Below are positions 1 through 64,000 of a stretch of 64,000 bases of DNA, piece after piece; positions within the stretch are counted from its first letter, which is position 1; every line of letters starts with the position of its first letter. The position numbers were made by a program, and so were the translations under genes. Origin of the DNA: Dermatophilaceae bacterium (lineage in GTDB: Bacteria > Actinomycetota > Actinomycetes > Actinomycetales > Dermatophilaceae); assembly GCA_037046615.1 (NCBI GenBank), contig JBAOHD010000024.1, forward strand, positions 1-64,000, written 5' to 3'. The notes beneath the pieces are model-generated. The model ran no database searches. It worked only from the letters and a program-made list of their open reading frames with translations, and was not told the origin of the DNA.

Positions 1-1
1 G

Positions 2-180
2 CGCACCGCGAAGCAGGCGCTCGGCATGCTCGTGCTCGTGAAGGAGACGCTCGGCGACGACTGGCTGACGCCCGAGCGCTTCCGGATCGGCGCCTCGTCG
101 CTGCTCAACGACCTCCTGATGCAGCTCGGCCGCCTCGAGCGCGGCGCCTACCCGTCCCCCGACGCCTACAGCCCGGCCTA
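2..180 (+). CDS. deoC: deoxyribose-phosphate aldolase, C-terminal fragment (window starts inside the gene)
   Basis: Frame-3 translation ...KQALGMLVLVKETLGDDWLTPERFRIGASSLLNDLLMQLGRLERGAY then stop at 178-180. This matches the DeoC C-terminus (RIGASS motif). An aldehyde dehydrogenase gene follows, as in deoC operons. Confidence 0.45.
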
Positions 181-195
181 GGCGAGGAGCCCGCC

Positions 196-1651
196 GATGA
201 GCGCGTTCGAGTACGCCCCCGCGCCCGAGAGCACGGCGATCGTGCGCCTCCGGCCCGCCTACGGGCTGTTCGTGGACGGCGCGCTTCGTCGACGGCGCTC
301 GACGGCGAGCGCCGCCCGACCGTGAACCCGGCCAGCGAGGAGCCGCTCGCCGAGGTCTGGCACGCCGGCCCCGCCGACGTCGACCGCGCCGTCGCGGCCG
401 CGCGGGCGGCCTTCCCCGCCTGGTCGCGCCTGCCGGGCGCCGAGCGCGGCAAGTACCTCTACCGCCTCGCCCGCCTCGTGCAGGAGCGCAGCCGCGAGCT
501 CGCCGTCGCTCGAGGCGCTCGACGGCGGCAAGCCGATCCAGCGAGGCGCGCGACGTCGACCTGCCGCTCGTCGCGGCGCACTTCTTCCACCACGCCGGCT
601 GGGCCGACAAGCTGCGCTACGCCGTGCCGGACGGCGACCCGCGGCCGCTCGGCGTCGTCGGCGCCGATGATCCCGTGGAACTTCCCGCTCCTGATGGCCG
701 CCTGGAAGCTCGCGCCCGGCGCTCGCGTGCGGCAACACCGTCGTCCTCAAGCCGGCGGAGACGACGCCGCTCACGGCGCTCCTCCTCGCGGAGATCGTCG
801 CAGGAGGCCGAGCTTCCCGCCCGGCGTCGTGAACATCGTCACGGGCGGTCCGGCAGACGGGCGCGGCGCTCGTCCAGCCACCCCGACGTCGACGAAGGTC
901 GCCTTCACGGGCTCGACCGCCGTCGGCAAGGAGATCGCAGCGGCCGATCGCGGGCACGGGCGTAGCGCCTCACCCTCGAGCTCGGCGGCAAGGCCGCGAA
1001 CATCGTCTTCGCCGACGCGCCGCTCGACCAGGCGGTCGAGGGCATCGTCAACGGCATCTACTTCAACCAGGGCCACGTCTGCTGCGCCGGCTCGCGCCTG
1101 CTCGTCGAGGAGAGCGGTCGCTCGACGAGGTCGTGCGCCGAGCTCGACGCGCCGCATGCCGCACGCTCCGCGTCGGCGACCCGCTCGACAAGAACACGGA
1201 CGTCGGCGCGATCAACTCGGCGGCGCAGCTCGCGCGCATCCGCGAGCTCGTCGCGGCGGGCGTGGAGGAGGGCGCGCGCGCTCCACCAGGCCGCCGTGCG
1301 ACCTGCCGGAGCGCGGCTTCTGGTTCCCGCCGACGTACTTCACGGAGCGTCGCGCCAGCGCACCGCATCGCCCGCGAGGAGATCTTCGGCCCCGTGCTCT
1401 CCGTGCTCACCTTCCGCACGCCGGACGAGGCGGTCGAGCTCGCGAACAACGACGCGCTACGGCCTCTCGGCGGGCGTCTGGACGGACAAGGGCGCGAAGG
1501 CCTTCGCGCTCGCGCGGCCGGCTGCGGGCTGGCGTGGTCTGGGCGAACACGTTCAACGTCTTCGACCCGTCGTCGCCGTTCGGCGGCATGCAGGGAGTCG
1601 GGCTACGGGCGCGAGGGCGGCCTCGCCGGGCTCAGGGAGTACCTGGCATGA
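196..1651 (+). CDS. NAD-dependent aldehyde dehydrogenase, broken by several frameshifts (pseudogene or assembly indels)
   Basis: ALDH segments lie in three different frames: [81 protein letters not shown]...[54 protein letters not shown] and [16 protein letters not shown]. There is also a short duplicated FVDGA segment near 270-300. Confidence 0.6.
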
Positions 1652-2547
1652 GCGGCGCGGACGGCGGCGCGGGCGCGGGGCGCCTCGACGTGCGCAAGAC
1701 CTGGAAGCTGCTGATCGGCGGCGCCTTCGTGCGCAGCGAGTCGGGGCGCGTGCTCGCGGTCGCCGGCGCGGACGGCGCGCACGTCGCGAACGTCGCACAG
1801 GCCTCCCGCAAGGACGCGCGAGACGCGGTGCGCGCGGCGCGGGCCGCGCAGCCCGGCTGGGCGGGCCGCACCGCCTACAACCGCGGGCAGATCCTCTACC
1901 GGCTCGCCGAGGTGCTCGAGGCGCGCACGGAGGAGCTCGCGGCGCGGATCGACGCGACGCGCGGGATCGGCCGCGAGGCCGCGCGCGTCGAGGTCGCCGC
2001 CGCCGTCGAGCATGCCGTGCACCACGCCGGCTGGACGGACAAGCTGCACGCGGTGCTCGGCGGGGTCGCGCCGGTCGCCGCGCCGTACTTCGCGGTCGTC
2101 ACCCCGGAGCCGGTCGGCGTCGTCGCCATCGCCTGCCCCGACGAGCCGTGCCTCGTCGGCGCCGTCGCGCTGCTCGCGCCCGTGCTCGCCGGCGGCAGCA
2201 CGGCCGTCCTGCTCGTCTCGGAGCGCCACCCGCTCGCGGCCTGCGACCTCGGCGAGTGCCTCGCGACGAGCGATGTCCCGGGCGGCGTCGCGAACGTCCT
2301 CACGGGCCTGCGCGCCGAGGTCGCGCCGGTGCTCGCCGCGCACGGCGACGTCGACGCGATCGTCGACGGCACGGGCGACGCCGCGCTCGGCGCCGAGCTC
2401 GAGCGCGCCGCGGCGACCACGGTCGCCCGCTACCGCGCCGTCGACCCGGCGACGCTCGCCGTCGGCGTCGACCCCGCCGCGCACGGCCTCGCCGCCTGCG
2501 CGCGGACGCTCGAGCTGAAGACCGCGTGGCACCCCGTGGGGCTCTAG
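1648..2547 (+). CDS. short aldehyde-dehydrogenase-family protein (~300 aa, N-terminal/NAD-binding half only)
   Basis: Intact ORF MSGADGG...[41 protein letters not shown]...GGVANVLTG with ALDH-like NAD-binding segments. No catalytic Cys region is visible. Confidence 0.45.
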
Positions 2548-2549
2548 CG

Positions 2550-3089
2550 GTGCACGACGAGCCCTGGGACGTGCGCGCGACGCGCGTCCTCCACGACACG
2601 GTCGTGCGCGTCGAGGAGCACGACGTCGTCACGCCGGACGGCCGCTCCTTCGCGTACCTGCTCCTGCGCACGCGCGGCTTCGTCAAGGTCGTGCCGGTCA
2701 CGGCGGCGGGCGAGATCGTCTTCGTGCACCAGTACCGCCACGCGTTCGGGCGCACGACGCTCGAGCTGCCCGCGGGCGGCATCGACCCCGGCGAGACGCC
2801 GGAGGACGCGGCCCGCCGGGAGCTCGCGGAGGAGGCGCTCCTGCGCGCCGAGGCGCTCGAGCCGCTCGGCGTGTTCGCGACGAGCCCGGGCCGCTCCGAC
2901 GAGGTCGGCCACATCTTCCTCGCGACGGGCTGCGTGCCCGCGCCCGACGCGGTCCAGCACGAGCCGACGGCGCCGCTCCACGTGCCCGTCGCCGAGGCCT
3001 ACGGGCTGATCGGCGCGGAGGTCACGGACGCGATGAGCGTCGTCGCCCTGATGCTCGCGCGGCCCCGCCTGCCCGGCGCGCCCGCGTGA
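2550..3089 (+). CDS. NUDIX hydrolase (ADP-ribose pyrophosphatase-like)
   Basis: GTG start immediately after the ALDH stop. Protein VHDEPWDV...[25 protein letters not shown] carries a Nudix box (GGx5Ex7REx2EE). Confidence 0.65.
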
Positions 3090-3118
3090 GCGACGGCGCG
3101 TAGTACGCTTCGTCCGCC

Positions 3119-3592
3119 GTGGAAGAAGCCGTCGTCTGGATCGTGATCGGCGTCCTCTGCCTGATCGCCGAGGCGCTCACCGTCGGGTTCGTGGCCGCGT
3201 ACTTCGGCGTCGGCGCGTTCGCCGCGGCGGCCGCCGCCTGGCTCGGCGCCCCGATCGGCGGCCAGCTCGCCGTCTTCGCGATCGTCTCGGTCGCCCTGCT
3301 CGCGTTCACCCGCCGCACGATGCTCGACGCCCTCCAGGGCAAGGACGAGCCGGTGCCCTCGAACGTCGACGTGATGCTCGGCAAGAGCGGCATCGTCACC
3401 ATCCCGATCTCGAACGACCTCTCGACGGGCCAGATCCGCGTCGGCACCGAGTTCTGGACGGCGCGCCTGCTCGGCGACGGCTCGGCCACGGTTCCGGCAG
3501 GCGCGAAGGTGGAGATCGTGGAGGTCAAGGGCGTGACCGCCCTCGTCCGGCTCCGCGAGGAGTCCGGGCACGCCGCCACGCACGGCGCCTGA
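3119..3592 (+). CDS. NfeD-family membrane protein (partner of stomatin/SPFH proteins)
   Basis: 157 aa with two N-terminal TM helices and a C-terminal beta domain ([21 protein letters not shown]). An SPFH gene lies downstream. Confidence 0.6.
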
Positions 3593-3623
3593 GCCTCGCC
3601 ACCGCCACCGCACCCGGAGCCCC

Positions 3624-4542
3624 ATGCCCCAGCTCGACCCCGATCCCAAGCTCGCCGCCTACGCGCACCCCGAGCGGCTCGTCACGACGGCCTGGCTCGC
3701 CGCGCACCTCGACGACCCGGACGTCGTCGATCGTCGAGTCGGACGAGGACGTGCTGCTCTACGACACCGGGCCACATCCCGGGCGCGGTCAAGGTCGACT
3801 GGCACGCCGACCTGAACGACCAGGTCGCGCGCGACTACGTCGACGCCGCCGGCTTCGCCGCGCTGATGCGCCGCGAAGGGCATCGCGCCGCGACCAGCAC
3901 CGTCGTCATCTACGGCGACAACATCAACTGGTGGGCCGCGTACGCGCTCTGGGTGTTCACCCTGTTCGGCCACGAGCGACGTGCGCGCTGCTCGACGGCG
4001 GCCGCGCGAAGTGGATCGCCGAGGGCCGCGCGCTCGACCACGCGACGTGCCCGCACGGACGCGCGAGCGACTACCCCGTGGTCGCCGCGCGACGACAGCC
4101 GCGATCCGCGCCTTCCGGGACGACGTGCTCGCCGCACGTGCGCGCGGGCGGCCGCTCGATCGACGTGCGCTCCCCCGGCGAGTACACCGGCGAGCTCACT
4201 GCACATGCCGGACTACCCGCAGGAGGGCGCGCTGCGCGGCGGCCACATCCCGGGCGCGGCGATCGATGCCGTGGGCGCAGGCGGCGAACGACGACGGCAC
4301 CTTCAAGACCGCCGCCGAGCTGCGCGCGATCTACGCGGGCGAGCTCGGCCTCGACGCCGGACGAGCCGATCGTCGCCTACTGCCGGATCGGCGAGCGCTC
4401 GAGCCACACCTGGTTCGTGCTCACGCACCTGCTCGGCTACCCGGACGTCCGCAACTACGACGGCTCGTGGGCGGAGTGGGGCAACAGCGTGCGCGTGCCG
4501 ATCGAGCGGCCGGGCCAGCCGGTGCGCCCCGCGGAGGCGTGA
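3624..4542 (+). CDS. thiosulfate sulfurtransferase (tandem rhodanese), frameshifted
   Basis: Rhodanese pieces lie in three frames: [96 protein letters not shown]. The last piece carries the active-site CRIGERS motif. Confidence 0.6.
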
Positions 4543-4965
4543 TGCGCGCAGGCGCTCTCCGAGATCGTCGAGGAGTTCGCGCGAGGCCGACCGGGAGGAG
4601 CGCGCTGCAGCTCCTGCTCGAGTTCGGCGAGCGCCTGCCGCCGCTGCCGCCGCGCCTCGCCGCCGCCGGCGAGGCCGCGCTCGAGCGGGTCGTCGAGTGC
4701 CAGTCGCCGCTCTTCCTCGCCGTCGAGGTCGGCGGCGAGGGCCGCGTGCGCGCTCTGGTTCGACGCGCCGCCCGAGGCGCCGACGACCCGCGGCTTCGCC
4801 GGGATCCTCCACGCGGGGCTCGACGGCGCCACCGTCGACGAGGTGCTGACGACGCCGGGCGAGCTGACGGCGGAGCTGCGCCTCGCCGAGGTCGTGTCGC
4901 CGCTCCGCATGCGGGGCATGGCGGCGATGCTGGCCCGCATCAAGCGCCTCGTCGCCGCGGGCTGA
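4542..4965 (+). CDS. sufE: SufE-like cysteine desulfuration protein, frameshifted
   Basis: [15 protein letters not shown]...[16 protein letters not shown] (SufE Cys motif) and a C-terminal piece [19 protein letters not shown], split over two frames. Sits next to rhodanese as in actinobacteria. Confidence 0.5.
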
Positions 4966-5044
4966 CGGCGCACCCGCCGAGCGGCGGGGCGCCGCGCGTT
5001 CGACTACGCTTCGCGCACCCGTCCGCGATTCGGGAGGACCATCC

Positions 5045-6017
5045 GTGAGTGTCGGACTGATCGTGGCGCTCGCCATCGTCGTGCTCGTGCTCGTGCTGGC
5101 GCTGCGCTACGTCCGCGTGGTGCGCCAGAGCACCACCCTCGTCGTCGAGCGCCTCGGCCGGTACTCGCGCACCCTCTCGCCCGGGCTCAACTTCCTGATC
5201 CCGTTCGTGGAGAGCGTCCGGCAGGAGATCGACATGCGCGAGCAGGTCGTCTCGTTCCCGCCGCAGCCCGTGATCACCGAGGACAACGTGACGATCTCCA
5301 TCGACACGGTCTTCTACTTCCAGGTCACGGACCCGTTCCGCGCCGTCTACGAGGTCGCGAACCTGCTCGTCGCGGTCGAGCAGCTGACGACGACCACGCT
5401 CCGCAACGTGATCGGCTCGCTCTCCCTCGAGGAGACGCTGACGAGCCGCGACAAGATCAACGCCGACCTCCGCGTCGTGCTCGACGAGGCGACGGAGCGC
5501 TGGGGCATCCGCGTCAGCCGCATCGAGCTGAAGTCGATCGACCCGCCGATGTCCATCCAGGAGGCGATGGAGAAGCAGATGCGGGCCGAGCGCGACAAGC
5601 GCGCGGCGATCCTCACGGCCGAGGGCGACAAGCAGTCCGCGGTGCTCACGGCCGAGGGCGAGCGGCAGGCCGCGATCCTGCGCGCCGAGGCCGAGCAGCA
5701 GCGCGGCGATCCTCCGCGCCGAGGGCGACAAGCAGGCGAAGATCCTGCGCGCCCAGGGCGACGCCGAGGCCGTGCGCCAGGTCTTCCACGCGATCCACGA
5801 GGGCGACCCGACGCCCGACCTGCTCACGTACAAGTACCTCGAGCAGCTGCCGCTGCTCGCGAACGGGCAGGCGACGAAGCTGCTGATGGTGCCGAGCGAC
5901 GCCGTGCAGGCGCTCGGCTCGATGGCCTCCCTCGGGGCGGCCTTCCAGACCGGGCAGGACGTGGCGGGCGGCGACGGGCGGCCGGCCGGCGGCCGCGGGC
6001 CGGGTGGCGCCGCGTGA
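5045..6017 (+). CDS. SPFH/band-7 (stomatin/HflC-like) protein, one frameshift near 5700
   Basis: [29 protein letters not shown]...[31 protein letters not shown]...[39 protein letters not shown], then [36 protein letters not shown] in another frame. Confidence 0.7.
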
Positions 6018-7809
6018 GCGCGATCGAGGCGGCGGGGCCGCGCGCGGAGGGCGTCCGCTGGGACTCTCGCCCGGATCGTCGCCGACGACGACGCGGCGCG
6101 CGGCGCTGCTCGACGACGCGCTGGCCGCGTCCGCGGCCTTCGCGGAGCGCTACCGCGGGCGCGTCGCGGAGCTCGATCGCGGAGCAGCTCGCAGCGGCGC
6201 TCGCCGAGCTCGGCGAGCTCGGCAACGCGCTCGGCGCGCGTCGGCTCGTACGCCGGCCTCGCGCGTTCCGTCGACGTGAACGACGTCGAGGCGCGCGACC
6301 TCGAGGCGGTCGTCGACCAGGGGCATGGTCGCCGCCGGCAACGCGCTGCGCTTCTTCGAGCTCGAGTGGATCGCGCTCGACGACGCCCGCGCCGAGGAGC
6401 TCCTGGCCGACGAGCGCCTCGCCGCGGACCGCCACCACCTCGCCGCCGAGCGCCGCTACCGGCCGCACCGGCTGAGCGAGCCCGAGGAGCGCATGCTCGC
6501 CGAGCGCGAGCCCGTCGTGCAGGCGTGGTCGAGCCTCTTCGACCAGACCGTCGCGAACGTCCGCACGACGTTCGACGACGGGCGCCGGGCGAGCGCCCGC
6601 ACACGGTCGAGGAGCTGCTCTCGTACGTGCACCGGCCCGCAGCGCGAGCTGCGCCTGCGCGCGCTCGACACGCTCTACGCCGCGCTCGAGCCGCAGACGC
6701 CGGTGCTCGCGAGCTGCTACGACGCGATCGTCGCCGACCGGCTCGTGCAGGACCGCCTGCGCGCCTACCCGGATCCCGCTCGCCGCGCGCCACCTCTCGA
6801 ACGAGCTCGAGCCGGCCGCGGTCGACGCGATGATGGCGGCGATCGAGGAGCGCTACGACATCGCGCAGCGCTGGTTCCGGCGCAAGGCGGAGCTGCTCGG
6901 CCTCGAGCGCCTCCACCTCGCCGACCAGTACGCGCCGCTCGACGCGGGCCGCGTCGTCTCGTACGCCGAGTCGCAGGGCCCTCGTGCGCGACGCCTTCGG
7001 CCGCTTCTCGCCCGAGGTGCGCGACCTCTGCGAGGCGTTCTTCGAGGAGCGCCGCGTCGACGCCGAGCCGCGGCCGGGCAAGCGCGGCGGCGCGTTCTGC
7101 GCGAGCGTCGCCCAGGACGCCTCCCCGTACGTGCTCCTGAACTACACGGACACGCTGCGCGACGTGATGACGATGGCCCACGAGCTCGGCCACGGCATGC
7201 ACTTCGCCTACTCCCGGGCGCAGACGCCGCACTCGTTCCACGCGCCGCTCGCCCTCTGCGAGGTGCCGAGCACGTTCGCCGAGCTGCTCGTCTTCGACCG
7301 CATGCTCGAGACCGAGGAGGACCCGGCGACGCGCGCCGCGCTCGTCCGCGGCGAGCTCGAGAGCGGCTTCGCCACCGTCTTCCGCCAGACGATGATGGTG
7401 CGCTACGAGCAGGACTCGTACGGCACGCGCGGCGGGCGGCCAGGCGCTCACGCCGGAGCGGCTCTCCGACTTCTGGCTCGATCGCAACCGGCGCTACTAC
7501 GGCGACTCGATGGAGCTGCCGGAGGGCTACCGGCTCGGCTGGTCGTACATCCCGCACTTCATCCACACGCGCTTCTACACGTACGCGTACGCGTTCGCGC
7601 ACCTCGCGAGCCTCGTCCTCTACGCCCTCTACCGCGACGAGGGCGCGTCGGCGTTCGTGCCGCGCTACCTGCAGCTGCTCCAGACGGGCGGCTCCGCCGC
7701 GCCGGGCGACCAGCTCGGCGCGTTCGGCATCGACCTCGCCGACGTCGGAACGTGGCGGCGCGGGCTCGACGAGATGGAGCGGATGCTCGACGCGGCGCTC
7801 GCCGGCTGA
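6004..7809 (+). CDS. pepF: M3-family oligoendopeptidase F (PepF), frameshifted
   Basis: HEXXH zinc motif in TMAHELGHGMHFAYS. N-terminal, middle and C-terminal PepF segments (FFELEWIALDDARAEELLADERL; MELPEGYRLGWSYIPHFIHTRFYTYAYAFAHL) lie in three frames. Confidence 0.65.
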
Positions 7810-7828
7810 CCGCCGGCGGGAGCGCGAG

Positions 7829-7911
7829 TGCCGAAGGCGGGAGTCGAACCCGCACGCCCTCTCGGGCGACCGATTTTGAGTCGGCCGCGTCTACCGTTCC
7901 GCCACTTCGGC
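7829..7911 (-). tRNA. tRNA-Leu (anticodon CAA)
   Basis: Reverse complement GCCGAAGTGGCGGAACGGTAGACGCGGCCGACTCAAAATCGGTCGCCCGAGAGGGCGTGCGGGTTCGACTCCCGCCTTCGGCA. It has a 7-bp acceptor stem, an anticodon loop CTCAAAA, a long variable arm and a TTCGA T-loop. Confidence 0.8.
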
Positions 7912-7934
7912 GCCGTCCGAGCATACACGCGCAC

Positions 7935-9170
7935 GCCCCGGCGGCGCGCGGCGGCGCTCGTGCTCGCGGTCGCGCTCGCCGCGGTCGCGCTCGCGGCCTG
8001 CGACGACGAGCGGCGCGACGCGGCGAGCGGGGCGACGGAGCCGCGCGGCGGACGCCCCGCGCCGCGGACCGTCGCTCGCGCCGCTGCTGCGCGGCCCGCG
8101 CGCGGCGCTCGGCGCGAGCGCGGCTCGCCGCCGTGCGCGCGGTCGTCGACGCGCGCGGCGGACGGCGCGGCCGCCGCCGGCTCGTCGTCGAGCGGCGTCG
8201 ACATCGGCCGCGCGCGGCTGCACGTCGGCACGGCCGCGGAGGCCGCCGCGCGACGCCGCGCACCGCCGCCGTGGTCGGCGGGGCTCGGACGAGCGCCTGC
8301 GCCGACGGCGATCGCGCGCCGTCGACGGCGCCGAGCGGGGCTCGCCCTGCTCGCCGACGGACGCGGGCGGCGCGCCCGCGCCGGACGCGGGTCTGCCTGC
8401 GCCTGACACCGACGGCGGGCTGGAGCGATGGCGCGTCGCCGCCGTCGCGCCTCGCCGCCGACCTCGGCGCCGAGCGCGGGTGGCGGTGCTCGAGGACGGC
8501 AGCGCGGGAGGCCGTCGGCCTCGGCGACGCCGTCGCCCGCGGCCGCGGCGGCGGCGGGCGTCGCGGTGGCGGAGCGCGTGCGGGTCGACGCGACCGGGAC
8601 GCCGCGAGCGACGCTGCGTCCGCGGCCTCGGCCGGACGTGGACGCCGTGATCCTGCTGGCGGCGCCCGCGCCCGCCGGGCTCGCCGCGCTCGCGGGCCGG
8701 GCGGCGGCGGGCGGCGCCGGGGCCGCCGCGGTGCCGGTGATCGCGCCGGACGCGTACGCGATCGGCGGCTGCTCGCAGCACTCCCGGCGCCGGCAGCTCG
8801 CGGGCGTCGCGCGTGCTCTTCCCGGGCGTCGCGCCGCCCGTCGTGCTCCGCGGCCGCGGCGGCGGCGCCGCGGCGCCTCGCGGAGGCGCTCGCGGCGGAG
8901 GACGCGAGCCTCGAGCCGCTGGCGGCGGAGGCGGCGGCGGCGGCGCAGGCCGTGCTCGCCGCACCCTCCGACGAGACGCCGACGGCAGCCGCGGCGGCGC
9001 GTGCGCGCGGCCGCGGGCGGGGTGCGCCTCGACGCCGGCACGCGCGGCGACGGGCGCCGCGCGTCGGCGTTCGCGGCCGGACGGCAGCGCGGCCGTGCGC
9101 ACCCTCTCCGTGCTCGTCGCCCGCCCGCCGCGGCTCGGCGTCGAGCGCACGCTCGTGCTGCCGTAGCGTC
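7935..9170 (+). CDS. putative lipoprotein, possibly a type-I periplasmic binding protein; heavily frameshifted and uncertain
   Basis: Lipobox LVLAVALAAVALAAC near the start. Later segment VDAVILLAAPAPAGLAALAGRAAAGGAGAAAVPVIAPDAYAIGGC. No continuous frame survives. Confidence 0.25.
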
Positions 9171-9276
9171 GCCCGCTCCGGCGCGGCGCGCCGCGGAGCG
9201 CTGGTAGCCTCCGTCCGGCCTGGCGAGGCCGGCGGTCAGCTCGCCGCCGCGCCGCTCGCGCGCCGCCCCCTCCTCG

Positions 9277-10030
9277 ATGCCCGCTCCCTCCGCCGAGACG
9301 ACCCTCCTGCGCGTCGCGCTGCCGGACCGCCCGGGCGCGCTCGCGAGCCTCGCGCGCTGCCTCGGCGCCTGCGGCGTCGACATCCAGGGCGTCGAGGTCG
9401 TCGGCCACGAGGACGGCGTCGCGATCGACGACATCCTCGTCCACGGCGGCGATCTCGAGCCGGGCGCTCGGCGCCCTCGACGACGACGTGCGGGTGCTCG
9501 GCCGCGTGGCGGGCGCGAGCCTGCCCGACCCGGGCCTCCTGATGGCGGAGGCGCTCGGGGCGGTGCTCGCCGCGCCGACCGTGGAGGCCGCGCGGGCCGC
9601 GATCGTGCGCGCCGCGCGGTGCGGATCGGGGCCGGCTCCGGCGGCGGCGCTGCTCCGGCGCTCGGGGGCCGACGACCGCCTCTCGCCTCGACCGGCGCGA
9701 CCGTGCCCGGGCCTCGGGGACGTCCCCGCCTACCAGCCGTCGCTCGCGCGGCGCGCGCTCCGCGCGCGGGCCGGCCGCTCGCCGCCGCCGCGGCCGACGA
9801 GGGCTGGGCGCCGCCCGCCTGGCGCGAGGCGCTGCCGGGACGCCAGGTCGCCGCGGTGCCGGTCGTCGTCGGCGACGACGCCGCCTGCTCGTCGTGCGCG
9901 ACGCGGACGTCCCGTTCGTCGACGCCGAGGTCGACCGTCTCGCGGCGCTCCTGCGGGTCGTCCTCTCTCCCCGAACGGGTAGGCGATCTGCGGGCGGCCA
10001 CCCGGGCGGTCCGACGCCGACCGCGAAGTG
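9277..10030 (+). CDS. ACT-domain-containing protein (hypothetical), frameshifted
   Basis: MPAPSAETTLLRVALPDRPGALASLARCLGACGVDIQGVEVVGHEDGVAIDDILV has an ACT-like fold signature. Confidence 0.3.
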
Positions 10031-11463
10031 GGTCTAGGGTGCGACGGTGATCGCCCCCCGCGTCGTCGTCGCCGGCCTCGCGCGCGCCCTCGCTGCGCCG
10101 ACCGCCACCGCCGCGGTGCCGACGGCGCCCGCGCGCGTCTGGTACCGTGCCGAGCTCGCCTGTCCTAGGCGAGACGCTCCGTGCGAGCGGCGCGGGCGAC
10201 CAGCAGACGACCGCCGCCACGCGGCTCGCGCTCGTCCTGCGGAGCTGGCGCCCCGCATGCCGTTCACGCGCACCGTGCACGCCACGGCCGTGCGCCCGCG
10301 CCGCGGCGCCGCTGAGTCAGCGGCGCGCGCACGGCGGCTCGGCTACCGGGAGCAGCTCGCGTTCGCCGCGCCGCTCGCCGGCGCGTTCGGCGCGACGGGC
10401 GTCGTCGAGCTCGTCGAGACGCGCCGCGCGTACCGCCCGGGGGAGGGCGTGCCGTGCGCCACGCTCGTCAGCGACGGCGTCGCAGGGCCGAGGCCGCTCG
10501 AGTGGCATCGACCGGCCGCGGCGGCTTCGTCGGCTGGGGCCTCGCGCTCACGGGCGCGCGCCGCGCCGAGATGCGCGGCTCGCGCCTGGCGCGACGTGCC
10601 CCGCCCGCGTCGGCCGCGCGGGCATCGTCGACGTCGCAGGGACGCCGGTGCCGGCGGACGTGCTCGACGTGCCGGGCCTGCGCGTCCGGCGGGGCTGCCG
10701 CGCGGCGCCGCGCTGCGCGCCCGACGCCGCGCGGCTCGTCGTGGGGCGGCGCTTCGGACGGCCGCTCCGCTTCGTCTGGGACGGCCGCCAGCGGCGCGGC
10801 GTCCTCACCGTGCTCTCGCAGCACGTCCAGATCGCGCTCGTCCCGTGCGGCAGCGGGCGGCGACCTGGCCGCTGCGGCTGAGCCGAGCTCGCGCACGGGG
10901 GCGTGGGCTCACGCGCCGTCGCGGGCGCGCAGCGCGCCGTCGAGCGGCGCGAGGCTCTCGCGTCGTCCGCGTCGTCGAACGCGTCGGTGCGCTCCTGGCC
11001 GCCGAGCGACGAGGACGAGCGCGGTAGCTCGTAGCAGTCGGCGCAGCCCGTCTCGCCCGACGGCGGCGCGGGCAGGGGATCGGGCACGAGCCCGGCGAGC
11101 TCCGCGAGACCGGCCTCGTCCGAGACCGACCACCGTGCGGGCAGGCTGGCCCGTGAAGCCGCCCGACCACGTCAGCGACGCGCGCTCGAGCGGCGCGGCG
11201 ACGAGCGTGGTGCCGGTCGAGGAGCCGGTGCCGACGTCGCTCGTGGCGACCCCGCCGAAGCCGAGGAAGGCGAGGAGCGCTGCGAGGATCGCGATCATGG
11301 ACATCGGACGCACTGTAGCCCGCGGGGGTTCCCGCGTCGCGGCCGAGGGGTCGCCTGCTACGCTGTCGCGCGCTGGCAGTGCTGCTGGCACGACGCGATG
11401 CGGCGTCCCCGTCCGGGGAGTCGTGCGCCCTCCCGAGGGGGACGCAGGACAAGGAGGACGGCG

Positions 11464-12798
11464 TGGACAAGCGCGACTTGATCGAGAAGTGCCGCGAGCA
11501 CAACGTGCGCTTCGTGCGGCTCCAGTTCACCGAGCTCTACGGGCACATGAAGAACGTCTCGATCCCGGTCGAGGAGCTCGAGAAGGCGCTGGACAACGAG
11601 CTCATGTTCGACGGCTCGTCGATCCGCGGCTACAAGCGGATCGAGCAGTCGGACATGTACTTCCGCCCCGATCCGGACACCTTCACGATCCTGCCGTGGC
11701 GCCACCGCGCCTCGGGCGCCGTCGCCCGCCTCATCTGCGACGTCGCCGACCCCGACGGCACGCCGTTCGCGGGCGACCCGCGCGTCGCGCTCAAGAAGGT
11801 CGTCGCGCAGGCGGCCGAGCTCGGCTACACAGATGGGCGTCGGCCCGGAGGCGGAGTTCTTCCTCTTCAAGCGCGACGCGCTCGGGCGCCCCGACGGTGG
11901 ACACGCACGACAAGGCCGGCTACTTCGACGTGGCGCCGTCCGACCTCGGCGAGAACACGCGGCGCGACATCGAGGACACGCTGCACGAGATGGGCTTCGC
12001 GCTCGAGGCATCGCACCACGAGGTCGCGATCGGCCAGCACGAGATCGACTTCCGGCACGCCGAGCCCGATCACGACTGCGCCGACAACCTCGTCACGTTC
12101 CGCTGGGTCGTGCGCGTGATCGCAGCCGAGCACGGCATGCACGCGACGTTCATGCCGAAGCCGATCTTCGGCGAGAACGGCTCGGGCATGCACGTCAACC
12201 AGTCGCTCGCGACGGGACGGCGAGAACGCGTTCTACGACCCGAGCGGCGAGCTCGAGCTGTCCGGCCCGGCGTACGGCTACATCGCCGGCCTGCTCGACG
12301 CACGTGAAGGCGATCACCGGCGATCGCGAACCCGACCGTCAACTCGTACAAGCGGCTCGTGCCGGGCTACGAGGCGCCGGTCTACATCGCGTGGTCGCCG
12401 CGGCAACCGCTCCGCCGCGATCCGCATCCCGGCGAAGCGCGGCCGCTCGACCCGCGTCGAGCTGCGCACCCCGGACCCGACGGCGAACCCGTACCTCGCC
12501 TTCGCGGTCATGCTCGCGGCCGGCCTCGACGGCATCAAGAACGGCCTCACGCCGCCGGCGCCGGTCAACAAGAACATCTACCACCTCTCCGGACGAGGAG
12601 CAGCAGGAGCTCGGCATCGACTCCCTGCCGCACAACCTCGAGGATGCGCTCGACGCGCTCGAGGCGGACGAGGTGATCCGCGACGCCCTCGGCGAGCACA
12701 TCTTCGAGGCGTTCCTCGCCGAGAAGCGCGCGGAGTGGAACGACTACCGCAGCGACCGTGCACCAGTGGGAGCTCGACCGCTACATGGAGTCGTTCTA
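11464..12798 (+). CDS. glnA: glutamine synthetase type I, many frameshifts
   Basis: [74 protein letters not shown], then [77 protein letters not shown] and [20 protein letters not shown] spread over three frames. Confidence 0.75.
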
Positions 12799-12911
12799 GC
12801 GTCTCCGTCGACGGGCTCCGGGCGCGAGGGCGCGATCGGCCTCGCCGGGGGCGGCCGCCCGGCCGCCCCGCGGCGCCTCCCGGCCCGGGCCCGCCGCTAC
12901 GGTGGCGCGCC

Positions 12912-13700
12912 ATGCGCGCGCTGATCGTCCTCAGCGCATCCCGGAGCCGCGCTCGTTCAACGGGCGCCTCGCCGCGCGCCGCGGCGGACGAGCTCGCGGC
13001 GGCGCGGCTACGAGGTCGACCTCGACGACCTCCACGCGGAGGGCTTCGACCCGGTCGAGGCCGCCCCGCTTCTTCCCGGGGCGCGCCCCGGGGCCGTTCG
13101 ACCCGCAGGCCGAGCAGCGGCGGGCGCACTGGGAGGCGGGGACGACGGCGCCGGACGTGGCGCGGGAGCTCGAGCGCCTGCGCGCGGCCGACCTCGTCGT
13201 CTTCCAGTTCCCGATGTGGTGGCACGCCCAGCCCGGGATGCTCAAGGGCTGGCTCGACCGGGTGCTCGCCTACGGCGGCGCTCTTCACGGGCAGCGGAGC
13301 GCTACGACCGCGGGATGCTGCGCGGGCGGCGCGCGCTCCTCTCCGTGACGGCGGGCGCGCCCGAGAGCGACGTTCCTGCACGACGGCAGGAGCGGCGAGC
13401 TCGACCTCCTGCTCTGGCCGATGGCGTACTCGCTCTTCTACGTCGGGCTCGACGTGCTGCCGCACCAGGTCGCGTACGAGATCTCCGGGTGCGATCAGCC
13501 TACGGGGAGGCGGACGGCACGGCGCGCCGCGACCGCTACGAGGCCGGCGCTGCGCGCGCGCCTGCGCAGCGCGGCGACCGATCCCGTGCTGCCGTTCAAC
13601 GGCTGGGGCGACCTCGGGCCGGACGGGCGCCTGCGCCCCGGCGTGCGCGGGACGAGCGCGTTCGTGCGCGACGACCCGGCCCGCATCCCCGGCCGCTGAC
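12912..13700 (+). CDS. NAD(P)H:quinone oxidoreductase-like flavodoxin-fold protein, frameshifted
   Basis: MRALIVLSA..., [57 protein letters not shown]. Confidence 0.45.
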
Positions 13701-13805
13701 CGGAGCCGGCGCTCGGGGCCGCTGCTACGCTCCCGTCCAGACCGGGCCCCCGGCCGCGTGCTCGTGCGCGCAGCGCTGGTACCCAGGTGACGACCAGGAG
13801 GTCAC

Positions 13806-14076
13806 ATGGCGCTCACGGGCGAGAAGAAGCGCGAGATCATCGAGAAGCACGGCAAGGGCCCGGAGGACACGGGCTCGCCGGAGGTGCAGGTGGCGCTCCT
13901 CACGCTTCCGCATCAACGAGCTCACCGAGCACATGCGGGCGCACAAGCACGACCACCACTCGCGGCGCGGGCTGCTCATGCTCGTCGGCCGGCGCCGGCG
14001 GCTGCTGCAGTACCTGCAGCGCGAGGACGTCGAGCGCTACCGCGCGCTGATCAAGGAGCTCGGCCTCCGGCGCTGA
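13806..14076 (+). CDS. rpsO: 30S ribosomal protein S15, one frameshift near 13905
   Basis: [33 protein letters not shown] followed in another frame by [55 protein letters not shown]. pnp follows, matching rpsO-pnp synteny. Confidence 0.8.
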
Positions 14077-14196
14077 GACCTCCCCGTACGGGGATGACGA
14101 AGACCTGAGCGAGCCCGGCGCGACGTGCGCCGGGACCGCACGAACGCGGATGTCCGGGCGGTTGGTGCGCGCGGACGAGAAGGGACGTAGGACCAC

Positions 14197-16784
14197 ATGA
14201 CAGGTACGACCGTGGCCGGCGAGATCACCGTCGAGGTGGAGGTCGGCGCGGGACGCGTCACGCTCTCCTGCCGGGCGCCTCGCCAAGCAGGCCGACGGCG
14301 CGGTGCTGGCGCGGAGCGGGCGACACCGTCGTCCTCGCGACGGCCGTCGGGCCGGCACGGAGGCGCGCGAGGGGACCGGACTTCTTCCCGCTGACGGTCG
14401 ACATCGAGGAGAAGATGTACGCCGCGGGCAAGATCCCCGGCGGCTTCTTCAAGCGCGAGGGCAAGGCGTCCGAGAAGGCGACCCTGAACGCGCGGATGAT
14501 CGACCGCCCGATCCGGCCGCTCTGGCCGAAGGGCTTCCGGAACGAGATCCAGGTGATCGGGACCGTGCTGTCGGCCGACATGGTCAACGCGCACGACATC
14601 CTCTGCGATCAACGGCGCCTCCGCGGCGCTCGACGATCTCCTCGCTGCCGTTCCTCGGCCCGGTCGGCGCCGTGCGCATCGCGACTGCTCGACGGCGAGC
14701 TCGTCGTCAACCCGGCGCTGCGAGGAGCATGAGGATCTCCGACCTCGACCTGATCGTCGTGCGGCACGCAGGACGCGATCACGATGGTCGAGGCCGGCGC
14801 GCGACGAGGTGCCGGAGGAGCACGCTGCTCGAGGCGCTCGCGCTCGCGCACGCCGAGATCCGACGCTCTGCGACGCGCAGCATCGACCTGGCGCGCCAGG
14901 CCGGCAAGCCGAAGTGGGTCGACGCCGGCGGTGAACGCCGAGATGGCGTCGACGCACGGCGACCGCATCGACGGCGCTCGTCGCCGAGCGCGGCCTCGCC
15001 GGGCGTGGCCGCCGGCGGTCGCCGAGGCGATCGCCGCCGAGCTGCCGCCGCGATCGCGACGGACGTCGGCCGAGGCCGACGATGGTGCGCGCGCACGCAG
15101 GTCGCGCTGGGCCGCTCGCAGTTCCTCGCCGACGAGCGCCGCGCCGCGGCCGTCAAGGCCGTCGTCGCAGACGCAGTTCGGCGACGCGATCCGCGGCGCT
15201 CTCGGACGCCGAGCAGGACTCGAAGGAGCTGAAGTCGCGCGAAGCGCGACGCGCTGGTCGAGACAGATCCTCGCGACGATCCGCGCTGCCGTTCCCGGGC
15301 GGCGCGCGCGGACGGCGGCATCGACGCCGCCACGCGCACGGCGCGATCAAGAAGGCGGTCGACGTCGGTCTACAAGGACCATCGTCCGCACGAAGATCGC
15401 GGTCGAGAAGCGCCGCCCCGACGGCCGCTGCGCGAGACGGAGATCCGCCCGATCTGGTGCGAGGTCGGCGGCGATCGCCGCGCACGCACGGCTCGGCGGT
15501 CTTCACGCGCGGCCAGACGCAGGTGCTGACGGTCGTGCACGCTCGGCACGACCGACGGAGGAGCAGCGCCTCGACGACCTGTCGCTCGAGACCGCGCAAG
15601 CGCTACATCCACCACTACAACTTCCCGCCCTTCTCGCGTGGGCGAGGCGCGGCTGCATGCGCGGCCCGAAGCCGCCGCGACATCGGCCACGGCGCGCTCG
15701 CCGAGCGCGCGCTGCTGCGCGGTGATCCCGTCGACGCCGAGGACTTCCCGTACACGATCCGCGCTCGTCTCCGAGATCGCTCGAGTCGAACGGCTCGTCC
15801 TCGATGGCCTCGCGTCTGCGGCTCGACCCTGGCGCTGATGGACGCCGGCGTGCCGATCACGGCGCCCGTCGCCGGCATCGCGATGGGCCTCGATCAAGGA
15901 GGGCGACTCGACTACGTCGATCCTCACCGACATCCAGGGCGCCGAGGACCACCTCGGCGACATGGACTTCAAGGTCGCCGGCACCGCCGAGGGCGTCACC
16001 GCCCTCCAGATGGACATCAAGATCACGCGGCGTCACGCAGGAGATCATGCGGGACGCGCTCGCGCAGGCGCCGCGACGCGCGCGTCAGCATCCTCGGCAC
16101 CATGGCCGAGACGATCGCCGAGCCGCGGGCCGAGCTCGCCGGCGCCACGCGCCGCGCGTGCTCGACGAGTCAAGATCAACGCCGGAGCAGATCGGCCTGC
16201 TGATCGGCAAGGGCGGCGAGACGATCCGCGGCGCTCGAGGAGGAGTACGACGTCCAGATCGACATCGAGGAGGACGGCACCGATCCGCGTCTACGCCGCG
16301 TCGGGCGACGGCGCCGACGCGCTGCATCAGGAGCACATCGACGCAGATGATGAACGCCCCGTGCAGGCCGGGCGACGTCGTACACGCGAGAAGCGCGTCG
16401 TGAAGATCGACCGACTTCGGCGCCTTCGTCGAGCTGCAGCAAGGGCACGGACGGCGCTGCTCCACGTCTCCGACGTGATCGCCCCGGCCGCGTCGCGCAT
16501 CCAGTCGACGGACCAGGTGCTCGACCGGAACGACGTCGTCTCGACGTCGAGGTGCAGTCGAGGTCGACCAGGACCGCGGCCGCATCGCGCTCAAGCTGAT
16601 CGCGAAGCACGAGGACGGCGTCGAGATCACGCCGGAGGCGCTCGGCGAGCGCTACGTCGAGGCCCATCCCGACGCCGCCCGCGGCGGCCGCCCCGACGGC
16701 GACCGCCCCGACCGCGGCCCGCGCGAGGGCGGCGACGGCGGCGGCCGGCGCAGGCGGGGCCCGCGCCCCGGCGGCGACCGCTGA
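14197..16784 (+). CDS. pnp: polynucleotide phosphorylase (PNPase), many frameshifts
   Basis: [104 protein letters not shown], a KH motif [14 protein letters not shown] and an S1-domain tail. It sits directly downstream of rpsO. Confidence 0.8.
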
Positions 16785-16860
16785 GCCGCTCGTCGTCTCG
16801 AGCGAGGCGAAGGAGCGAGGGCCGGGGGAGACCCCGGCCCTCGCGCGTTCCAGGCGTCGC

Positions 16861-17080
16861 GTGCCGCGTGGAGTACACTCGCGGGCCGTGGCAGACGACC
16901 CGCGCGCGGCGCCGATCGGCGTGTTCGACTCCGGCGTCGGCGGGCTCTCGGTGCTGCGCGAGCTGCGCCGGCTCCTGCCGCACGAGGACGTCGTCTACGT
17001 CGCCGACCACGCCTACGTGCCGTACGGGCGGCGCGACGCCAACGAGATCGTCGCGCGCAGCGAGGCGATCGCGGCGTCGT
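16861..17080 (+). CDS. murI: glutamate racemase, 5' fragment only (gene cut at the block A/B junction)
   Basis: [72 protein letters not shown] carries the VFDSGVGG MurI signature. Homology stops at ~17075. Confidence 0.6.
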
Positions 17081-18056
17081 CGCCGTGCTCCTGGCCGCCC
17101 TCCTCGACCCGATCAAGCAGGTACTGCGCCGCCGGCTCAAGCCCGCAGCCGCGGCGGGAGTGACGGTCGTGGCGACCATTGCTGCCATCTCGCTGCTGCT
17201 GTTCCTCATCGGGAGTCAGATCACGGGCGGTTTCTCGGAGATGGCCGGGCAGGTGGGCCAGGGCCTCGATCAGATCCGAGCGTGGGTCCGCACCACCTTC
17301 AAGATCACCGACAGCGAGTTCGCCCGCTACCTCGACGAGGCCAAGGCCGCGCTGTCATCGAGCGATGGGCTGCGTGGGTCGCTGACCAAGGCCGGCCTCG
17401 GCGCGACCCACGTCATCGCCGGCACATTCATCAGCCTCTTCGCCCTGTTCTTCTTCCTCTACGAGGGCGACCGCATCTGGGGCTGGGTCGTGCGGCTCTT
17501 CCCGCGCGACGCTCGGGCCAAGGTCGCCTCATCAGGTGAGGTGGCGTGGCGGCAGCTCACGGCTTTCACCCGCGCCACGCTCCTCGTGGCTCTCGTGGAC
17601 GCCGCTGGCATCACCATCGTCGCGCTCGTGCTCCGGGTGCCCTTTGCGCTGGCCATCGGTGCGCTCGTCTTCCTCGGGGCGTTCATCCCCATCGTCGGCG
17701 CGCTCATGAGCGGGCTGGTGGCCGTCCTCATCGCTCTCGTCGCCCACGGCCCCGTCGTCGCGTTGCTCATGTTGGCCGGCGTCATCGCGGTGCAACAGCT
17801 CGAATCCCACGTGCTCCAGCCCTTCCTGCTGGGCCGGGCCGTCGCCGTCCATCCCCTGGCGGTGATCCTTGTGATCGCCGCCGGAGTGGTCGTGGCCGGC
17901 ATCGTCGGAGCGCTCGTGGCGGTGCCGATCGCCGCCGTCCTCAACGGAGTGGGCAAACACCTGGCCGGCCATGATGCGCCGGCCCTGCCAGCAGCACCGC
18001 ACCCTCCCGCCTCGTCGGATCCGGGCGAGTCAGGTCCAGCGGCCGCAGCGACCTAG
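17080..18056 (+). CDS. AI-2E family (PerM/TqsA-like) transporter, 3' portion only; the N-terminus is missing at the junction
   Basis: 323 aa with multiple TM helices: ...[70 protein letters not shown]. No frameshifts. The in-frame upstream sequence runs straight into the murI fragment. Confidence 0.65.
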
Positions 18057-18115
18057 CATTCGCTCGGGCGGGCCGTGGCTTCGGCTGTGCTCTGTGGCGA
18101 TCCAGCGCAGTGACG

Positions 18116-19177
18116 TCAGTCGCCGACAGCCCGCGGGACGGCCATTTCGAGCGACGAGTCCTCGCCATCGCACGCACCCGCCTCGGAGCCGGCCGCGTGC
18201 GGCGGTGCAACGGGGGGCAGCGCAGGTGCCTTGTCCTTGAGCGTGTAGGTGGGGGGCGGCACGGCGACGGGGCTCCACGGCATACCGAGGCCGGGGTGCG
18301 AGATCTCGACGGTGGCGGGGTCGACGCCGAAGTCCGCGAAGGCGACCACCGCAGGACGCACGGGAGCGATGGCCGGCGCCGTCGGGGCGACCCGCTCATG
18401 CTCGTCGGGCACCCCCTGCGTGTCGGGCATCTCTGGGGCCTCGATGGCGACCGACTCCACGGCCGCCGCGGAGGAAGTCTCCGAGGGCGCGGCGGCAGGC
18501 GCGGGCCGGGGCGAGCGGGTGGCTGGCCGAGCCGCGGCGATCTGGTCAGCTCGGCCCGGAGCTGACGCGGTGCGCGCGCGTGCCAACTGCGCTCCGGTAT
18601 GCCGTGACGTGCGCTCGCGGACGGCTGCCATCCGCAGTGCACCGACGGCAAGCACGAGCGCGAGCACAGGCACGACGGGCAGCCACCGCGCGATGACATC
18701 CGTGAACGCGAGGACACCGACGACGGGAAGGGCCAGCATCGCGAGCCCACCGAGCAGTGCCCAGGCGCGGCGGATCACCATGGTGCGCCGCGGCACGGGG
18801 CGCCTGCTCGCACGACGGGCTGGTCGAGGACGGGTGTCCAGGGGAGCGTTCGTGCGGGTGACCCCGGCCAGGCTGTCGGGTGGGGTGACCGTCGCGCGCT
18901 GGCTTGAGCGGGCGATCAAGGGCGATGCCGGAGCGCTGGTGGCCGGCGGTGAGGAGACCTTCGCGTGATGCCCTTCGGCGGCCTCCCGCACGGCGAGGCT
19001 GGGCCGCGGGGTGGGCGCGGCGATCACAGGACGACGGTCGAGCACTCGCATCGCGTCGCTGAATCGGTCGAGCGACCGGGCGGTGGCGAGGTCTTCTCTG
19101 CGGCGCACCCAATGCTGCACGAGGAAGGCAGCCCAGATGCCGATGACGGCGACAAAAATCAAGGACGAGGGCTGCAC
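18116..19177 (-). CDS. conserved Ala/Pro-rich transmembrane protein (resembles M. tuberculosis Rv0996)
   Basis: 353 aa with an N-terminal TM (LIFVAVIGIWAAFLVQHW) and a second TM pair in the middle. Sits next to rimJ as in mycobacteria. Confidence 0.5.
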   Translation of the reverse strand: MQPSSLIFVAVIGIWAAFLVQHWVRRREDLATARSLDRFSDAMRVLDRRPVIAAPTPRPSLAVREAAEGHHAKVSSPPATSAPASPLIARSSQRATVTPPDSLAGVTRTNAPLDTRPRPARRASRRPVPRRTMVIRRAWALLGGLAMLALPVVGVLAFTDVIARWLPVVPVLALVLAVGALRMAAVRERTSRHTGAQLARARTASAPGRADQIAAARPATRSPRPAPAAAPSETSSAAAVESVAIEAPEMPDTQGVPDEHERVAPTAPAIAPVRPAVVAFADFGVDPATVEISHPGLGMPWSPVAVPPPTYTLKDKAPALPPVAPPHAAGSEAGACDGEDSSLEMAVPRAVGD

Positions 19178-19204
19178 CGCTCCACGGTATGGAGGCAGGC
19201 GCCT

Positions 19205-19880
19205 AGGCGGTCGGACCTCGGTCGGTGTGTCGCGGATGAGGCTGGTGTGACGGTTGGGATTCGTCCCATCGAGTGATCGTGCGGCGGCCGTCGCAGTCCT
19301 CTGTCGTCAGAGCAAAGGTGCGGTGATCACACCATCGGCCCTCGATGTGCATATACCGCTGCCGGACTCCTTCGTCCCTCATCCGCAGGTGCGCGACAAC
19401 CGCGAGGGAAGCCTCGTTTTCGGGCCGCACGTTGACCTCGACCCGGTGCAAACCCATCGGCCCGAAGGCATAGTCACACAGCTCGGCCAGTGCCCGCGTC
19501 GTCACGCCCTGCCCGGCGAACCGCGGACCGACCCAATAGCCCGCCGCCGGCTGACAGCAGCAGATCCCCGGGTGATCCCGAAGAGATGGACCTGACCGGC
19601 AAGGTGTCCGTCCACCTGGATCGCAAAGGGCAAGGTCGTGCCCGACCTCGCCTCATCGTTCATCGCCCGGACATACCCCGCGAAACCCACCCGGTTGCCG
19701 ACCCCATCAGGGGGCGTCGGCTCCCACCGGGCGAGGTAGTCCAGGCTCTCGCGGCGCAGGGCCTCCCACCCGCCCCGGTCGCGCCGGCCGAGCGGTCGCA
19801 GGACGATCCCCGGCGCACGGCCGTCGCTCACGACGAGGCTCACCGGCCATCGGTGCCCCACGTCAGCCAGCCTGATCATG
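19205..19880 (-). CDS. rimJ: GNAT N-acetyltransferase (RimJ-like), one frameshift near 19500
   Basis: MIRLADVGHRWPVSLVVSDGRAPGIVLRPLGRRDRGGWEALRRESLDYLARWEP... then, in another frame, LHRVEVNVRPENEASLAVVAHLRMRDEGVRQRYMHIEGRWCDHRTFALT. Confidence 0.6.
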
Positions 19881-20378
19881 ATCACCGCCGCCACGGAGCT
19901 GGTCGACCACATGGTCGACCACGGGGCGCAGCACCGACAGGGCGTCCGCGACCCCTCCCCGGGAGCCAGGCAGGTTGACGACGAGAGTCCGCCCGCTGAT
20001 CCCTGCCAACCCACGCGTGATCGACGCGAGCGCCAAACCGCGGCTGATCCCGACATGACGCACGAGCTCTGGTATGCCGGGTATCTCCCGCTCGAGGAAC
20101 GGTCGGGTCTGCTCCGGGGTCACGTCGCCGGGCGCAACCCCGGTGCCCCCGGTCGTGATGACGACCGCCGGGGACGAGGCGAGGGCCGCGCCGATCGCGT
20201 GACCGACCTCCGGCCCGTCGGGGACGACGATCTGCGGCGGCACGGCATACCCCCACTCCTGGAGGGTCGCGACGAGGACGGGACCCGTGCGGTCCTCGTA
20301 GGTCCCGTCAGAAGCGCGCGTGGACGCGACGATGACGACCGCGCGCGGCGCCGCCGCACCCCCGAGCGATCCCGTCAT
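19863..20378 (-). CDS. moaB: molybdenum cofactor biosynthesis protein MoaB/MogA family
   Basis: MTGSLGG...AVVIVASTRASDGTYEDRTGPVLV...VITTGGTGVAPGDVTPEQT. Its ATG overlaps the moaC stop by 4 nt (ATGA). An alternative ATG lies at 20399. Confidence 0.8.
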   Translation of the reverse strand: MTGSLGGAAAPRAVVIVASTRASDGTYEDRTGPVLVATLQEWGYAVPPQIVVPDGPEVGHAIGAALASSPAVVITTGGTGVAPGDVTPEQTRPFLEREIPGIPELVRHVGISRGLALASITRGLAGISGRTLVVNLPGSRGGVADALSVLRPVVDHVVDQLRGGGDHDQAG

Positions 20379-20866
20379 GCGGTCGTCACCTCTCGCCAAT
20401 CTCCCGAGCGGCCGCCGGCCTTGGCGGTCACCCGGATGTCGGTGATGCGGGCGTGCCGGTCGACCGCCTTCACCATGTCGACGAGGGCGAGCGCCGCGAC
20501 GGCGACGGCCGTGAGCGCTTCCATCTCGATGCCGGTGCGATCGGCGGTGCGGACGCTCGCCTCGATGTCCACGCCGTCGTCGACGACGGTCAGGTCGACG
20601 GCTGCGAAGTGGACTGCCACCGGGTGAGCCAGCGGGATGAGCTCCGGGGTGCGTTTGACCGCCTGGATGCCGGCGATCCGCGCCACCGCAAGCGCGTCGC
20701 CCTTGGGCACGGCGCCATCGTGCAGCGCGGCGATCGCCGCAGGAGACAGGAGCACGCGTCCGGCCGCGCTCGCACTCCGAGCGGTGATCGCCTTCGCGCT
20801 CACGTCGACCATGGCGGCCGTGCCGTCGTCTCGGACATGGGTCAGCCGGGCTGGGGTGTCACTCAT
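20375..20866 (-). CDS. moaC: cyclic pyranopterin monophosphate synthase MoaC
   Basis: LTHVRDDGTAAMVDVSAKAITARSA...IQAVKRTPELIPLAHPV...IEMEALTAVAVAALALVDMVKAVD. Overlaps moeA by 4 nt. Confidence 0.85.
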   Translation of the reverse strand: MSDTPARLTHVRDDGTAAMVDVSAKAITARSASAAGRVLLSPAAIAALHDGAVPKGDALAVARIAGIQAVKRTPELIPLAHPVAVHFAAVDLTVVDDGVDIEASVRTADRTGIEMEALTAVAVAALALVDMVKAVDRHARITDIRVTAKAGGRSGDWREVTTA

Positions 20867-22095
20867 CGCTGGCCTCCTTCGGGTGAGCCCACGACGATCG
20901 CCTCGGCCTCGTCGCCTGCGGACAAGGCTGTCACCTCGGCGGGCACGAGCAGGTATGCCGTTGCTTCGGCCAGATCGGCGACGAAATGCGACCCCTGGCC
21001 GGACACCGGGTGAGCCATGAGTCGGTCGCCGTCTTGTGAGAGGAGGGCTCGGGCGATCTGCAGTTTGCCCGCGGGCGATCGCATCCCCGCCGCGAGCGTG
21101 ACGCGGACGGTCGCGGTGGCCGGGTCGAGCCCGAGCAGGCGGCGGATCGCCGGACGGACGAACATCTCGAACGACACTGCGGCCGAGACCGGGTTGCCGG
21201 GCAATCCGAAAAACGTCACGCGAGCTGCGCCGAGGAAACCGAACCCCTGCGGCTTGCCCGGTTGCATCGCGACCTGGACGAACTCCACCGTGCCTGAGTC
21301 GCGCAGCACGTCCTTGACGACGTCGTGGACCCCCATGCTCACGCCGCCTGACGTGATGACGATGTCGACCTCGTTGGCTAGGCGGTCGAGCAATTCCCGA
21401 ACGCTCGCCGGGTCGTCGCCGACGCTCCCCCGGTATGCCGTCCGCCCACCACAGGCCTCGACGAGGGTTGCGAGCAGGATGCTGTTGGAGTCGTAGATCT
21501 GCCCGTCGCGCAGGGGGCTGCCGGGCGGGACGAGTTCGGCTCCGGTCGACACGACCGCGACCCGGGGGCGCGGGTGAGCCGCCACCCGACCATGGCCAGC
21601 GGCAGCAAGGAGAGCGAGCCGGCGAGGGGTGAGGACCAGTCCCGGGGCGAGGACCTCACCGCCACGGCGCAGGTCCTCGCCCTGACGGCGGATGGAGGTG
21701 TCGGCGCGCACCTCGTCTGTGATCGCGACGACGTCATCACCACCGTCGGTGAGCTCGACCTTGACGACCGTGTCGGCGCCCGCAGGCATGGGGGCGCCGG
21801 TCATGATCTGGATCGCCTCACCCTCTCCCACCACCATGTCTGCTGCGGAATCGCCTGCGGCGCAATGTCCGACGACCCTGAGGCACACCGGACGCTCAGG
21901 CGAGGCGCCCTGCAGATCGGCGGCGCGGACGGCATACCCGTCCATGGCGGAGTTGTCGAAGCCGGGGAGGTCGACGAGGGACGTGAGCGTCTCGGTCGCG
22001 ACGAGCCCGGCGGCCTCGGCGAGCGGAAGCGACACCGGAGATAGGGGGACGATCTGGGCCAGGACGGCGAGGCGGTGCTCGGCCACAGTCCTCAC
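20863..22095 (-). CDS. moeA: molybdopterin molybdotransferase MoeA
   Basis: 410 aa: FDNSAMDGYAVRAADL...IQIMTGAPMPAGADTVV...VITSGGVSMGVHDVVKDVL...GLPGNPVSA. Confidence 0.85.
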   Translation of the reverse strand: MRTVAEHRLAVLAQIVPLSPVSLPLAEAAGLVATETLTSLVDLPGFDNSAMDGYAVRAADLQGASPERPVCLRVVGHCAAGDSAADMVVGEGEAIQIMTGAPMPAGADTVVKVELTDGGDDVVAITDEVRADTSIRRQGEDLRRGGEVLAPGLVLTPRRLALLAAAGHGRVAAHPRPRVAVVSTGAELVPPGSPLRDGQIYDSNSILLATLVEACGGRTAYRGSVGDDPASVRELLDRLANEVDIVITSGGVSMGVHDVVKDVLRDSGTVEFVQVAMQPGKPQGFGFLGAARVTFFGLPGNPVSAAVSFEMFVRPAIRRLLGLDPATATVRVTLAAGMRSPAGKLQIARALLSQDGDRLMAHPVSGQGSHFVADLAEATAYLLVPAEVTALSAGDEAEAIVVGSPEGGQR

Positions 22096-23498
22096 GAGCG
22101 CAACACCGCCCCGTCGGGGATCTGCAGGGTCGTCGACCGACCGCGGGTGTCGATGTCGACGTCCCCGAGGCAGGTCACGTGTCCCCCGACGACGACATCC
22201 CCGACGATCCGCAGCGACGTGCAGTGCCGCAAGCTCGGTGAGCCGCCGGGGAATCGCGACTCGAAGTCGTCGATGAGACGGAACTCGGGCCCGAGCTCGA
22301 TCACGGGCACGGGGTGGAGGCCGATGCGCTCCAGCGCAAAGTCCTCGTCGATGCGATAGCGATCTGACCGGATGAGCAGGAGATCGGCCGTCGTCTTGAC
22401 CGGCTCGAATCGCCGGCGTGACACGAGCAGTGCCTGGGCGCCATCGACCGACTCGACGGCCGCCCCCATCGCCGACTCGAGTTGGAGGACCGGGATCGAT
22501 GTCGGGTCGGTGGGATCGACCGTCTTGCGGTTGACAATGACCGGCAGGGCTCGCTCAGGCGCGGACGCGAGCTCGGCGACGACGTCGACGCGCACCCAGA
22601 GGCTGTTGGCATTGAAGAACCGATGACGTGCGATGTCTGCGAAGGCGGATTCTTCCCCCGGCGCGACCATCGCCAGCTCCCGAAGGATGAGCCGACCGTC
22701 CTCCCGGCGGCGAGCAAAGTGACCTCCCTTGCGGTCGTTGGCCGTCCGGACGCAGGCTTCGACGACGAGCGGCAGATCGTGCTCGATGACCCAGCTCGCG
22801 ATCGCAGGGTCGCACGTGGCGCCGAGGTTGTCGGCGTTGGAGATGAAGACATACCGGACGCCGCGCTCGACGAGCTGGTCGAGGATGCCGGACTCAGCCA
22901 AGGAGGCGAACACGTCGCCGTGGCCGGGCGGGCACCACTCCAGTTCCCGGTCGGTCGGCCAGTCAACTGGTGCCATCGTGCCGCTCACCACCTTGGGCAC
23001 CGCACCTTGGAGGAAGTCCAGGGAAAGCCCCTCCACAGCCAGGTCTGGATATGCCGCGAGCGCTCGCGCGGTGTCTTCCCGCGTGCGGAACGAGTTCATG
23101 AACACCAGCGGTAGTGAGACGGCATACCGCTTGCGCAGGGAGAGCACCTGACGGGCGATGACGTCGAGGAAGGTGAGCCCGTCACGCACGACGAGGGCGC
23201 TCTTGGGGCCGTCGAGGCCCATCGTTGTGCCGAGGCCGCCGTTGAGCTTCACGACGGCAACGTGGGATAGAGCCTGTGCGGCCGTCTCGTCGGCGACCTC
23301 GTGAGCGGAGAGATGCGGGAGGTCGTCCACGGGGTCGATAGAGCCTTCTGGGATGAGACCTCGGGCGCCGGCGGCGACCGCGAGGTAGTGGGTGGTGAAC
23401 TGGCCGATAGTGCGTTCGCCGGCGCCCCTGGCGCGCATCCGCCGTTGGGCCTCCGCGAGATTGTCCCGATGTTCGGCGGCAAGTTCCCCTCTCATCAC
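22092..23498 (-). CDS. galU: UTP--glucose-1-phosphate uridylyltransferase (UDPGP / eukaryote-type UGPase family)
   Basis: 468 aa with VVKLNGGLGTTMG (UGPase signature) and PPGHGDVFASLAESGILD. Same position as Rv0993 galU in M. tuberculosis. Confidence 0.8.
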   Translation of the reverse strand: MMRGELAAEHRDNLAEAQRRMRARGAGERTIGQFTTHYLAVAAGARGLIPEGSIDPVDDLPHLSAHEVADETAAQALSHVAVVKLNGGLGTTMGLDGPKSALVVRDGLTFLDVIARQVLSLRKRYAVSLPLVFMNSFRTREDTARALAAYPDLAVEGLSLDFLQGAVPKVVSGTMAPVDWPTDRELEWCPPGHGDVFASLAESGILDQLVERGVRYVFISNADNLGATCDPAIASWVIEHDLPLVVEACVRTANDRKGGHFARRREDGRLILRELAMVAPGEESAFADIARHRFFNANSLWVRVDVVAELASAPERALPVIVNRKTVDPTDPTSIPVLQLESAMGAAVESVDGAQALLVSRRRFEPVKTTADLLLIRSDRYRIDEDFALERIGLHPVPVIELGPEFRLIDDFESRFPGGSPSLRHCTSLRIVGDVVVGGHVTCLGDVDIDTRGRSTTLQIPDGAVLRS

Positions 23499-23533
23499 GA
23501 GGCCAGCCTAACCGCGGCCCTGGGCACCGGGCC

Positions 23534-24157
23534 GTGACCTACGCTGGCCCGGTGTCCACCCCCGACAGTGACGTCGCGGAGCGAAAAGCGCGCCTGCGCG
23601 AGACCGTCCGCGCGGGCCGCAGGCATCGGCGTGACGCCGATCCCGAGGGCTGCGCACGCGCGCTGGCCGCGGGTGCGCTCGCGGCGGCGACCCTCGCGTC
23701 GCTCGCGGCACACCCCCGCGCCGGGCACCCACTGATCGTCACGGCATACGACTCCTGGACGACTGAGCCCCCCACGGAGGCGCTCGTGGCGGCGCTCGGT
23801 CAGGCGGGGCACACCGTCCTCCTGCCGATCACACACCCGCTGCCCGACCGGACCCTCGACTGGTATGCCGCAGGCACCGGCCCGCAGGAGCCGTGGGGCG
23901 TCGACGCCATCGCGCGGGCAGACCTCGTGTTGACCCCCGGGTTACTCGTCGACTCGGCAGGCACGCGCCTGGGTCAGGGAGGTGGCTACTACGACGCGTC
24001 CTTGGCCCTGGTGCGGCCGGGCACTCCGGTTGTCGTCGTCCTCTGGGATGACGAGCTCACGACAGACTCACTCCCCCGCGATGATCACGACCGACCGGTC
24101 GACGGGGTGATCCGACCCGGCTTCGGACTGACGTGGTTCGCCCGGGCGCTCGACTGA
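23534..24157 (+). CDS. 5-formyltetrahydrofolate cyclo-ligase
   Basis: 207 aa with the GQGGGYYD motif and a PG-loop. Divergent from galU, as Rv0992c is in M. tuberculosis. Confidence 0.75.
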   Translation: MTYAGPVSTPDSDVAERKARLRETVRAGRRHRRDADPEGCARALAAGALAAATLASLAAHPRAGHPLIVTAYDSWTTEPPTEALVAALGQAGHTVLLPITHPLPDRTLDWYAAGTGPQEPWGVDAIARADLVLTPGLLVDSAGTRLGQGGGYYDASLALVRPGTPVVVVLWDDELTTDSLPRDDHDRPVDGVIRPGFGLTWFARALD

Positions 24158-24207
24158 AAGACTGACCCCATCACCTGACGACATTCCCGGGGCGAGAGGG
24201 GCCGACG

Positions 24208-25833
24208 ATGTTCCATGCCGGCATCCATGCGCTCGATCTCGGGTCCCTCGCCGCCGTGGGTTATGACCTCACCGATCTCACGACGACCATGCTCCTCGGG
24301 GCATTCGTCCTGTTCCTGGCGCTCATCTCGGTGCGGATTTCCGACCGCTCCGGGGTGCCGGTCATGCTCCTCTACCTCGGGATCGGCCTGCTCTTCGGCG
24401 CCGACGGTGTGGGGATCCGGTTCGACGACGCTGGCCTCACCCAAGTGCTCGGGTATGCCGCTCTCGTCCTCATCCTCGCCGACGGTGGCCTCACGACGTC
24501 GTGGAGCGGGATCAAACGCTCGGTCGCACCAGCGTTGGTCCTGTCGACGGTCGGGGTGCTCGTGTCGATCCTCGTCGTGGCCGCCGGCGCGACGCTCATC
24601 TTCGGTTGGTCGTGGCGGCTGTCGCTGCTCGTCGGTGCCATCCTCGCCTCGACCGACGCCGCCGCCGTCTTCTCCGTCCTGCGCAACGTCGCCCTGCCCC
24701 GGCGCGTCCGCGGCATGCTCGAAGCAGAGTCGGGCTTCAACGACGCCCCGGTCGTCATCATCACGACCGCCCTCGCGCTCCAACTGTCGACCGCCGCCGA
24801 CGACACTGCGTGGGGACCCCTGCTCGCGCTAGCGCTCGTCGAACTCGCCGTCGGCGCCCTCATCGGCATCTTCATCGGCTGGCTCGCCGGGCGCCTCGTG
24901 CGTCGACTCGCCGCCGGCGCCTCCGGCCTGTTCGCCATCGCCGTCCTCGTGATCCCGATCCTCGCGTATGCCGTGGCGTCGGCCGCCCACATGTCCGGCT
25001 TCATCGCGGCATACCTCGGAGCCCTCGTCCTGGGCAATATGGACCTGCCGCACGAAAACGCCGTCCACGCCTTCGCTTCTGCGGTCGGCACCCTGTCGCA
25101 GATCGGACTGTTCTTCCTCCTCGGACTGCTCGCATCCCCGGGGCGCCTCGGGAGCCAGATCGTGCCGGCCCTCGTCTTGGGCTTCGTCCTACTCGTCGTG
25201 GCGCGTCCCCTATCGGTGGTCGTGTCCCTCGCGCCCTTCCGGATCCCCTGGCGTGATCAAGTCTTCTTGTCGTGGGCAGGGCTGCGGGGGGCCGTGCCCG
25301 TCGTGCTCGCGACCGTGCCGGTGACGCTCGGGGCGGCCGGGATGACGTGGATCTTCGACTTCGTCTTCGTCCTCGTCCTCATCTACACCCTCCTCCAGGC
25401 GCCGACGCTGCCATGGCTGGCCGAACGGCTCGGCCTGGTCGAGTCGATCCAGCCCGTGCCGTTGCACGTCGAGACCACCGTGCTCGACCGCATGAACGCC
25501 GAGATCGTCACCGCTCGCATCGGACCGACGTCGAAGTTGCACGGGGTGGAGGTCTTCGAGCTGCGCCTGCCGCCCGGGGCCAATGTCACGCTCGTCGTCC
25601 GCGACGAGCGGGCCTTCGTGCCCTCCGGGGTGACCCGACTGCACCGCGGCGACGAGTTGCTCCTGGTCACCCCGGCGCCCCTGCGCCACGACGTGCAAAA
25701 ACGCCTCGTCATGGTGAGCCGGTATGGCCGGCTCGCGGGATGGGTCGACGAAGACGCTCCTCCGCTGGGTCGTCGCGCGAGGGCCCGCCGCACGGCGGGG
25801 CGGCTCTGGCGCCGGGCGGCCGTCCGCCGCTGA
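24208..25833 (+). CDS. potassium/proton antiporter (CPA1, NhaP2/CvrA-like) with a C-terminal TrkA-C domain
   Basis: 541 aa. Has 11-13 TM helices (ESGFNDAPVVIITT, LASTDAAAVFSVL) plus a C-terminal soluble domain (VFELRLPPGANVTLVVRDERAFVPSGVTRLHRGDELLLVTP). Confidence 0.75.
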   Translation: MFHAGIHALDLGSLAAVGYDLTDLTTTMLLGAFVLFLALISVRISDRSGVPVMLLYLGIGLLFGADGVGIRFDDAGLTQVLGYAALVLILADGGLTTSWSGIKRSVAPALVLSTVGVLVSILVVAAGATLIFGWSWRLSLLVGAILASTDAAAVFSVLRNVALPRRVRGMLEAESGFNDAPVVIITTALALQLSTAADDTAWGPLLALALVELAVGALIGIFIGWLAGRLVRRLAAGASGLFAIAVLVIPILAYAVASAAHMSGFIAAYLGALVLGNMDLPHENAVHAFASAVGTLSQIGLFFLLGLLASPGRLGSQIVPALVLGFVLLVVARPLSVVVSLAPFRIPWRDQVFLSWAGLRGAVPVVLATVPVTLGAAGMTWIFDFVFVLVLIYTLLQAPTLPWLAERLGLVESIQPVPLHVETTVLDRMNAEIVTARIGPTSKLHGVEVFELRLPPGANVTLVVRDERAFVPSGVTRLHRGDELLLVTPAPLRHDVQKRLVMVSRYGRLAGWVDEDAPPLGRRARARRTAGRLWRRAAVRR

Positions 25834-25971
25834 GATCCCGGCCCGGGATCCGGGTCGGGTGCGGGTCAGGCGTCAGGGGTCTGGGGTCGGGGCTCGTGAG
25901 CGCGATTCGGGTATGCCGTGTGGCGCCCGTAGAATCCCCACGCTGCTCCCGCACCACCCGAAGAGGACTCT

Positions 25972-26364
25972 GTGCCCACCTACGCCTACGCATGCACCGC
26001 GTGCGACCACGCCTTCGATTTCGTCCAGTCGTTCAGCGACGACCCGCTCTCGGTGTGCCCCGAGTGCGGCGGGCGGCTTCGCAAGAAGTACGGCTCGATC
26101 GGCGTGACGTTCAAGGGGTCCGGCTTCTACCGCACCGACTCGCGGGCCGCCGGCAAGAGCGGATCGTCGTCGACGGCCTCCGCGGGTGGGTCGTCTGGCT
26201 CGGGGTCCGGCTCCTCGGAGTCTGGGGCCGGCTCTGGGTCCGGGTCCTCTGGGTCCTCTGGGTCGTCCGGGTCGGACTCCTCGGCTGGTTCTGGGTCGAC
26301 CACGTCGTCGGGTTCGGCCGCCTCACCGGCCACGTCGACGCCGGCATCGTCCTCGACGTCCTAA
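25972..26364 (+). CDS. FmdB-family zinc-ribbon protein with a Ser/Gly-rich tail
   Basis: MPTYAYACTACDHAFDFVQSFSDDPLSVCPECGG...KKYGSIGVTFKGSGFY. A TAGAAT-like -10 element lies upstream at ~25935. Confidence 0.75.
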   Translation: MPTYAYACTACDHAFDFVQSFSDDPLSVCPECGGRLRKKYGSIGVTFKGSGFYRTDSRAAGKSGSSSTASAGGSSGSGSGSSESGAGSGSGSSGSSGSSGSDSSAGSGSTTSSGSAASPATSTPASSSTS

Positions 26365-26472
26365 TCGGTCTCAGCCCGGCCGTCATCCCCATCCCGCTCG
26401 GCACACGTCGCACCATCCCCACCCGGCACGTTGCCCCCGGGAAGACGTCCGGGTGCGGCATACCCTGTCGCC

Positions 26473-27354
26473 ATGACCGCAGAGCCTGCCGCGACCGCAG
26501 ATCGCCCCACTGACAGCCCGGAGGGCGCGGACCGGCCCACCGCCGAAATCGGGGTCATCGGCGGGTCCGGGTTTTACCGCTTCCTCGACGGCGCGCGCCG
26601 CGTCACCGTCGACACCCCTTACGGACACCCGAGCGACGACCTCGTCATCGGGCAGCTGCACGGCCGATCAGTCGCCTTCGTCGCGCGCCATGGCCACGAC
26701 CACCGCTTCCCACCGCACCGGATCAACTACCGGGCCAATCTGTGGGCGCTGCGCTCGGTCGGAGTGCGCCAAGTGCTCGCTCCCTGCGCTGTCGGGGCAC
26801 TCGACCCCGCCCTCGGCCCGGGCACCGTCGTCGTGCCCGACCAGGTCGTCGACCGCACCTGGGGCAGGGAGCACACGTTCTACGACGAGATCGGGGATGT
26901 CGTCCATGCCGGCTTTGCTGACCCCTACTGTGCGCGCGGTCGCGGGGCCGTCGCCCAAGCACTCAACGCGAGCGGGTTCCCGCACTCACTCGGCGGCACC
27001 CTCGTGGTCATCAACGGGCCCCGCTTTTCGTCCCGAGCGGAGTCCCGGTGGCACCAGGCCGCAGGGTGGCAGCTCGTCGGGATGACCGCGATGCCCGAGG
27101 CGGCTCTCGCGAGGGAGTTGGCGATGTGCTTCACGACGGTGGCCATGGTCACCGACCTCGATGCCGGTGCTGAGCACGGCGAGGGTGTGACCCATGAGGA
27201 GGTCCTCGCGATCTTTGCCCGGTCGATGCCCGGCTTCAAGGCCCTCATCGGGGACGCGATCGGCCGACTCCCGGCCGCGGAGACTGACGCCGACGCCTCG
27301 TGTGCCTGCCGTCGCGCCCTGGATGGGCTCACGCTCCCGTTCACCCTGCCATGA
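26473..27354 (+). CDS. mtnP: S-methyl-5'-thioadenosine phosphorylase
   Basis: IGVIGGSGFY..., HGHDHRFPPHRINYRANLWALRSVGVRQVLAPCAVGAL, VINGPRFSSRAESRWHQAAGWQLVGMTAMPEAALARELAMCF. An alternative upstream ATG lies at 26431. Confidence 0.8.
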   Translation: MTAEPAATADRPTDSPEGADRPTAEIGVIGGSGFYRFLDGARRVTVDTPYGHPSDDLVIGQLHGRSVAFVARHGHDHRFPPHRINYRANLWALRSVGVRQVLAPCAVGALDPALGPGTVVVPDQVVDRTWGREHTFYDEIGDVVHAGFADPYCARGRGAVAQALNASGFPHSLGGTLVVINGPRFSSRAESRWHQAAGWQLVGMTAMPEAALARELAMCFTTVAMVTDLDAGAEHGEGVTHEEVLAIFARSMPGFKALIGDAIGRLPAAETDADASCACRRALDGLTLPFTLP

Positions 27355-28082
27355 CCGGGTGGCTCGGGCGGGCTGCGCCAGCCCTCGTCGCCAAGGGAGT
27401 TGGCCGCACCGCCCGGGCGCCGCGCTCACGGCGCACGGCATACCGCCTGCGGGTGGCGCGTCGGGTCCTGGCCGCCGCTCTCGTCGCGGTCGCCGTGTGG
27501 ACAACGACCGATCGGTTGCGCCCTGCCCCACCGACCCCTGCCCGGATGGTTGTCCTGGCTGCCCGTGACCTGCCAGCGGGCACGACTCTCGCCGCAGACG
27601 ACCTCACTCTCGGGCCCCTCGGCGCGGGATCGGCCGACATCGCTGGTCTGAATGGCCTCGATACAGCGGTCGGGAAGGTCCTCGACTCGCCGGTCACGGA
27701 GGGAGAGGTGCTCTCCCACACCAGATTTCGCGGCAGGGACCTGCTCACAGGTATGCCGTCCGGTCAGCTGGCTGTCGCCGTGCCTGTGGCCAATGCGCCC
27801 ATCGTGTCAGCGTTGGTCGAAGGCGACCGGGTGACGCTCGTTGGCACCAGCGACGGGGCGACGGTCGAGGCTGTCGTGCTGTCCCTGCCCCATGGTTCGG
27901 CCACCCCAGCGGGTGCCGGGCTGGCCGGGAGCCCGCTGACCGGCGGCGTGACCACGGGTCACGACAGCGCCATGCCGCTCATCGTCGCTGTCCCGCCAGC
28001 CACGATTGCGGTCGTAGCGCAGGAACTCGGCCGATCGGGCGTGAGCGCCGGCTTCGTCGTCGCGCTCCACAGCCGTTCCTGA
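27351..28082 (+). CDS. SAF-domain protein (CpaB/RcpC-like)
   Basis: N-terminal TM (VLAAALVAVAVWTT), then a SAF domain (MVVLAARDLPAGTTLAADDLTLGPL) and a beta-rich C-terminal domain. Its start overlaps the MTAP stop. Confidence 0.55.
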   Translation: MTGWLGRAAPALVAKGVGRTARAPRSRRTAYRLRVARRVLAAALVAVAVWTTTDRLRPAPPTPARMVVLAARDLPAGTTLAADDLTLGPLGAGSADIAGLNGLDTAVGKVLDSPVTEGEVLSHTRFRGRDLLTGMPSGQLAVAVPVANAPIVSALVEGDRVTLVGTSDGATVEAVVLSLPHGSATPAGAGLAGSPLTGGVTTGHDSAMPLIVAVPPATIAVVAQELGRSGVSAGFVVALHSRS

Positions 28083-28394
28083 GAGCGACCCGATCGCGCC
28101 GAAGTGCCCCACGATCACGATCGATGACGTCCGCCGGAAGCCACGTCTGACCCAGCACACAGCACCCACATCCCGCAAGGCTTTGGGGTGTTTCGATTTT
28201 CACTATTCTCAGGCGTTCGGTACCGTTGTCTGGCTCGGGTGGCGTGGGATATGCCCTGCGGTGCTCGGGCAGTGACACCGCACCACACAGTTCATAGCTC
28301 CCCGGGGGCGAACTTACCCGCCCGTCACCCCTCACGTGAGGGGAGTTAACCCTCCCAGTGCCGGGAGCACCCCCAAGGAAAAGGACAACGACCC

Positions 28395-28760
28395 ATGGTT
28401 AAGGGTTTCAAAGACTTCCTCATGCGCGGAAACGTCGTCGACCTCGCGGTTGCCGTCGTCATCGGTGCAGCGTTTGGCAAGGTCATCGACGGCTTCGTCG
28501 CCGTCATCATGGACCTCATCGGCAAGGTCGGCGGCACGCCGAACTTCTCGACCTGGGTCCCCGGTGGCGTCCACGTCGGTGACTTCCTCACCGCGCTGAT
28601 CTCCTTCGTCATCATCGCCGCCTCCGTCTACTTCATCGTCGTCGTGCCGCTCAACAAGCTGGCCGAGCGTCGCGCGAAGGGCGAGGAGCCGGAGACGGAC
28701 GCTCCCTCCGAGGAGGTCGCGCTCCTCACCGAGATCCGCGACGCCCTGCGCGCCCGCTGA
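28395..28760 (+). CDS. mscL: large-conductance mechanosensitive channel
   Basis: MVKGFKDFLMRGNVVDLAVAVVIGAAFGKVIDGFVAVIMDLIG... is a canonical MscL N-terminus. 121 aa. Confidence 0.9.
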   Translation: MVKGFKDFLMRGNVVDLAVAVVIGAAFGKVIDGFVAVIMDLIGKVGGTPNFSTWVPGGVHVGDFLTALISFVIIAASVYFIVVVPLNKLAERRAKGEEPETDAPSEEVALLTEIRDALRAR

Positions 28761-28770
28761 TTTCACGCCA

Positions 28771-28804
28771 ACGGGGGTTGCGAGCTTCGGCTCGCAACCC
28801 CCGT
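28771..28804. terminator. stem-loop terminator after mscL, 15-bp perfect stem with TTCG loop
   Basis: ACGGGGGTTGCGAGC-TTCG-GCTCGCAACCCCCGT begins 11 nt after the mscL stop. The convergent hhe-like gene ends at 28893, so it may terminate both. Confidence 0.7.
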
Positions 28805-28892
28805 TGTCATGTCTGGAGGGCATCGACGTCGGGTATGCCGCCCGGCCCCCGCCTCTGAAAGCCGGCTGTGCGCCGGGAATCCCGGGGGCGTG

Positions 28893-31800
28893 CTACTCCC
28901 AGTGGGGCGGCCGCTGTTCTTGGAGCCACCTGTCGTGAGCGGACTCGTCGCTCCGCTCGCCCCACCCCGCGTCGGTGTCGTCCCGGGTCTGCTCGACCCC
29001 CGGCTTGATCTGGCGTCGCGCGGTCTCCGCCGGCGTGGACTCGTCGCTCACGGCCTCTCCTTCGGCGGGGTCAGTTTGATCGCCCTGCTCGAGAGTCTGC
29101 TCGCCCAGCTCGGTTGCGTGCTCGGCGGACTGCTCGCCCCTCTCGGTGGCCTGCTCGCTAGCGGCCGCAATCGCGGTCTCCACGTGAGCTTCCTCCAAGC
29201 CTTCCCCAGATGCAGCCTTCGCCATCTCAGCGTGGTGAATGACCGCCGTCGTGACAACCTCACGCATCCGAGCTCGGACTTCCGCGACGATCCGGGCCAC
29301 TTCGCGGGCAGGATCACGGTAGACATCGGTGCTCCACACCGGCACCCACGCCCAGCCGCATCGCGCGAGTTGCTCCGGACGCAGCCGCTCGCGGAACCGC
29401 GTGCCAGGCAACGCGGCATACCCCGGACCGTCGGACGTGACCGCCACGAGATAGCGCCCAGGCACGTCAGGGTGCCCGACAGCGAGGTCGATGCGGTGGG
29501 GGCCGACCCCCCACAGCGGCGCGGCGACGAGACCCTCGGCCAGCAATCGGCCCCAGAGGTAGTCGAGAACGGCGCTGCCGGTCCCGTGCGGCGCGGCGAC
29601 ATCTGCCCCCTCGGGGTGAGCGCCCTGGCGCTCGTCGGTGGACTCCTCGGTGGACTCCGGGGTGGCTTGGTCCGCGCCTTCCGCCCGGGCGAGGAATGCG
29701 CGCAGCCACTGCGTGCCGGCCGTCCGCAGTCGCTCCGGAGCCAGGTCACCCGCGCGCAAGGCGGAGACGACGTGCAACTCACGCAGCGCCCCCGAGAGGG
29801 CCGCGTCGAGAGTCGGCACGGCCTCGTCGGTCAGCGACGGGAAGTGATAGACGACGCGCCCACGAGGGGTGCGGCCATAGCTCACGGCCACGACGACGAC
29901 ATCCGCGGCGGCCGATCCCTCTCCGGGCGTCGTCACCGGCACCTCGCTCGCGCCCTGACGCGCGAGTTCCTCACGGACGAGATCCGCCATGACCCTCGTG
30001 AGCGCGACAACGGCGACGCTCTGCCCATCAGAGGCGCGACGCTCAAGGACGACCTCGACCACCCGGTCGAGCTCTGCGGCGGTCCATTCGACGGGGGCGT
30101 CGCCGGTCGGAGCGAAGGATGCGAGCCCGTCGACCCACTCGAAGGTCACCGGAGACGCAATCGTCGGCGACGACACCCCTCCCAAGAGGTGAGGTATGCC
30201 GTCCGCCCGCAGTCGCGGGTCGGCCGTGGTGTGCCACCAGCGCAACGACCGCGTCGGAAGGGCGTCGGTCGCTGCGGCCAGGAACGAAGTGCGACCTGGG
30301 TCCTGGACGGCCACGTCAGCGCCACTCGACCGGGGCACGCCGACCGCGAAGCGCGACGGTGCGCCTTCGGACCGGTGGCCGACGACGACGACCTGCCGGG
30401 CACGAGAGAGCGCCGAGACCGTCTCGGCCACCGTGACGGAGGCTGCGTCTTCGACGATGACCAGATCGAAAGCCGTTCCCGGAGTGAGGAGTTGGGCCAC
30501 GGCATACGGGCTCATGGCAACGCAAGGACGGACCGCGGTGAGGACTGTCTCGGCCTCGCGGAAGAGGTCTGCGAAGCGCAACCGGCCCCGCCCGGCACCC
30601 ACCTGTGAGCGCAGGAGCTCGACCTGGCGGGCGTGTTCGCGAATCCGCCGACGGGCGACGCGTTGGTGCTGGGCTCTCACGAGGGCGCGGGACTCGGAGC
30701 GGCGGGCCACGTCGAGTTCGCGGAAGCTTGCTGCATGGCGGCGCAGCGCCGGGCCGTCGTGGCCGGCATACCGGGGATCGGCGAGGGTGATCTCTTGGCC
30801 GATCGACCCCCACCAAATGTGCTCGAGCTCGGTGGGCACCTGCGACGCAGCGACATTCCGGCGGGCGAAATCGTCGAGCACCTCGGCCATGCCCGCCGCG
30901 GTCAACTCGGTCAGGACGGGGGTGACCTTGGGCAGGATCGTGAGGCGTTCGGGCCGCGCGGCCAGGTGGTTGAGCCGAGCCCGCACGAGGGGCATTGTCA
31001 GGTCGTGGAAGCCGCCGCCGGCTTCAGTTGCGGCGAGGCGCTCGCCGAGCCAGTACAAGTCGGCGGCGAGCGAGTCGTAGGCCGCTTGAGCCTCGTCGAG
31101 CCGCGGGGAGATCTCGGGGCGACCCCCGGCACCGACGAGGTCGAACCAATACGTGCGCTGTTCGCGGGCAGAGATCAGCTCGGCGTGCAGGTCTGCGGGG
31201 GGCTTACCCGGTCGCAGCAGGCGACGGGTCTGGCGGCGCACGCGCATCCGGGTGAGCCACCCCATCGTGACCTCGTCGTCGCGCTCGCGGAAGTCACGAG
31301 TGCCGGTGGCGGCGACGTGCTCGTCGAGGGGACCGTCGAAAATCTCGGGACGGAAGACTTCGAGGGTGTCTCTGACACCCCGCATCGTCCGCAGCGCGCG
31401 CTCCCAGTCCGCCGGGGTCCGGGCCGGCGGAAGACTCGACTCGGCGAGGATCGCGTCCAAATCCGTTGCGCGCGCGGTGAATCCGTCACCGGCGAGGCGC
31501 GCGAGGATCTGTTGGGCACGCTCGAGGTCGGCGTCGGTGCTGATATCGGCGCCATACCACGGGTCGGAGTGGTCGGGGCCGGCGTCGTCCTCGCGGAGGG
31601 GCGCGTGGGTTGAGCCGGTGTCCCAGGCGCCTGCCGCTGCCGCTGATTGGAGGGCAGCGGAGAGTTCGGCGATCCGCATGGGGCTCAGGTCGCGCAGCGT
31701 CGGACCCGAGATCCGCACGCGTGAACCCGGCGGTGGGGTTTGGGTGGCGAGCTTCGCCATCGCTTCCTGGACCTCGTATGCCGTGACGCCCCAGGGCATA

Positions 31801-33014
31801 CGCCGCTCGTGCAGGGCCTCGACGTGGTCGATGAGCGCACGACGGGCGGTGGTGAGAGCGGCGGCACGTTCGGCGCGTGTGCGCGCGTCGGGGTCGGGGC
31901 GATCACTGCTGGTGAGGTCATCGAGGCTCGCGACGACCGTGGCGACGGCTGACGACCCGAGGGCGTCGGCGCCGAGGAGGTCGAGCACGAGGTCGGGCAA
32001 CTCCGCCTCGCGGAGGCGGGCCGTGAGGTCCCGGACGCTCTGGGCGCGGGGCGTCACGTAGAGGACGCTCTTGCCCTCGTATGCCGCATTGGCCACGAGC
32101 GCGGCCACTGCCTGGGTGCCGCCCGTGCCGCGAGAAGCGTCGAGGACGACGCTGCCACCGGCGCGGACCGCATCGACGATCGACTGTTGGGCGGGGTCGA
32201 GGTCGATGGGGGCGACCTCACGGTCCAGGTCCGGCTCTTCGACGACCGGAGGGGTGGCTGCGGGGAGGCGATCCCGGGCGTGCGGGTCGCCGGCGAGGGC
32301 TGCAACCAGGTCGACCTGGGCGAGCCACCGCGCGTTGGCGCTGACATCGGCGACCATGTCGAGCTTGGCGTAGGGATACGTGCCCACGACGATCCGCGGA
32401 GTCACCGAGAAGCCCGGGACGTCGGCGCAGAGGCGACCGAGGGCGGCATACACGGGATAGGGGTCGAATCCGAAGCCACCCTCGGCGAGGCCGACGAGAG
32501 CGATGGGGTCGACGTCGATGCCCGCGACGGAGCGGAGGTAGTTGACCAGAGCCGGGTTGACCTCGACGTTGTCGCCGAGGTCGAGGACATAGTCGGGTTG
32601 GGAGGCTTGGCCCTCCGAGCGGGTGTCGGCGCTGCCGGCGTGAGCCGTCGAGCGGAGGGTGCACGCCCGCAGCAGCACCGGCGCCTCGACGACGGCGCCC
32701 GCGCGGGGCGGGTCCCACGTAGCGACGCCGATGACGACGAACCCACAGGCCAGGCCACGGGTCTCGAGGAGGTCTTCGGTCTGGTCGTGGATGCGCCGAG
32801 CGACGACGAGTGCCTCGTCAAAGGCACCGGCTTCACGGACGAGGTCGCTCAGGCGGGTCTGGCGGCCTGCCAGGAGCATCGACACCCCGCCGGGATGAGC
32901 GGTCGTGAGGTCGAGCAGGCAGTCGCGTCGGGTCGGCGCCCAGAGCAGGGTGTTGGCGCCGCCGACATCCGAGAGCTCTCGCGCCCACCCGGCGATCGAT
33001 TCGGCGACAGTCAT
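28893..33014 (-). CDS. Hhe-like DUF4011 + SF1 (Upf1-like AAA_11/AAA_12) helicase + C-terminal DUF3320/Vsr-like endonuclease-fold protein; its ATPase motifs look degenerate
   Basis: Single intact 1373-aa ORF with an N-terminal DUF4011-like region. The P-loop region reads LDPAQQSIVDAV...VVLDASRGTGGTQAVAALVA, where GPPGTGKS/T is expected. Motif II reads FDLVIVEDAASV, where DEASQ is expected. C-terminal GWAWVPVWSTDVYRDPAREVARIVAEV resembles a DUF559/Vsr fold, and an acidic tail follows. Confidence 0.65.
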   Translation of the reverse strand: MTVAESIAGWARELSDVGGANTLLWAPTRRDCLLDLTTAHPGGVSMLLAGRQTRLSDLVREAGAFDEALVVARRIHDQTEDLLETRGLACGFVVIGVATWDPPRAGAVVEAPVLLRACTLRSTAHAGSADTRSEGQASQPDYVLDLGDNVEVNPALVNYLRSVAGIDVDPIALVGLAEGGFGFDPYPVYAALGRLCADVPGFSVTPRIVVGTYPYAKLDMVADVSANARWLAQVDLVAALAGDPHARDRLPAATPPVVEEPDLDREVAPIDLDPAQQSIVDAVRAGGSVVLDASRGTGGTQAVAALVANAAYEGKSVLYVTPRAQSVRDLTARLREAELPDLVLDLLGADALGSSAVATVVASLDDLTSSDRPDPDARTRAERAAALTTARRALIDHVEALHERRMPWGVTAYEVQEAMAKLATQTPPPGSRVRISGPTLRDLSPMRIAELSAALQSAAAAGAWDTGSTHAPLREDDAGPDHSDPWYGADISTDADLERAQQILARLAGDGFTARATDLDAILAESSLPPARTPADWERALRTMRGVRDTLEVFRPEIFDGPLDEHVAATGTRDFRERDDEVTMGWLTRMRVRRQTRRLLRPGKPPADLHAELISAREQRTYWFDLVGAGGRPEISPRLDEAQAAYDSLAADLYWLGERLAATEAGGGFHDLTMPLVRARLNHLAARPERLTILPKVTPVLTELTAAGMAEVLDDFARRNVAASQVPTELEHIWWGSIGQEITLADPRYAGHDGPALRRHAASFRELDVARRSESRALVRAQHQRVARRRIREHARQVELLRSQVGAGRGRLRFADLFREAETVLTAVRPCVAMSPYAVAQLLTPGTAFDLVIVEDAASVTVAETVSALSRARQVVVVGHRSEGAPSRFAVGVPRSSGADVAVQDPGRTSFLAAATDALPTRSLRWWHTTADPRLRADGIPHLLGGVSSPTIASPVTFEWVDGLASFAPTGDAPVEWTAAELDRVVEVVLERRASDGQSVAVVALTRVMADLVREELARQGASEVPVTTPGEGSAAADVVVVAVSYGRTPRGRVVYHFPSLTDEAVPTLDAALSGALRELHVVSALRAGDLAPERLRTAGTQWLRAFLARAEGADQATPESTEESTDERQGAHPEGADVAAPHGTGSAVLDYLWGRLLAEGLVAAPLWGVGPHRIDLAVGHPDVPGRYLVAVTSDGPGYAALPGTRFRERLRPEQLARCGWAWVPVWSTDVYRDPAREVARIVAEVRARMREVVTTAVIHHAEMAKAASGEGLEEAHVETAIAAASEQATERGEQSAEHATELGEQTLEQGDQTDPAEGEAVSDESTPAETARRQIKPGVEQTRDDTDAGWGERSDESAHDRWLQEQRPPHWE

Positions 33015-33212
33015 CCCAGCAGGCTAACCAGTGGGCCCGCTTGCGCCTCGGCGGCTGGCCGGGGTGTTCCCGATCCGAGTGGGATTCCGCGGGATTCTTG
33101 GGGCGATCCCGGCGGGAAGCACAGGTCCGTCGGCGGGAGATTCGCCGGGCTGGCGCGCTGGCAGCTAGCCTTGACCGCGCGTCGAGTCACGGCTCTGCCA
33201 GGGCCTGCTGTC

Positions 33213-33244
33213 GTCTGGGTTGTCTGGGTTGTCTGGGTTGTCTC
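33213..33244. repeat. tandem 9-mer repeat (GTCTGGGTT) x3.5
   Basis: gtctgggttgtctgggttgtctgggttgtctcc lies in the intergenic space between the hhe-like gene start and tRNA-Arg. Confidence 0.8.
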
Positions 33245-33280
33245 CGCGGCCCGGGCGGTCGGATGGCTGTCGGCGCCCCC

Positions 33281-33353
33281 GCCCTCGTAGCTCAGGGGAT
33301 AGAGCACCGCTCTCCTAAAGCGGGTGTCGCGCGTTCGATTCGCGCCGGGGGCA
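33281..33353 (+). tRNA. tRNA-Arg (anticodon CCT)
   Basis: GCCCTCGTAGCTCAGGGGATAGAGCACCGCTCTCCTAAAGCGGGTGTCGCGCGTTCGATTCGCGCCGGGGGCA forms a cloverleaf with a 7-bp acceptor stem, anticodon loop CTCCTAA and a TTCGA T-loop. Confidence 0.85.
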
Positions 33354-33386
33354 CAGGTTTCCGTCAGTGGCACCGTGGAGGGCAGC

Positions 33387-34196
33387 TCAGGCTGAGGTGA
33401 TGTCCCCCGGGATGAAACCCAAGAGCCGCGCGACCTCGCCGACCGCGGGGTCATGGCAGCGCAGGAGCGATGCGCCGTATTCGACGGCAAGGGTCGTGAA
33501 GGCCGCGATCAACCACTCGTTGGGCACTCGCGGCACCGCCACCAGAGTGGGCAGCCCAAAAGTCTCACCCAAGGCACGTGTCTGCCGGATCGTCTCGACC
33601 TGATACTTCGAGAACTCCGAATACGGCATCGGATAGGAATACCCGATCCCTGCGTCGACGATGAGCTTGCGCACTCCGGCGGCCCGCAGCCGCTCGACGT
33701 TGGCACGCAACCCGACGGCATACTGCCCGCGCAGGTCGCGTTCGATGTCCACCCCGTCGACATCGAATGGCGTATCCCGCGGTGTGAAGCTCGTGATGCA
33801 CATGAGGTCGAGCTCGCCGATCTCGCGCAACACTGCGTCGTCGCGCACGCTGCCGCTGAGGTTGGCCGCGACCGCCCCGGCGTCTGCGCACGCCCGGATG
33901 ACCTCGCCGATCTCGGTCTCCACCGCGACCGGGTGGCCGTCGGCGGTCAGCGCTTCGACGACCGGCACGAGCCGGTCGATCTGCTCCTGGGCCGACATTC
34001 GGCGCACGGCGTAGTGCGACGACTGCGCCCCGATGTCCAGCCCCGCAAAGCCCGCCTCGCGATATTCCTCCCCCATCCGGAGCGCATCATCGACGGTCGC
34101 GGCATACCGGAGGACGTCCGGTTTTTCGTTCATGAGATTGATGACCCCGACGATCCCCGCCACGGGGAACTCGTGTCGTTCGCTCATGCCAGCCAC
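33387..34196 (-). CDS. dihydropteroate synthase-like (pterin-binding domain) protein
   Basis: 269 aa with a TIM-barrel pterin-binding pattern (IVGVINL...DIGAQSS...DAGIGYS). It may be a FolP paralog rather than the canonical FolP. Confidence 0.5.
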   Translation of the reverse strand: MAGMSERHEFPVAGIVGVINLMNEKPDVLRYAATVDDALRMGEEYREAGFAGLDIGAQSSHYAVRRMSAQEQIDRLVPVVEALTADGHPVAVETEIGEVIRACADAGAVAANLSGSVRDDAVLREIGELDLMCITSFTPRDTPFDVDGVDIERDLRGQYAVGLRANVERLRAAGVRKLIVDAGIGYSYPMPYSEFSKYQVETIRQTRALGETFGLPTLVAVPRVPNEWLIAAFTTLAVEYGASLLRCHDPAVGEVARLLGFIPGDITSA

Positions 34197-34642
34197 TCCC
34201 CCGAGCGCATGACGACCCGGTCAGGATGCTCTTCCTCGGGACCCCACACATCGACTTGGCGCAGCCCGATGACGAAGTAGGAGAACGTCCCCGACGACTG
34301 ACGCGGGTCCCAATCGCTCTGGGTCGCAAAGACATTGTCAATCTCGGACGTGTCAGATCCCGGTCCGCGATCGATGACCTCGGCCAGCCGGCCGGTCACG
34401 AGCACGACATCGTGCGTCGCCCCGAAAGCCAGCTTGGCGGTGGACGTCTCACGGAGGTTTTTCGCGGTCTGCGAGGTCGGGCTCGTGCAGATGACGATCC
34501 CCTCGGGGATCCACGCAAACGAGAACGGCACGAGGTGCGCCCGGCCGCGGCCATTGGCCGTGGCGACCCACACGTGTCCATCGGTCTGCCGGAAGACCCG
34601 CTCGGCATGGGCGCGCCGCTCCTGGGGCGATCTGCCTGTCAT
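34184..34642 (-). CDS. pyridoxamine 5'-phosphate oxidase-family (PPOX/F420-dependent-like) protein
   Basis: 152 aa, ...HVWVATANGRGRAHLVPFSFAWIPEGIVICTSPTSQTAKNLRETSTAKLAFG. Overlaps the upstream gene by 13 nt. Confidence 0.5.
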   Translation of the reverse strand: MTGRSPQERRAHAERVFRQTDGHVWVATANGRGRAHLVPFSFAWIPEGIVICTSPTSQTAKNLRETSTAKLAFGATHDVVLVTGRLAEVIDRGPGSDTSEIDNVFATQSDWDPRQSSGTFSYFVIGLRQVDVWGPEEEHPDRVVMRSGEWLA

Positions 34643-34651
34643 TGTCGAAGT

Positions 34652-35590
34652 CTAGGTCGCCTCGCCCACACTGCCGCCGCCGATGCCGCTCGGCGACACC
34701 CCCAACACGTGGTCGCGGAACAGCTCCGCCGACGGCAGGAGCCGCCGCTCGGTCGACCACACCAACCCCACGTCGCGAAAGGCACCCGCGTCCTCGAGCC
34801 GCACGAGCCGCGCCTCCCCGGAGCGCGCGGGCACCGGGTCGGCGCCCATGGCCGGCACGATCGCCACCCCCACCCCCGCCGACACAAACCCCCGCACCGT
34901 CGGCAGGTCGTCGACCTCGACCGCGACGCGGGGCTCGAAGCCGGCGTCGCGGCACACCTGCACCACAGCGGCACGAAGGTGCGACGGCGGACGGAGCATG
35001 ACGAAACCCTCCTCCGCCGCCTCAGCCAGACGCATCTGCCCGCGGTCGGCCCACCGGTGCGCCCCTGGGACGGCGAGGAAGAGCGGCTCGCGATAGAGCC
35101 GCTGCCACTGCACAGGTATGCCGTGCGCCGGCCGGCTCGCGGTGATCTCGAGGTCGATCCGCGTGTCGTCCAACCCCGCCTCGGGCGCGCTCACGAGCCC
35201 CTCCTGTCCCGCCTGCCGCAGGACAAACCGCACCTCGGGGTATGCAGCGTGGAATCCGGCAATGATCGACGGCACGAGCCACGTGCCGAGTGAGAGGTCA
35301 TAGGCAAGGGTGACCGTGCCTCGCCGCGCATCGACGAGCTGGTCGACGGCGGCAAGTCCGTCATCGAGCTGGTTGACGAGCCGGTCGACGTGCCTCTTGA
35401 ATACCGCTCCAGCGTGCGTCGGCCGCAGGTGACGCCCCGCCTTCGCCAGCAACGGCGTGCCCACGTCGGCCGACAGGGCGGCAAGCGCGCGCGACACCTT
35501 GGGCTGGCTCACCATCCACGTCTCGGCGACTTCGGTCACCGTGGCGCCCTCGGAGACCTCCTGGAACCAGCGCAGCGCGTCCGTATCCAT
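34652..35590 (-). CDS. LysR-family transcriptional regulator
   Basis: N-terminal HTH (TVTEVAETWMVSQPKVSRALAALSADVG) and a LysR substrate-binding domain. A divergent promoter at 35590-35678 holds an inverted repeat ATCCATGC...GCATGGAT of T-N11-A type. Confidence 0.8.
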   Translation of the reverse strand: MDTDALRWFQEVSEGATVTEVAETWMVSQPKVSRALAALSADVGTPLLAKAGRHLRPTHAGAVFKRHVDRLVNQLDDGLAAVDQLVDARRGTVTLAYDLSLGTWLVPSIIAGFHAAYPEVRFVLRQAGQEGLVSAPEAGLDDTRIDLEITASRPAHGIPVQWQRLYREPLFLAVPGAHRWADRGQMRLAEAAEEGFVMLRPPSHLRAAVVQVCRDAGFEPRVAVEVDDLPTVRGFVSAGVGVAIVPAMGADPVPARSGEARLVRLEDAGAFRDVGLVWSTERRLLPSAELFRDHVLGVSPSGIGGGSVGEAT

Positions 35591-35677
35591 GCCTCCACCT
35601 TATCCATGCACTTTCTGAATAGCTCAGGCTCCATGCAGGTATTGGACGCATGGATACCCGCCAGGGATCATTGAGAT

Positions 35678-35941
35678 ATGAACAACCGCAAGTACCGCAA
35701 TGCCCCCACGTATGCCGCCCACCTCATGGCCTCGTTCCGCGAGGACCTCGGCGCCCGGCGCGCTGCCCGCGCTGCCCGCCGCAAGCTCCAGGCCGAGTTG
35801 GCGTCCTACTCGACGAAGTCCGACATCGACGACCTGCTCGCTGCGGTCGACCGTGAGGAGTCGATCGAGGCCGAAGCCATGCGCGACATTCTCCACTTCC
35901 AGCTGCAGCACCTGAACCGCGGCGCCTCGATCGCGGCCTGA
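35678..35941 (+). CDS. hypothetical small protein (87 aa), divergent from the LysR gene
   Basis: MNNRKYRNAPTYAAHLMASFREDLGARRAARAARRKLQAELASYSTK... The gene is followed by a very strong hairpin. Confidence 0.4.
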   Translation: MNNRKYRNAPTYAAHLMASFREDLGARRAARAARRKLQAELASYSTKSDIDDLLAAVDREESIEAEAMRDILHFQLQHLNRGASIAA

Positions 35942-36002
35942 GCTGCCAGCCCCTCTGAGCTGCCCTCACCGGCGGCCGAGGTTGCCGCCCGAGTCAGCCG
36001 GA

Positions 36003-36053
36003 GACACCAACAGCGCTGCCGCCCCGAGGGGCGGCAGCGCTGTTGGTGTTGTC
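36003..36053. terminator. long perfect hairpin (22-23-bp stem, GAG loop) between two convergent genes
   Basis: GACACCAACAGCGCTGCCGCCCC-GAG-GGGGCGGCAGCGCTGTTGGTGTTGTC lies between the hypothetical gene (ends 35941) and NlpC/P60 (ends 36113). Confidence 0.7.
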
Positions 36054-36112
36054 TGGAGAGGTGCCGCACCCGCGGCCCGAGGGACCGGCGGGCCGGCCCA
36101 CGCGGCATACCG

Positions 36113-36856
36113 TCAGTAACGGCCGTAGCTGAGATTGCCCGACCAGATCTTGTGCAGGCTCACGCGCGTGCCACTGCTGGCCGAGTCGATGGTCATGCCC
36201 GGGCCGGCGTAGATGCCGACGTGCGTCGCGGGGATGCCCCAGAAGACGAGGTCGCCCGGCTGGGGGTTGGACACCTTGGTCGAGGCCTGTCGCTGGGCCT
36301 CTGCCGTGCGGGGGATCGAGATGCCGGCCTGGCGGTAGACGTACTGGGTGAAGCCCGAGCAGTCGAAGCCTGCCGTCGTCGTGCCGCCGTAGCGGTAGGG
36401 GATGCCGTAGAGGCTCTTGGCGATGCCGATGATCGTGCCGTCGTTGGGCGCCGGGGCGGCGACGGGGGCGGGCGCGGCCTTGGCGGCAGGCGCGGCCGGA
36501 GCAGCGGGCGCGGCCGGAGCAGCGGGCGCAGCAGCCCGAGTCGTCGAGCGGGAGACGGCAGCCGGAGCGGCGGCGACCTTCTTGACCTTGAACCCGAAAG
36601 AGCCGTAGCTCTCGGTCGCGGCCGGAGCGGACGGGGCCGTGACAACGGCGCCGAGGGTCTGGGTCTGCGACGCGTCGACGGTCGTCACGCTGCTGACAGC
36701 CGTCGCGGGCACGGCCATGCCCGCGATCAGGCCACCGGACACGATGGCCACGGAGGACAGACGCACCGCCGGTTTCACGGAGTCGGTGGCGATGTGGGTG
36801 AGTTCGGTGATGGGCGAGTAGCCCGGGGCACGGTGGCGCCCGACGTGATTGGTCAC
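36113..36856 (-). CDS. NlpC/P60-family peptidoglycan endopeptidase (RipA/RipB-like) with a signal peptide and an (AAP)n linker
   Basis: C-terminal ...IAKSLYGIPYRYGGTTTAGFDCSGFTQYVYRQAGISIPRTAEAQ...GDLVFWGIPATHVGIYAG with the Cys-His-His catalytic pattern. A GTG start at 36856 follows the SD AGGAGAG. The ORF-track start at 36862 is a TTG too close to that SD. Confidence 0.75.
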   Translation of the reverse strand: MTNHVGRHRAPGYSPITELTHIATDSVKPAVRLSSVAIVSGGLIAGMAVPATAVSSVTTVDASQTQTLGAVVTAPSAPAATESYGSFGFKVKKVAAAPAAVSRSTTRAAAPAAPAAPAAPAAPAAKAAPAPVAAPAPNDGTIIGIAKSLYGIPYRYGGTTTAGFDCSGFTQYVYRQAGISIPRTAEAQRQASTKVSNPQPGDLVFWGIPATHVGIYAGPGMTIDSASSGTRVSLHKIWSGNLSYGRY

Positions 36857-36879
36857 GGTCAACCTCTCCTAACGCCTTC

Positions 36880-37010
36880 GAGGTGAGCTGTCGGGTTCGG
36901 GTGGGAGTCACCCGGCTCACGGTCCCGATCACTCGGTCCGGGAGCTTCACCCCAAGGACGTCTCACGACGTCCGAAAGTGGTTCCCCCGCTCCTGCCAGG
37001 CGGTGTTCGT
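36880..37010 (-). ncRNA. probable c-di-AMP riboswitch (ydaO/kimA class) in the 5' leader of the NlpC/P60 gene
   Basis: The minus-strand leader contains ...GGGGUGAAGCUCCCGG...CCACCCGAACCCGACAGCUCACCUCGAAGGCG. This matches the conserved 3' half of ydaO (CCCGAACCCGACAGCUAACCUCG) and lies just upstream of SD and GTG. Such riboswitches commonly precede actinobacterial cell-wall hydrolase/rpf genes. Confidence 0.55.
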
Positions 37011-37231
37011 CAACTTCCGCGGCCAGTGGCAGGACTCGGCGTCTGCCCGCGGAAACCACCCGTGGCCGGGCAGCTTCCGGAACTGTAACTGACAGAACAC
37101 CCAATGTCACATTCCGGTTACGGTGATTTTGCGAGATTCTGCCGCCCTGGAGCGGTGAGCCCGCTCACATCGCCAGACGCGGGTGCCGCGCGTCACCCGT
37201 GCGGAATCCCCTCCGGCTGGACGAGCAGCGG

Positions 37232-37951
37232 TCAGGACGACGCGGGCGCAGCGAAAACGTGGTCGGCGACCTCGCGGGGCACCCGCACCGACTCCTCACC
37301 CGTCGCGGAGGGGACGTGGACGATGACGTCGCCGTCGTCGATCGTCGTGCGGACGCGGGTGCCGGGCAACACACCCGCCGAGATCAGGGCCGCCAACGAC
37401 TCGTCGTCGACCTGGGCGATCTCCCCGATCCGGCGCACGACGAGGTGCTGCTCCTGCTCACCCCCGGCCGTGGCGAGCGCCTGCAGCGTCGCCTCAACGC
37501 CGGAGGTGGGGGCCGGCGGCATACCGGCGGAGCCGTAGAGATCGTCAAGCCCGGGAATCGGATTGCCGTAAGGGGACACCCGACGGTCGCCGACCAGGGC
37601 GAGGATCCGCAGCTCCACCCGGTCGCTCATGACGTGCTCCCAGCGGCACGCCTCTTCGTGGACGTATTCGTATTCGAGGCCCAGCACGTCGACGAGGAGG
37701 ATCTCGGCCAGACGGTGCTTGCGCATAACCCGGGTCGCCGCCAGCCGGCCGGAGTCGGAGAGTTCAAGGTGACGGTCGTCGGACACGCGGACGAGGCCGT
37801 CGCGTTCCATCCGGGCGACCGTCTGCGACACGGTCGGGCCTGAATGACCCAGACGCTCGGCGATGCGGGCGCGCATCGGCACGACGCCCTCTTCTTCGAG
37901 TTCGAAGATGGTGCGCAGATACATCTCCGTCGTGTCGATCATGTCGGTCAC
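37232..37951 (-). CDS. ideR: iron-dependent repressor IdeR (DtxR family, with SH3-like domain)
   Basis: MTDMIDTTEMYLRTIFELEEEGVVPMRARIAERLGHSGPTVSQTVARMERDGLV... 239 aa. Confidence 0.85.
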   Translation of the reverse strand: MTDMIDTTEMYLRTIFELEEEGVVPMRARIAERLGHSGPTVSQTVARMERDGLVRVSDDRHLELSDSGRLAATRVMRKHRLAEILLVDVLGLEYEYVHEEACRWEHVMSDRVELRILALVGDRRVSPYGNPIPGLDDLYGSAGMPPAPTSGVEATLQALATAGGEQEQHLVVRRIGEIAQVDDESLAALISAGVLPGTRVRTTIDDGDVIVHVPSATGEESVRVPREVADHVFAAPASS

Positions 37952-37969
37952 GGGGGCTAGCCTCTCACC

Positions 37970-39342
37970 GATGCGACCTGTCCTGCTGTGGCTGCGGCGC
38001 GATCTTCGGCTCGACGATCACCCCGCGCTGCTGGCCGCTGCGCAGTCGGGAGCCCCGGTCGTTCCTTTCTTCGTCGTCGACCCCGCGCTCTGGGGGCCCG
38101 CTGCCGGACCACGGCAGGACCGGCTCGCAGCGTCCCTGCGCGCTCTCGCCGGCGACCTCATGGATCGGTATGCCGTCCCCCTCGTCATCCGCCACGGCGC
38201 ACCTCAGCAGGTAGTCCCCTCCCTTGCGGGGGAGGTCGGCGCCACCACGCTCCACGTCACTGCCGAGACGACGCCCTACGGCCGCCGCCGAGACAGTGTC
38301 GTGACCGCGCGTCTCCACGACCACGGGGTCGAGGTCGTGGCGAGGGGCACGGCATACGCGATCGGGCCTGGCACGATCCTCACCGGCAGCGGCACTCCCT
38401 ACCGGGTCTTCACGCCCTTCTCCCGCGCCTGGCGCAATCACGGAGCCCCCGGCCCGGCGCCACGACCCACCCGACTCCTCGGCCTGACGGACCTGCCCTC
38501 AGACCCACTCCCCGATGCGCCTGCGGGGACGTCACCGGCCGGCGAGAGCGCCGCTCGCGAGCGCTGGCGGTGGTTCCTCGAGGAGGGCCTCACGGCATAC
38601 CGGAAAGACCGGGACCGTCCCGACATCGATGGCACCTCGCGACTGTCTGAGGCGCTCAAATACGGCGAGATCCATCCGCGGACGCTGCTGGCGGAGATCG
38701 GCGCCTCGGCGTCCGCCGGGTCGAGCGCGGCGGAGAAGTTCGTCACCGAGGTGGCGTGGCGCGAGTTCTATGCCGACGTCCTGTGGCATCACCCTGACTC
38801 GCGCCTGGACGCGACCTGCGCGCCGACTGGCGGGCTCGATTACGACGAGCCCGACGAGCGCTGTCGTCGCGTGGCAGGAAGGGCGCACGGGCTTTCCCGT
38901 TCGTCGACGCCGGGATGCGCCAACTCGCCGAGACCGGCTGGATGCACAATCGCGTGCGCATGGTCACGGCGAGCTTCCTCGTCAAAGACCTCCACGTGTG
39001 GTGGCCGGCACGGCGCGCGGCACTTCATGAGCACGGCTGCGCGACGGCGACCTCGCGTCCAATTCCCATGGCTGGCAATGGGTTGCGGGCACAGGCACGG
39101 ACGCGGCGCCCTACTTCCGGATCTTCAACCCGGTGTCGCAAGGGCAAAAGTGCGACCCTCGCGGAGACTACGTGCGCCGCTGGGTGCCCGAGTTGCGTCA
39201 CCTGGCGGGAGCTGCTGCCCATGAGCCGTGGGGCCACCCTCAGGGATATGCCGGTGGCTATCCGCCGCGCATCGTCGATCACGCGGCCGAACGGGCCGAG
39301 TCCCTCCGGCGGTATGCCGCGTCGCGCGCCAGCACCCCCTGA
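37970..39342 (+). pseudogene. phr: deoxyribodipyrimidine photolyase with at least 4 frameshifts clustered at 38860-39060
   Basis: N-terminal 300 aa intact (MRPVLLWLRRDLRLDDHPALLAAA...). The C-terminal FAD-binding region is split over three frames: [10 protein letters not shown] / [36 protein letters not shown] / [10 protein letters not shown] / [53 protein letters not shown]. Confidence 0.7.
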
Positions 39343-39378
39343 GCAGCGCACCCTTCTCGACACGACAGGATCAACGCC

Positions 39379-39876
39379 ATGCCTGACATCCGGATCCGCC
39401 CCGCCGAGCCGCGCGACGTCGACGCCATCCATGCCCTCGTCGTGGCGCTCGCGGTCTACGAGAAGGAGCCCGATGCCGTCGAGGGCGGCGCGGGCGACTT
39501 CGCCGCCGCGCTCTTCTCGGAGCGGCCCGAGGTTTTCTGCCACGTCGCGGAGGTCAGCGACGACGGCCGGTCTTGGCAGGTCGCCGGCATCGCGATCTGG
39601 TACGTCACGTTTTCCACGTGGAAGGTCCGCCACGGTCTGTGGCTCGAAGACCTCTTCGTCGACCCTGCGCGGCGCGGCCTCGGCCTGGGCCGGCTGCTCC
39701 TGCGGGAGCTCGCGGCGATCTGTCAGGAACGGGGCTACGCGAGGTTCGAGTGGTGGGTGCTCGACTGGAACACGCCCGCTCACGGGTTCTACCGCTCTCT
39801 CGGTGCACTCCCGCAGGACGAGTGGACCGTATGGCGCACCGACGGTGAGGCGCTCGCCACCCTCGGCCGCCGCTAG
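39379..39876 (+). CDS. GNAT-family N-acetyltransferase
   Basis: 165 aa, ...[58 protein letters not shown]. Confidence 0.75.
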
Positions 39877-39951
39877 GGGCGCTGCCGGCTCCGCGGGTGC
39901 CGCGGGTGCTCCGGAGCCGCGCTGCCGACGCGACGATCTCCCCGTGTCGGG

Positions 39952-41175
39952 TCATAGCGCGGCACCCAGAAGCCGAGCCACCCCGCACCGACCCAGGCCA
40001 GCGCCCCGAGGATCACCGCCGCCCCACCGAGCGACACCGCGACCGACAGGGCACTCACGAGAGCTCGGCCCGGCTGCCCACCCGAGATCACCCATGAGGC
40101 GCCACCCGCCGAGGAACTGCGCCCGCCCCTGCACGGGCGACGCGTCCGCCCCGAGGGTCATGAGGATGCCTGACCCGATCCCGTTGCCCACGCCGAGCAC
40201 TGTCGCGACCAGCACCAACCCACCGAAACTCCCCGCAAACGGGATCAGCGCCATCCCGAGCCCGAGGACGAGCATCGAGGGCACGGCGACGTGGACCCGT
40301 CCGAAGCGATCCATCGCCCACCCCGCCGGATAAAACAGCAGCATGTCGGCCGCGCCCGAGATGCCGAACACCAGGCTTGTCGACGCCGCGTCGAGGCCGA
40401 TCGCCTCGGCCCACAGCGGCACGATGGCGTTGCGCGCCGATCGCGTGGCCGCCACAGCGAGCACGCCGATGCCGAGCGTCGTCAGCACCCGCCGGTGCGC
40501 CCGCACCACCGACAGGACGGTCATCGGCGCACTCGGAGCCGTCGGCTCAACTCGTGCATCGGAAGACTCACCAGCTCCTCGCGACGCGGAGGTATGCCGT
40601 TCCAGATCCGGCAATCGCGCGACGAGGACGGCGGCCGCGATCGCGAAGGTGACGCCGACGGCATACGCGGCCCGGGTGCCCCACACGGAAACGACGGCGG
40701 CACCGAGGAAGGGCCCCGCGAAGATGCCGATGCGGTGCACTCCCCCGAGGGTCGAGAGGGCCCGGGCGCGCATCGCCGCCGGGACGACCTCGGTGAGGTA
40801 AGCGTGGCGGGCCAGCCCGAAGACCGACGCCGCGAGCCCCATGACGAGGACCGAGATCGCGAGCAACACGACCGAGCGCGATAGGCCCGCGCCGAGCATG
40901 CCGAGACCTTCTGCGAGCGCCGCAAAGAGCAGTGCCCGGCGCTCGCCGATCCGGGCCGCGAGCGCGCCGGCGGGAAGGTCGCCGACCACCATCCCGACCC
41001 CCAGCAGGGCAACGACGATGGCAGCGGTCGCGACGTTCGCGCCGAGATCGAGGGCGGTCAGCGCGAGGATCGGAGTCACCGCGCCGGTCCCCACCGAGGC
41101 CAGGGCAGTCGGGCCGTATGCCGCCAGCGCGATCTCCCGCAGCTGCGTCACCTGGGGTCGGCTCGGCGGGGTCAC
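39952..41175 (-). CDS. MFS transporter
   Basis: ~12 TM, ...[46 protein letters not shown]... The GTG at 41175 is chosen because SD GGGAGAG lies 8 nt upstream. The ORF-track start at 41265 adds an Arg-rich leader. Confidence 0.65.
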
Positions 41176-41637
41176 GCGGGCCACTCTCCCACGACCTCCC
41201 GACAGCCGCCTCGCCCGTGCCGGACCCGCGCGAAAACCTCTTGAACAGTGGCGGGTTCGCGGCATACCGTCTGCACCACACGAGAAGGGAGGTGGTCAGG
41301 TAGTGCATTCCTATCGGACACGTGAGGTGACTGCGCGGTAGCGCAGAGCGTCCTGATCGACGGACGCTGCGACCGCAATCCCAGCAGTCGCTGCGGCCCG
41401 TGGGGTAGGCGCGGTTCGTCCACCGCGCACGCCAGACTCGTCGAGAGACCGGCTCCCCCCGGGCCGTTTCTCATGCCCGGACCGTTTCTCCATAGCCGGG
41501 CCGAACCCAACGGCCTGGCCGACGGTCAGCTGGCTCACCAAGATCGCGATACTGAATGCAAAGATCGCGATCTTGACACTTCGATGAGGTTGCAGCAGGA
41601 CCCAAGTGTCACCATCGCGATCTTCACAACGGTCAGC

Positions 41638-41731
41638 CGGACCGGCTCGGCGAAGGGTCAGGCTGGCCGGCTCGGCGAAGGGTCAGGCTGGCCGGCTCGG
41701 CGAGGGTCAGCCGGGCCGGCTCGGCAATGGG
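41638..41731. repeat. ~25-bp tandem repeat (GGCCGGCTCGGCGAAGGGTCAGGCT) x~4 in the pdxH/MFS intergenic region
   Basis: ccggaccggctcggcgaagggtcaggct ggccggctcggcgaagggtcaggct ggccggctcggcgagggtcagccg ggccggctcggcaatggg. Three ATCGCGAT-containing boxes lie upstream at 41575-41625. Confidence 0.8.
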
Positions 41732-41738
41732 GGACCTC

Positions 41739-42458
41739 CTACGGCTGGCGTCGCGACAACTGCCACCCACTCGGCTCATCGAGCAGCGGCGGGGCGCTCA
41801 CCCCGCCGCTGCGGGAGCCTGCTGCGTCAATCCCGGACTCGCGAGCGGCATACACGAGACGATCATGGAGGCGACTCGTGCGCCCGGCCCAGAATTCGAC
41901 CTCGACCGGCCGGATCCGGAAGCCGGCCCACGTCGGAGGGACCGGCACGTCGTCGGGGTGCCCGAGGTCGGGGAAGCGAGCGGCATACTCGGCGAAACGG
42001 GCCTCGAGTTCGGCGCGGCCCCCGATCGGCGAGGACTGGTGCGAGGCCCAGGCGGCAATCCGGGACCCCCAAGGGCGAGTCACCCAGTAGGCCGCGAGCG
42101 CATCAGCCTCGATCGGCTCCGCCTCGCCCCGGAAGCGGACGACACGGAACAGCGCCGGCCACCCGAGCGAGGCAGCGACCCGCGGGTCGGCTGTGAGCTC
42201 GCGGGCCTTGGCCGAGCCGCCGTCCGTCACGAAGCCCGGCCCATGCGAGTCGAGAAAGCGCATGAGCACCGTCCGCACATTCGGCGCGCCCGCCGCATCG
42301 ACCGTGGCCAGCGAGAGGGCGACCCCCTCGGGCGACTCGGCGCCACTCACTCCCGCGCCGAGCGCCTCGTCGATCCAGCACTGCAGTTGCGCCAGAGGGG
42401 TCGGCGCGCAGTCACTCTCGTCGAGTCCGGCACCGGTGTAGTCCACGCGTTCGGTCAT
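41739..42458 (-). CDS. pdxH: pyridoxamine/pyridoxine 5'-phosphate oxidase
   Basis: 239 aa: ...APNVRTVLMRFLDSHGPGFVTDGGSAKARELTADPRVAASLGWP...EFWAGRTSRLHDRLVY. Confidence 0.8.
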   Translation of the reverse strand: MTERVDYTGAGLDESDCAPTPLAQLQCWIDEALGAGVSGAESPEGVALSLATVDAAGAPNVRTVLMRFLDSHGPGFVTDGGSAKARELTADPRVAASLGWPALFRVVRFRGEAEPIEADALAAYWVTRPWGSRIAAWASHQSSPIGGRAELEARFAEYAARFPDLGHPDDVPVPPTWAGFRIRPVEVEFWAGRTSRLHDRLVYAARESGIDAAGSRSGGVSAPPLLDEPSGWQLSRRQP

Positions 42459-42501
42459 CTTCCCCAGCGTAGGCTTCCGACACGTGCGCTAGGAGGTCGC
42501 C

Positions 42502-42927
42502 ATGGCTGGAGCCAGCAGAATCGTCGGGTATGCCGTGAAGTACGGCGTGAAGTACGGCCCCCATCTGGTTGTTGCGGCTAAGACGCTCAAGGAGCCGGCA
42601 ACGGCATACGCGCAGAAGGTCGTCGCGACGCAACGGGCGCGCAAGCTGGCGCTGGCCGAGGCGGCGACCCTCCGGGCCGGGAGTGCGCTCAAGGTCTTCC
42701 ATCAGGGGGAGCCGGTCTGGGTGGTCTACAGCGGCGACGACCCGGTGAGTTCGCACCCCGTCGTCGGCCTGCCGTTAGCAACCCTCGTCGAGCGTGCGGA
42801 CCTCTCGCAGCGGATCAGGCCCGAGGATGCGCCAGGGGTCAAGGACCGCGCGGTCGCGGCCAAAGACGCAGCGGCAGGAAAGGCTCGGTCGATCGTCAAA
42901 CGCGACCGGCGCCAGGCGGGTGACTGA
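42502..42927 (+). CDS. conserved hypothetical protein (141 aa)
   Basis: MAGASRIVGYAVKYGVKYGPHLVVAAKTLKEPATAYAQKVVATQRARKLALAEAATL... No recognised domain. Confidence 0.4.
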   Translation: MAGASRIVGYAVKYGVKYGPHLVVAAKTLKEPATAYAQKVVATQRARKLALAEAATLRAGSALKVFHQGEPVWVVYSGDDPVSSHPVVGLPLATLVERADLSQRIRPEDAPGVKDRAVAAKDAAAGKARSIVKRDRRQAGD

Positions 42928-43083
42928 CCGGCACCGGCCGGGTAACTGACCGGCGCTCAGACGCCACCTGACGGTGACGCGCGGGCGACGACCTGGGGTC
43001 GAAGGGCGGTCGGCGTCCTAGCCCCCGGCGCACATGCGGCAGAATCCTAGGTGCGCCACCAGGGCACCGATCAAGGAGACCGC

Positions 43084-44229
43084 ATGACGACTCAACCCCT
43101 CGCCACTCCAGACCTTGCAAGCTTCAAGCCGGGACTCGAAGGCGTGGTGGCGTTCGAGTCGGAGATCGCCGAGCCCGACAAGGAAGGCAGCGCGCTGCGC
43201 TACCGCGGGATCGACATCGAAGACCTCGTCGACAAGGTTTCTTTCGGTCAGGTCTGGGGCCTGCTCGTGGACAACTCGTTCGACCCGGGTCTGCCTCCGG
43301 CAGAGCCGTTCCCGCTCCCCGTCCACTCCGGCGACGTCCGCGTCGACGTGCAGTCGGCCCTTGCGCAGCTCGCCCCGATCTGGGGCTTCCGGCCTCTGCT
43401 CGACATCGACGAGGCCGAAGCTCGCGACAACCTCGCCCGCGCCGCCGTCATGGCGCTGTCGTTCGTCGGCCAGTCCGCGCGCGGCCGCAACAAGCCGATG
43501 GTCCCCCAGCGCGAGGTCGACAAGGCCCGGACCATCGTCGAGCGCTTCATGATCCGCTGGCGCGGCGAGCCCGACCCCCGTCACGTCGAAGCCGTGGACG
43601 CCTATTGGGTGTCGGCCGCCGAGCACGGGATGAACGCCTCGACGTTCACTGCGCGTGTCATCGCCTCAACTGGCGCCGACGTGGCGGCGTGCTTGTCCGG
43701 TGCGGTGGGCGCCATGAGTGGGCCGCTGCACGGCGGTGCCCCGTCACGCGTGCTCTACATGCTCGAAGGTGTCGAGAAGACCGGTGACGCCCGCGCGTAT
43801 GTCAAGGGAGTGCTCGACAAGGGTGAGCGCCTCATGGGCTTCGGCCACCGTGTCTACCGCGCGGAAGACCCTCGCGCCCGAGTCCTGCGTTCGACCTGCG
43901 CCCGCCTCAACGCGCCGCGATACGAGGTCGCGCACGCCCTTGAGGAGGCTGCCCTTGCCGAGTTGCAGGAGCGCCGCCCCGACCGCGTGCTCGCGACAAA
44001 CGTCGAGTTCTGGGCGGCCGTGCTGCTCGACTTCGCCGAGGTCCCGCCGTCGATGTTTACCCCGATGTTCACGTGCGCGCGCACGGCTGGCTGGTCGGCG
44101 CACATCCTCGAGCAGAAGCGCACCGGCCGGCTGATCCGCCCGTCCGCGCGCTACATCGGCGAAGGTCCACGTGGCCCCGAAGACGTCACGGGCTGGGCCA
44201 AGCACATCGACCCGCACGCCATCGCCTGA
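43084..44229 (+). CDS. citA: citrate synthase (CitA-like)
   Basis: MTTQPLATPDLASFKPGLEGVVAFESEIAEPDKEGSALRYRGIDIEDLV...GFGHRVYRAEDPRARVL...AGWSAHILEQKRTGRLIRPSARYIGE. Confidence 0.85.
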   Translation: MTTQPLATPDLASFKPGLEGVVAFESEIAEPDKEGSALRYRGIDIEDLVDKVSFGQVWGLLVDNSFDPGLPPAEPFPLPVHSGDVRVDVQSALAQLAPIWGFRPLLDIDEAEARDNLARAAVMALSFVGQSARGRNKPMVPQREVDKARTIVERFMIRWRGEPDPRHVEAVDAYWVSAAEHGMNASTFTARVIASTGADVAACLSGAVGAMSGPLHGGAPSRVLYMLEGVEKTGDARAYVKGVLDKGERLMGFGHRVYRAEDPRARVLRSTCARLNAPRYEVAHALEEAALAELQERRPDRVLATNVEFWAAVLLDFAEVPPSMFTPMFTCARTAGWSAHILEQKRTGRLIRPSARYIGEGPRGPEDVTGWAKHIDPHAIA

Positions 44230-44261
44230 CCCTGGTTGACCTGGTTGGCCTGCGTTCCTCG

Positions 44262-44294
44262 ACGGCCGCCCCTGCATCTCGCCGGGGCGGCCGT
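44262..44294. terminator. hairpin terminator between convergent citA and the Gly/Pro-rich protein gene
   Basis: ACGGCCGCCCC-(11-nt loop)-GGGGCGGCCGT. Confidence 0.55.
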
Positions 44295-44381
44295 TCGTTG
44301 TCTACGGCCGAAGACGTTCGAGGTCACTCACCTCGGGTGGGTGGCAGCTCTCGCACAGCCGGTATGCCGTGCGCCCGCCGG

Positions 44382-45209
44382 TCAAAGCTTGGGGCCCTCG
44401 GCGCGGAGCTTGTCGACCTCGGCCATCTTCGTGCGGAGTTCGGCGAGCCAGGCCTCGGTGTGTTGCCCGACGAGTGAGACCGCCCACGCCAAGGCATCGG
44501 AGCGAGACCGCGCGACGCCCGCGTCGACGAGGGTGTCGAGCACCTGACGCTGCGGTTGGCGCAGCCGGGTCATGACGGGCACCGCGAGGTGGGCAAAGAG
44601 TTCCGACCGCTCGCCGAGCGAGGCTCCCCAACTGACCTTGCGGCCGTAGCGGGCCTGTGCGGCCTCGGCGATGGCCATCCGCTGAGCCCGGGTTTCCTCG
44701 CGAAACCGAGCGATCCGGCCTTCGGCGGCTGCGCCCTTGGCGTCGACACCCTCGGCGGCTGCACCCTTGGCGGCCACGCCCTCGGAGGTCGAGGCGTCGC
44801 TGCGGGCGGAGTCGACCGGTGGGAGTTCGCCGACGACGATGATCTCCTCGCGGTCGACGGTCACCGTCGGAGCGCCGACGAACCACCCGTCCGGCAGCCG
44901 GCCGGCAAACCAGGCCGCGGCGTCGTCGGCTGAGGGGAGGTCAGCCTGCTGCCAGCCGCCGGGTCGTCCGAAGTGGCCACCGCGACGACCGCGGGGACCG
45001 GGTCCACCAGCGCCGGGTCCACCAACGCCGGGACCACCAGCGCCGGGACCTCCCGGCATACCGGGACCGAAGCCAGGCGGCATACCCGGACCGAAACCGC
45101 CCGCCCCTGGGCCGCGCCGCCCGGGACCGCGACGGCGACCACCACGCCCGGGGCGATCCGAGGGATCAGCGGAGGAGGGGTCATCTGGAGCGTTGAAGAG
45201 AGGATGCAT
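44382..45209 (-). CDS. conserved hypothetical protein with a Gly/Pro-rich N-terminus (Rv0883c-like neighbour of serC)
   Basis: 275 aa. N-terminal GPG/PGM repeats, internal AAKGAAAEGVDAKGAAAEG repeat, C-terminal helical domain ...QVLDTLVDAGVARSRSDALAWAVSLVGQHTEAWLAELRTKMAEV. Confidence 0.45.
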   Translation of the reverse strand: MHPLFNAPDDPSSADPSDRPGRGGRRRGPGRRGPGAGGFGPGMPPGFGPGMPGGPGAGGPGVGGPGAGGPGPRGRRGGHFGRPGGWQQADLPSADDAAAWFAGRLPDGWFVGAPTVTVDREEIIVVGELPPVDSARSDASTSEGVAAKGAAAEGVDAKGAAAEGRIARFREETRAQRMAIAEAAQARYGRKVSWGASLGERSELFAHLAVPVMTRLRQPQRQVLDTLVDAGVARSRSDALAWAVSLVGQHTEAWLAELRTKMAEVDKLRAEGPKL

Positions 45210-45400
45210 GATGTCTTCCTTACGTGATTACTTCATTACATCTACTCCAACGGAGGCGTTGGTCGATCTGTTCCCACGTCATGCCGAGACGTGAAACGCA
45301 CCACACCGACCCCTGACACGCGTCCACACCCTGGACCCGGCGCCAAGCGCGTCAGGCACAGTTGGTTGACTGAAGTCCCAGCCGCACGCGACCGAGGTGA

Positions 45401-46528
<1,128 letters not shown>

Positions 46529-46701
46529 GGGGGCCTCCCCCCGCTGTCCGTCAGAGGACTAACGACGAACGGCTGCGACGACGGCCACGACGACCATCAG
46601 GGCCAAGGCGATGACGGTCAGTCGATGACGGAAGCGCACGTTCACCTGGCCATTGTCCGTCATCGGCGAAGGCCCGCTGGCTAAACTCGCTCTCACCAGG
46701 C

Positions 46702-47940
46702 GTGACCCTCGTCCATGGACAGCTCGTGACAGACACCGTTCACCCCGACCCAGACAGATCTGCGCCGCCGACCCGCGCCGCACGCGCCCGTCGTCGACGC
46801 ATCCGCCGCCGGATCGTCATGAGTGCCCTCACGATGGTGGCGATTTCCGTCGGTGTAGTTGCGGTGATCGCCACCAAGGCAGCGAGCGTCACGACGAAGG
46901 TCTTCACCGGTGGCGGGAGCGTGGCGGCGCTCGTCGCGCATGGGGATCCGCTCCGCACCGACCCCGACGGCCGGGTGAATATCCTCATCTTCGGCACGTC
47001 CCAGGACGACCTCGACCACAGCCGGGGCGAGGGCGGCCAGGGCATGTGGCTCACCGACTCCATCCAGCTGTTGAGCATCGAGCCCACGTCGGGTGCCGCG
47101 ACCATGCTCGCAGTGCCCCGCGACACGTGGGTCAAACAACCGACGAAGTGTGTCGTCGGCCAGGAGTCGAAGATCAATGCGGTCTACGAATGCGCGATGG
47201 GCTATCTCAGCACCCCCCAGGACAGGGTCCCGGACTACTCCATCCGGGACAAAGCGGGTGCCGAAGCGCTCGTGGGAGTCGTCAAGAAGGTCACGGGGGT
47301 CGAGGCCCAATACTGGGTCCACATCAACTACACCGTGGTCAAAGAATCCGTCGACGCGGTCGGCGGCGTGGACGTGGACATCGTGGGCAATGGGCACGAG
47401 GGGATTTTCGACACCAACCTCGACGGCGCCTGCCCGCCCGATGACGTGTCGTGTCGCCGGATCTACTACCCGCGGGATGGCACCTACCACCTGTCGGGGC
47501 AACAAGCTCTCGACCTCGCGCGTGCTCGCGGAGATGCCAACCCCCGGTCCTGCATGCAGTTCGGTTTGGCGGGCGGCGATTTCGACCGTCAGGCCAATCA
47601 ACAGCGGATCATGACGGCGCTGCGCACCAAAGCCGTCGCCGCAGGCACCTTGACCAACCCCGCTCGCCTCACTGCCCTCATCGACGCCCTCGGCAACAAC
47701 GTCACCACCGACTTCAGCACCGGCGAAGCCAAGACCGCTTTTGACCTTGCCCGGCGCTTCGGCACGATGACGCCGATCTCGCTCGTGGACCCGGCCAAGC
47801 CCGTCATCACGGACGGGTTCGTCGGCAAACAGAGCGTGCTCCGGCCAGTGGCAGGCACCTTCGAGTATGCCGCCGTGCACGCCTACGTCCGCGCGCGCCT
47901 CCCGAAGGCCCCCGTCGCCGGGGCGAGTTCCGGAGGGTGA
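46702..47940 (+). CDS. LCP-family (LytR-CpsA-Psr) cell-envelope protein
   Basis: 412 aa with a TM (IVMSALTMVAISVGVVAVIAT) and an LCP domain (VNILIFGTSQDD...LLSIEPTSGAATMLAVPRDTWV...VHINYTVVKESVDAVGGVDVDI). Confidence 0.75.
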   Translation: MTLVHGQLVTDTVHPDPDRSAPPTRAARARRRRIRRRIVMSALTMVAISVGVVAVIATKAASVTTKVFTGGGSVAALVAHGDPLRTDPDGRVNILIFGTSQDDLDHSRGEGGQGMWLTDSIQLLSIEPTSGAATMLAVPRDTWVKQPTKCVVGQESKINAVYECAMGYLSTPQDRVPDYSIRDKAGAEALVGVVKKVTGVEAQYWVHINYTVVKESVDAVGGVDVDIVGNGHEGIFDTNLDGACPPDDVSCRRIYYPRDGTYHLSGQQALDLARARGDANPRSCMQFGLAGGDFDRQANQQRIMTALRTKAVAAGTLTNPARLTALIDALGNNVTTDFSTGEAKTAFDLARRFGTMTPISLVDPAKPVITDGFVGKQSVLRPVAGTFEYAAVHAYVRARLPKAPVAGASSGG

Positions 47941-47942
47941 AG

Positions 47943-47964
47943 GGTATGCCGCGCGGCATACCCC
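47943..47964. terminator. perfect 22-bp palindrome made of two inverted copies of the over-represented motif; likely a bidirectional terminator
   Basis: GGGTATGCCGCGCGGCATACCC lies exactly between the LCP stop (47940) and the permease stop (47974). Confidence 0.55.
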
Positions 47965-47973
47965 GTGAAGAGG

Positions 47974-49497
47974 TCACTGCACGCCGAGGATGCCCTTGAG
48001 CGGGTCGATGGCGAAGTAGATGACGAAGAGCCCAGCGACCACCCACATCAGCGGGTGGATCTCCGAGGTCTTGCCGCGGACGAGCTTGATCAAGACATAG
48101 GCAACGAACCCGGCTCCGATGCCCACCGTGATCGAGTAGGTGAACGGCATGAGGACGATCGTGAGGAATGCAGGGATGGCGATTTCCAGGTCGTCCCAGT
48201 CGATGCCCTTGACCTGCTGCATCATCAGGAACCCGACGAGGACAAGCGCCGGGACCGCTGCCTCGTTGGGGATGATCTTGACCAGTGGCGCAAAGACCAT
48301 CGAGACAAGGAAAAGGACGCCGGTCACGACGGCCGCCAGGCCCGTCCGGGCCCCTTCGCCGACACCGGAGGCCGACTCGATGTAGGACGTGTTGGACGAG
48401 ACGCCTGCGGCGCCACCAGCGGCGGCAGCGACCGAGTCGACGATGAGGATCCGCTGCGTGTTGGGCGGCGTGCCGGCTTCGTCGAGAAGTCCTGCCTCGG
48501 CACCGATCGCTGTCATCGTGCCCATCGTGTCGAAGAAGTCGGCCAACATGAGCGTGAAGACCAGGAGGAAGGCTGCGACCGCTCCCGCCTTGGCGAACGA
48601 GCCGAAGAGGTTGAACTGACCGAGCGTGCCGAAGGAGATCGAGTCGATCTTGCTGGGCCACGCAGGCACGTTGAGGTTCCAGCCAGCCGGGTTGACCTTG
48701 TTGGAGCCGTCCGGGTTCTGGCCGATCACGGTGGGGCCGACCTTCGCCACAGCTTCGACGATGAAGGCCAGGACGGTGGTCACGAGGATCGAGATGAGGA
48801 TCGCGCCGCGGACCTTGCGGACCCACAGGGCGATGACGAGGAAGAGCCCGAAGCAGAAGACCCCGGTGGGCCACCCGCTCAGCGCACCACCGATCCCGAG
48901 TTCGACCGGCACCGGGCCGACCCCGGTGCGACGTACGAAGCCCGCGTCGACGAGCCCGATCATCGCGATGAACAGGCCGATTCCGACCGAGATCGCGACC
49001 TTGAGCTGCGCCGGGACGGCATGGAAGACCGCTTGCCGGAACCCGGTCAAGACGAGCACGAGGATGATGAGACCTTCGAGGACGACCAGCCCCATGGCAT
49101 CCGCCCAGGTCATCTTCGTCGCGATGGAGAATGCCACAAAAGCGTTGAGCCCCAGCCCGGTTGCCAAGGCGAGCGGGAAGTTGGCCACGACGCCCATGAG
49201 GATCGTCATGATGCCCGCGACAAGGGCCGTGCCGGCGGCGATGGCCGCGAGGTTGGGCGCTGCGCCACCGCCGAGGAACTTGCCGTCGGCGTCCTTGACG
49301 AAGCCCAGGATGAGCGGGTTGAGCACCACGATGTAGGCCATGGTGAAGAACGTGACGACGCCGCCACGGACCTCTCGCTCGATGGTCGAGCCGCGTTCGC
49401 TGATTTTGAAGAACCGGTCGAGACCGCCGGTCTGCTGTCGTTGCACCGGGGGCGCCTGAGGCGCGGAGGAGGACATGGGCTCAAGGCTAGTGGCCAT
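47974..49497 (-). CDS. NCS2-family nucleobase permease (AzgA-like guanine/hypoxanthine permease)
   Basis: ~13 TM. ...VRGGVVTFFTMAYIVVLNPLILG...TSYIESASGVGEGARTGLAAVVTGVLFL... Start taken at MATSLEP (49497). The ORF-track extension to 49551 reads through an upstream repeat. Confidence 0.75.
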   Translation of the reverse strand: MATSLEPMSSSAPQAPPVQRQQTGGLDRFFKISERGSTIEREVRGGVVTFFTMAYIVVLNPLILGFVKDADGKFLGGGAAPNLAAIAAGTALVAGIMTILMGVVANFPLALATGLGLNAFVAFSIATKMTWADAMGLVVLEGLIILVLVLTGFRQAVFHAVPAQLKVAISVGIGLFIAMIGLVDAGFVRRTGVGPVPVELGIGGALSGWPTGVFCFGLFLVIALWVRKVRGAILISILVTTVLAFIVEAVAKVGPTVIGQNPDGSNKVNPAGWNLNVPAWPSKIDSISFGTLGQFNLFGSFAKAGAVAAFLLVFTLMLADFFDTMGTMTAIGAEAGLLDEAGTPPNTQRILIVDSVAAAAGGAAGVSSNTSYIESASGVGEGARTGLAAVVTGVLFLVSMVFAPLVKIIPNEAAVPALVLVGFLMMQQVKGIDWDDLEIAIPAFLTIVLMPFTYSITVGIGAGFVAYVLIKLVRGKTSEIHPLMWVVAGLFVIYFAIDPLKGILGVQ

Positions 49498-49510
49498 GGG
49501 CGGGCCGGGC

Positions 49511-49737
49511 AGCCGGAGCGAGGCCACCCTCGCAAGCGTGAGCGAAACCACGCAGCCAGCCCGGCACCCGACCCTGCGTGAAGTCGCAGAAGTGGTTGCC
49601 TATGGGGCTCGGAGACAGCCACTTCTGACACCTCGCGGATGTCCTCACCCGACTCGGGAGGGGTCGGGCGGCCGGAGCGAGGCTACCCTGGCACGCGTGA
49701 GCGAAACCACGCAGCCAGCGGATCAGCCCGGCACCCG
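49511..49737. repeat. two ~60-bp direct repeats flanking a 41-bp hairpin in the divergent permease/DUF2530 promoter region
   Basis: Copy 1 at 49511-49570 (gccggagcgaggccaccctcgcaagcgtgagcgaaaccacgcagccagcccggcacccg). Copy 2 at 49671-49737 (gccggagcgaggctaccctggcacgcgtgagcgaaaccacgcagccagcggatcagcccggcacccg). Hairpin cagaagtggttgcctatggggctcggagacagccacttctg at 49587-49627. Confidence 0.75.
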
Positions 49738-49747
49738 CCCAGCCCCG

Positions 49748-49957
49748 GTGACCGAGCCGCTCGCCGTCCCGATTCGACGCATCGTCGAGATGGGAATTGC
49801 GGCGTGGGCGGTCGCTCTCGCCGTCACGCTCGTCGTGCCGGGGCTGCACACCGGCGACCGGTCGTGGTGGCCCTGGTCATGCGTCGCGGGGATCGTCCTC
49901 GGTGGCATCGGCTGGGCTTACGTCCGTCGCGGCCGCGGCAATATCGCCGACGGCTGA
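49748..49957 (+). CDS. small two-TM membrane protein (DUF2530-like)
   Basis: VTEPLAVPIRRIVEMGIAAWAVALAVTLVVPGLHTGDRSWWPWSCVAGIVLGGIGWAYVRRGRGNIADG. Its 3' end overlaps the convergent DUF3027 ORF by ~80 nt, so one of the two ends is probably affected by an indel. Confidence 0.45.
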   Translation: MTEPLAVPIRRIVEMGIAAWAVALAVTLVVPGLHTGDRSWWPWSCVAGIVLGGIGWAYVRRGRGNIADG

Positions 49958-50725
49958 CTCGTCCACGACGTCAGCCGGACGGTCGATCTCGACCAGCTCA
50001 ACGGCATACTCGTCGACGATCGGATCCCCGATCGGCACCGACGCCAGCGGCGTCACGTCGACCTCGCTATGGGCACCGCACCCGTGGTCGAGGCTGACGA
50101 CCTTGCCGTCCGAGGGTGACCACTCGTTGGCACACACACCGAAGGTGCGTCGGAGCGCCCCGGCCATCGGCAGGAAATAGCCGCAGGTCGCGCACGCCGC
50201 CGGAGCCTTCTCGGCAACCTCAGCGCGCGGCCCGTGGACCCCGTCGTACCACCGCTGGGCGGCTGCCTCGCGACCCTGGGGCGACAGGACACGGACGCGA
50301 CCGAGGCCGAGTTCGGCCACGGCCAGCTGGTCGATCTCGTCGTCGCCGGTCGCCTCGAAGCCCTGCTGGAGCAGCGGGTCGTGCTCACGGTAGGGCAGGA
50401 CATCGCCGGCACCGAGGTCACCGGGAGCGATCCGCTCGGCATACGGGACCCAGGTGGGGGCAAGGATGGCACCCTCGCCCGGCACGAGCCCCGCCTCGCA
50501 CACCGTCGCGTGCTTCTGCCGGGGCGCGCGGGCGACAGTCACCGACCACTGCCAGCCGACGTATGCCGTGGACACGCAGGTGAAGCGGTGGGTGGCGAGC
50601 CGTTCGCCGTCCATGACGACACCCACATGCTCACCGACGGCGCCGGGCTCGGCGATGTCGACAGCCGCCGATCGGGCGAGGTCGACCGCGGCGACGAGCG
50701 TGCCGTCGACCTTGGGATCGGCCAT
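49877..50725 (-). CDS. DUF3027-domain protein
   Basis: 282 aa with Cys-rich motifs (CATCGYFLP...GVCANEWSPSDGKVVSLDHGCGAHSE). Next to csp, as in mycobacteria. Confidence 0.6.
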   Translation of the reverse strand: MADPKVDGTLVAAVDLARSAAVDIAEPGAVGEHVGVVMDGERLATHRFTCVSTAYVGWQWSVTVARAPRQKHATVCEAGLVPGEGAILAPTWVPYAERIAPGDLGAGDVLPYREHDPLLQQGFEATGDDEIDQLAVAELGLGRVRVLSPQGREAAAQRWYDGVHGPRAEVAEKAPAACATCGYFLPMAGALRRTFGVCANEWSPSDGKVVSLDHGCGAHSEVDVTPLASVPIGDPIVDEYAVELVEIDRPADVVDESAVGDIAAAATDVSPADATEDDPRDA

Positions 50726-51120
50726 CAGGCTTCCAAATCGGCAGCCACAGCGCGCAGGACTTGGGCGACCTTTCCGGCGTGCCCCTTGTCGGGATACTTG
50801 CCGCGCCGCAGCGACTCAGAGGTGTTGTCCAGGAGTTTGATGAGGTCTTCGATGATGACGACCATGTCCTCGGCGGGCTTGCGGTGCGCCTGACGCTGGG
50901 CCGCCGCGACCGACGGCGTCGGCTCGAGCACCCGCACCTGGAGTGCCTGCGAGCCGCGCCGACCCTCGACGATGCCGAACTCGACCCGGGTCCCACCCTT
51001 GAGAGTGGTCACGCCCTCGGGCAACGCATTGGCGTGGAGGAACACGTCGCCGCCGGCGTCGTCGGAAAGGAAGCCGAAGCCCTTCTCCGCGTCGTACCAC
51101 TTGACTTTGCCTGTTGGCAC
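50725..51120 (-). CDS. cold-shock-domain protein with a C-terminal extension
   Basis: GTG start. VPTGKVKWYDAEKGFGFLSDDAGGDVFLHANALPEGVTTLKGGTRVEFGIVEGRRGSQALQVRVL. Confidence 0.8.
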   Translation of the reverse strand: MPTGKVKWYDAEKGFGFLSDDAGGDVFLHANALPEGVTTLKGGTRVEFGIVEGRRGSQALQVRVLEPTPSVAAAQRQAHRKPAEDMVVIIEDLIKLLDNTSESLRRGKYPDKGHAGKVAQVLRAVAADLEA

Positions 51121-51311
51121 CGTTCCACCTCGTGCTCGTGTCCTGCTGGTCCGAGCGGGGTGTTGGTCGCCATCGAGGTCAGCCTCAAGGGTGTCTCGAG
51201 GCGGCCCGATGCTCCCGCTCATGGTGCGCGTCTGCGCCATCACAGCCTAATGGGCCGGTCACAGGGATTGGACGCGAACGGGGCTGGGACCGGGTCTGGG
51301 ACACTGGCCAG

Positions 51312-53681
51312 ATGGCCACTCCCCGCAAAGCAGCAGCGGCTGCCGCCGCGAAGGCCACGATCACCTCGACCCCCCGCGCGAAGTCCCGTCCCCAGACGCC
51401 CCCGCAGCGCACCCCGATCACGTCGCTGGGCGACGATCTGCGACGCCGCAGCGACGAGGAACTCGTCGCACTCCTGCTCGCGCGGCCTGATCTGGCCCGC
51501 CCGGCGCCGGCCGACCTCACGGCGCTGTCGGCACGAGCCACGACGCGATCGAGCGTCAGCCGTGCCGTGGAGGATCTTGACCTCGGCTCGCTCCGACTGG
51601 CTCAAGCCGTCGTCGTCGCTGCCCACCCGCGACCCGACGAGCCGCTCGACGTCGCCAGGATCGCGTCCCTTCTCGACGTGCCACTCCCGTCGGTCGTCGC
51701 GGGCTTGACGGACTTGTGGGCCCGGGCTCTGGTGTGGCGAGACGACGACGGATGGCGCCTGGTCCGAATGCTCGCCGACGTCCTCGGCCCCCATCCGGCC
51801 GGGCTGGGTCTGCCCGCCGACGAGGTCGCGGAGCGGCATCCCGCTCACACGCCTCCCCTGGGTTCAGCGCTGGACGAGTTGCTCGACACGGCGCCGGCTG
51901 CGGCTCGCGCAGTGCTCGACGCTCTCGTGTGGGGACCTCCGACAGCGGCCGTGCCCCCCTCCGGGGCGGGCAAGGAGGGAGCGACGTGGCTCGTCGAGCA
52001 CGGTCTCGCGACCCGATCCGGGCTCGGCCACATCGCCCTCGTCCGGGAAGTCGCCCTCCATCTGCGCGGTGGGGTGATCCATCGAGACGCCCCGCTCGTG
52101 GCGCCCACCCCGGCCGGCGCGCCGATGGACCCGGCGACGGTCGATCGGGTCGCCGGAGTCCATGCTCGGCAACTGCTCGACTGGCTCGATGACCTCGCCC
52201 AGGAATGGGGTCGGGCTCCGGCACGTGTCCTGCGCTCCGGAGGGGTCGGGGTGCGCGACCTTACCCTCCTCGCGCGGGCCCTCGACGTGCCCCCCGACAC
52301 CGCGACATTCATCGCCGAACTCGCGCTGGCCGCTGACCTCATCGCCAATGACGGCGAGCTCGTCCCCTCGTGGGTGCCGACGACCGAATATGAGACCTGG
52401 TCGGGCTACGCACCGGCAGAGCGATGGGCAGCGGTATGCCGTGCCTGGCGAGACACCCCGCGGGCGGCATACCTCGTGGGCGCGCCGATCGGGCGTTCTC
52501 AGACGGCCGGTGCACTCACCTCTGAGGTGATCTACCCGCCTGTGCGAGCGCTCCGCCTCGACGTCCTCCACGCGCTGGCAGCCCAGCCCGCCGGGGCGCC
52601 GGTCACGGCCGACGAACTCACCGCCCTCATGCGCTGGCGACGACCCCTGCGCGACCCTCGCCAAATCGAGCGCGCCGTCCACGCCAGCCTCCGCGAGGCC
52701 GAGTTGCTCGGGGTCGTCGGTCTCGGCTCTCTCACGGGCGCCGGCCGCGCCCTCGCGACCACCGCGAGCGATGGCGAGATCGCCGCCGCGGCCAAGCGCG
52801 CCATGCCCGCACCGGTCGACCGAGTCCTGCTCCAAGGCGACCTGACCCTGGTAGCTCCAGGGCCGCTCGTCGCAACCCTCGACCGGTTCGTCAGGCTCGC
52901 CTGCGATATCGAATCGCGCGGCAGCGCAACGGTTTTCCGCATCACACCGACGTCGATCAGGCGGGCGCTCGACACCGGGATGACCGCCGACGAGTTGCTC
53001 GCCCGGTTCGCCGACGCGAGTTCGACCCCGGTGCCGCAGCCGCTGGATTATCTCGTCCGCGACGTCTCCCGGCGACACGGACAGGCGCGCGTTGGTGGCG
53101 CCACGGCATACCTGCGATGTGACGACGAGGCGGTCCTCGTCGCGATCCTCGCCGACCGCGCGCTCGCTCCGGCGATGTTGCGCCGGATCGCGCCCACTGT
53201 CCTGGTGTCACGGGCTGAGCCGACGACGCTGCTCGATCTCCTGCGTGACCACGGCTACGCGCCAGCGCAGGAGGCCTACGACGGCACCCTCGTGGTTTCT
53301 GCCCCCGTCGCCCGCCGCACCCGCGCGCGGCGACGCTCCGGCGACCTGGACCCTGTTCCCCCCACCGTCGATCACTCCGTCGCTGCTGCGGTCGTCTCCC
53401 ATGTGCGGGCAGCACCCGCGAGACCAGCTCCACTGTGGGCCGGCTCCCGAAGCGGGCCGACCTTGTCGTCGTCGCCGACGGACACCGCGCATCTGTTGCG
53501 GGAGGCGCTGGCCGACTCGCGCACCCTCTGGCTCGGGTATGCCGACGCCAACGGCCGCACCGCCCGTCACCTCGTGCGCCCCGTGCGACTCGAAGGCGGA
53601 CGGCTGTATGCCGTGTCCGGTGAGTCCGCGTCCGAGCAGCTCTTCGTCGTCCACCGGATCACCGGCGTCGCCCTCGCCTGA
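51312..53681 (+). CDS. helicase-associated-domain protein, the conserved upstream partner of actinobacterial XPB/Ercc3 helicase (Rv0862c-like)
   Basis: ~790 aa with an Ala/Pro-rich basic N-terminus, then ...LLARPDLARPAPADLTALSARATTRSSVSRAVEDLDLGSLRLAQAVVVAA... An XPB helicase gene lies 3 kb downstream. Confidence 0.55.
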   Translation: MATPRKAAAAAAAKATITSTPRAKSRPQTPPQRTPITSLGDDLRRRSDEELVALLLARPDLARPAPADLTALSARATTRSSVSRAVEDLDLGSLRLAQAVVVAAHPRPDEPLDVARIASLLDVPLPSVVAGLTDLWARALVWRDDDGWRLVRMLADVLGPHPAGLGLPADEVAERHPAHTPPLGSALDELLDTAPAAARAVLDALVWGPPTAAVPPSGAGKEGATWLVEHGLATRSGLGHIALVREVALHLRGGVIHRDAPLVAPTPAGAPMDPATVDRVAGVHARQLLDWLDDLAQEWGRAPARVLRSGGVGVRDLTLLARALDVPPDTATFIAELALAADLIANDGELVPSWVPTTEYETWSGYAPAERWAAVCRAWRDTPRAAYLVGAPIGRSQTAGALTSEVIYPPVRALRLDVLHALAAQPAGAPVTADELTALMRWRRPLRDPRQIERAVHASLREAELLGVVGLGSLTGAGRALATTASDGEIAAAAKRAMPAPVDRVLLQGDLTLVAPGPLVATLDRFVRLACDIESRGSATVFRITPTSIRRALDTGMTADELLARFADASSTPVPQPLDYLVRDVSRRHGQARVGGATAYLRCDDEAVLVAILADRALAPAMLRRIAPTVLVSRAEPTTLLDLLRDHGYAPAQEAYDGTLVVSAPVARRTRARRRSGDLDPVPPTVDHSVAAAVVSHVRAAPARPAPLWAGSRSGPTLSSSPTDTAHLLREALADSRTLWLGYADANGRTARHLVRPVRLEGGRLYAVSGESASEQLFVVHRITGVALA

Positions 53682-53683
53682 GG

Positions 53684-54622
53684 TCAGTCGCGCGCGAGCG
53701 CCGTCACGACTCGGCTCGCCGACGGTCGGCCGAGGTGCCCGGCCATCCACGCGGACGTGTTCACGAGGGCCTCGAAGTCGATCCCGGTCGCGACCCCCGC
53801 GCCGTGCAGCGCCCACACGAGATCTTCCGTCGCGAGGTTGCCGGTCGCGCTCTTGGCGTAGGGGCAGCCGCCCAGGCCGCCGGCGGACGAATCGACGATG
53901 GTCACCCCTTCGCGGAGGGCCGCCAGGGTGTTGGCGAGGGCCTGCCCGTAGGTGTCGTGGAAGTGGACCGCGATGGCCTCCCGCTGGATGCCCGCATGGT
54001 CGAGCCCGTCGAGGAGGGCGCGCACATGGCCGGTGGTCGCCACGCCGATGGTGTCGCCGAGACTGAGTTCTTGGCAGCCGAGATCCATGAGTTGGGTGGC
54101 CGCATCGACGACCTGGGCGACCGGCACATCGCCTTCCCACGGGTCACCGAAACACATCGACACATAGGCCCGCACCCATAACCCCGACTCGCGCGCCCGC
54201 GTGACGACCGGCGCAAACATCGCGACTGACTCAGCGATGCTGCGACCAAGGTTCTTGCGAGCGAACGTCTCGGTGGCGCTGCCAAAGATCGCGATGGCTT
54301 GCGCCCCGCTGGCCATGGCGCGATCAAGGCCGCGCTCGTTGGGGACGAGGACGGGGCGGTCGACGGCCACACCCGTGGGGCCGAGCAGGGCCAGGACGTC
54401 TGCGGCGTCGGCGAGTTGGGGCACCCACTGCGGGTTGACGAAAGAGGTCGTCTCGATAACGGGCAGGCCCGCCGCGGCGAGGCGGGTGATGAACTCCGCC
54501 TTAACCGAGGCCGGCACGACCGTCTTTTCGTTTTGCAGACCGTCACGGGCGCCGACCTCGTAGATCGTGACTCGGGGTGGGAGGGTTGGGTCTCGCTCCA
54601 CCTGGGGTGACCGCACGAGCAC
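53684..54622 (-). CDS. hmgL: hydroxymethylglutaryl-CoA lyase
   Basis: 312 aa: RVTIYEVGARDGLQNEK...ETTSFVNPQWVPQLADA...HFHDTYGQALANTLAALREGVTIVDSSAGGLGGCPYA. Confidence 0.85.
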   Translation of the reverse strand: MLVRSPQVERDPTLPPRVTIYEVGARDGLQNEKTVVPASVKAEFITRLAAAGLPVIETTSFVNPQWVPQLADAADVLALLGPTGVAVDRPVLVPNERGLDRAMASGAQAIAIFGSATETFARKNLGRSIAESVAMFAPVVTRARESGLWVRAYVSMCFGDPWEGDVPVAQVVDAATQLMDLGCQELSLGDTIGVATTGHVRALLDGLDHAGIQREAIAVHFHDTYGQALANTLAALREGVTIVDSSAGGLGGCPYAKSATGNLATEDLVWALHGAGVATGIDFEALVNTSAWMAGHLGRPSASRVVTALARD

Positions 54623-54732
54623 GTCCTTTCCTCAAGGTCCTTCGATTCTGGCACCCGGTCTCGCCAGATGCGAGCGTCGCCCGCCTCGCGCCGTCACCAG
54701 GTACCCTCACCCTGGACTGTCAAGGAGGCCCC

Positions 54733-55332
54733 GTGAGCGACCACGATCCGCACAATCCGTCACCGGCAGCGGACCCGACACCGTTCGCTCCGCCCTCACC
54801 TCCGGCCGGAGCGCCCACACCTGCACCTGCACCTGCACCACTTCCGTATGCCGGGCAACAGGCCCATTCGGGGCAGCCGCCGTATGCCGGGCCGCCGCAG
54901 CCGGGCTACCCACCCCCACCCACGGCCTACCCTCAGTACGGCGCACCAGGCACCACGGCATACCCACCTCCGGGTGGGCCCCCGCGATCCGGGCCTTACC
55001 CACCGCCGGCCGGCTATCAGCCAAGCCCCTACGGCCAGGGCGGGGGGCCCGGCCCTGGCGCCCCGGCATACCCAGCCCAGCTCGGATCGCGCCCACTGGC
55101 CCCGAGCAAGGTCTCGCCGATCATGCTCCTCGTGACGTCTGCCCTCGGGGTGCTCCTGACGGGTCTCGTCGGTCCACCGAGTCTCGTGATGTCGATCATC
55201 GCCCTCATGCGCGGCTCGACGGAGCCGGCCAAGGCCGCCCGCATGACAAAGCTCGGCTGGATCGTCCTGGCCGTCAACGCCGTCGTCGGCATCCCGCTGA
55301 TCATCCTGCTCATCATCTGGCTGCGACGTTGA
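54733..55332 (+). CDS. Pro/Tyr-rich protein with a C-terminal two-TM DUF4190-like domain
   Basis: GTG start. PPYAGPPQPGYPPPPTAYPQYGAPGTTAYPPPGGPP... C-terminal SPIMLLVTSALGVLLTGLVGPPSLVMSIIALMRGSTE...IVLAVNAVVGIPLIILLIIWL. Confidence 0.55.
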   Translation: MSDHDPHNPSPAADPTPFAPPSPPAGAPTPAPAPAPLPYAGQQAHSGQPPYAGPPQPGYPPPPTAYPQYGAPGTTAYPPPGGPPRSGPYPPPAGYQPSPYGQGGGPGPGAPAYPAQLGSRPLAPSKVSPIMLLVTSALGVLLTGLVGPPSLVMSIIALMRGSTEPAKAARMTKLGWIVLAVNAVVGIPLIILLIIWLRR

Positions 55333-55336
55333 GGCG

Positions 55337-56972
55337 ATGACTGACGGACCCCTGATCGTCCAGAGCGACAAGACCCTCCTGCTTGAGGTCGACCACGCGC
55401 AGGCTGACGCAGCCCGGCGCGCGATCGCGCCGTTTGCCGAGCTCGAGCGCGCACCGGAACACATCCACACCTATCGCGTGACCTCCCTCGGGCTGTGGAA
55501 CGCCCGCGCGGCCGGGCATGACGCCGAGCAGGTCATCGATGCGCTCCTGCGCTATAGCCGGTATGCCGTGCCCCAGCCCCTCTTGCTCGACATCGCCGAG
55601 ACGATGTCCCGCTATGGCCGCCTGACCCTCGAAAAGCACCCCACCCACGGTCTCGTGCTCCACACAACCGACCGGCCAGTGCTCGAAGAAGTGTTGCGGC
55701 ACAAGCGGATCCAGCCGCTCCTTGGGGCGAGGGTGGACGCGGACACGGTCGCGGTCCACCCCTCCGAGCGAGGCCACGTCAAACAGGAGTTGCTCAAGGT
55801 CGGCTGGCCCGCCGAAGACCTCGCCGGATATGTCAACGGCGAGGCCCACCCGATCGCCCTGCGCGAAGAGGGCTGGACGATGCGGCCCTATCAACGGCAT
55901 GCCGTCGATGGGTTCTGGCACGGCGGGTCAGGTGTCGTCGTGCTCCCCTGCGGCGCCGGCAAGACGATCGTCGGCGCTGGGGCGATGGCCGCGGCGGGCG
56001 CGACGACCCTCATCCTCGTGACCAATACGGTGGCGGCGCGACAGTGGAAGGACGAGTTGCTGCGGCGCACCACCCTCACGGAGGCGGAGATCGGCGAATA
56101 CTCCGGCACCCGCAAGGAGATCCGGCCGGTGACGATCGCGACCTACCAGGTCATGGCCGTCCGCCGGAAGGGCGTCTACGCCCACCTCGAGTTGCTCGAT
56201 GCCCGCGACTGGGGGCTCATCGTCTACGACGAGGTGCACCTGCTCCCCGCACCGATCTTCCGGATGACCGCAGACCTGCAGGCCCGTCGGCGCCTCGGAC
56301 TCACCGCCACCCTCGTCCGCGAGGACGGTCGCGAGTGCAGATGTCTTCTCCCTCATCGGACCCAAACGATTCGACGCGCCGTGGAAGGACATCGAGGCCC
56401 AGGGATACATCGCGCCCGCCGATTGCGTCGAGGTCCGCGTCACCCTCCCCGAGGGCGAGCGGATGGTGTATGCCGTGGCCGAGCCTGAAGACCGCTACCG
56501 GCTCGCGTCCTGCACCGCCGTCAAGGACCGCGTCGTCGAGCAACTCGTGGCACGGCATACGGGAGATCCCACTCTGGTCATCGGGCAATACCTCGACCAG
56601 CTCGAGACCCTGGCCGGTCGCCTCGACGCTCCGCTCATCACGGGCGAAACCCCTGTGGCTCAGCGGCAGAAGCTTTTCGACGCCTTCCGGCGCGGTGAGG
56701 TGCGGCTGCTCGTCGTGAGTAAAGTCGCCAACTTCTCGGTCGATCTGCCGGAAGCGTCGGTGGCGATCCAAGTGTCGGGCACGTTCGGCTCACGGCAGGA
56801 GGAGGCGCAGCGGCTCGGGCGTCTCCTGCGCCCCAAGGCCGACGGGCGGTCGGCCCACTTCTATTCGGTGGTATCGCGGGACACCGTGGACGCCGATTTC
56901 GCCGCCCATCGGCAGCGGTTCTTGGCGGAGCAGGGTTACGCCTATCGGATCCTCGACGCCGACGACCTCTGA
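55337..56972 (+). CDS. XPB/Ercc3-type SF2 DNA helicase, +1 frameshift near 56335
   Basis: N-terminal MTDGPLIVQSDKTLLLEVDHAQADAARRAIAPFAELERAPEHIHTYRVTSLGLWNARAAGHDAEQVIDAL..., a Walker A in VVVLPCGAGKT and DEVH in GLIVYDEVHLLPA. After ...LVREDGRE the frame switches to DVFSLIGPKRFDAPWKDIEAQGYIAP...YAYRILDADDL. Confidence 0.75.
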
Positions 56973-56982
56973 CCAGCCCGGG

Positions 56983-57816
56983 TTAGGGCGCGCGGTCCAC
57001 GAACGGACGGCGGTATGCCGCGTGCGGATCGGGTGCGCGAGGGCCGTGACCGTTGCCATCGAAGGACCCTGGCATCTCTGACGCTGCGAGAGGATCCGGC
57101 TCGATCACAACGGCACGGACGGGCTCAGGGAAGCTCGAGCCTGAGGGGGGCGCCGGCTCGTGCCTGAGATCGGAAGTTGTCTCCGACCCGACGGCACCCG
57201 CGGCTTCGGGTGTGGTCCCCGAGTCTGGCAGCGAGTCGGGCGCGTCATCGGGCTCGGACGCCACCGCGGGCCCGGGCTGAAAGGCCAGGTTGGCGAAGAC
57301 AGCGACGAGGGCCAGACAGATCAGGGCGTGACCGCCCCACGTATAGGGCGAGTAGTCATCGCTATGCCTCAGCACGCCGAACGCCGCGAGAACCGGCTCC
57401 GCGAGCTTCGTGGCGAGCAGCGGCGACAGCACTGCGAGCGTGTAGACCGCCCCGACGACGAGGCCGCCAAGTGCGGCGACCCGGGGCCAGCGCTCCGAAG
57501 GTCCAGCAGCACGATGAACCGCCACCACCGATGCCGCCATGACGAGAGCCACCAGCGGCACGGTGCTCCACTCGACATTGCCGATCCGCATCAGCAGGAC
57601 AAGGCCCACATTTGTGAGGGGATTGCCCGTCAATTGCGGGGCCTCGACCTGCTGCCCTGACTCCGTGACCACCTCAAAGAGGAAGTCATCGAGGCCCTTC
57701 GACGCCGCGACGAGAGCGCCGACCCAGGCGACCGCCGCGGCATACAGCGGAAGCACGAGCCAGAGCGGGACGACGCGGCGCAGCCAGCGCGCTCGATCCC
57801 CTGAAGCTGTCGCCAC
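56983..57816 (-). CDS. hypothetical membrane protein (5-6 TM) with an acidic Pro-rich C-terminal tail
   Basis: 277 aa: ...VVPLWLVLPLYAAAVAWVGALVAAS...LVLLMRIGNVEWSTVPLVALVMAASVVAV... Confidence 0.4.
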   Translation of the reverse strand: MATASGDRARWLRRVVPLWLVLPLYAAAVAWVGALVAASKGLDDFLFEVVTESGQQVEAPQLTGNPLTNVGLVLLMRIGNVEWSTVPLVALVMAASVVAVHRAAGPSERWPRVAALGGLVVGAVYTLAVLSPLLATKLAEPVLAAFGVLRHSDDYSPYTWGGHALICLALVAVFANLAFQPGPAVASEPDDAPDSLPDSGTTPEAAGAVGSETTSDLRHEPAPPSGSSFPEPVRAVVIEPDPLAASEMPGSFDGNGHGPRAPDPHAAYRRPFVDRAP

Positions 57817-57934
57817 GGCGTCACTCTACGGCTCACCCGAGCGCACAGGTCCGTCATAGGCACCCCTCAGTGCTCACCCAAGATCGCGAGGTCCCATGGC
57901 CGCATGAGCCAGTTGGACACCGCACCTTCTGCCG

Positions 57935-59161
57935 ATGCCTCCGACGTCACCCGACCCACGTGGGGTCTATCCGCCTGGGTTCGGCTCCAACCCGCCCTCC
58001 CCCACGATCCCCCCGATTCCCTCGATTCCCCCGGTGACAGTCCACCGATCGCGGCGCCGCGCAGCCGACCTCGTGGTCGTCGCGGTCCTCGCCGCCGGTC
58101 TCGTCTCAAGCGGGACGTATGCCGTGACCCGCCCCAGCACCCCGACCACAGGTGCCACGGCGACACCGATCGCCGCACGCACGGTCGCTCCGGTGGTCCA
58201 GGCCGATGGCACGGCCCCCGATTGGGCAGCGACGGCGGCTGCGGTGGCACCGAGCGTCGTCTCAGTCAAGGTCACGAGCCCCCGCGCGGAAGGAGAAGGG
58301 TCGGGCGTCATCCTCGACGCCGCGGGGCACATCCTCACGAACAATCACGTGGCCACCGGGGCCGGCTCTGGAGCCACCATCTCGGTAACCCTGCACGACG
58401 GTCGTTCGTATGCCGCGACGATCGCCGGTCTCGACGCCGCCACGGATCTGGCGGTCCTCACCCTGCAGGCGCCGCCACCGGACCTCGTCCCCATCGCCCT
58501 CGGAGACTCCGACGCGCTCACCGTGGGCCAGCAGGTCATGGCGGTGGGGAACCCTTTGGGGCTCGCCGGCACGGTCACGACGGGGATCGTGTCTGCGCTC
58601 GATCGGCCAGTCAGCACCGGCTCATCCGAGTCGAGCAGCCGAGCGGCCGGTGAGCCGGTGGTCGTCAATGCGATCCAGACCTCGGCAGCGATCAACCCGG
58701 GCAACTCCGGAGGGGCGCTCGTCACGGGCAGTGGTCAGCTCATCGGGATCAACTCGTCGATCGCGTCCCTCGGCTCGGCATCAGGCCAGAGCGGCAATAT
58801 CGGCATCGGGTTTGCCATCCCGGTCAACGAGGCCAAGGCAATCGCCGACCAACTCGTGACCAAGGGCGCGGCCGACCATGCCTATCTTGGGATCTCGTCC
58901 GCCGACGGCACGGTGACCGACGGGTCTGCCTCACGGGCTGCGGCGACCATCACGTCGGTCTCCTCTGGCACCCCGGCCGCATCGGCCGGACTGCGAGTCG
59001 GCGATGCCGTCGTCGCTGTCGGAGGAAAGCGGATCGACTCATCCTTGGCCCTCGTCGCTGCGATCCGAGCGAGGCAGGTCGGTGACGTCGTGCCAGTGAC
59101 GGTCGTGCGCGACGGACAGCGCAGCGACATCACGGTGACGTTGGTGGCTCGACCGACGTGA
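57935..59161 (+). CDS. trypsin-like serine protease with a PDZ domain (HtrA/PepD family)
   Basis: TM anchor. ILTNNHVA (His region), DLAVLTL, GNSGGAL (catalytic Ser). C-terminal PDZ: GLRVGDAVVAVGGKRIDSSLALVAAI. Confidence 0.8.
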   Translation: MPPTSPDPRGVYPPGFGSNPPSPTIPPIPSIPPVTVHRSRRRAADLVVVAVLAAGLVSSGTYAVTRPSTPTTGATATPIAARTVAPVVQADGTAPDWAATAAAVAPSVVSVKVTSPRAEGEGSGVILDAAGHILTNNHVATGAGSGATISVTLHDGRSYAATIAGLDAATDLAVLTLQAPPPDLVPIALGDSDALTVGQQVMAVGNPLGLAGTVTTGIVSALDRPVSTGSSESSSRAAGEPVVVNAIQTSAAINPGNSGGALVTGSGQLIGINSSIASLGSASGQSGNIGIGFAIPVNEAKAIADQLVTKGAADHAYLGISSADGTVTDGSASRAAATITSVSSGTPAASAGLRVGDAVVAVGGKRIDSSLALVAAIRARQVGDVVPVTVVRDGQRSDITVTLVARPT

Positions 59162-59173
59162 TGAGTGGGGCCA

Positions 59174-59211
59174 GGTTGTGCCGACAGCGTCAAAGGCATG
59201 TCGGCACAACC
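59174..59211. terminator. hairpin terminator after the protease gene
   Basis: GGTTGTGCCGACA-(12-nt loop)-TGTCGGCACAACC, a 13-bp perfect stem 13 nt after the stop. Confidence 0.6.
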
Positions 59212-59244
59212 GGCTCAGATCCCCCCAGGCCACACACACACGTA

Positions 59245-59500
59245 TCCGTCCGCGTCCCCCCGGAGCAGACGCCTTCCACGCCCCCCGGCCACCGTCTCCC
59301 CGGCACGTCGTGCCCGGTGGCCATCCTGGCGCGCCCATCCCACTCCCCTGGGACTGCGCGCGGTTCGCCCTTCCGGCTGGTCCCCCCCGGAACCCTCCGG
59401 AAGGACGAACCACGATGCCATTCCCCCGACCCAGGGCATCCCACCCAAGTCGCTGGCTCGGATATGAGACGAGGTCCCCCGCCGGTCATGACAGGGTTTT
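59245..59500 (+). ncRNA. candidate C-rich structured sRNA (6C-like) in the 450-bp protease-helD intergenic region
   Basis: Six C5-C7 runs on the + strand (59219, 59255, 59280, 59382, 59423, 59476). Stem-loops with C-rich loops include CCTTCCGG-ctggtcccccccggaaccct-CCGGAAGG (59363-59400) and GGCCACCG...CGGTGGCC (59287-59331). A T5 run follows at ~59497. Confidence 0.3.
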
Positions 59501-59608
59501 TGCGAAATCTTGAAAATCTCTTCTGCGCGGGGTCCGCAAGGTGGGTCGAGGGCAGCATGGCCACGGGTCCCCGTGCTAGAGGGGCGCACGGCATACTGGC
59601 TCCTCGTG

Positions 59609-61658
59609 TCTTCCGCCGCCGCCGACCCGGTCCTTGCCCGTGAGCAGGCCTGGCTCGACCACGCTCGGCGCGAGTTGGCGAGGATGCGCGCCAAGACCGA
59701 GGCGCTGCGCGACAGCGCGGTGGGCGGGGATCGGGTCTCCACGGAGTTCCTCGCCCTCAGGCTCCACGAGCGGGTGCAGGCGTTGGTCGATGACCCCACA
59801 TCGACGGTGTTCTTTGGCGCCCTTGTCTTCGACCACGACATCGAAGGCCACGAGCGGTGGTACATCGGGCGGAGACACATCCACGACGAGGCTGGCGACC
59901 CGGTCGTCATCGACTGGCGCGCCGAGCTGTCGAGCACCTTCTACCGGGCCAGCCGAAGAGCACCCCTCGGCGTCACCCTGCGGCGCCGCTTCGGGGTCGA
60001 CCAGGGCCGACTCACGGCATACGAGGACGAACATCTCGTCGACCCAGCCGAGCAGGCGACCCGCAGCGCGATCCTCGCGGCCGAGATCGAGCGTCCCCGC
60101 GTCGGGCCGATGCGCGACATCGTCGCGACGATCCAGCCCGAGCAGGACGAGATCGTCCGGGCTGACGTCGGCACGACCATCTGCGTCCAAGGCGCCCCCG
60201 GCACCGGCAAGACGGCCGTCGGCCTGCACCGGGCGGCGTGGCTGCTCTACGCCCACCGCGAGCGCCTCGCCCGGTCAGGTGTCCTCGTCGTCGGACCCAA
60301 CGGCATCCTTCCTCGATCACGTCGGCGCCGTCCTGCCAGCCCTCGGGGAAGTCGACGTGCGACACACGACGGCGGCGGATCTCGTGGCGAGCGTGCCCGT
60401 GCGCGGTTCTGACTCCGTCGCAGCCGCCACGCTCAAGGGCGACGTGCGGCTCGCGGACATGCTCAGCCGGGCGGTGTGGTCGCACATCACCGAGCCGAGG
60501 GAGGCGCTCGTCGTCCCCCGCGGGTCGCGCAAGTGGCGGGTGGCGGCGTATCGGGTCGCCGACGTCATCGCGGAGCTGCGCGAGCGGCAAGTGCGCTACG
60601 GCGCCGCCCGCGCCATGCTCACGCAGCGACTCGCGCACCTCGTGCTCACCGAGATGGAACGCTCCGGCGACTCACCCGACGACACCGTCCAGGCCGCGGT
60701 GGCTCGGTCGGCTCCGGTGCGAGCGTATGCCGCCCGGCTGTGGCCGGACCTCACACCGACGAAAGTGCTTGCGAGGTTGTGGTCGGACGCCGACGTCCTC
60801 GCCCGCCATGCCGACGGCCTACTGAGCTCCGAGGAGCAGCGAATCTTGCTGTGGCCGAAGGCACCCCGGTCCGCGGGTGCGGCTCAGTGGTCAGCGGCTG
60901 ACGTCGTGCTCCTCGACGAAATCGCCGACCTTATCGACCGCACGCCGAGCCTCGGGCATGTCATCCTCGACGAAGCCCAAGACCTCTCGCCGATGCAACT
61001 CCGCGCCATCGGACGACGCTGCTCGACCGGTTCGGCGACAGTCCTAGGAGACATCGCCCAAGGCACCACACCGTGGGCCACCGACTCCTGGGACACCACC
61101 CTCGCGCACCTCGGCAAGCCCGGGGCGCACGTCGAGGTGCTCGACCGCGGCTTCCGCGTCCCTGCGGCAGTCATCGAGTATGCCGCCCGCCTCCTGCCGC
61201 ACATGGCGCCCGGCCTGGGGACGCCGGAGTCGGTCCGTGACAACCGCGGGTCGCTCCGCATCGACCCGACTGGAGATCGGAAAGCGTTGCTGGGCAGGGT
61301 GATTGACCAGGTGAAGGGGTGGGGGCAGGACCCAGGGTCGGTGGGTGTCATCTGCGCCGATGACGCCGCCGATGGCTTGTCGACGGCGCTGGGGCTGGCC
61401 GGTGTGCGGCATTCCGTCCTCGGCCGCCAGGCGCCGACGGAGGGCCCGCAGGTCGGCGACGCCGCAGTGACGGTCGTGCGTGCGAGCGAGGCCAAAGGTC
61501 TGGAGTTCGACCGGGTCGTCGTCGTCGAACCTGCCGAGATCGCGGCGGCCGAAGCCGACCATCGCACGGGGCTGCGCCGCCTCTACGTCGTCCTCACCCG
61601 CGCGGTCACGGCCCTGGCAGTCGTCCACGAGCGGCCGCTGCCGCCCGAACTCGCCTGA
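59609..61658 (+). CDS. helD: HelD-like UvrD-family helicase (actinobacterial RNA-polymerase-associated HelD class), +1 frameshift near 60300
   Basis: Walker A in ICVQGAPGTGKTAVGLHRAAWLL. After VVGPN the frame switches to ...FLDHVGAVLPALGEV..., then Walker B HVILDEAQDLSPMQLR and a C-terminal GLEFDRVVVVEP...RLYVVLTRAVTAL. A GTG start at 59609 is assumed; ATG at 59510 is possible. Confidence 0.7.
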
Positions 61659-61672
61659 GAGACTGACCATCA

Positions 61673-62349
61673 TGCCCGCGCTCATCCAGTGGTGGACCCA
61701 GGACCTCGCAGTCCTCTCCCCGACCGCGCTCGAGGATGCCGTGTATGCCGCAGGCGCGGACCTTCTCATCCGGTGGGGCCAGCCACACCGTCACTACCAC
61801 GGCACCCGGCACCTCGTGGAGATGTTCTGGGCGCTGGAGGAACTCGAAGACGCGGGAGAGATCGACGCCAGCGCCGGGCTCCTCGGCCGGGTTGCCTCGT
61901 GGTGGCATGACGCGGTCTACGACCCACGCGCCGTCGACGGGGCCAACGAGGCCGACAGCGCCGCGCTGGCCCGCGAAGTCCTCACGAGCCTGGAGTGCGA
62001 CGCTGCGGACGTCGACCTGGTCGAGGCCCTCGTCCTGGCCACGGCGTCACACCGCGGGGCATCCGATCCGGTGGAGAGAGCTTTCCTCGACGCCGACCTG
62101 TGGATCCTGTCGGCCCCGGCGAGCCGCTTCGACGACTATTGCGCGCGAGGTGCGCCGAGGAATACGCCCACGTGCCTGACGCGGCCTACGCCGCTGGGGC
62201 GTGCGGAGCAGCATCCTCAGGGAGTTTGCCAGCGCGTCCCCAGATCTACCGTACTGATCACGCTGCGGCTGGCTTGGGAGCCGCCAGCGCGGGTCAACCT
62301 CGACCGCGAGCTCGGGCGACTGGCAGGCCCCACCCTCGACGTCACCTGA
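61673..62349 (+). CDS. HD-superfamily metal-dependent phosphohydrolase-like protein with about 3 frameshifts at 62150-62290
   Basis: MPALIQWWTQDLAVLSPTALEDAVYAAGADLLIRWGQPHRHYHGTRHLVEMFWALEE...WWHDAVYDP... The C-terminal half is split over two frames (EEYAHVPDAAYAAG / PQIYRTDHAAA / WEPPARVNLDREL). Confidence 0.45.
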
Positions 62350-62504
62350 TCGCGCCAGTGCTTTCGCGCAGGACGTATGCCGCGAGCGGCCACCAGAACT
62401 GCCGCCCGGCCAGGAGCGCGAACTCCTCGGGGGTCGCCCACTCGGGTGGGCGTGACGAGCCAGGCTCGGCTCGCAACCTCGGGGCGCTGGCGGGCAAGCG
62501 GACG

Positions 62505-62650
62505 GCATACGCCTCCGGCCTCGAGATTTCGGTCCAGAATGCCGTCAGCCCCTCGCTGAAGCTTTGGCTCGCCATATAGAGGATCGGTCCCACCAGCAGG
62601 ACGAGGAAGTAGAGCCAGACGATCCCGATCAACAACCAACGCATGCACAT
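62505..62650 (-). CDS. cysW: sulfate ABC transporter permease CysW, N-terminal ~50 aa only (cut at the block B/C junction)
   Basis: MCMRWLLIGIVWLYFLVLLVGPILYMASQSFSEGLTAFWTEISRPEAYA matches the CysW N-terminus. Downstream of codon ~50 the sequence is unrelated and GC-rich. Confidence 0.5.
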
Positions 62651-62692
62651 GCTCCCATCTCACCCATGCCCGGCTCTGCCGGATTCATCGTC

Positions 62693-63574
62693 TCAGATTG
62701 CCGCGGTCGGCACCACGGACTCGGAGTCGCGAGGATCCTTCTGCCGGGTCCATTGAAACAATCTTGGCAACCGTTCCCCGGGACGACGGGTCAACCGTTC
62801 CAAAAGCAAGAGAACCAGAAAGGAGATCAGTAAAATCAGCACCGAGACGGACGTGGCCGCCTGGGGGTTGTAGCTCTCGATCTCCCCATACACATAGACG
62901 GAAGCGACCTGCGTCTTCATCGGAATATTGCCCGCCACGATCACGATGGACCCGAATTCGCCGAGCGCCCGCACGAAGGTGAGGAAGACGCCGGTCAGCA
63001 GACCGGGCAGGATCGACGGGACCGTGACTTTCCAGAAGGTGATCCAGGGGCTGGCTCCCAACGTGAAGGCTGCTTCTTCCTGATCGCGTTCGAGGCCCAT
63101 CAGCACCGGTTGCAGAGAGCGGATGGTAAACGGCATGGTCACAAACACCATCGCCAGGATGATCCCGGGCTGGTTGTAGAGCACCGCCATCCCGCCCTGT
63201 TGAAGCCAGGTGCCCAGCAGGCTGGTCGGTCCATAGATCGCGGCGATCATGAGGCCGGCAACCAGGGTCGGAATGGCAAAGGGCAAATCAACGAGCGCGT
63301 TGAGGAGCCACCGGCCCGGGAATTCGTAGCGTACCAGCACCAGCGCCGACAAGGTGCCGAACAGGGCATTGATGGCGGTCGCAATGGCGGCGGTTTCCAC
63401 GGTGAGCCACAGCGCTGCCGCAGCTTGAGGAGCCGACAGATCCTGGATGAACCGGTCCCATCCGGCCGCGAACGATTGATGCGCCAGCGCCGCGAGGGGC
63501 AAGAAAATCAGCACGAGCACATAGCCGACTGCGGCAGATCGTAAGGCCAGGCTGAGCAAGAGATGGGCGGTCAT
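62693..63574 (-). CDS. cysT: sulfate ABC transporter permease CysT
   Basis: 293 aa, 6 TM, ...LVDLPFAIPTLVAGLMIAAIYGPTSLLG...EAAFTLGASPWITFWKVTVPSILPGLLTGVFLTFVRALGEFGSIVIVAGNIP... GC and codon usage are lower than in blocks A and B. Confidence 0.8.
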   Translation of the reverse strand: MTAHLLLSLALRSAAVGYVLVLIFLPLAALAHQSFAAGWDRFIQDLSAPQAAAALWLTVETAAIATAINALFGTLSALVLVRYEFPGRWLLNALVDLPFAIPTLVAGLMIAAIYGPTSLLGTWLQQGGMAVLYNQPGIILAMVFVTMPFTIRSLQPVLMGLERDQEEAAFTLGASPWITFWKVTVPSILPGLLTGVFLTFVRALGEFGSIVIVAGNIPMKTQVASVYVYGEIESYNPQAATSVSVLILLISFLVLLLLERLTRRPGERLPRLFQWTRQKDPRDSESVVPTAAI

Positions 63575-63668
63575 ACGAGCGTTCTACCTTACTGGTTACG
63601 GTCACGCCTGTTCGACAGGCACCATTCCTATCGTTGGTCGTGATGATTCTTCAGGAATCATTTTCTCA

Positions 63669-64000
63669 GGAGGCTGCTATTTCTTTGTCACGTCTTCGAC
63701 GATCTTCGTCCAGAGACCCTGGCGCGCCGAACAGCTTGTTGCTCACCTGATCCCAGCCGCCGAGCTCTGCAATCGTGAAGAGTCGAGCCGGTTGCGGGAG
63801 CGTGGCGGCCGGGGTACCGGCACTGCTTGTCCAACGGGCGAAAGCCCAATTCAACGAAGGCAGCCTGTGCCTCCGGTCCGTGGAGAAACGCGACGAACGC
63901 GTCTGCGAGATCCCTGGCCTTGTGGCGGTCGGCATAGGTGTCGACGACCGCCGCCGGGTTTTCGATCCAGACGGTTTCGGCCGGCACGATGATTTCATAG
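63669..64000 (-). CDS. sbp: sulfate-binding protein Sbp/CysP, C-terminal part (frameshifted; the gene runs off the window)
   Basis: PAETVWIENPAAVVDTYADRHKA..DLADAFVAFLHGPEAQAAFVELGFRP and FTIAELGGWDQVSNKLFG...QGLWTKIVEDVTKK* lie in two frames, immediately upstream of cysT. Confidence 0.55.

Follow-up and report, generated by a model that had tools for sequence, protein, structure and literature searches.

The 64-kb stretch of DNA analysed here (the window) contains two junctions, at ~17080 and ~62520, which fall inside genes and mark it as a composite. Between them lies block B (17080-62515), a contiguous core-chromosome piece of ~70% GC from a Dermatophilaceae-like actinobacterium. Housekeeping genes fill block B, its synteny with relatives spans 18.3-55.5 kb, and it represents an ordinary part of the core chromosome of an uncultured bacterium from wastewater in the family Dermatophilaceae (in the GTDB circumscription, which takes in Intrasporangiaceae-type genera). 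When the whole window was scanned on both strands, 77 exact copies of the 8-mer CGGCATAC were found, all in block B, within 18278-62510, at a mean spacing of about one per 600 bases. Exact matching on both strands returned no copy in 1-18277 or in 62511-64000. The initial annotation had described the word, with its preceding base, as never occurring in the flanking blocks; this is correct for the window as it stands, but the flanking sequence comes from other genomes, joined on within interrupted genes, and the absence therefore has no biological meaning.

CGGCATAC is the most frequent 8-mer of block B. Dinucleotide shuffles yielded a mean of 1.14 copies and a maximum of 4, and Markov models (orders 1-6) fitted to block B after masking of the copies predicted 0.5-0.7, giving an overall chance expectation of 0.5-1.1 copies versus the 77 seen. 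Self-trained models of order 4-5 expect 19-53 copies because they have learnt the word from its own occurrences. The excess reported previously is thus real and large, but the earlier count of 73-75 was too low. The signal is also sharp: the 24 one-mismatch variants occur 0-8 times each in block B and sum to 35, compared with ~36 per 45 kb in Streptomyces, which is the background level. The base preceding the word is A in 39/77 and G in 30/77 copies, and the word is followed by C in 43/77 and by G in 21/77.

The copies are split 38:39 between the plus and minus strands, as evenly as had been proposed, and the same balance was seen in every related locus examined. Their spacing is near-random, perhaps slightly even, with densities of ~1.7 per kb in coding and ~1.5 per kb in intergenic DNA. 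Eight copies are intergenic. Those at 25911-25918 and 39312-39319 (both minus strand) lie 3' of a Na/H exchanger gene and a photolyase gene, respectively, the latter copy being kept in 6/6 aligned relatives; those at 28833-28840 (minus), 36103-36110 (plus), and 44362-44369 (minus) have convergent genes on either side; and that at 41260-41267 (plus) is located 11 nt upstream of a match to the Ms_IGR-5 sRNA. The other two, at 47944-47951 (minus) and 47954-47961 (plus), form the left and right arms of a perfect 22-bp palindrome, GGGTATGCCGCGCGGCATACCC, at 47942-47963, between the stop codons of a LytR-family gene ending at 47940 and a convergent NCS2 permease gene ending at 47974. Its stem measures 9 bp, and the whole 51-nt fold has a free energy of -20.3 kcal/mol, no more stable than shuffled sequences (z -1.5). 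This perfect inverted pair had been recognised before, although its position, given as 47943-47964, was off by one base; it is the only hairpin-forming pair. The initial annotation had also placed copies in promoters and terminators and inverted pairs in terminators. Intergenic copies do exist, but mostly downstream of genes, and inverted pairs as a terminator feature are not borne out, with one pair in 45 kb and close pairs 10-40 bp apart at chance frequency.

Most coding copies follow one of two readings. The Tyr-Ala reading (nnG TAT GCC Gnn) is found on the plus strand at 20243-20250, 21930-21937, 23120-23127, 29414-29421, 30500-30507, 30764-30771, 32444-32451, 33716-33723, 34100-34107, 40659-40666, 41846-41853, 41981-41988 (kept in 11/11 aligned relatives), 50002-50009, 50437-50444 (kept even in Terrabacter and Knoellia loci), and 57738-57745, and on the minus strand at 23863-23870, 24453-24460, 24966-24973, 35710-35717, 38168-38175, 42528-42535, 47865-47872, 53537-53544, 53606-53613, 54846-54853, 54882-54889, 55561-55568, 58117-58124, 58408-58415, 60725-60732, 61178-61185, and 61743-61750. 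It is also the reading, in the downstream frame (…MVYAVA…), of the minus-strand copy at 56468-56475, where two XPB-helicase ORFs overlap. The Ala-Tyr reading (nCG GCA TAC) occurs on the plus strand at 23742-23749, 25007-25014, 27436-27443, 38350-38357, 38593-38600, 42602-42609, 46281-46288, 52465-52472, 53104-53111, 54956-54963, and 55064-55071, and on the minus strand at 20953-20960, 21433-21440, 31776-31783, 32079-32086, 41116-41123 (kept in 9/9 aligned relatives), 50561-50568, and 57013-57020. ORF 54577-55332(+) carries the copies at 54846 (P-Y-A-G, in a Pro/Tyr-rich N-terminus), 54882, 54956, and 55064.

The other readings are Gly-Met-Pro (GGT ATG CCG), at 18278-18285, 37517-37524, 45054-45061, and 45078-45085 on the plus strand and 27751-27758 on the minus strand; Gly-Ile (nnC GGC ATA Cnn), at 26456-26463 (plus) and at 20072-20079, 30194-30201, and 35116-35123 (minus); Arg-His-Thr (CGG CAT ACn), at 56553-56560 (plus) and at 18597-18604 and 40592-40599 (minus); and Val-Cys-Arg (GTA TGC CGn), at 45878-45885 and 52434-52441 (both minus). 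The copies at 45054, in a Gly/Pro-rich N-terminus, and 45078 both belong to ORF 44382-45209(-). Two plus-strand copies in coding regions, at 59589-59596 and 60015-60022, have an uncertain frame owing to competing ORF calls, and gene assignment is uncertain for two copies close to the right junction, at 62375-62382 (minus) and 62503-62510 (plus), the latter, final copy lying 5-15 nt before it. Copies had been said to occupy all three coding frames; other readings do occur, but use is far from even, with ~52/69 coding copies (75%) in nnG-TAT-GCC-Gnn and nCG-GCA-TAC.

Comparison with relatives revealed strong maintenance of the sites. At ~80% nucleotide identity, 91-100% of CGGCATAC sites are kept versus 24-36% for other 8-mers, and at ~76% identity 47-70% versus 14-19%. 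The synonymous A/T at motif position 5 is kept in 79-100% of cases, as opposed to 17-29% for other third-position A/T, and the copies use the rare codons TAT, GCA, and ATA, which supports the earlier proposal that the constraint acts on DNA and not on protein. Among peptide contexts permitting the word synonymously, it is present in 32/33 x-Tyr-Ala-[A/V/G/D/E] and 16/23 [S/T/P/A]-Ala-Tyr contexts. The residue after Tyr-Ala is Ala or Val in 64% of cases versus 25% expected, and the residue before Ala-Tyr is Thr or Ala in 61% versus 21% expected. Point substitutions, for the most part synonymous ones, create the word. Its enrichment, sharpness, conservation, and occupancy together demonstrate that a strong DNA-level force keeps it, a force that prevails over codon preference and has left visible changes in the neighbouring amino acids; the coevolution of uptake sequences with proteomes has been analysed elsewhere (PMC2817400).

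These data bear directly on whether the word could be a passive by-product of codon and dipeptide usage, GTAC avoidance, and mutational bias, with no reader at all. The two predominant frames encode common Tyr-Ala and Ala-Tyr pairs, and the main synonymous alternatives, GTACGCCG and GTACGCGG, are removed by GTAC avoidance, as such an origin would have it. However, the TAT and GCA codons of the word are disfavoured, and after nCG, GCA-TAC outnumbers GCC-TAC, with 19 sense-frame copies versus 5 occurrences of CGGCCTAC in all of block B. GTAT is raised only within GTATGCCG, <1 copy is predicted by the masked Markov models through order 6, and in 8/8 intergenic copies the word is preceded by a purine and followed by C. 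With position 5 retained as described and the amino-acid context itself distorted, the passive reading is largely refuted, and we regard it as highly improbable.

The word is a property of the family. Every Dermatophilaceae locus fetched is enriched in CGGCATAC, at 0.2-2.0 per kb: the wastewater clade that includes block B has the highest density (1.5-2.0 per kb), and Terrabacter, Knoellia, Phycicoccus, Pedococcus, Segeticoccus, Intrasporangium, and Ca. Lutibacillus show 0.2-0.8 per kb. The density in 911 kb of Streptomyces is 0.027 per kb, and the Kineosporia, Angustibacter, and Sporichthyaceae loci examined hold no copy. In the literature searched, the motif is undescribed, although matches were swamped by the Illumina P7 adapter, which contains the word, and no description of a comparable signal in the phylum came to light. 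That adapter, CAAGCAGAAGACGGCATACGAGAT, contains ACGGCATACGAG, and the window is itself composite; we considered whether the word might be adapter contamination, an error of assembly or polishing, or the core of a small dispersed repeat such as a REP or MITE element. The flanks of the copies do not extend the adapter, with C directly behind the word in 54% of copies and A at the following position in only 6%, and adapter origin was rejected. An artefact was likewise rejected, given in-frame copies in conserved genes and orthologous positions across independent assemblies (Terrabacter and Knoellia isolates, nanopore MAGs, and JGI, ENA, and Logan contigs). The copies share no longer repeat unit, the information content beyond positions -1 to 8 being <=0.3 bit, and a dispersed repeat was rejected. 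The probability left to this group of origins is negligible. Enrichment in independent Dermatophilaceae genomes and metagenomes also upholds the view that neither a repeated gene family nor a local artefact is responsible. As a matter of description, it is close to certain that Dermatophilaceae chromosomes carry (A/G)CGGCATAC as a hyper-abundant word that is specific to the lineage and balanced between strands.

The near-saturated occupancy, together with chance-level close pairs, suggests that the force acts on each site independently. CGGCATAC could resemble HIP1 in that some enzymatic process in the cell, working on each site autonomously, targets the word or leaves it as its end product; this could be either a dedicated DNA methyltransferase or a Vsr-type mismatch correction turning near-cognate sites into the word, and such a process might couple to whatever causes GTAC avoidance in the same genomes. 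Neighbouring copies show no repulsion, and, at 1.7 per kb, the word is closer in density to HIP1 than to DUS or USS. GTAC is strongly depleted, its depletion correlating with motif density across loci (Spearman -0.70, a value confounded by phylogeny), and the GTAC-containing CGGCGTAC, one transition from the word, declines with rising motif density and is absent from block B versus ~12 expected. A C-to-T hotspot at GTAC would nevertheless be too small a source, as motif plus precursors amount to 1.8 per kb versus 0.36 per kb in Streptomyces, and non-motif GTAT is not raised (0.88 vs 0.87 per kb). Contrary to general conversion towards the word, its other one-off neighbours are undepleted. Moreover, CGGCATAC is non-palindromic, in contrast to HIP1 and to most methylase targets for which enrichment is known, and we know of no repair bias that gives 60- to 100-fold enrichment. 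An enzymatic process of this kind therefore seems to us somewhat unlikely.

The strong purifying constraint on each site would also be expected if a chromosomal protein bound the copies as a dense array, with selection on every site individually; the protein could be a nucleoid organiser, or the word could be a Chi-like 'self' marker. In the latter case, the word would tame an AdnAB or RecBCD nuclease/helicase, and word-less phage or plasmid DNA would be degraded. In length, an exact non-palindromic 8-9-mer matches what Chi-recognising nucleases and the winged-helix domains of FtsK, SpoIIIE, and TraB read. In Tetrasphaera phage TJE1, the one phage of a family member available for comparison, the word is at chance level, with 2 copies versus 1.9 expected; this is a weak point in favour of such a marker and of an uptake tag alike, coming from a single lytic phage of 58% GC. 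Chi, KOPS, and SRS, however, are co-oriented with replication, whereas CGGCATAC shows no skew over 45 kb or in any syntenic relative. Its 60- to 100-fold enrichment is far above that of Chi, it has no intergenic preference, and no candidate reader protein was identified. We consider a binding array unlikely.

Enrichment, strand balance, DNA-level constraint, and recurrence in independent genomes mean that the statistical resemblance to DNA-uptake sequences, noted at the outset, stands, and conserved positions and the imprint on proteins broaden it. Like the uptake sequences of Neisseria and Haemophilus, CGGCATAC is held at the DNA level. In Neisseria, inverted DUS pairs at terminators are typical, whereas such pairs are not enriched here. 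We know of no Gram-positive bacterium with sequence-specific DNA uptake, and the 64-kb window contains no competence, pilus, ComEA/ComEC, or TraB gene. A site-independent force also counts against uptake, because a fragment-level advantage should level off at one copy. A role in DNA uptake is now being argued (bioRxiv 10.64898/2026.06.24.733823) for HIP1, the one other octamer known to be hyper-abundant without strand skew.

On balance, the likeliest function of CGGCATAC, which we propose tentatively from these statistical parallels, is that of a 'self' tag for DNA import or transfer, as the DUS of Neisseriaceae and the USS of Pasteurellaceae are. The word would be read by a DNA-importing or DNA-transferring machine, either that of natural transformation or an actinomycete FtsK/TraB-type system for double-stranded DNA transfer, which would prefer word-bearing fragments. 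Through homologous recombination, these fragments would replace word-less alleles, so that molecular drive, whether or not selection for exchange among kin also contributed, may have spread the word across Dermatophilaceae chromosomes and kept it there.

The window contains 77 copies of the octamer CGGCATAC (38 on the forward and 39 on the reverse strand; exact search of both strands), all of them between positions 18278 and 62510, in the ~70% GC piece that we call block B (17080-62515). For these 45.4 kb, 0.5-1.1 copies would be expected. Dinucleotide-preserving shuffles gave a mean of 1.14 copies and a maximum of 4. Models of order 4-5 trained on unmasked block B predicted 19-53 copies, but only because the word's own occurrences were in the training data; with the 77 copies masked in training, Markov models of orders 1-6 predicted 0.5-0.7, which bears out the enrichment claimed in the initial annotation. 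CGGCATAC is the commonest 8-mer in block B. The 7-mers GGCATAC and CGGCATA inside it occur 78 and 80 times, and its 24 one-mismatch variants 0-8 times each.

Outside the octamer, information is found only at the preceding position. In 334 copies pooled from the window and close relatives, this base is A in 47%, G in 40%, C in 12% and T in 2% (0.6 bit), and the other flanking positions hold at most 0.3 bit each; in the window, each of the eight copies between genes has a purine before it and a C after it. A dispersed repeat of the REP or MITE type can be rejected, since there is no conserved sequence or hairpin beyond the core and, apart from the purine, next to no information in the flanks. 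Contamination by Illumina adapters is likewise ruled out by flank composition and positional conservation, as is any longer unit of repetition. The Illumina P7 adapter does contain ACGGCATACGAG, and the motif has ATGCCGT in common with neisserial AT-DUS; in light of the flanks and the conserved positions, both overlaps look coincidental, and they make text and sequence searches for the motif very noisy.

The window is a composite of unrelated DNA. At the left junction, 17079/17080, the N-terminus of a glutamate racemase (ending ...AIAA) breaks off, and what follows, in a different frame, is the interior of an AI-2E transporter gene, whose Pfam match begins at model position 30. At the right junction, ~62515-62525, block B meets the N-terminal part of an ABC-permease gene on the minus strand, in DNA of ~60-63% GC. 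The absence of CGGCATAC from the flanks, noted in the initial annotation, therefore only reflects that the flanks come from other organisms, with the junctions cutting through genes. Block A (1-17079) has 72-83% GC, with an 83% zone at 8-11 kb, and carries a tRNA-Leu(CAA) on the minus strand at 7828-7911. Its domain matches are fragmentary and split over frames (Aldedh positions 1-231 of 461, a partial Peptidase_M3, Gln-synt_C in two frames), which suggests frameshifts or additional junctions. The words CTCGAG and GAGCTC, seemingly over-represented in block A, are ordinary Leu-Glu and Glu-Leu codon pairs and stand out only against Streptomyces, in which they are avoided.

Block B, by its content, is ordinary actinobacterial core chromosome. 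It carries molybdenum-cofactor genes and encodes a UTP-glucose-1-phosphate uridylyltransferase, a Na/H exchanger, MscL, a purine-nucleoside phosphorylase family protein, a 1373-aa protein with an MTES_1575 nuclease domain, tRNA-Arg(CCT), a LysR regulator, an NlpC/P60 hydrolase, a DtxR/IdeR-family repressor with iron-dependent repressor domains, a photolyase, citrate synthase, a class-V aminotransferase, a LytR-family protein, an NCS2 permease, a DUF3027 protein, a cold-shock protein, an XPB-type helicase and an HtrA-type protease. Nothing of phage, plasmid or repeat-family type was found in block B; megablast against phage and plasmid collections returned only short matches, to housekeeping genes and tRNA, and a phage or plasmid origin was discarded. 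Neither competence machinery nor a gene for a ComP-type minor pilin was found within the window.

Several local features were recorded alongside. A c-di-AMP (ydaO-type) riboswitch lies at 36859-37015 on the minus strand, upstream of the NlpC/P60 gene (Rfam, 64.6 bits), and a match to the actinobacterial sRNA Ms_IGR-5 at 41278-41472 on the plus strand (Rfam, 71.2 bits). The motif copy at 41260-41267, 11 nt upstream of the latter, is kept in 5 of 10 aligned relatives (L086, L087, L139, L001 and L005). The tRNA-Arg(CCT), at 33281-33354, shows likeness to the attP core of actinophage RP3. Beside it, three of the related loci (L282, L283 and L286) carry a 2.6-kb insertion (14962-17539 in L282) that is lacking in the window; its three genes encode proteins of 541 aa and 143 aa and a dCMP/MafB19-type deaminase. 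Two overlapping plus-strand ORFs in different frames (55337-56488 and 56463-56972) make up the XPB/ERCC3-type helicase, which marks a frameshift, a pseudogene or an assembly indel. The motif copy at 56468-56475 is not its cause, because the downstream frame is already open at 56421, which places the shift upstream of the copy.

We compared related genomes, using as a first set citrate-synthase loci with one genome per species. In the loci of Dermatophilaceae, CGGCATAC is the top or a near-top enriched 8-mer: two activated-sludge MAGs hold 25 and 31 copies in 21 kb, loci of Terrabacter 10-14, of Knoellia 9-12 and of Ca. Lutibacillus 13, and those of Phycicoccus, Pedococcus, Segeticoccus and Intrasporangium fewer, still above background. 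Streptomyces, in contrast, has 25 copies in 911 kb (0.027 per kb). The loci of Kineosporia and Sporichthyaceae have zero copies, and in the Angustibacter locus the word is absent from the top enriched 8-mers. Closer loci from digester and wastewater metagenomes, with citrate synthases 88-97% identical, reach 1.5-1.9 copies per kb. Contigs encoding identical MscL or cold-shock proteins added two further groups of relatives: those 80-85% identical, spanning window positions 18.3-36.2 kb, have 1.7-2.0 copies per kb, and those 96-99% identical, from wastewater metagenomes, have all copies in common with the window. Over all Dermatophilaceae loci compared, density runs from 0.2 to 2.0 copies per kb, and 165 kb from close relatives contain 258 copies.

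From these identities and densities, the source of block B is an uncultured wastewater member of the Dermatophilaceae. The word thus characterizes the source chromosome and, less densely, the family as a whole. We infer that it is probably uniform genome-wide, a view that is indirect since all loci come from one chromosomal neighbourhood. A one-off word, CGTCATAC, may be a 'dialect' of the motif: two loci, L003 (a Phycicoccus MAG) and L041 (Ca. Lutibacillus), are enriched in it as well, with 5 and 6 copies against fewer than 0.1 expected from Streptomyces rates.

About 69 copies in the window lie in ORFs and 8 between them, and the density of CGGCATAC is about equal in coding and non-coding DNA. 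Fourteen copies had at first been scored as intergenic, six of which are in low-complexity N-terminal coding segments that the simple gene caller clips and scores as intergenic. These Pro/Tyr/Gly-rich segments lie at 54780-55110, with four copies, and at 45000-45110, with two; their peptides read ...PYAGQQ...PPYAGPP...TTAYPPP...APAYP... and ...GFGPGMPPGFGPGMPGG.... The initial annotation had placed copies in all coding frames; every reading is indeed present, but their use is very uneven, with 33 copies read as nnG-TAT-GCC-Gnn (Tyr-Ala), 19 as nCG-GCA-TAC (Ala-Tyr) and 3-5 in each of the remaining four. In both favoured readings, position 5 of the motif is a synonymous third codon position occupied by a disfavoured base. 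Across seven relatives, A/T at this position is kept in 79-100% of comparisons (20 of 20 in L282) versus 17-29% for other third-position A/T, which confirms that the constraint acts on the DNA and not on the protein.

Conservation of whole sites follows the same pattern. At ~80% nucleotide identity, motif sites are conserved at 91-100% versus 24-36% for other 8-mers, and at ~76% identity at 47-70% versus 14-19%; some positions are common even to Terrabacter and Knoellia. Where a relative lacks the motif at an aligned site, it mostly has a single-base variant instead, so that the word is turned over by point substitution. Permissive coding contexts are occupied close to saturation: 32 of the 33 x-Tyr-Ala-[A/V/G/D/E] contexts able to carry the word synonymously do so, as do 16 of the 23 [S/T/P/A]-Ala-Tyr contexts. 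The proteins also bear its imprint. The residue after Tyr-Ala is Ala or Val in 64% of cases versus 25% expected (P = 9e-8), and the residue before Ala-Tyr is Thr or Ala in 61% versus 21% expected (P = 2e-7). Taken together, CGGCATAC is a sharply defined, strand-symmetric, family-specific word, maintained by a force at the DNA level whose strength suffices to override codon preference and mould protein sequence.

The near-equal numbers on the two strands extend over 45 kb of a single replichore, as judged from the monotonic cumulative GC skew of block B, and orientation is balanced, on the same local scale, in nine related loci as well. This argues against polar motifs of the Chi, KOPS or SRS type, in agreement with the initial annotation. 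Chi sites, such as GCTGGTGG in E. coli (PMC8022716), are likewise over-represented words, 5-8-mers that are read single-stranded or oriented and mark self DNA for recombinational repair. They are co-oriented with replication and only few-fold enriched, whereas CGGCATAC is unskewed (38:39) and enriched 60- to 100-fold. As an exact non-palindromic 8-mer, it has the size read by the winged-helix domains of double-stranded DNA translocases, as do KOPS and SRS (FtsK, SpoIIIE) and the 8-bp TRS in the clt loci bound by Streptomyces TraB, whose type of transfer is the native mode of conjugation in actinomycetes. KOPS and SRS are strongly skewed by replichore and TRS are a few clustered direct repeats in a plasmid locus; CGGCATAC, in contrast, is dispersed, unskewed and chromosomal, with near-random spacing in place of clt-like clustering.

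A regular spacing of the copies was rejected, as evenness is weak (coefficient of variation 0.80; Greenwood P = 0.03 in the window and 0.11 pooled). Close pairs occur at chance frequency, with 11 gaps of at most 100 bp versus 12.3 expected, and where direct pairs come closest, at 24 and 36 bp, they sit within low-complexity coding repeats. The inverted pairs in terminators that had been proposed come down to a single one, a 22-bp palindrome at 47942-47963 flanked by the stop codons of two convergent genes, which is the sole motif hairpin; around the other, single, intergenic copies, no hairpins above those in shuffles were found. An inverted-pair scan of IMG/VR for phages with a density like the host's matched at least 120 contigs of mixed GC, and the matches listed held only the chance pair.

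Summed over all 24, the one-off variants number 35 in block B versus ~36 per 45 kb of Streptomyces, that is, background level. CGGCGTAC (= GTACGCCG) departs from this. It is the most frequent one-off variant in Streptomyces, at 0.26 per kb, has zero occurrences in block B and drops stepwise with rising motif density. Its loss is part of a general depletion of GTAC: block B has 0.35 per kb (16 sites), versus ~2.8 expected from composition, ~1.8 in two actinobacterial loci from outside the Dermatophilaceae (L016 and L026) and 4.1 in Streptomyces, and CGTACG is ~60-fold rarer than in Streptomyces. The depletion is common to all motif-rich relatives (L081-L088 and L282-L293), and across loci the observed/expected ratio of GTAC correlates with motif density at a Spearman coefficient of -0.70, confounded by phylogeny.

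Two passive origins of the word can be judged from these numbers. A C-to-T hotspot at GTAC, by deamination of GTACGCCG, fails as sole cause on mass balance: the motif and its synonymous precursors together amount to 1.8 per kb versus 0.36 per kb in Streptomyces, and a hotspot would only convert existing precursors, not multiply the family five-fold. Avoidance of GTAC fails as sole cause because GTAT outside the GTATGCCG context is not raised (0.88 versus 0.87 per kb). Passive composition effects and artefacts are essentially excluded.

Among known systems, the DUS of Neisseriaceae, GCCGTCTGAA with its extended form ATGCCGTCTGAA, occur in family 'dialects' (PMC3630211). Like them, CGGCATAC is short, exact and non-palindromic and occurs about once per kb, in both orientations, genic and intergenic, at conserved positions, and spread family-wide at differing densities. 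DUS are also rare in foreign DNA; for CGGCATAC the foreign DNA covered is Tetrasphaera phage TJE1, the single available phage of a family member, with 2 copies versus 1.9 expected and no GTAC depletion, and the 2.6-kb insertion in L282, with 2 versus ~4 expected. CGGCATAC differs from DUS in belonging to another phylum, the Gram-positive Actinomycetota, in its length (8-9 bp versus 10-12), in being about twice as dense, in lacking the enriched inverted pairs at terminators of Neisseria, and in showing no clear dialects, with a hint of one in the two loci enriched in CGTCATAC. The USS of Pasteurellaceae, with core AAGTGCGGT (PMC1626085, PMC2817400, PMC3458573), is the second relative. Both are hyper-abundant oriented words present in both orientations, mostly genic, with strongly preferred reading frames, a measurable peptide imprint and an origin by point mutation. 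USS have AT-rich flanking segments and many one-mismatch relatives, whereas the flanks of CGGCATAC are nearly without information and its one-mismatch variants are at background level.

The highly iterated palindrome HIP1 of cyanobacteria, GCGATCGC, had long had no known function, and a recent preprint argues for a role in DNA uptake and describes its evolutionary conservation, which is also found for CGGCATAC (bioRxiv 10.64898/2026.06.24.733823). Both words are octamers at more than 1 per kb, without strand skew and lineage-wide. HIP1 is, however, a palindrome holding the targets of two methylases, and CGGCATAC is asymmetric, its reverse complement being GTATGCCG; the only palindrome it is connected with is the avoided GTAC, from which it differs by one transition. 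We know of no methylase for CGGCATAC.

On these statistics, a 'self' tag for DNA uptake or transfer is the leading candidate mechanism, which we put forward tentatively and at less than even confidence. Such a tag would spread by biased transfer and homologous recombination. It ranks first since the statistics of CGGCATAC match those of DUS and USS, and of HIP1 with its argued uptake role; the likeness to uptake sequences seen in the initial annotation stands in density, both orientations, mostly genic location in preferred frames, proteome imprint and family distribution (PMC3630211, PMC2817400, PMC1939737). Two results nevertheless fit a force acting per site better than an uptake advantage at the level of fragments: occupancy is nearly saturated, and neighbouring copies do not repel each other. 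It is for them that we retain an enzymatic process as for HIP1, methylation or directed mismatch correction, perhaps tied to a GTAC-avoiding system, although we consider it unlikely. A dense array of protein-binding or nuclease-taming sites, also a per-site alternative, seems slightly less likely again. Returning to the self tag, it is possible, if rather doubtful, that Dermatophilaceae recognize their own DNA sequence-specifically during exchange, by natural transformation or TraB/FtsK-type transfer, with (A/G)CGGCATAC as the tag.

By its sequence statistics, CGGCATAC would be grouped with DUS, USS and HIP1, as a genomic word that is hyper-abundant and unskewed. Full-text literature searches (for the word, the family, uptake sequences, competence, methylation motifs and actinobacterial over-represented octamers), with most subscription journals outside their coverage, returned no description of it, and the phylum is new for such words, none having been described in the searched literature. 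Uptake-sequence-like words are a textbook case of a DNA-handling machine rewriting a whole genome, and to our knowledge they have so far come from two proteobacterial families, with HIP1 of cyanobacteria a possible third. If the self-tag reading is true, CGGCATAC would give a Gram-positive phylum its first uptake sequence of the DUS/USS kind, with an evolutionary origin separate from that of the proteobacterial ones.

The word would also provide a simple family marker for contig binning, chimera detection and finding horizontal transfer; here, the two artificial junctions of the window could be placed by it, the left one within ~1.2 kb and the right one within a few bases. With nearly all permissive contexts occupied and proteins measurably distorted, it would offer a system for weighing molecular drive against selection. 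A clean, family-wide, strongly maintained case in the Actinomycetota would predict a sequence-specific system of DNA exchange or DNA marking. The abundant phosphate-accumulating bacteria of 'Tetrasphaera' type in wastewater plants belong to the Dermatophilaceae, and adding the word to donor DNA would give a handle on transforming these genetically intractable organisms.

Follow-up and report, generated by a model that had tools for sequence, protein, structure and literature searches.

A probable inter-genome misassembly between murI and an AI-2E transporter gene inside a public Dermatophilaceae MAG contig

Near position 17,075 of the window (the whole stretch of 64,000 nucleotides that was analysed), the beginning of a glutamate racemase gene, murI, runs directly into an AI-2E family transporter gene that has lost its own beginning. 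The question raised by this locus, here called junction 1, is whether the two genes were brought together by recombination, by the concatenation of two contigs, or by a false join inside a single contig. A preliminary description of the sequence had taken the point to be a contig boundary or chimeric join and not a biological insertion. The coordinates of the features discussed below are collected in Table 1.

Table 1. Segments, genes and breakpoint in the window
Feature	Coordinates	Strand	Extent or basis
Left segment, Gaiellales-like (Thermoleophilia) DNA, low-accuracy consensus	1-17,074		Pfam, blastn against L087, GC3
pnp (PNPase) of the left organism	14,197-16,785	+	Three-frame translation; roughly 45 frameshifts by hand count
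murI (glutamate racemase), 5′ fragment	16,888-17,074	+	First 61 of 267 codons, then out of frame to TGA at 17,161-17,163
Breakpoint interval, junction 1	17,072-17,075		L087 match stops at 17,072; L081-L086 matches begin at 17,075
AI-2E family transporter gene, 3′ 87%	17,075-18,056	+	Last base of codon 50 to stop; PF01594
Middle segment, Dermatophilaceae chromosome (Ca. Phosphoribacter-like), 45.4 kb	17,075-62,508		97-100% identity to native contigs
Third segment, DNA of a wastewater organism, about 58-60% GC	62,509-64,000		Identity to L093-L097

Two truncated genes and the breakpoint

The open reading frame that carries the murI fragment (16,861-17,163) aligns with PDB glutamate racemases at its residues 14-71 and matches TIGR00067 over profile positions 1-50 of 251, with 62.1 bits against a cut-off of 146.65. 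A full-length MurI has about 250-270 amino acids and reaches that cut-off, and the fragment does neither. The homology runs from a GTG at about 16,888 to about 17,072, on which PDB, TIGR00067 and the MurI of the MAG L087 (GCA_964269475.1) agree and which bears out the end near 17,075 given in the preliminary description. In L087, murI is intact (267 aa); 17,072 corresponds to its codon 62, and both the 61 residues of the fragment and the last 70 bases before 17,072 are identical to it. There, the gene runs for 206 codons more and is followed by EamA and an M16 peptidase; neither these codons nor these two genes are found in the window. A homology search with the fragment (64 aa) returned partial proteins only, of at most 112 aa and at most 71% identical to it, and was taxonomically uninformative.

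On the other side of the junction, the AI-2E frame matches PF01594 with 165 bits (gathering threshold 34.3) over profile positions 26-320 of 327. It had been described as the 3′ half of a transporter gene, which understates it, as 326 of 376 codons are present. The further statement that it begins mid-protein and lacks the N-terminal transmembrane helices is right in its first part: the PF01594 match starts directly after murI, and the product lacks residues 1-49 of the native protein (376 aa). As to the helices, by our own reading of the sequence the lost part comprises the first hydrophobic stretch and the beginning of the second. Nor is the fusion in frame, as had been supposed; the codons of murI start at 1 mod 3 and those of AI-2E at 0 mod 3, and the murI frame continues out of frame across the AI-2E DNA to its stop codon (Table 1).

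The complete 376-aa transporter is encoded on six short-read wastewater-metagenome contigs (L081-L086). In all of them a TerC gene lies before it and, as in the window, SepX/GlpR lies after it on the opposite strand. In L081, the sole contig long enough, the order continues with GNAT, MoCF, MoaC and MoeA. The six contigs are 96.9-100% identical to the window and all six alignments start at exactly 17,075, while the 356-1,935 bases upstream, which hold the 49 missing AI-2E codons and TerC, gave no match in the window. Similarity to more distant relatives (Danish activated-sludge MAGs, Ca. Phosphoribacter hodrii, Terracoccus and a Dermatophilaceae MAG) starts at 17,058-17,080, and the 10 kb upstream in these relatives is likewise absent from the window. 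The amino acid identity of AI-2E to the Danish activated-sludge MAGs and Ca. Phosphoribacter hodrii is 74-87%.

Both colinearities stop within the same 3 bases. Two bases (GG, 17,073-17,074) can be attributed to neither flank, and the join is clean, with 0-2 unassigned bases and without adapter remnant; this fits a ligation chimera as well as an assembler join and does not discriminate between them. As had been noted earlier, no gene is intact across the point, murI and AI-2E both being incomplete. A Pfam domain search of the open reading frames neighbouring the join brought up neither an integrase nor a transposase domain, its surroundings contain no direct or inverted repeats of note, and no tRNA target lies there, the nearest tRNAs being at 7,828 and 33,281. 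With mobility genes, flanking repeats and a tRNA target absent, and with frameshifted core genes as cargo, the DNA at 17,075 does not have the make-up of a genomic island. The 11-nt TCGTCGTCGCC at the right edge of the junction recurs 30-50 nt further downstream in murI of L087. Microhomology through this repeat was considered as a possible cause of the join, for which the position of the string does not account.

Lineage, composition and accuracy of the segments

The left segment carries, in order, genes for an aldehyde dehydrogenase, NUDIX, NfeD, rhodanese/SufE, Band_7, PepF, tRNA-Leu, GlnA, a flavodoxin-like protein, S15 and PNPase, and then the murI fragment. L087 holds Band_7, PepF, several small open reading frames, GlnA, flavodoxin-like, S15, PNPase, MurI, EamA and M16 peptidase, which is the order of the window from Band_7 through MurI. 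Since pnp and murI are neighbours there too, their adjacency is native to the left organism. By blastn, window positions 5,000-17,072 matched positions 886-12,799 of L087 with 90.6% identity and 666 mismatches; strict scoring was used, as lax gap costs and uncorrected tblastn gave low-complexity, high-GC noise.

The preliminary description had suggested a taxonomic search of each side and a comparison of tetranucleotide frequencies, and both set the flanks apart. The PNPase peptides switch frame every 5-70 codons in the three-frame translation, and the query was therefore stitched together by hand from its in-frame pieces. Its top match was the PNPase of L087. The best named matches of the stitched PNPase were Gaiella occulta, Gaiella sp. 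and Gaiellaceae MAGs (E about 1e-237); the identity of about 58-60%, on which the order-level label rests, tentatively suggests a Gaiellales-like left organism. The right side was assigned to Dermatophilaceae and Ca. Phosphoribacter. Gaiella (class Thermoleophilia) and Dermatophilaceae (class Actinomycetes) belong to different classes of Actinomycetota. Tetranucleotide profiles correlate at 0.91 within the left side and 0.60-0.84 within the right, and at 0.43-0.60 across the join. The change of overall GC, reported as about 77% to about 69%, was measured as 75.4% on the left against 69.9% in the Dermatophilaceae segment, and the GC3 of in-frame genes is 97-99% on the left and 83-89% in the Dermatophilaceae segment.

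The two flanks also differ in their accuracy. The upstream genes are frameshifted, as had been observed: Pfam matches are scattered over three frames and every gene examined in 5,000-17,072 is broken, including rpsO, pnp and glnA. Against L087, 333 indels were counted in 12 kb (about 28 per kb), 309 of them of a length not divisible by three; these counts are upper bounds, as the PNPase of L087 itself has out-of-frame segments relative to Gaiella occulta, and part of the 333 could be errors of L087 or natural differences. One-base insertions in the window (199) exceed one-base deletions (60) by 3.3 to 1, and the indels are unevenly distributed, from 2 to 64 per kb. Short-read contigs of the left organism gave a closer comparison: L098 (Logan run SRR28161545) differs from window positions 1,594-3,049 by no mismatch and one G inserted in the window, and between L099 and 3,012-3,872 there are 4 mismatches and two single bases that the window has in excess. 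Immediately right of the join, 1,689 bases of the window agree fully with L085 (100% identity), and in the next 4 kb the only indel errors are two one-base insertions. The indel rate thus differs about 60-fold between the flanks. From the near absence of substitutions, the many single-base insertions and the intact codon bias it was concluded that the left segment is an under-polished single-molecule consensus. Pseudogene decay of the left genes was ruled out by this sequencing-error signature, the GC3 of 97-99% and the 0-4 substitutions per kb.

Several local irregularities were recorded as well. The two insertions on the right, at 19,547-19,562, were seen relative to five independent native contigs, in which the gene is intact, and split a 224-aa GNAT gene (19,203-20,056, minus strand) into two open reading frames; the middle segment therefore has errors of the left type, at a far lower rate. 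Positions 8,000-11,000 have 80-85% GC, weak codon periodicity and the highest indel density of the left side (35-64 per kb), and this extreme GC may be partly inflated by error, the inserted bases being mostly G or C. An additional junction was considered in the aldehyde dehydrogenase region at about 2,450-2,600 and rejected, as a short aldehyde-dehydrogenase-like gene (1,648-2,547, MEI2827515.1) is followed there by NUDIX (2,550-3,089, MEI2827516.1), both of them deposited proteins; NfeD (3,119-3,592) is deposited as MEI2827517.1. An extra G in a G run at 1,746, relative to L098, alters the 5′ end of the aldehyde-dehydrogenase-like gene, so that the N-terminus of MEI2827515.1 (299 aa) is probably wrong; the native gene is called at 265 aa. 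Local frameshifts are also carried by L087 at its positions 10,001-12,511, and split genes by L015; both are other public long-read MAGs.

The middle segment, whose consensus is of high accuracy, is 97-100% identical to 10 independent short-read wastewater contigs. The habitat of the native contigs is wastewater, several of them coming from PRJEB8087, a study of the resistome of wastewater treatment plants (PMC4598724). Native contigs of the left and right types co-occur in sequencing run SRR28161545.

A further change of lineage occurs near the right end of the window. The Dermatophilaceae segment stops right at a ACGGCATAC site at 62,508/62,509, near 62,520 the GC content changes from about 0.71 to about 0.58, and the final 1,492 bases are 98.4-99.3% identical to L093-L097, a match that sets in at exactly 62,509. 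The GC content of these loci, which represent a sulfate-type ABC transporter locus, is 57.6%. The third segment contains one sulfate-type ABC permease gene in full, together with a CysW-like permease gene cut after about 45 codons. The third organism is common in wastewater, and its identical CysT protein is listed by the gene index in 93 blocks of the collection. This site is a further chimeric join in mid-gene, here with a third lineage.

The RCGGCATAC motif of the Dermatophilaceae segment

The preliminary description had remarked that the 9-mer RCGGCATAC appears downstream of the join, and this was confirmed. There are 69 copies in the window against 0.68 expected, 34 on the plus strand and 35 on the minus strand. 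They span 18,277-62,510, in the Dermatophilaceae segment only, and lie about 650 bp apart on average; left of the join there is none, whereas the density on the right would predict 25.9 there (P about 5e-12). No consensus extending beyond the 9-mer was found among the sites of the window.

The motif is dense (0.4-1.5 per kb) in loci of Ca. Phosphoribacter, Knoellia, Terracoccus and Lapillicoccus (Dermatophilaceae/Intrasporangiaceae), and was also noted in loci L001-L011, L015 and L029. Loci of Nocardioides, Micromonospora, Kineococcus and Gaiellales-like organisms almost lack it, and L087 and L088 have none. On comparing the window with single relatives, it was found that 11 of 14 sites were kept in place in L015, 10 of 14 in L003, 7 of 9 in L002 and 5 of 8 in L005, with the DNA around the conserved sites being only 70-80% identical. 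Because the sites stay in place while their surroundings diverge to this extent, the pattern suggests selection on a DNA site, which might be a signal resembling an uptake sequence or one for protein binding. No description of RCGGCATAC was found in the literature searched, where the 9-mer brought up only Illumina adapter listings. What surrounds its copies in the window does not correspond to that adapter. The motif is of more interest than the junction itself.

Origin of the join and comparison with known systems

Proteins from both sides of junction 1, namely MEI2827515-517 on the left and AI-2E (MEI2827531), SepX/GlpR (532), MoaC (536), MoeA (537) and a K+/H+ antiporter (540) on the right, belong to a single NCBI contig of 68,031 bp and one accession run. 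The record is labelled 'MAG: Dermatophilaceae bacterium' and has the locus-tag prefix V9F04. The flanks are thus not in separate records, and the join lies inside one; the chimera is therefore internal to the deposited contig and not a product of concatenation, and the part of the preliminary description that spoke of a contig boundary or of concatenated contigs does not hold. PGAP called a complete 323-aa AI-2E protein, MEI2827531.1, from an internal GTG at 17,085 (ORF 17,085-18,056), which was deposited on this contig as 'MAG: AI-2E family transporter [Dermatophilaceae bacterium]', not as partial at an edge. It is 100% identical to residues 54-376 of MEI2827461.1 (376 aa). SepX/GlpR likewise has two accessions, MEI2827460.1 and MEI2827532.1, and MEI2827460.1 shares with the full-length MEI2827461.1 a contig no longer than 8,836 bp. 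From the proximity of the accessions and the identical naming, we infer that the same MAG also holds an intact AI-2E locus on another contig.

The other part of the preliminary description, that of a chimeric join and not a biological insertion, has been upheld. The flanks are of different lineage, each is colinear with a native, uninterrupted locus, and the two colinearities stop together at the same point. We regard junction 1 as an inter-genome misassembly inside a public MAG contig, with a probability of about 0.93. The contig consists of a 45.4-kb Dermatophilaceae core with at least 17 kb of Gaiellales-like DNA on its left and DNA of a third organism on its right, 1.5 kb of it in the window. 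False joins of this kind could arise in long-read or hybrid assembly or in contig extension, and their likeliest cause would be a chimeric long read, or a few of them, joining contig ends of very low depth. The left organism was presumably of low abundance, and its consensus may have stayed near-raw and insertion-rich, patched by short reads only where these existed. The cleanest left parts (1.6-3.9 kb) also exist as small short-read contigs, which fits such patchwise correction. Annotation then called the decapitated AI-2E complete and labelled Gaiellales-like proteins as Dermatophilaceae.

If the contigs of a bin had been concatenated, with 17,074/17,075 as the boundary between two of them, the genes cut on both sides and the abrupt change of composition would be expected, and a 61-base pattern across the junction had no match in the genome and metagenome contig collections; as both lack the deposited contig, this result weighs for neither side. 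This is nevertheless very improbable in view of the single contig and accession run that hold the proteins of both flanks, and of an AI-2E coding sequence deposited as complete, with M at the internal GTG, and not as 5′-partial. Real recombination or horizontal transfer, in which the AI-2E gene of a Dermatophilaceae cell would have taken up 17 kb or more of Gaiellales-like chromosome before the acquired genes decayed, could draw on the contiguity of the sequence in the deposited contig and on the occurrence of both organisms in one sample. It is, however, extremely improbable. Integrase, transposase, att-like repeat and tRNA target are all absent at the join; the cargo is made up of housekeeping genes (rpsO, pnp, glnA and murI); and the intact locus is present in six independent assemblies and apparently in the same MAG too. 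Decay is also at odds with about 28 indels per kb, mostly one-base insertions, in DNA that has kept a GC3 of 97-99%, and the 0-4 substitutions per kb relative to short-read contigs of the same sample are a sequencing-error signature. Moreover, a second such join, with a third lineage, lies 45 kb away. A genuine inter-class recombinant present in some cells, in which the indels would be noise of low-depth sequencing laid over a real join, is given next to no probability.

A variant of the misassembly explanation, and one compatible with it, is that the join does not stem from a chimeric read but was made after assembly, by merging, scaffolding, gap-closing or the combination of long- and short-read assemblies. 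The two joins in one contig, with two different foreign lineages, speak for it, as do the redundant contigs of the same MAG that cover the junction region, but there is neither N spacer nor adapter nor shared repeat on which a merger could have acted, and the variant appears rather doubtful.

There is no biology to be learned from junction 1 itself; its value lies in database hygiene. A GenBank MAG labelled Dermatophilaceae holds a contig of three lineages, and MEI2827515-517 are among the mislabelled Gaiellales-like proteins. Records of this kind can mimic horizontal transfer, gene fusion or gene truncation, place proteins under the wrong taxon in databases and inflate pseudogene counts. A cheap recipe that needs no reads consists of exact-protein look-ups, which lead to independent native contigs, and of seeing where the colinearity with these stops.

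Among known systems, the inter-genome chimeric contigs of MAGs, which are the target of GUNC (PMC8201837), share with the present case the blocks of different lineage, the genes cut at block boundaries and the label of the bin on foreign genes. The present contig differs from them in the indel rates of its flanks, about 60-fold apart, in the presence of three lineages within 68 kb and in breakpoints that independent native contigs place to within 3 bases. Genes truncated at the ends of draft contigs are similar in that murI and AI-2E stop and start mid-gene with the remainder absent from the window; here, however, the cut ends abut inside one contig and the annotation carries no partial flag. 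In a genomic island, too, GC, codon usage and oligonucleotide composition would change abruptly at a sharp boundary, whereas junction 1 is bordered by core genes with indels of the sequencing type, without mobility genes, and the intact target locus is present in the population.

What the first reader, a model, noticed from the sequence alone, without database searches (positions are those of the whole stretch)
28893..33014. Intact 1373-aa Hhe-like helicase-nuclease with a degenerate P-loop and Walker B, next to tRNA-Arg
The architecture is DUF4011 followed by an SF1 Upf1-like helicase core and a C-terminal DUF3320/Vsr-like nuclease fold. This matches the single-gene Hhe anti-phage system. Where GPPGTGKS/T is expected the protein reads ASRGTGGT, so the P-loop lysine is missing. 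Where DEASQ is expected it reads VEDAAS. The ORF is uninterrupted and followed by an acidic tail. It lies between mscL and a tRNA-Arg(CCT) gene, with a 9-mer tandem repeat in between. It may be an ATPase-dead sensor or scaffold variant of a defence helicase-nuclease, or a housekeeping paralog. I did not see a dedicated partner gene.
Basis: partly seen in the sequence, partly recalled or inferred. Interest (0 to 1): 0.6.

Follow-up and report, generated by a model that had tools for sequence, protein, structure and literature searches.

The report
ATPase-dead core helicase-like gene, fused mini-protein
This intact 1373-residue gene is not a mobile Hhe phage-defence gene but the local copy of an old, position-conserved actinobacterial helicase–nuclease-like gene that has lost every ATP-hydrolysis motif yet is still kept by selection, and it ends in a conserved peptide that other actinobacteria encode as a separate tiny gene.

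Summary
ORF 28893-33014 (-) is intact, and ASRGTGGT and VEDAAS align exactly with GPPGTGKS and FDEASQ of orthologs. Helicase motifs III, V and VI are also lost, and so is the Glu of the Vsr-like nuclease motif (AVTSDG).

The Hhe reading does not hold.
- The protein scores 164 bits against Hhe (cut-off 2000) and 316 bits against ProA (cut-off 1500).
- In nearly every fetched Dermatophilaceae locus long enough to show it (80 fetched), the gene sits in the same chromosomal slot, HEL-mscL-SAF-PNP-Na/H-FTHFcl-galU. Angustibacter and Arthrobacter keep the same neighbourhood.
- No relative turned up in IMG/VR viral contigs.

The gene is a vertically inherited core gene. Canonical orthologs (Terrabacter, Intrasporangium) keep all motifs. 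The window's clade, and 88 of 135 family representatives, have lost them.

It is not a pseudogene. dN/dS is 0.12 against an 85%-identical relative, the same as for canonical pairs. AlphaFold gives a confident SF1B (Upf1-like) fold.

The last ~38 residues (DDTDxGWGE…WLxEQRPPHW) are a separate, translationally coupled 48-74-aa gene in Janibacter, Angustibacter and some Arthrobacter. In Salinispora this small gene stands alone.

Most likely it is a non-catalytic nucleic-acid-binding scaffold. This function is inferred, not shown.

The parts
28893..33014 (-). Whole ORF, 1373 aa plus stop codon: helicase-nuclease-like protein (called HEL here)
   Evidence: host-like codon GC; dN/dS 0.116 against L081
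33020..33028 (-). Conserved GTTAGCCTG box. TAGCCT is a TAnnnT -10-like hexamer at 33021-33026 that ends 6 nt before the ATG, so a leaderless mRNA is likely.
   Evidence: Box (with minor variants in 3 loci) at the same spacing in all 23 loci inspected. The promoter role is inferred from general knowledge of actinobacterial leaderless promoters. The sigma-70 consensus scan found nothing.
32205..33014 (-). N-terminal domain, aa 1-270 (DUF4011-type); most conserved folded region
32115..32138 (-). Degenerate Walker A: ASRGTGGT (canonical GPPGTGKS); the Lys is replaced by Gly
31815..32204 (-). RecA-like domain 1, N-terminal part (aa 271-400), motifs Q, I and Ia
   Evidence: PDB profile hits to IGHMBP2, DNA2 and Upf1 over aa 270-350; model
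30615..31814 (-). Large all-helical insertion in RecA1 (aa 401-800). It is family-specific, and its C-terminal part lies within the best-matching stretch to the ProA and PDC-S37 models.
   Evidence: invariant blocks TLEVFRPE, LRPGxPP, GAGGRPE
30441..30458 (-). Degenerate Walker B: IVEDAA (canonical IFDEAS)
30357..30380 (-). Degenerate motif III: GHRSEGAP (canonical GDERQLPP)
29715..30314 (-). RecA-like domain 2 (aa 901-1100). Motif V is degenerate (GEGSAAAD, 29901-29924) and motif VI lacks the Arg finger (ALSGAL, 29784-29801).
   Evidence: omega 0.15-0.26 in degenerate pairs against 0.06-0.10 in canonical pairs
29265..29564 (-). Vsr-like REase_MTES_1575 domain (aa 1151-1250). Motif AVExDG reads AVTSDG (29427-29444).
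   Evidence: Pfam 62 bits against a cut-off of 38.2
29010..29264 (-). Acidic, poorly conserved linker (aa 1251-1335, pI 4.3)
   Evidence: omega 0.44
28896..29009 (-). Conserved C-terminal peptide IKPGVEQTRDDTDAGWGERSDESAHDRWLQEQRPPHWE. This is the fused form of a mini-protein that is a separate gene in other actinobacteria.
28395..28760 (+). Context: mscL, convergent with the ORF; a syntenic anchor
33281..33354 (+). Context: tRNA-Arg(CCT), divergent from the ORF
33213..33243 (.). Context: 9-mer tandem repeat GTCTGGGTT x3.4 just upstream of the tRNA; not conserved

Best explanation
The ORF is the resident ortholog of a vertically inherited gene found widely in Actinomycetes. The protein has a DUF4011-type N-domain, an Upf1-like SF1B core with a 400-residue helical insertion, a Vsr-like domain, and a conserved C-terminal peptide. 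The family is a distant sister of the ProA/PDC-S37 and Hhe defence helicase-nucleases. In the window's lineage (an uncultured Dermatophilaceae clade that includes Ca. Phosphoribacter), the protein has lost the Walker A Lys, the canonical Walker B, motifs III and V, the motif VI Arg finger, and the Glu of the nuclease motif. Fold and protein are nevertheless kept under purifying selection, so it is a pseudo-helicase. The last ~38 residues are a fused copy of a conserved mini-protein that is a separate, translationally coupled gene downstream of the helicase-like gene in other genera.

Shown: orthology and synteny, motif loss, fold retention, purifying selection, and the fusion/fission of the tail.

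Inferred: the protein acts without ATP hydrolysis as a nucleic-acid-binding scaffold or adaptor. Its selected function resides in the N-domain, the helical insertion, the Vsr-like fold and the C-terminal GWG...RPPHW peptide. The peptide either tethers it to a conserved cellular partner or regulates it. I put about 0.85 on the identity and evolution part and about 0.4 on the scaffold mechanism.
For: Motif alignment.

Synteny: HEL-mscL-SAF-PNP-Na/H-FTHFcl-galU holds in nearly every one of the 80 species loci long enough to show it. These loci were picked by protein similarity only. The same neighbourhood occurs in Angustibacter with a canonical form, in Arthrobacter with a degenerate form, in a 34%-identical relative and in Janibacter.

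Family size: at least 538 species genomes and 880 50%-identity clusters at E<1e-30. Of 135 representatives, 88 lack both the Walker A Lys and the Walker B DE, and 36 keep both.

Selection: Q against L081 gives omega 0.116 at dS 0.56, and every folded domain gives 0.05-0.15. Degenerate pairs give 0.13-0.22 (a partly degenerate K->A/E->G pair 0.34) and canonical pairs 0.12-0.20. Only RecA2 is 2-3 times more relaxed.

Fold: AF2 gives pLDDT 87.3 and pTM 0.76. Foldseek matches Aquarius, SETX, IGHMBP2, UPF1, DNA2 and ZNFX1 at E down to 1e-10.

Tail as a separate gene: 4-nt ATGA/TTGA overlaps in Angustibacter, Janibacter and Arthrobacter. A stand-alone 60-aa gene with no helicase-like gene beside it sits in the same neighbourhood in Salinispora. 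A profile search gave 4033 hits, and the best 120 are all 36-97-aa proteins.

Mobility: no relatives in IMG/VR viral contigs.

Expression: a conserved -10-like box at leaderless spacing.
Against: There is no biochemical or genetic data for any family member, so the function is inferred.

GTG of the P-loop is still near-invariant, and both Walker B positions stay acidic (ED here, DD in close relatives). Nucleotide binding without hydrolysis is therefore not excluded.

Homology to ProA, PDC-S37 and Hhe is real (E 1e-94, 1e-90 and 1e-48), and a conserved chromosomal position does not by itself exclude an immune role.

The dN/dS values are simple NG86 estimates in a 70% GC genome.

The count of independent losses comes from an NJ tree and is probably inflated.

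Whether the tail binds in cis or in trans was not tested.
Confidence: 0.7

Rival explanations
1. It is an anti-phage immune gene: an ATPase-dead sensor or effector variant of the ProA/PDC-S37/Hhe type that became fixed at one chromosomal site.
For: Best HMM matches are defence models: ProA 316 bits, PDC-S37 300 bits, Hhe 164 and 123 bits. Canonical orthologs reach 837-961 bits to PDC-S37. It is a single gene with its own promoter. It lies next to a tRNA gene, and the tRNA-HEL distance varies between 0.2 and 8 kb, with an integrase beside it in Janibacter L086. One relative (P0207) carries an extra DEDDh/PDC-S48 module.
Against: All scores are far below the curated cut-offs, even for canonical orthologs. 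The gene is syntenic in nearly every fetched species locus long enough to show it and across orders. True Hhe is in only 302 of 5426 E. coli genomes, IS-flanked or on plasmids. The gene tree groups by genus. No copies were found in viral contigs. The nuclease Glu, whose probable counterpart is required for Hhe defence (E1731A, bioRxiv 10.1101/2022.06.16.496414), is Thr here.
Confidence: 0.12
2. It is still an active NTPase or nuclease that uses non-canonical residues, for example the retained GTG P-loop with the ED acidic pair and other basic residues in place of Lys and the Arg finger.
For: G296, T297 and G298 are near-invariant, and both Walker B positions are acidic in the window's clade. 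RecA1 is under strong purifying selection (omega 0.08-0.10). D1195 and G1196 of the nuclease motif are invariant.
Against: Five ATPase motifs are altered together (I, II, III, V, VI), including the Lys and the Arg finger. The substituting residue at the Lys position differs between related lineages (A, V, R, T, L, G, S and others), which argues for loss of constraint rather than a new catalytic solution. RecA2 is 2-3 times more relaxed than in canonical orthologs.
Confidence: 0.08
3. It is a decaying relic (an incipient pseudogene) with no selected function.
For: Catalytic motifs are lost in both enzymatic modules. Several relatives show frame breaks near the 3' end (L008, L063, L067, L078, L079).
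Against: The 4.1-kb ORF is intact. omega is 0.116 at dS 0.56 and 0.05-0.15 in every folded domain, the same as in canonical orthologs. The promoter box is conserved. The fold prediction is confident. Degenerate forms persist across many genera.
Confidence: 0.03

Closest known systems
ProA (NCBIfam NF058533, 'anti-phage protein ProA') / PADLOC candidate PDC-S37
   Same: It is the best-scoring known family (316 and 300 bits for the query, 837-961 bits for canonical orthologs). The match covers part of the helical insertion, the RecA1 C-terminal part, RecA2 and the Vsr-like domain.
   Different: The score is far below the equivalog cut-off of 1500. The ProA profile is 1903 positions against 1373 residues here. 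The query lacks all ATPase motifs. It has a core syntenic chromosomal position. It ends in the GWG...RPPHW peptide. I found no paper on ProA or PDC-S37 in the library, so the comparison rests on the HMMs and their names alone.
Hhe (Gao_Hhe; NCBIfam NF042953; PADLOC Hhe), the single-gene DUF4011 helicase-Vsr nuclease defence system
   Same: Same order of domains (DUF4011-type N-domain, SF1B core, Vsr-like MTES_1575 domain). The RecA2-plus-nuclease region is 26% identical to Klebsiella/E. coli Hhe (E 6e-38).
   Different: Hhe is 1911 aa with intact GPPGSGKS and DEASQ and the nuclease motif IECDG. An E1731A change abolishes its defence activity (10.1101/2022.06.16.496414). Hhe is accessory (302 of 5426 E. 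coli genomes; plasmids; IS-flanked). The query scores 164 of 2000 bits, has dead motifs and Thr at the Glu position, and is a core gene.
Eukaryotic and viral Upf1-like SF1B helicases (UPF1, IGHMBP2, SETX/Sen1, DNA2, Aquarius, ZNFX1, nsp13)
   Same: Same core fold by structure search (Foldseek probability 1.0, E 1e-10 to 1e-7) and by profile search.
   Different: Those are active ATPases. Identity is only 10-16%. The N-domain, the helical insertion, the Vsr-like domain and the tail have no counterpart in them.
Pseudoenzymes that keep a P-loop NTPase or helicase fold (general concept, from my own knowledge)
   Same: The fold is retained under purifying selection after loss of catalytic residues, which implies a binding or scaffolding role.
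   Different: I found no described bacterial example of this particular family. Here the loss is recurrent within one orthologous, syntenic gene.

Membership tests
Hhe (NF042953 / PADLOC Hhe) | Reaches the curated equivalog score (2000 bits) | tested here: not met
   164 bits for the query; 574-617 bits for canonical orthologs
Hhe (NF042953 / PADLOC Hhe) | N-terminal DUF4011 domain | tested here: inconclusive
   PF13195 is not reported for the query at E<=1. Orthologs that align end to end hit it at 22-29 bits against a cut-off of 22.2.
Hhe (NF042953 / PADLOC Hhe) | Intact SF1 ATPase motifs (GPPGSGKS, DEASQ) | tested here: not met
   ASRGTGGT and VEDAAS; motifs III, V and VI are also lost
Hhe (NF042953 / PADLOC Hhe) | Vsr-like nuclease with the motif Glu (E1731 in the published mutant; probably the E of IECDG) | tested here: not met
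   The MTES_1575 domain is present (62 bits) but the motif reads AVTSDG. The equivalence to E1731 is inferred from a 4-residue numbering offset.
Hhe (NF042953 / PADLOC Hhe) | C-terminal DUF3320 | tested here: not met
   No Pfam hit. The C-terminus is an acidic linker plus the GWG...RPPHW peptide.
Hhe (NF042953 / PADLOC Hhe) | Accessory, patchy, mobile-context distribution typical of defence genes | tested here: not met
   Syntenic in nearly every fetched species locus long enough to show it and across orders. Hhe itself is in 5.6% of E. coli genomes.
Hhe (NF042953 / PADLOC Hhe) | Confers phage resistance | not testable with these tools
   Needs phage challenge experiments
ProA (NF058533) / PDC-S37 | Reaches the curated equivalog score (1500 bits) | tested here: not met
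   316 bits for the query; 843-859 bits for canonical orthologs
ProA (NF058533) / PDC-S37 | Full-length match to the ~1550-1900-position profile | tested here: not met
   The best stretch covers profile positions 1082-1381 of 1903 (ProA) and 719-1017 of 1550 (PDC-S37)
SF1B Upf1-like helicase superfamily | Two RecA-like domains with the SF1B topology | tested here: met
   AF2 model pLDDT 87.3; Foldseek matches at probability 1.0 to SETX, IGHMBP2, UPF1 and DNA2; profile hits
SF1B Upf1-like helicase superfamily | Catalytic motifs I, II, III, V and VI | tested here: not met
REase_MTES_1575 (PF18741, Vsr-like PD-(D/E)xK clan) | Pfam gathering score | tested here: met
   62.1 bits against 38.2
Actinobacterial syntenic HEL family (unnamed; defined here) | Full-length alignment to orthologs, position next to mscL/SAF, and the GWG...RPPHW tail or a downstream mini-gene | tested here: met

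The most novel reading that the evidence does not exclude
The helicase-like protein and the DDTDxGWGE...WLxEQRPPHW mini-protein form an undescribed, Actinomycetes-wide housekeeping module. In it the SF1B fold serves as an ATP-independent nucleic-acid clamp or adaptor. This would explain why its ATPase, and often its nuclease, has decayed many times independently while the protein is kept. The mini-protein would be the conserved interaction element, since it persists even where the helicase-like gene is gone from the syntenic site (Salinispora).
Probability: 0.3. Interest if true: 0.7.

Novelty: new variant of a known kind. Interest (0 to 1): 0.5.

Why it matters
Homology-based defence annotation (PADLOC, NCBIfam-style names) would tend to read this gene as 'Hhe/ProA-like'. 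The evidence shows that one branch of that superfamily is a core chromosomal gene of actinobacteria whose enzymatic motifs are repeatedly lost while the protein stays under selection.

This gives a natural series for asking what a helicase-nuclease fold does without catalysis. The series runs from canonical (Terrabacter), through Lys and Glu only lost (the L011/L044 group), to fully degenerate (this window, Ca. Phosphoribacter, Arthrobacter, Janibacter).

It also brings to light a highly conserved, unannotated 40-90-aa actinobacterial mini-protein that is alternately fused to the helicase-like protein and split from it. That is a concrete handle for finding the partner and the pathway. The hosts include abundant wastewater phosphate-accumulating Dermatophilaceae.

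Tried and rejected
2. The N-domain as a duplicate of the C-terminal Vsr-like domain. hhalign gives probability 0.4%.
3. A LexA-box or PafBC (RecA-NDp)-type promoter upstream. Reading the aligned upstream regions by eye showed only the -10-like box. A CTGTCGGTG word in some canonical loci is at the wrong spacing. This was not tested formally.
4. The 9-mer repeat as a functional element. It is absent from all 91 fetched loci.
5. The 599-aa ORF on the opposite strand (28809..30608 +). It fails the codon-position GC pattern of real genes, so it is a high-GC artefact.
6. Literature on ProA, PDC-S37 or DUF4011 in actinobacteria. Nothing relevant was found.
7. Pfam and NCBIfam models for the tail or mini-protein. 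There are none.
8. Full-length structure prediction and a profile search with the whole protein. As a result the tail was never modelled with the rest of the protein.
9. The afdb50 fold library was not available.
10. Rfam finds nothing in the locus except the tRNA. The sigma-70 promoter and terminator scans were empty.
11. Exact equivalence of Hhe E1731 could not be fixed. The E. coli copy I fetched is 5'-truncated by an IS3 element.

Full report
**1. The observation**

The window is about 70% GC. ORF 28893..33014 on the minus strand is intact, starts with ATG and encodes 1373 aa. Its codon-position GC is 0.77/0.54/0.83, which matches the neighbouring genes. The overlapping 599-aa ORF on the plus strand fails that pattern.

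- mscL lies at 28395-28760 (+) and is convergent with the ORF.
- tRNA-Arg(CCT) lies at 33281-33354 (+) and is divergent from it.
- The 9-mer GTCTGGGTT x3.4 lies at 33213-33243.
- ASRGTGGT (aa 293-300) and IVEDAAS (aa 853-859) are present.

In an alignment with 117 homologs, and again with 75, these two motifs fall in the same columns as GPPGTGKS and IFDEASQ of canonical relatives.

| Motif | Canonical | Query |
|---|---|---|
| III | GDERQLPP | GHRSEGAP |
| V | QGDERD | EGSAAAD |
| VI | TRAR | SGAL |
| Nuclease | AVExDG | AVTSDG |

The nuclease substitution is shared only with the closest relatives (P0001/L081, P0002/L001, P0004).

Pfam finds only REase_MTES_1575 above threshold (62 bits). AAA_11 is sub-threshold. 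No DUF4011 or DUF3320 hit is reported in the query itself. Orthologs carry DUF4011, AAA_11 and AAA_12.

**2. It is not a member of Hhe or ProA**

- NCBIfam gives ProA 316 bits (cut-off 1500) and Hhe 164 bits (cut-off 2000).
- PADLOC gives PDC-S37 300 bits and Hhe 123 bits.
- Fully canonical orthologs reach only 843-859 bits for ProA, 574-617 for Hhe and 837-961 for PDC-S37.

The shortfall therefore belongs to the whole family and is not caused only by the query's decay. The family is a sister branch of the same superfamily and lies closer to ProA/PDC-S37 than to Hhe. I found no paper on ProA or PDC-S37.

**3. It is a vertically inherited core gene**

A pattern scan of one genome per GTDB species found at least 538 genomes with relatives. 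The best 80 loci are all Dermatophilaceae/Intrasporangiaceae. These loci were chosen by protein similarity alone. In nearly every locus long enough to show it, the gene is followed by mscL, then a SAF-domain gene, PNP, a Na/H exchanger, 5-FTHF cyclo-ligase and galU, as in the window. tRNA-Arg(CCT) lies 0.2-8 kb upstream in about 40 of them.

The same neighbourhood holds in more distant taxa:

- Angustibacter (Kineosporiales), with a canonical protein.
- Arthrobacter, with degenerate proteins.
- Janibacter.
- A 34%-identical relative whose neighbours continue into galU-moeA-rimJ.

The NJ tree groups sequences by genus. In contrast, true Hhe is present in 302 of 5426 complete E. coli genomes and on Klebsiella plasmids, flanked by IS elements. 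No relative was found in IMG/VR viral contigs.

Upstream, a conserved GTTAGCCTG box (minor variants in three loci; TAGCCT is a TAnnnT -10-like hexamer) ends 6 nt before the start codon in all 23 loci inspected. This fixes the start codon and suggests a leaderless, monocistronic transcript. That reading rests on general knowledge of actinobacterial promoters.

**4. Motif loss is a lineage trait and recurs**

Within the family Dermatophilaceae, the Terrabacter, Intrasporangium, Humibacillus, Pedococcus and Phycicoccus clade keeps every motif. Three groups do not:

- A: GTGTT / GAG.
- B: the window, Ca. Phosphoribacter baldrii and other activated-sludge MAGs. Lys is replaced by A, R or G, and DE by DD, ED or QD.
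- C: GTGAT / DGAS, with motifs III and VI still intact.

Group C looks like an early stage, and group B like a late stage. The unrooted topology is compatible with one loss inside the family.

Across the wider family there are 880 50%-identity clusters at E<1e-30. Of 135 full-length representatives, 88 lack both the Walker A Lys and the Walker B DE, and 36 keep both. This sample is biased towards relatives of a degenerate query. An NJ tree rooted on Hhe needs about 21 independent losses if loss is irreversible. That number is probably inflated by tree error, but there are several large separate degenerate clades (36, 14, 8, 8, 8 and 7 members).

Non-acidic residues at the nuclease Glu position are commoner in Lys-less representatives: 36 of 90 against 7 of 41 (Fisher p=0.01, not corrected for phylogeny).

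**5. It is not a pseudogene**

- NG86 dN/dS of the window gene against its 85%-identical relative L081 is 0.116 at dS 0.56.
- By domain, omega is 0.06 (N-domain), 0.10 and 0.08 (the two RecA1 parts), 0.08 (insertion), 0.15 (RecA2), 0.05 (nuclease-like domain), 0.12 (tail) and 0.44 (acidic linker).
- Other degenerate pairs give 0.13-0.22 (a partly degenerate K->A/E->G pair gives 0.34), and canonical pairs give 0.12-0.20.
- Only RecA2 is consistently more relaxed: 0.15-0.26 against 0.06-0.10.
- Identity of the query to canonical orthologs is highest in the tail (0.60), the nuclease-like domain (0.55), the N-domain (0.53) and the insertion (0.49). It is lowest in the RecA parts (0.35-0.41).

**6. 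Structure**

AlphaFold2 on aa 1-1200 gives pLDDT 87.3 and pTM 0.76. Foldseek matches Aquarius, SETX, IGHMBP2, UPF1, DNA2, ZNFX1 and nsp13 (E 1e-10 to 1e-5). A profile search of PDB sequences agrees. The SF1B fold is therefore retained.

**7. The 'missing partner' is fused**

After a variable acidic linker, the last ~38 residues (…EQTRDDTDAGWGE…HDRWLQEQRPPHWE) are nearly invariant across the family.

- In Angustibacter the same peptide is a 55-aa ORF that overlaps the helicase stop by ATGA.
- In Janibacter terrae it is a 74-aa ORF with the same overlap, seen in two assemblies and annotated in several species.
- In Arthrobacter sp. MMS18-M83 it is a 48-aa ORF with a TTGA overlap. It is fused in Arthrobacter sp. 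ISL-69.
- Both canonical and degenerate helicase-like genes carry it.
- In Salinispora arenicola a 60-aa version stands alone in the 5-FTHF cyclo-ligase-galU-moeA neighbourhood, with no helicase-like gene beside it.

A profile of the peptide found 4033 proteins at E<=10. The best 120 are all 36-97-aa 'hypothetical proteins' with no Pfam domain. These small proteins have a variable N-terminal part and the conserved ~32-residue motif at the C-terminus.

**8. How it most likely works**

Shown: the protein cannot have a canonical SF1 active site. The Lys, the Walker B Glu, motifs III and V and the Arg finger are gone, and it lacks the Glu of the Vsr-like motif. The probable equivalent of that Glu, E1731 in Hhe, is needed for Hhe defence. 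The equivalence rests on a 4-residue numbering offset. The fold and most surfaces are nevertheless under purifying selection.

Inferred: the selected function does not need ATP hydrolysis. The most economical model is a nucleic-acid-binding scaffold or adaptor built on the SF1B cleft, the N-domain and the helical insertion. The C-terminal peptide would connect it to a conserved partner or regulate it. The Salinispora case argues that the partner is not only the helicase-like protein itself.

Nucleotide binding without hydrolysis remains possible, because GTG of the P-loop and both acidic Walker B positions are kept. The biological process is unknown. The neighbours (mscL, SAF, galU and the others) give no functional clue.

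**9. Verdict**

The Hhe and defence interpretation is not supported, while the 'housekeeping' alternative is supported, with the gene being an ortholog rather than a paralog.

The finding is a new variant of a known kind. It is of moderate interest for the recurrent pseudo-helicase evolution and for the unannotated mini-protein.

Noticed in passing
window 8001-11000: Very high GC (0.80-0.85 against about 0.70 elsewhere), with ORFs longer than 200 aa open in many frames. It may be a low-complexity Ala/Arg/Pro-rich coding region or unusual DNA.
   Followed up: no
window 36859-37015 (-): c-di-AMP riboswitch (ydaO/yuaA type), 64.6 bits against a gathering score of 38.
   Followed up: no
window 41278-41472 (+): Match to the actinobacterial sRNA Ms_IGR-5 (RF02471), 71 bits against 45.
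   Followed up: no
window 33020-33028 (-) and the same position in L001-L063: Conserved GTTAGCCTG box (minor variants in 3 loci) ending 6 nt before the start codon of the helicase-like gene in all 23 loci inspected. It is probably the -10 element of a leaderless transcript.
   Followed up: partly
window 33213-33243; L016 upstream region: The 9-mer repeat GTCTGGGTT is unique to the window. L016 has an unrelated 12-mer repeat (CAGCACGGAGTC) in the same intergenic position. This spacer seems prone to short tandem repeats.
   Followed up: partly
L012, L019, L033, L058 and others (tRNA-Arg to HEL distance); L086:83-1383: The distance between tRNA-Arg(CCT) and the helicase-like gene varies from 0.2 to about 8 kb among species. 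Janibacter L086 has an excisionase-like gene and an integrase directly upstream of HEL. The tRNA side looks like an integration hotspot next to a core gene.
   Followed up: no
L008, L063, L067, L078, L079 (3' end of HEL): The conserved tail is in a different reading frame from the main ORF. This could be real gene splits, frameshift mutations or assembly errors; several are long-read MAGs.
   Followed up: no
L087:7001-7183, L088:6226-6408 (Salinispora arenicola): The 60-aa mini-protein with the DDTDxGWGE…WLxEQRPPHW motif stands alone near 5-FTHF cyclo-ligase, galU and moeA, with no helicase-like gene beside it. Whether a helicase-like gene exists elsewhere in that genome was not checked.
   Followed up: partly
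P0207 (1799 aa, metagenomic relative): A canonical family member with an extra C-terminal DEDDh exonuclease / PDC-S48-like module (344 bits). It is a more defence-like architecture within the same superfamily.
   Followed up: no
L091:21-6736 (E. coli SCEC020022): The chromosomal hhe copy is 5'-truncated next to an IS3 transposase and sits beside yecA and tyrP. This illustrates the mobile context of true Hhe.
   Followed up: no
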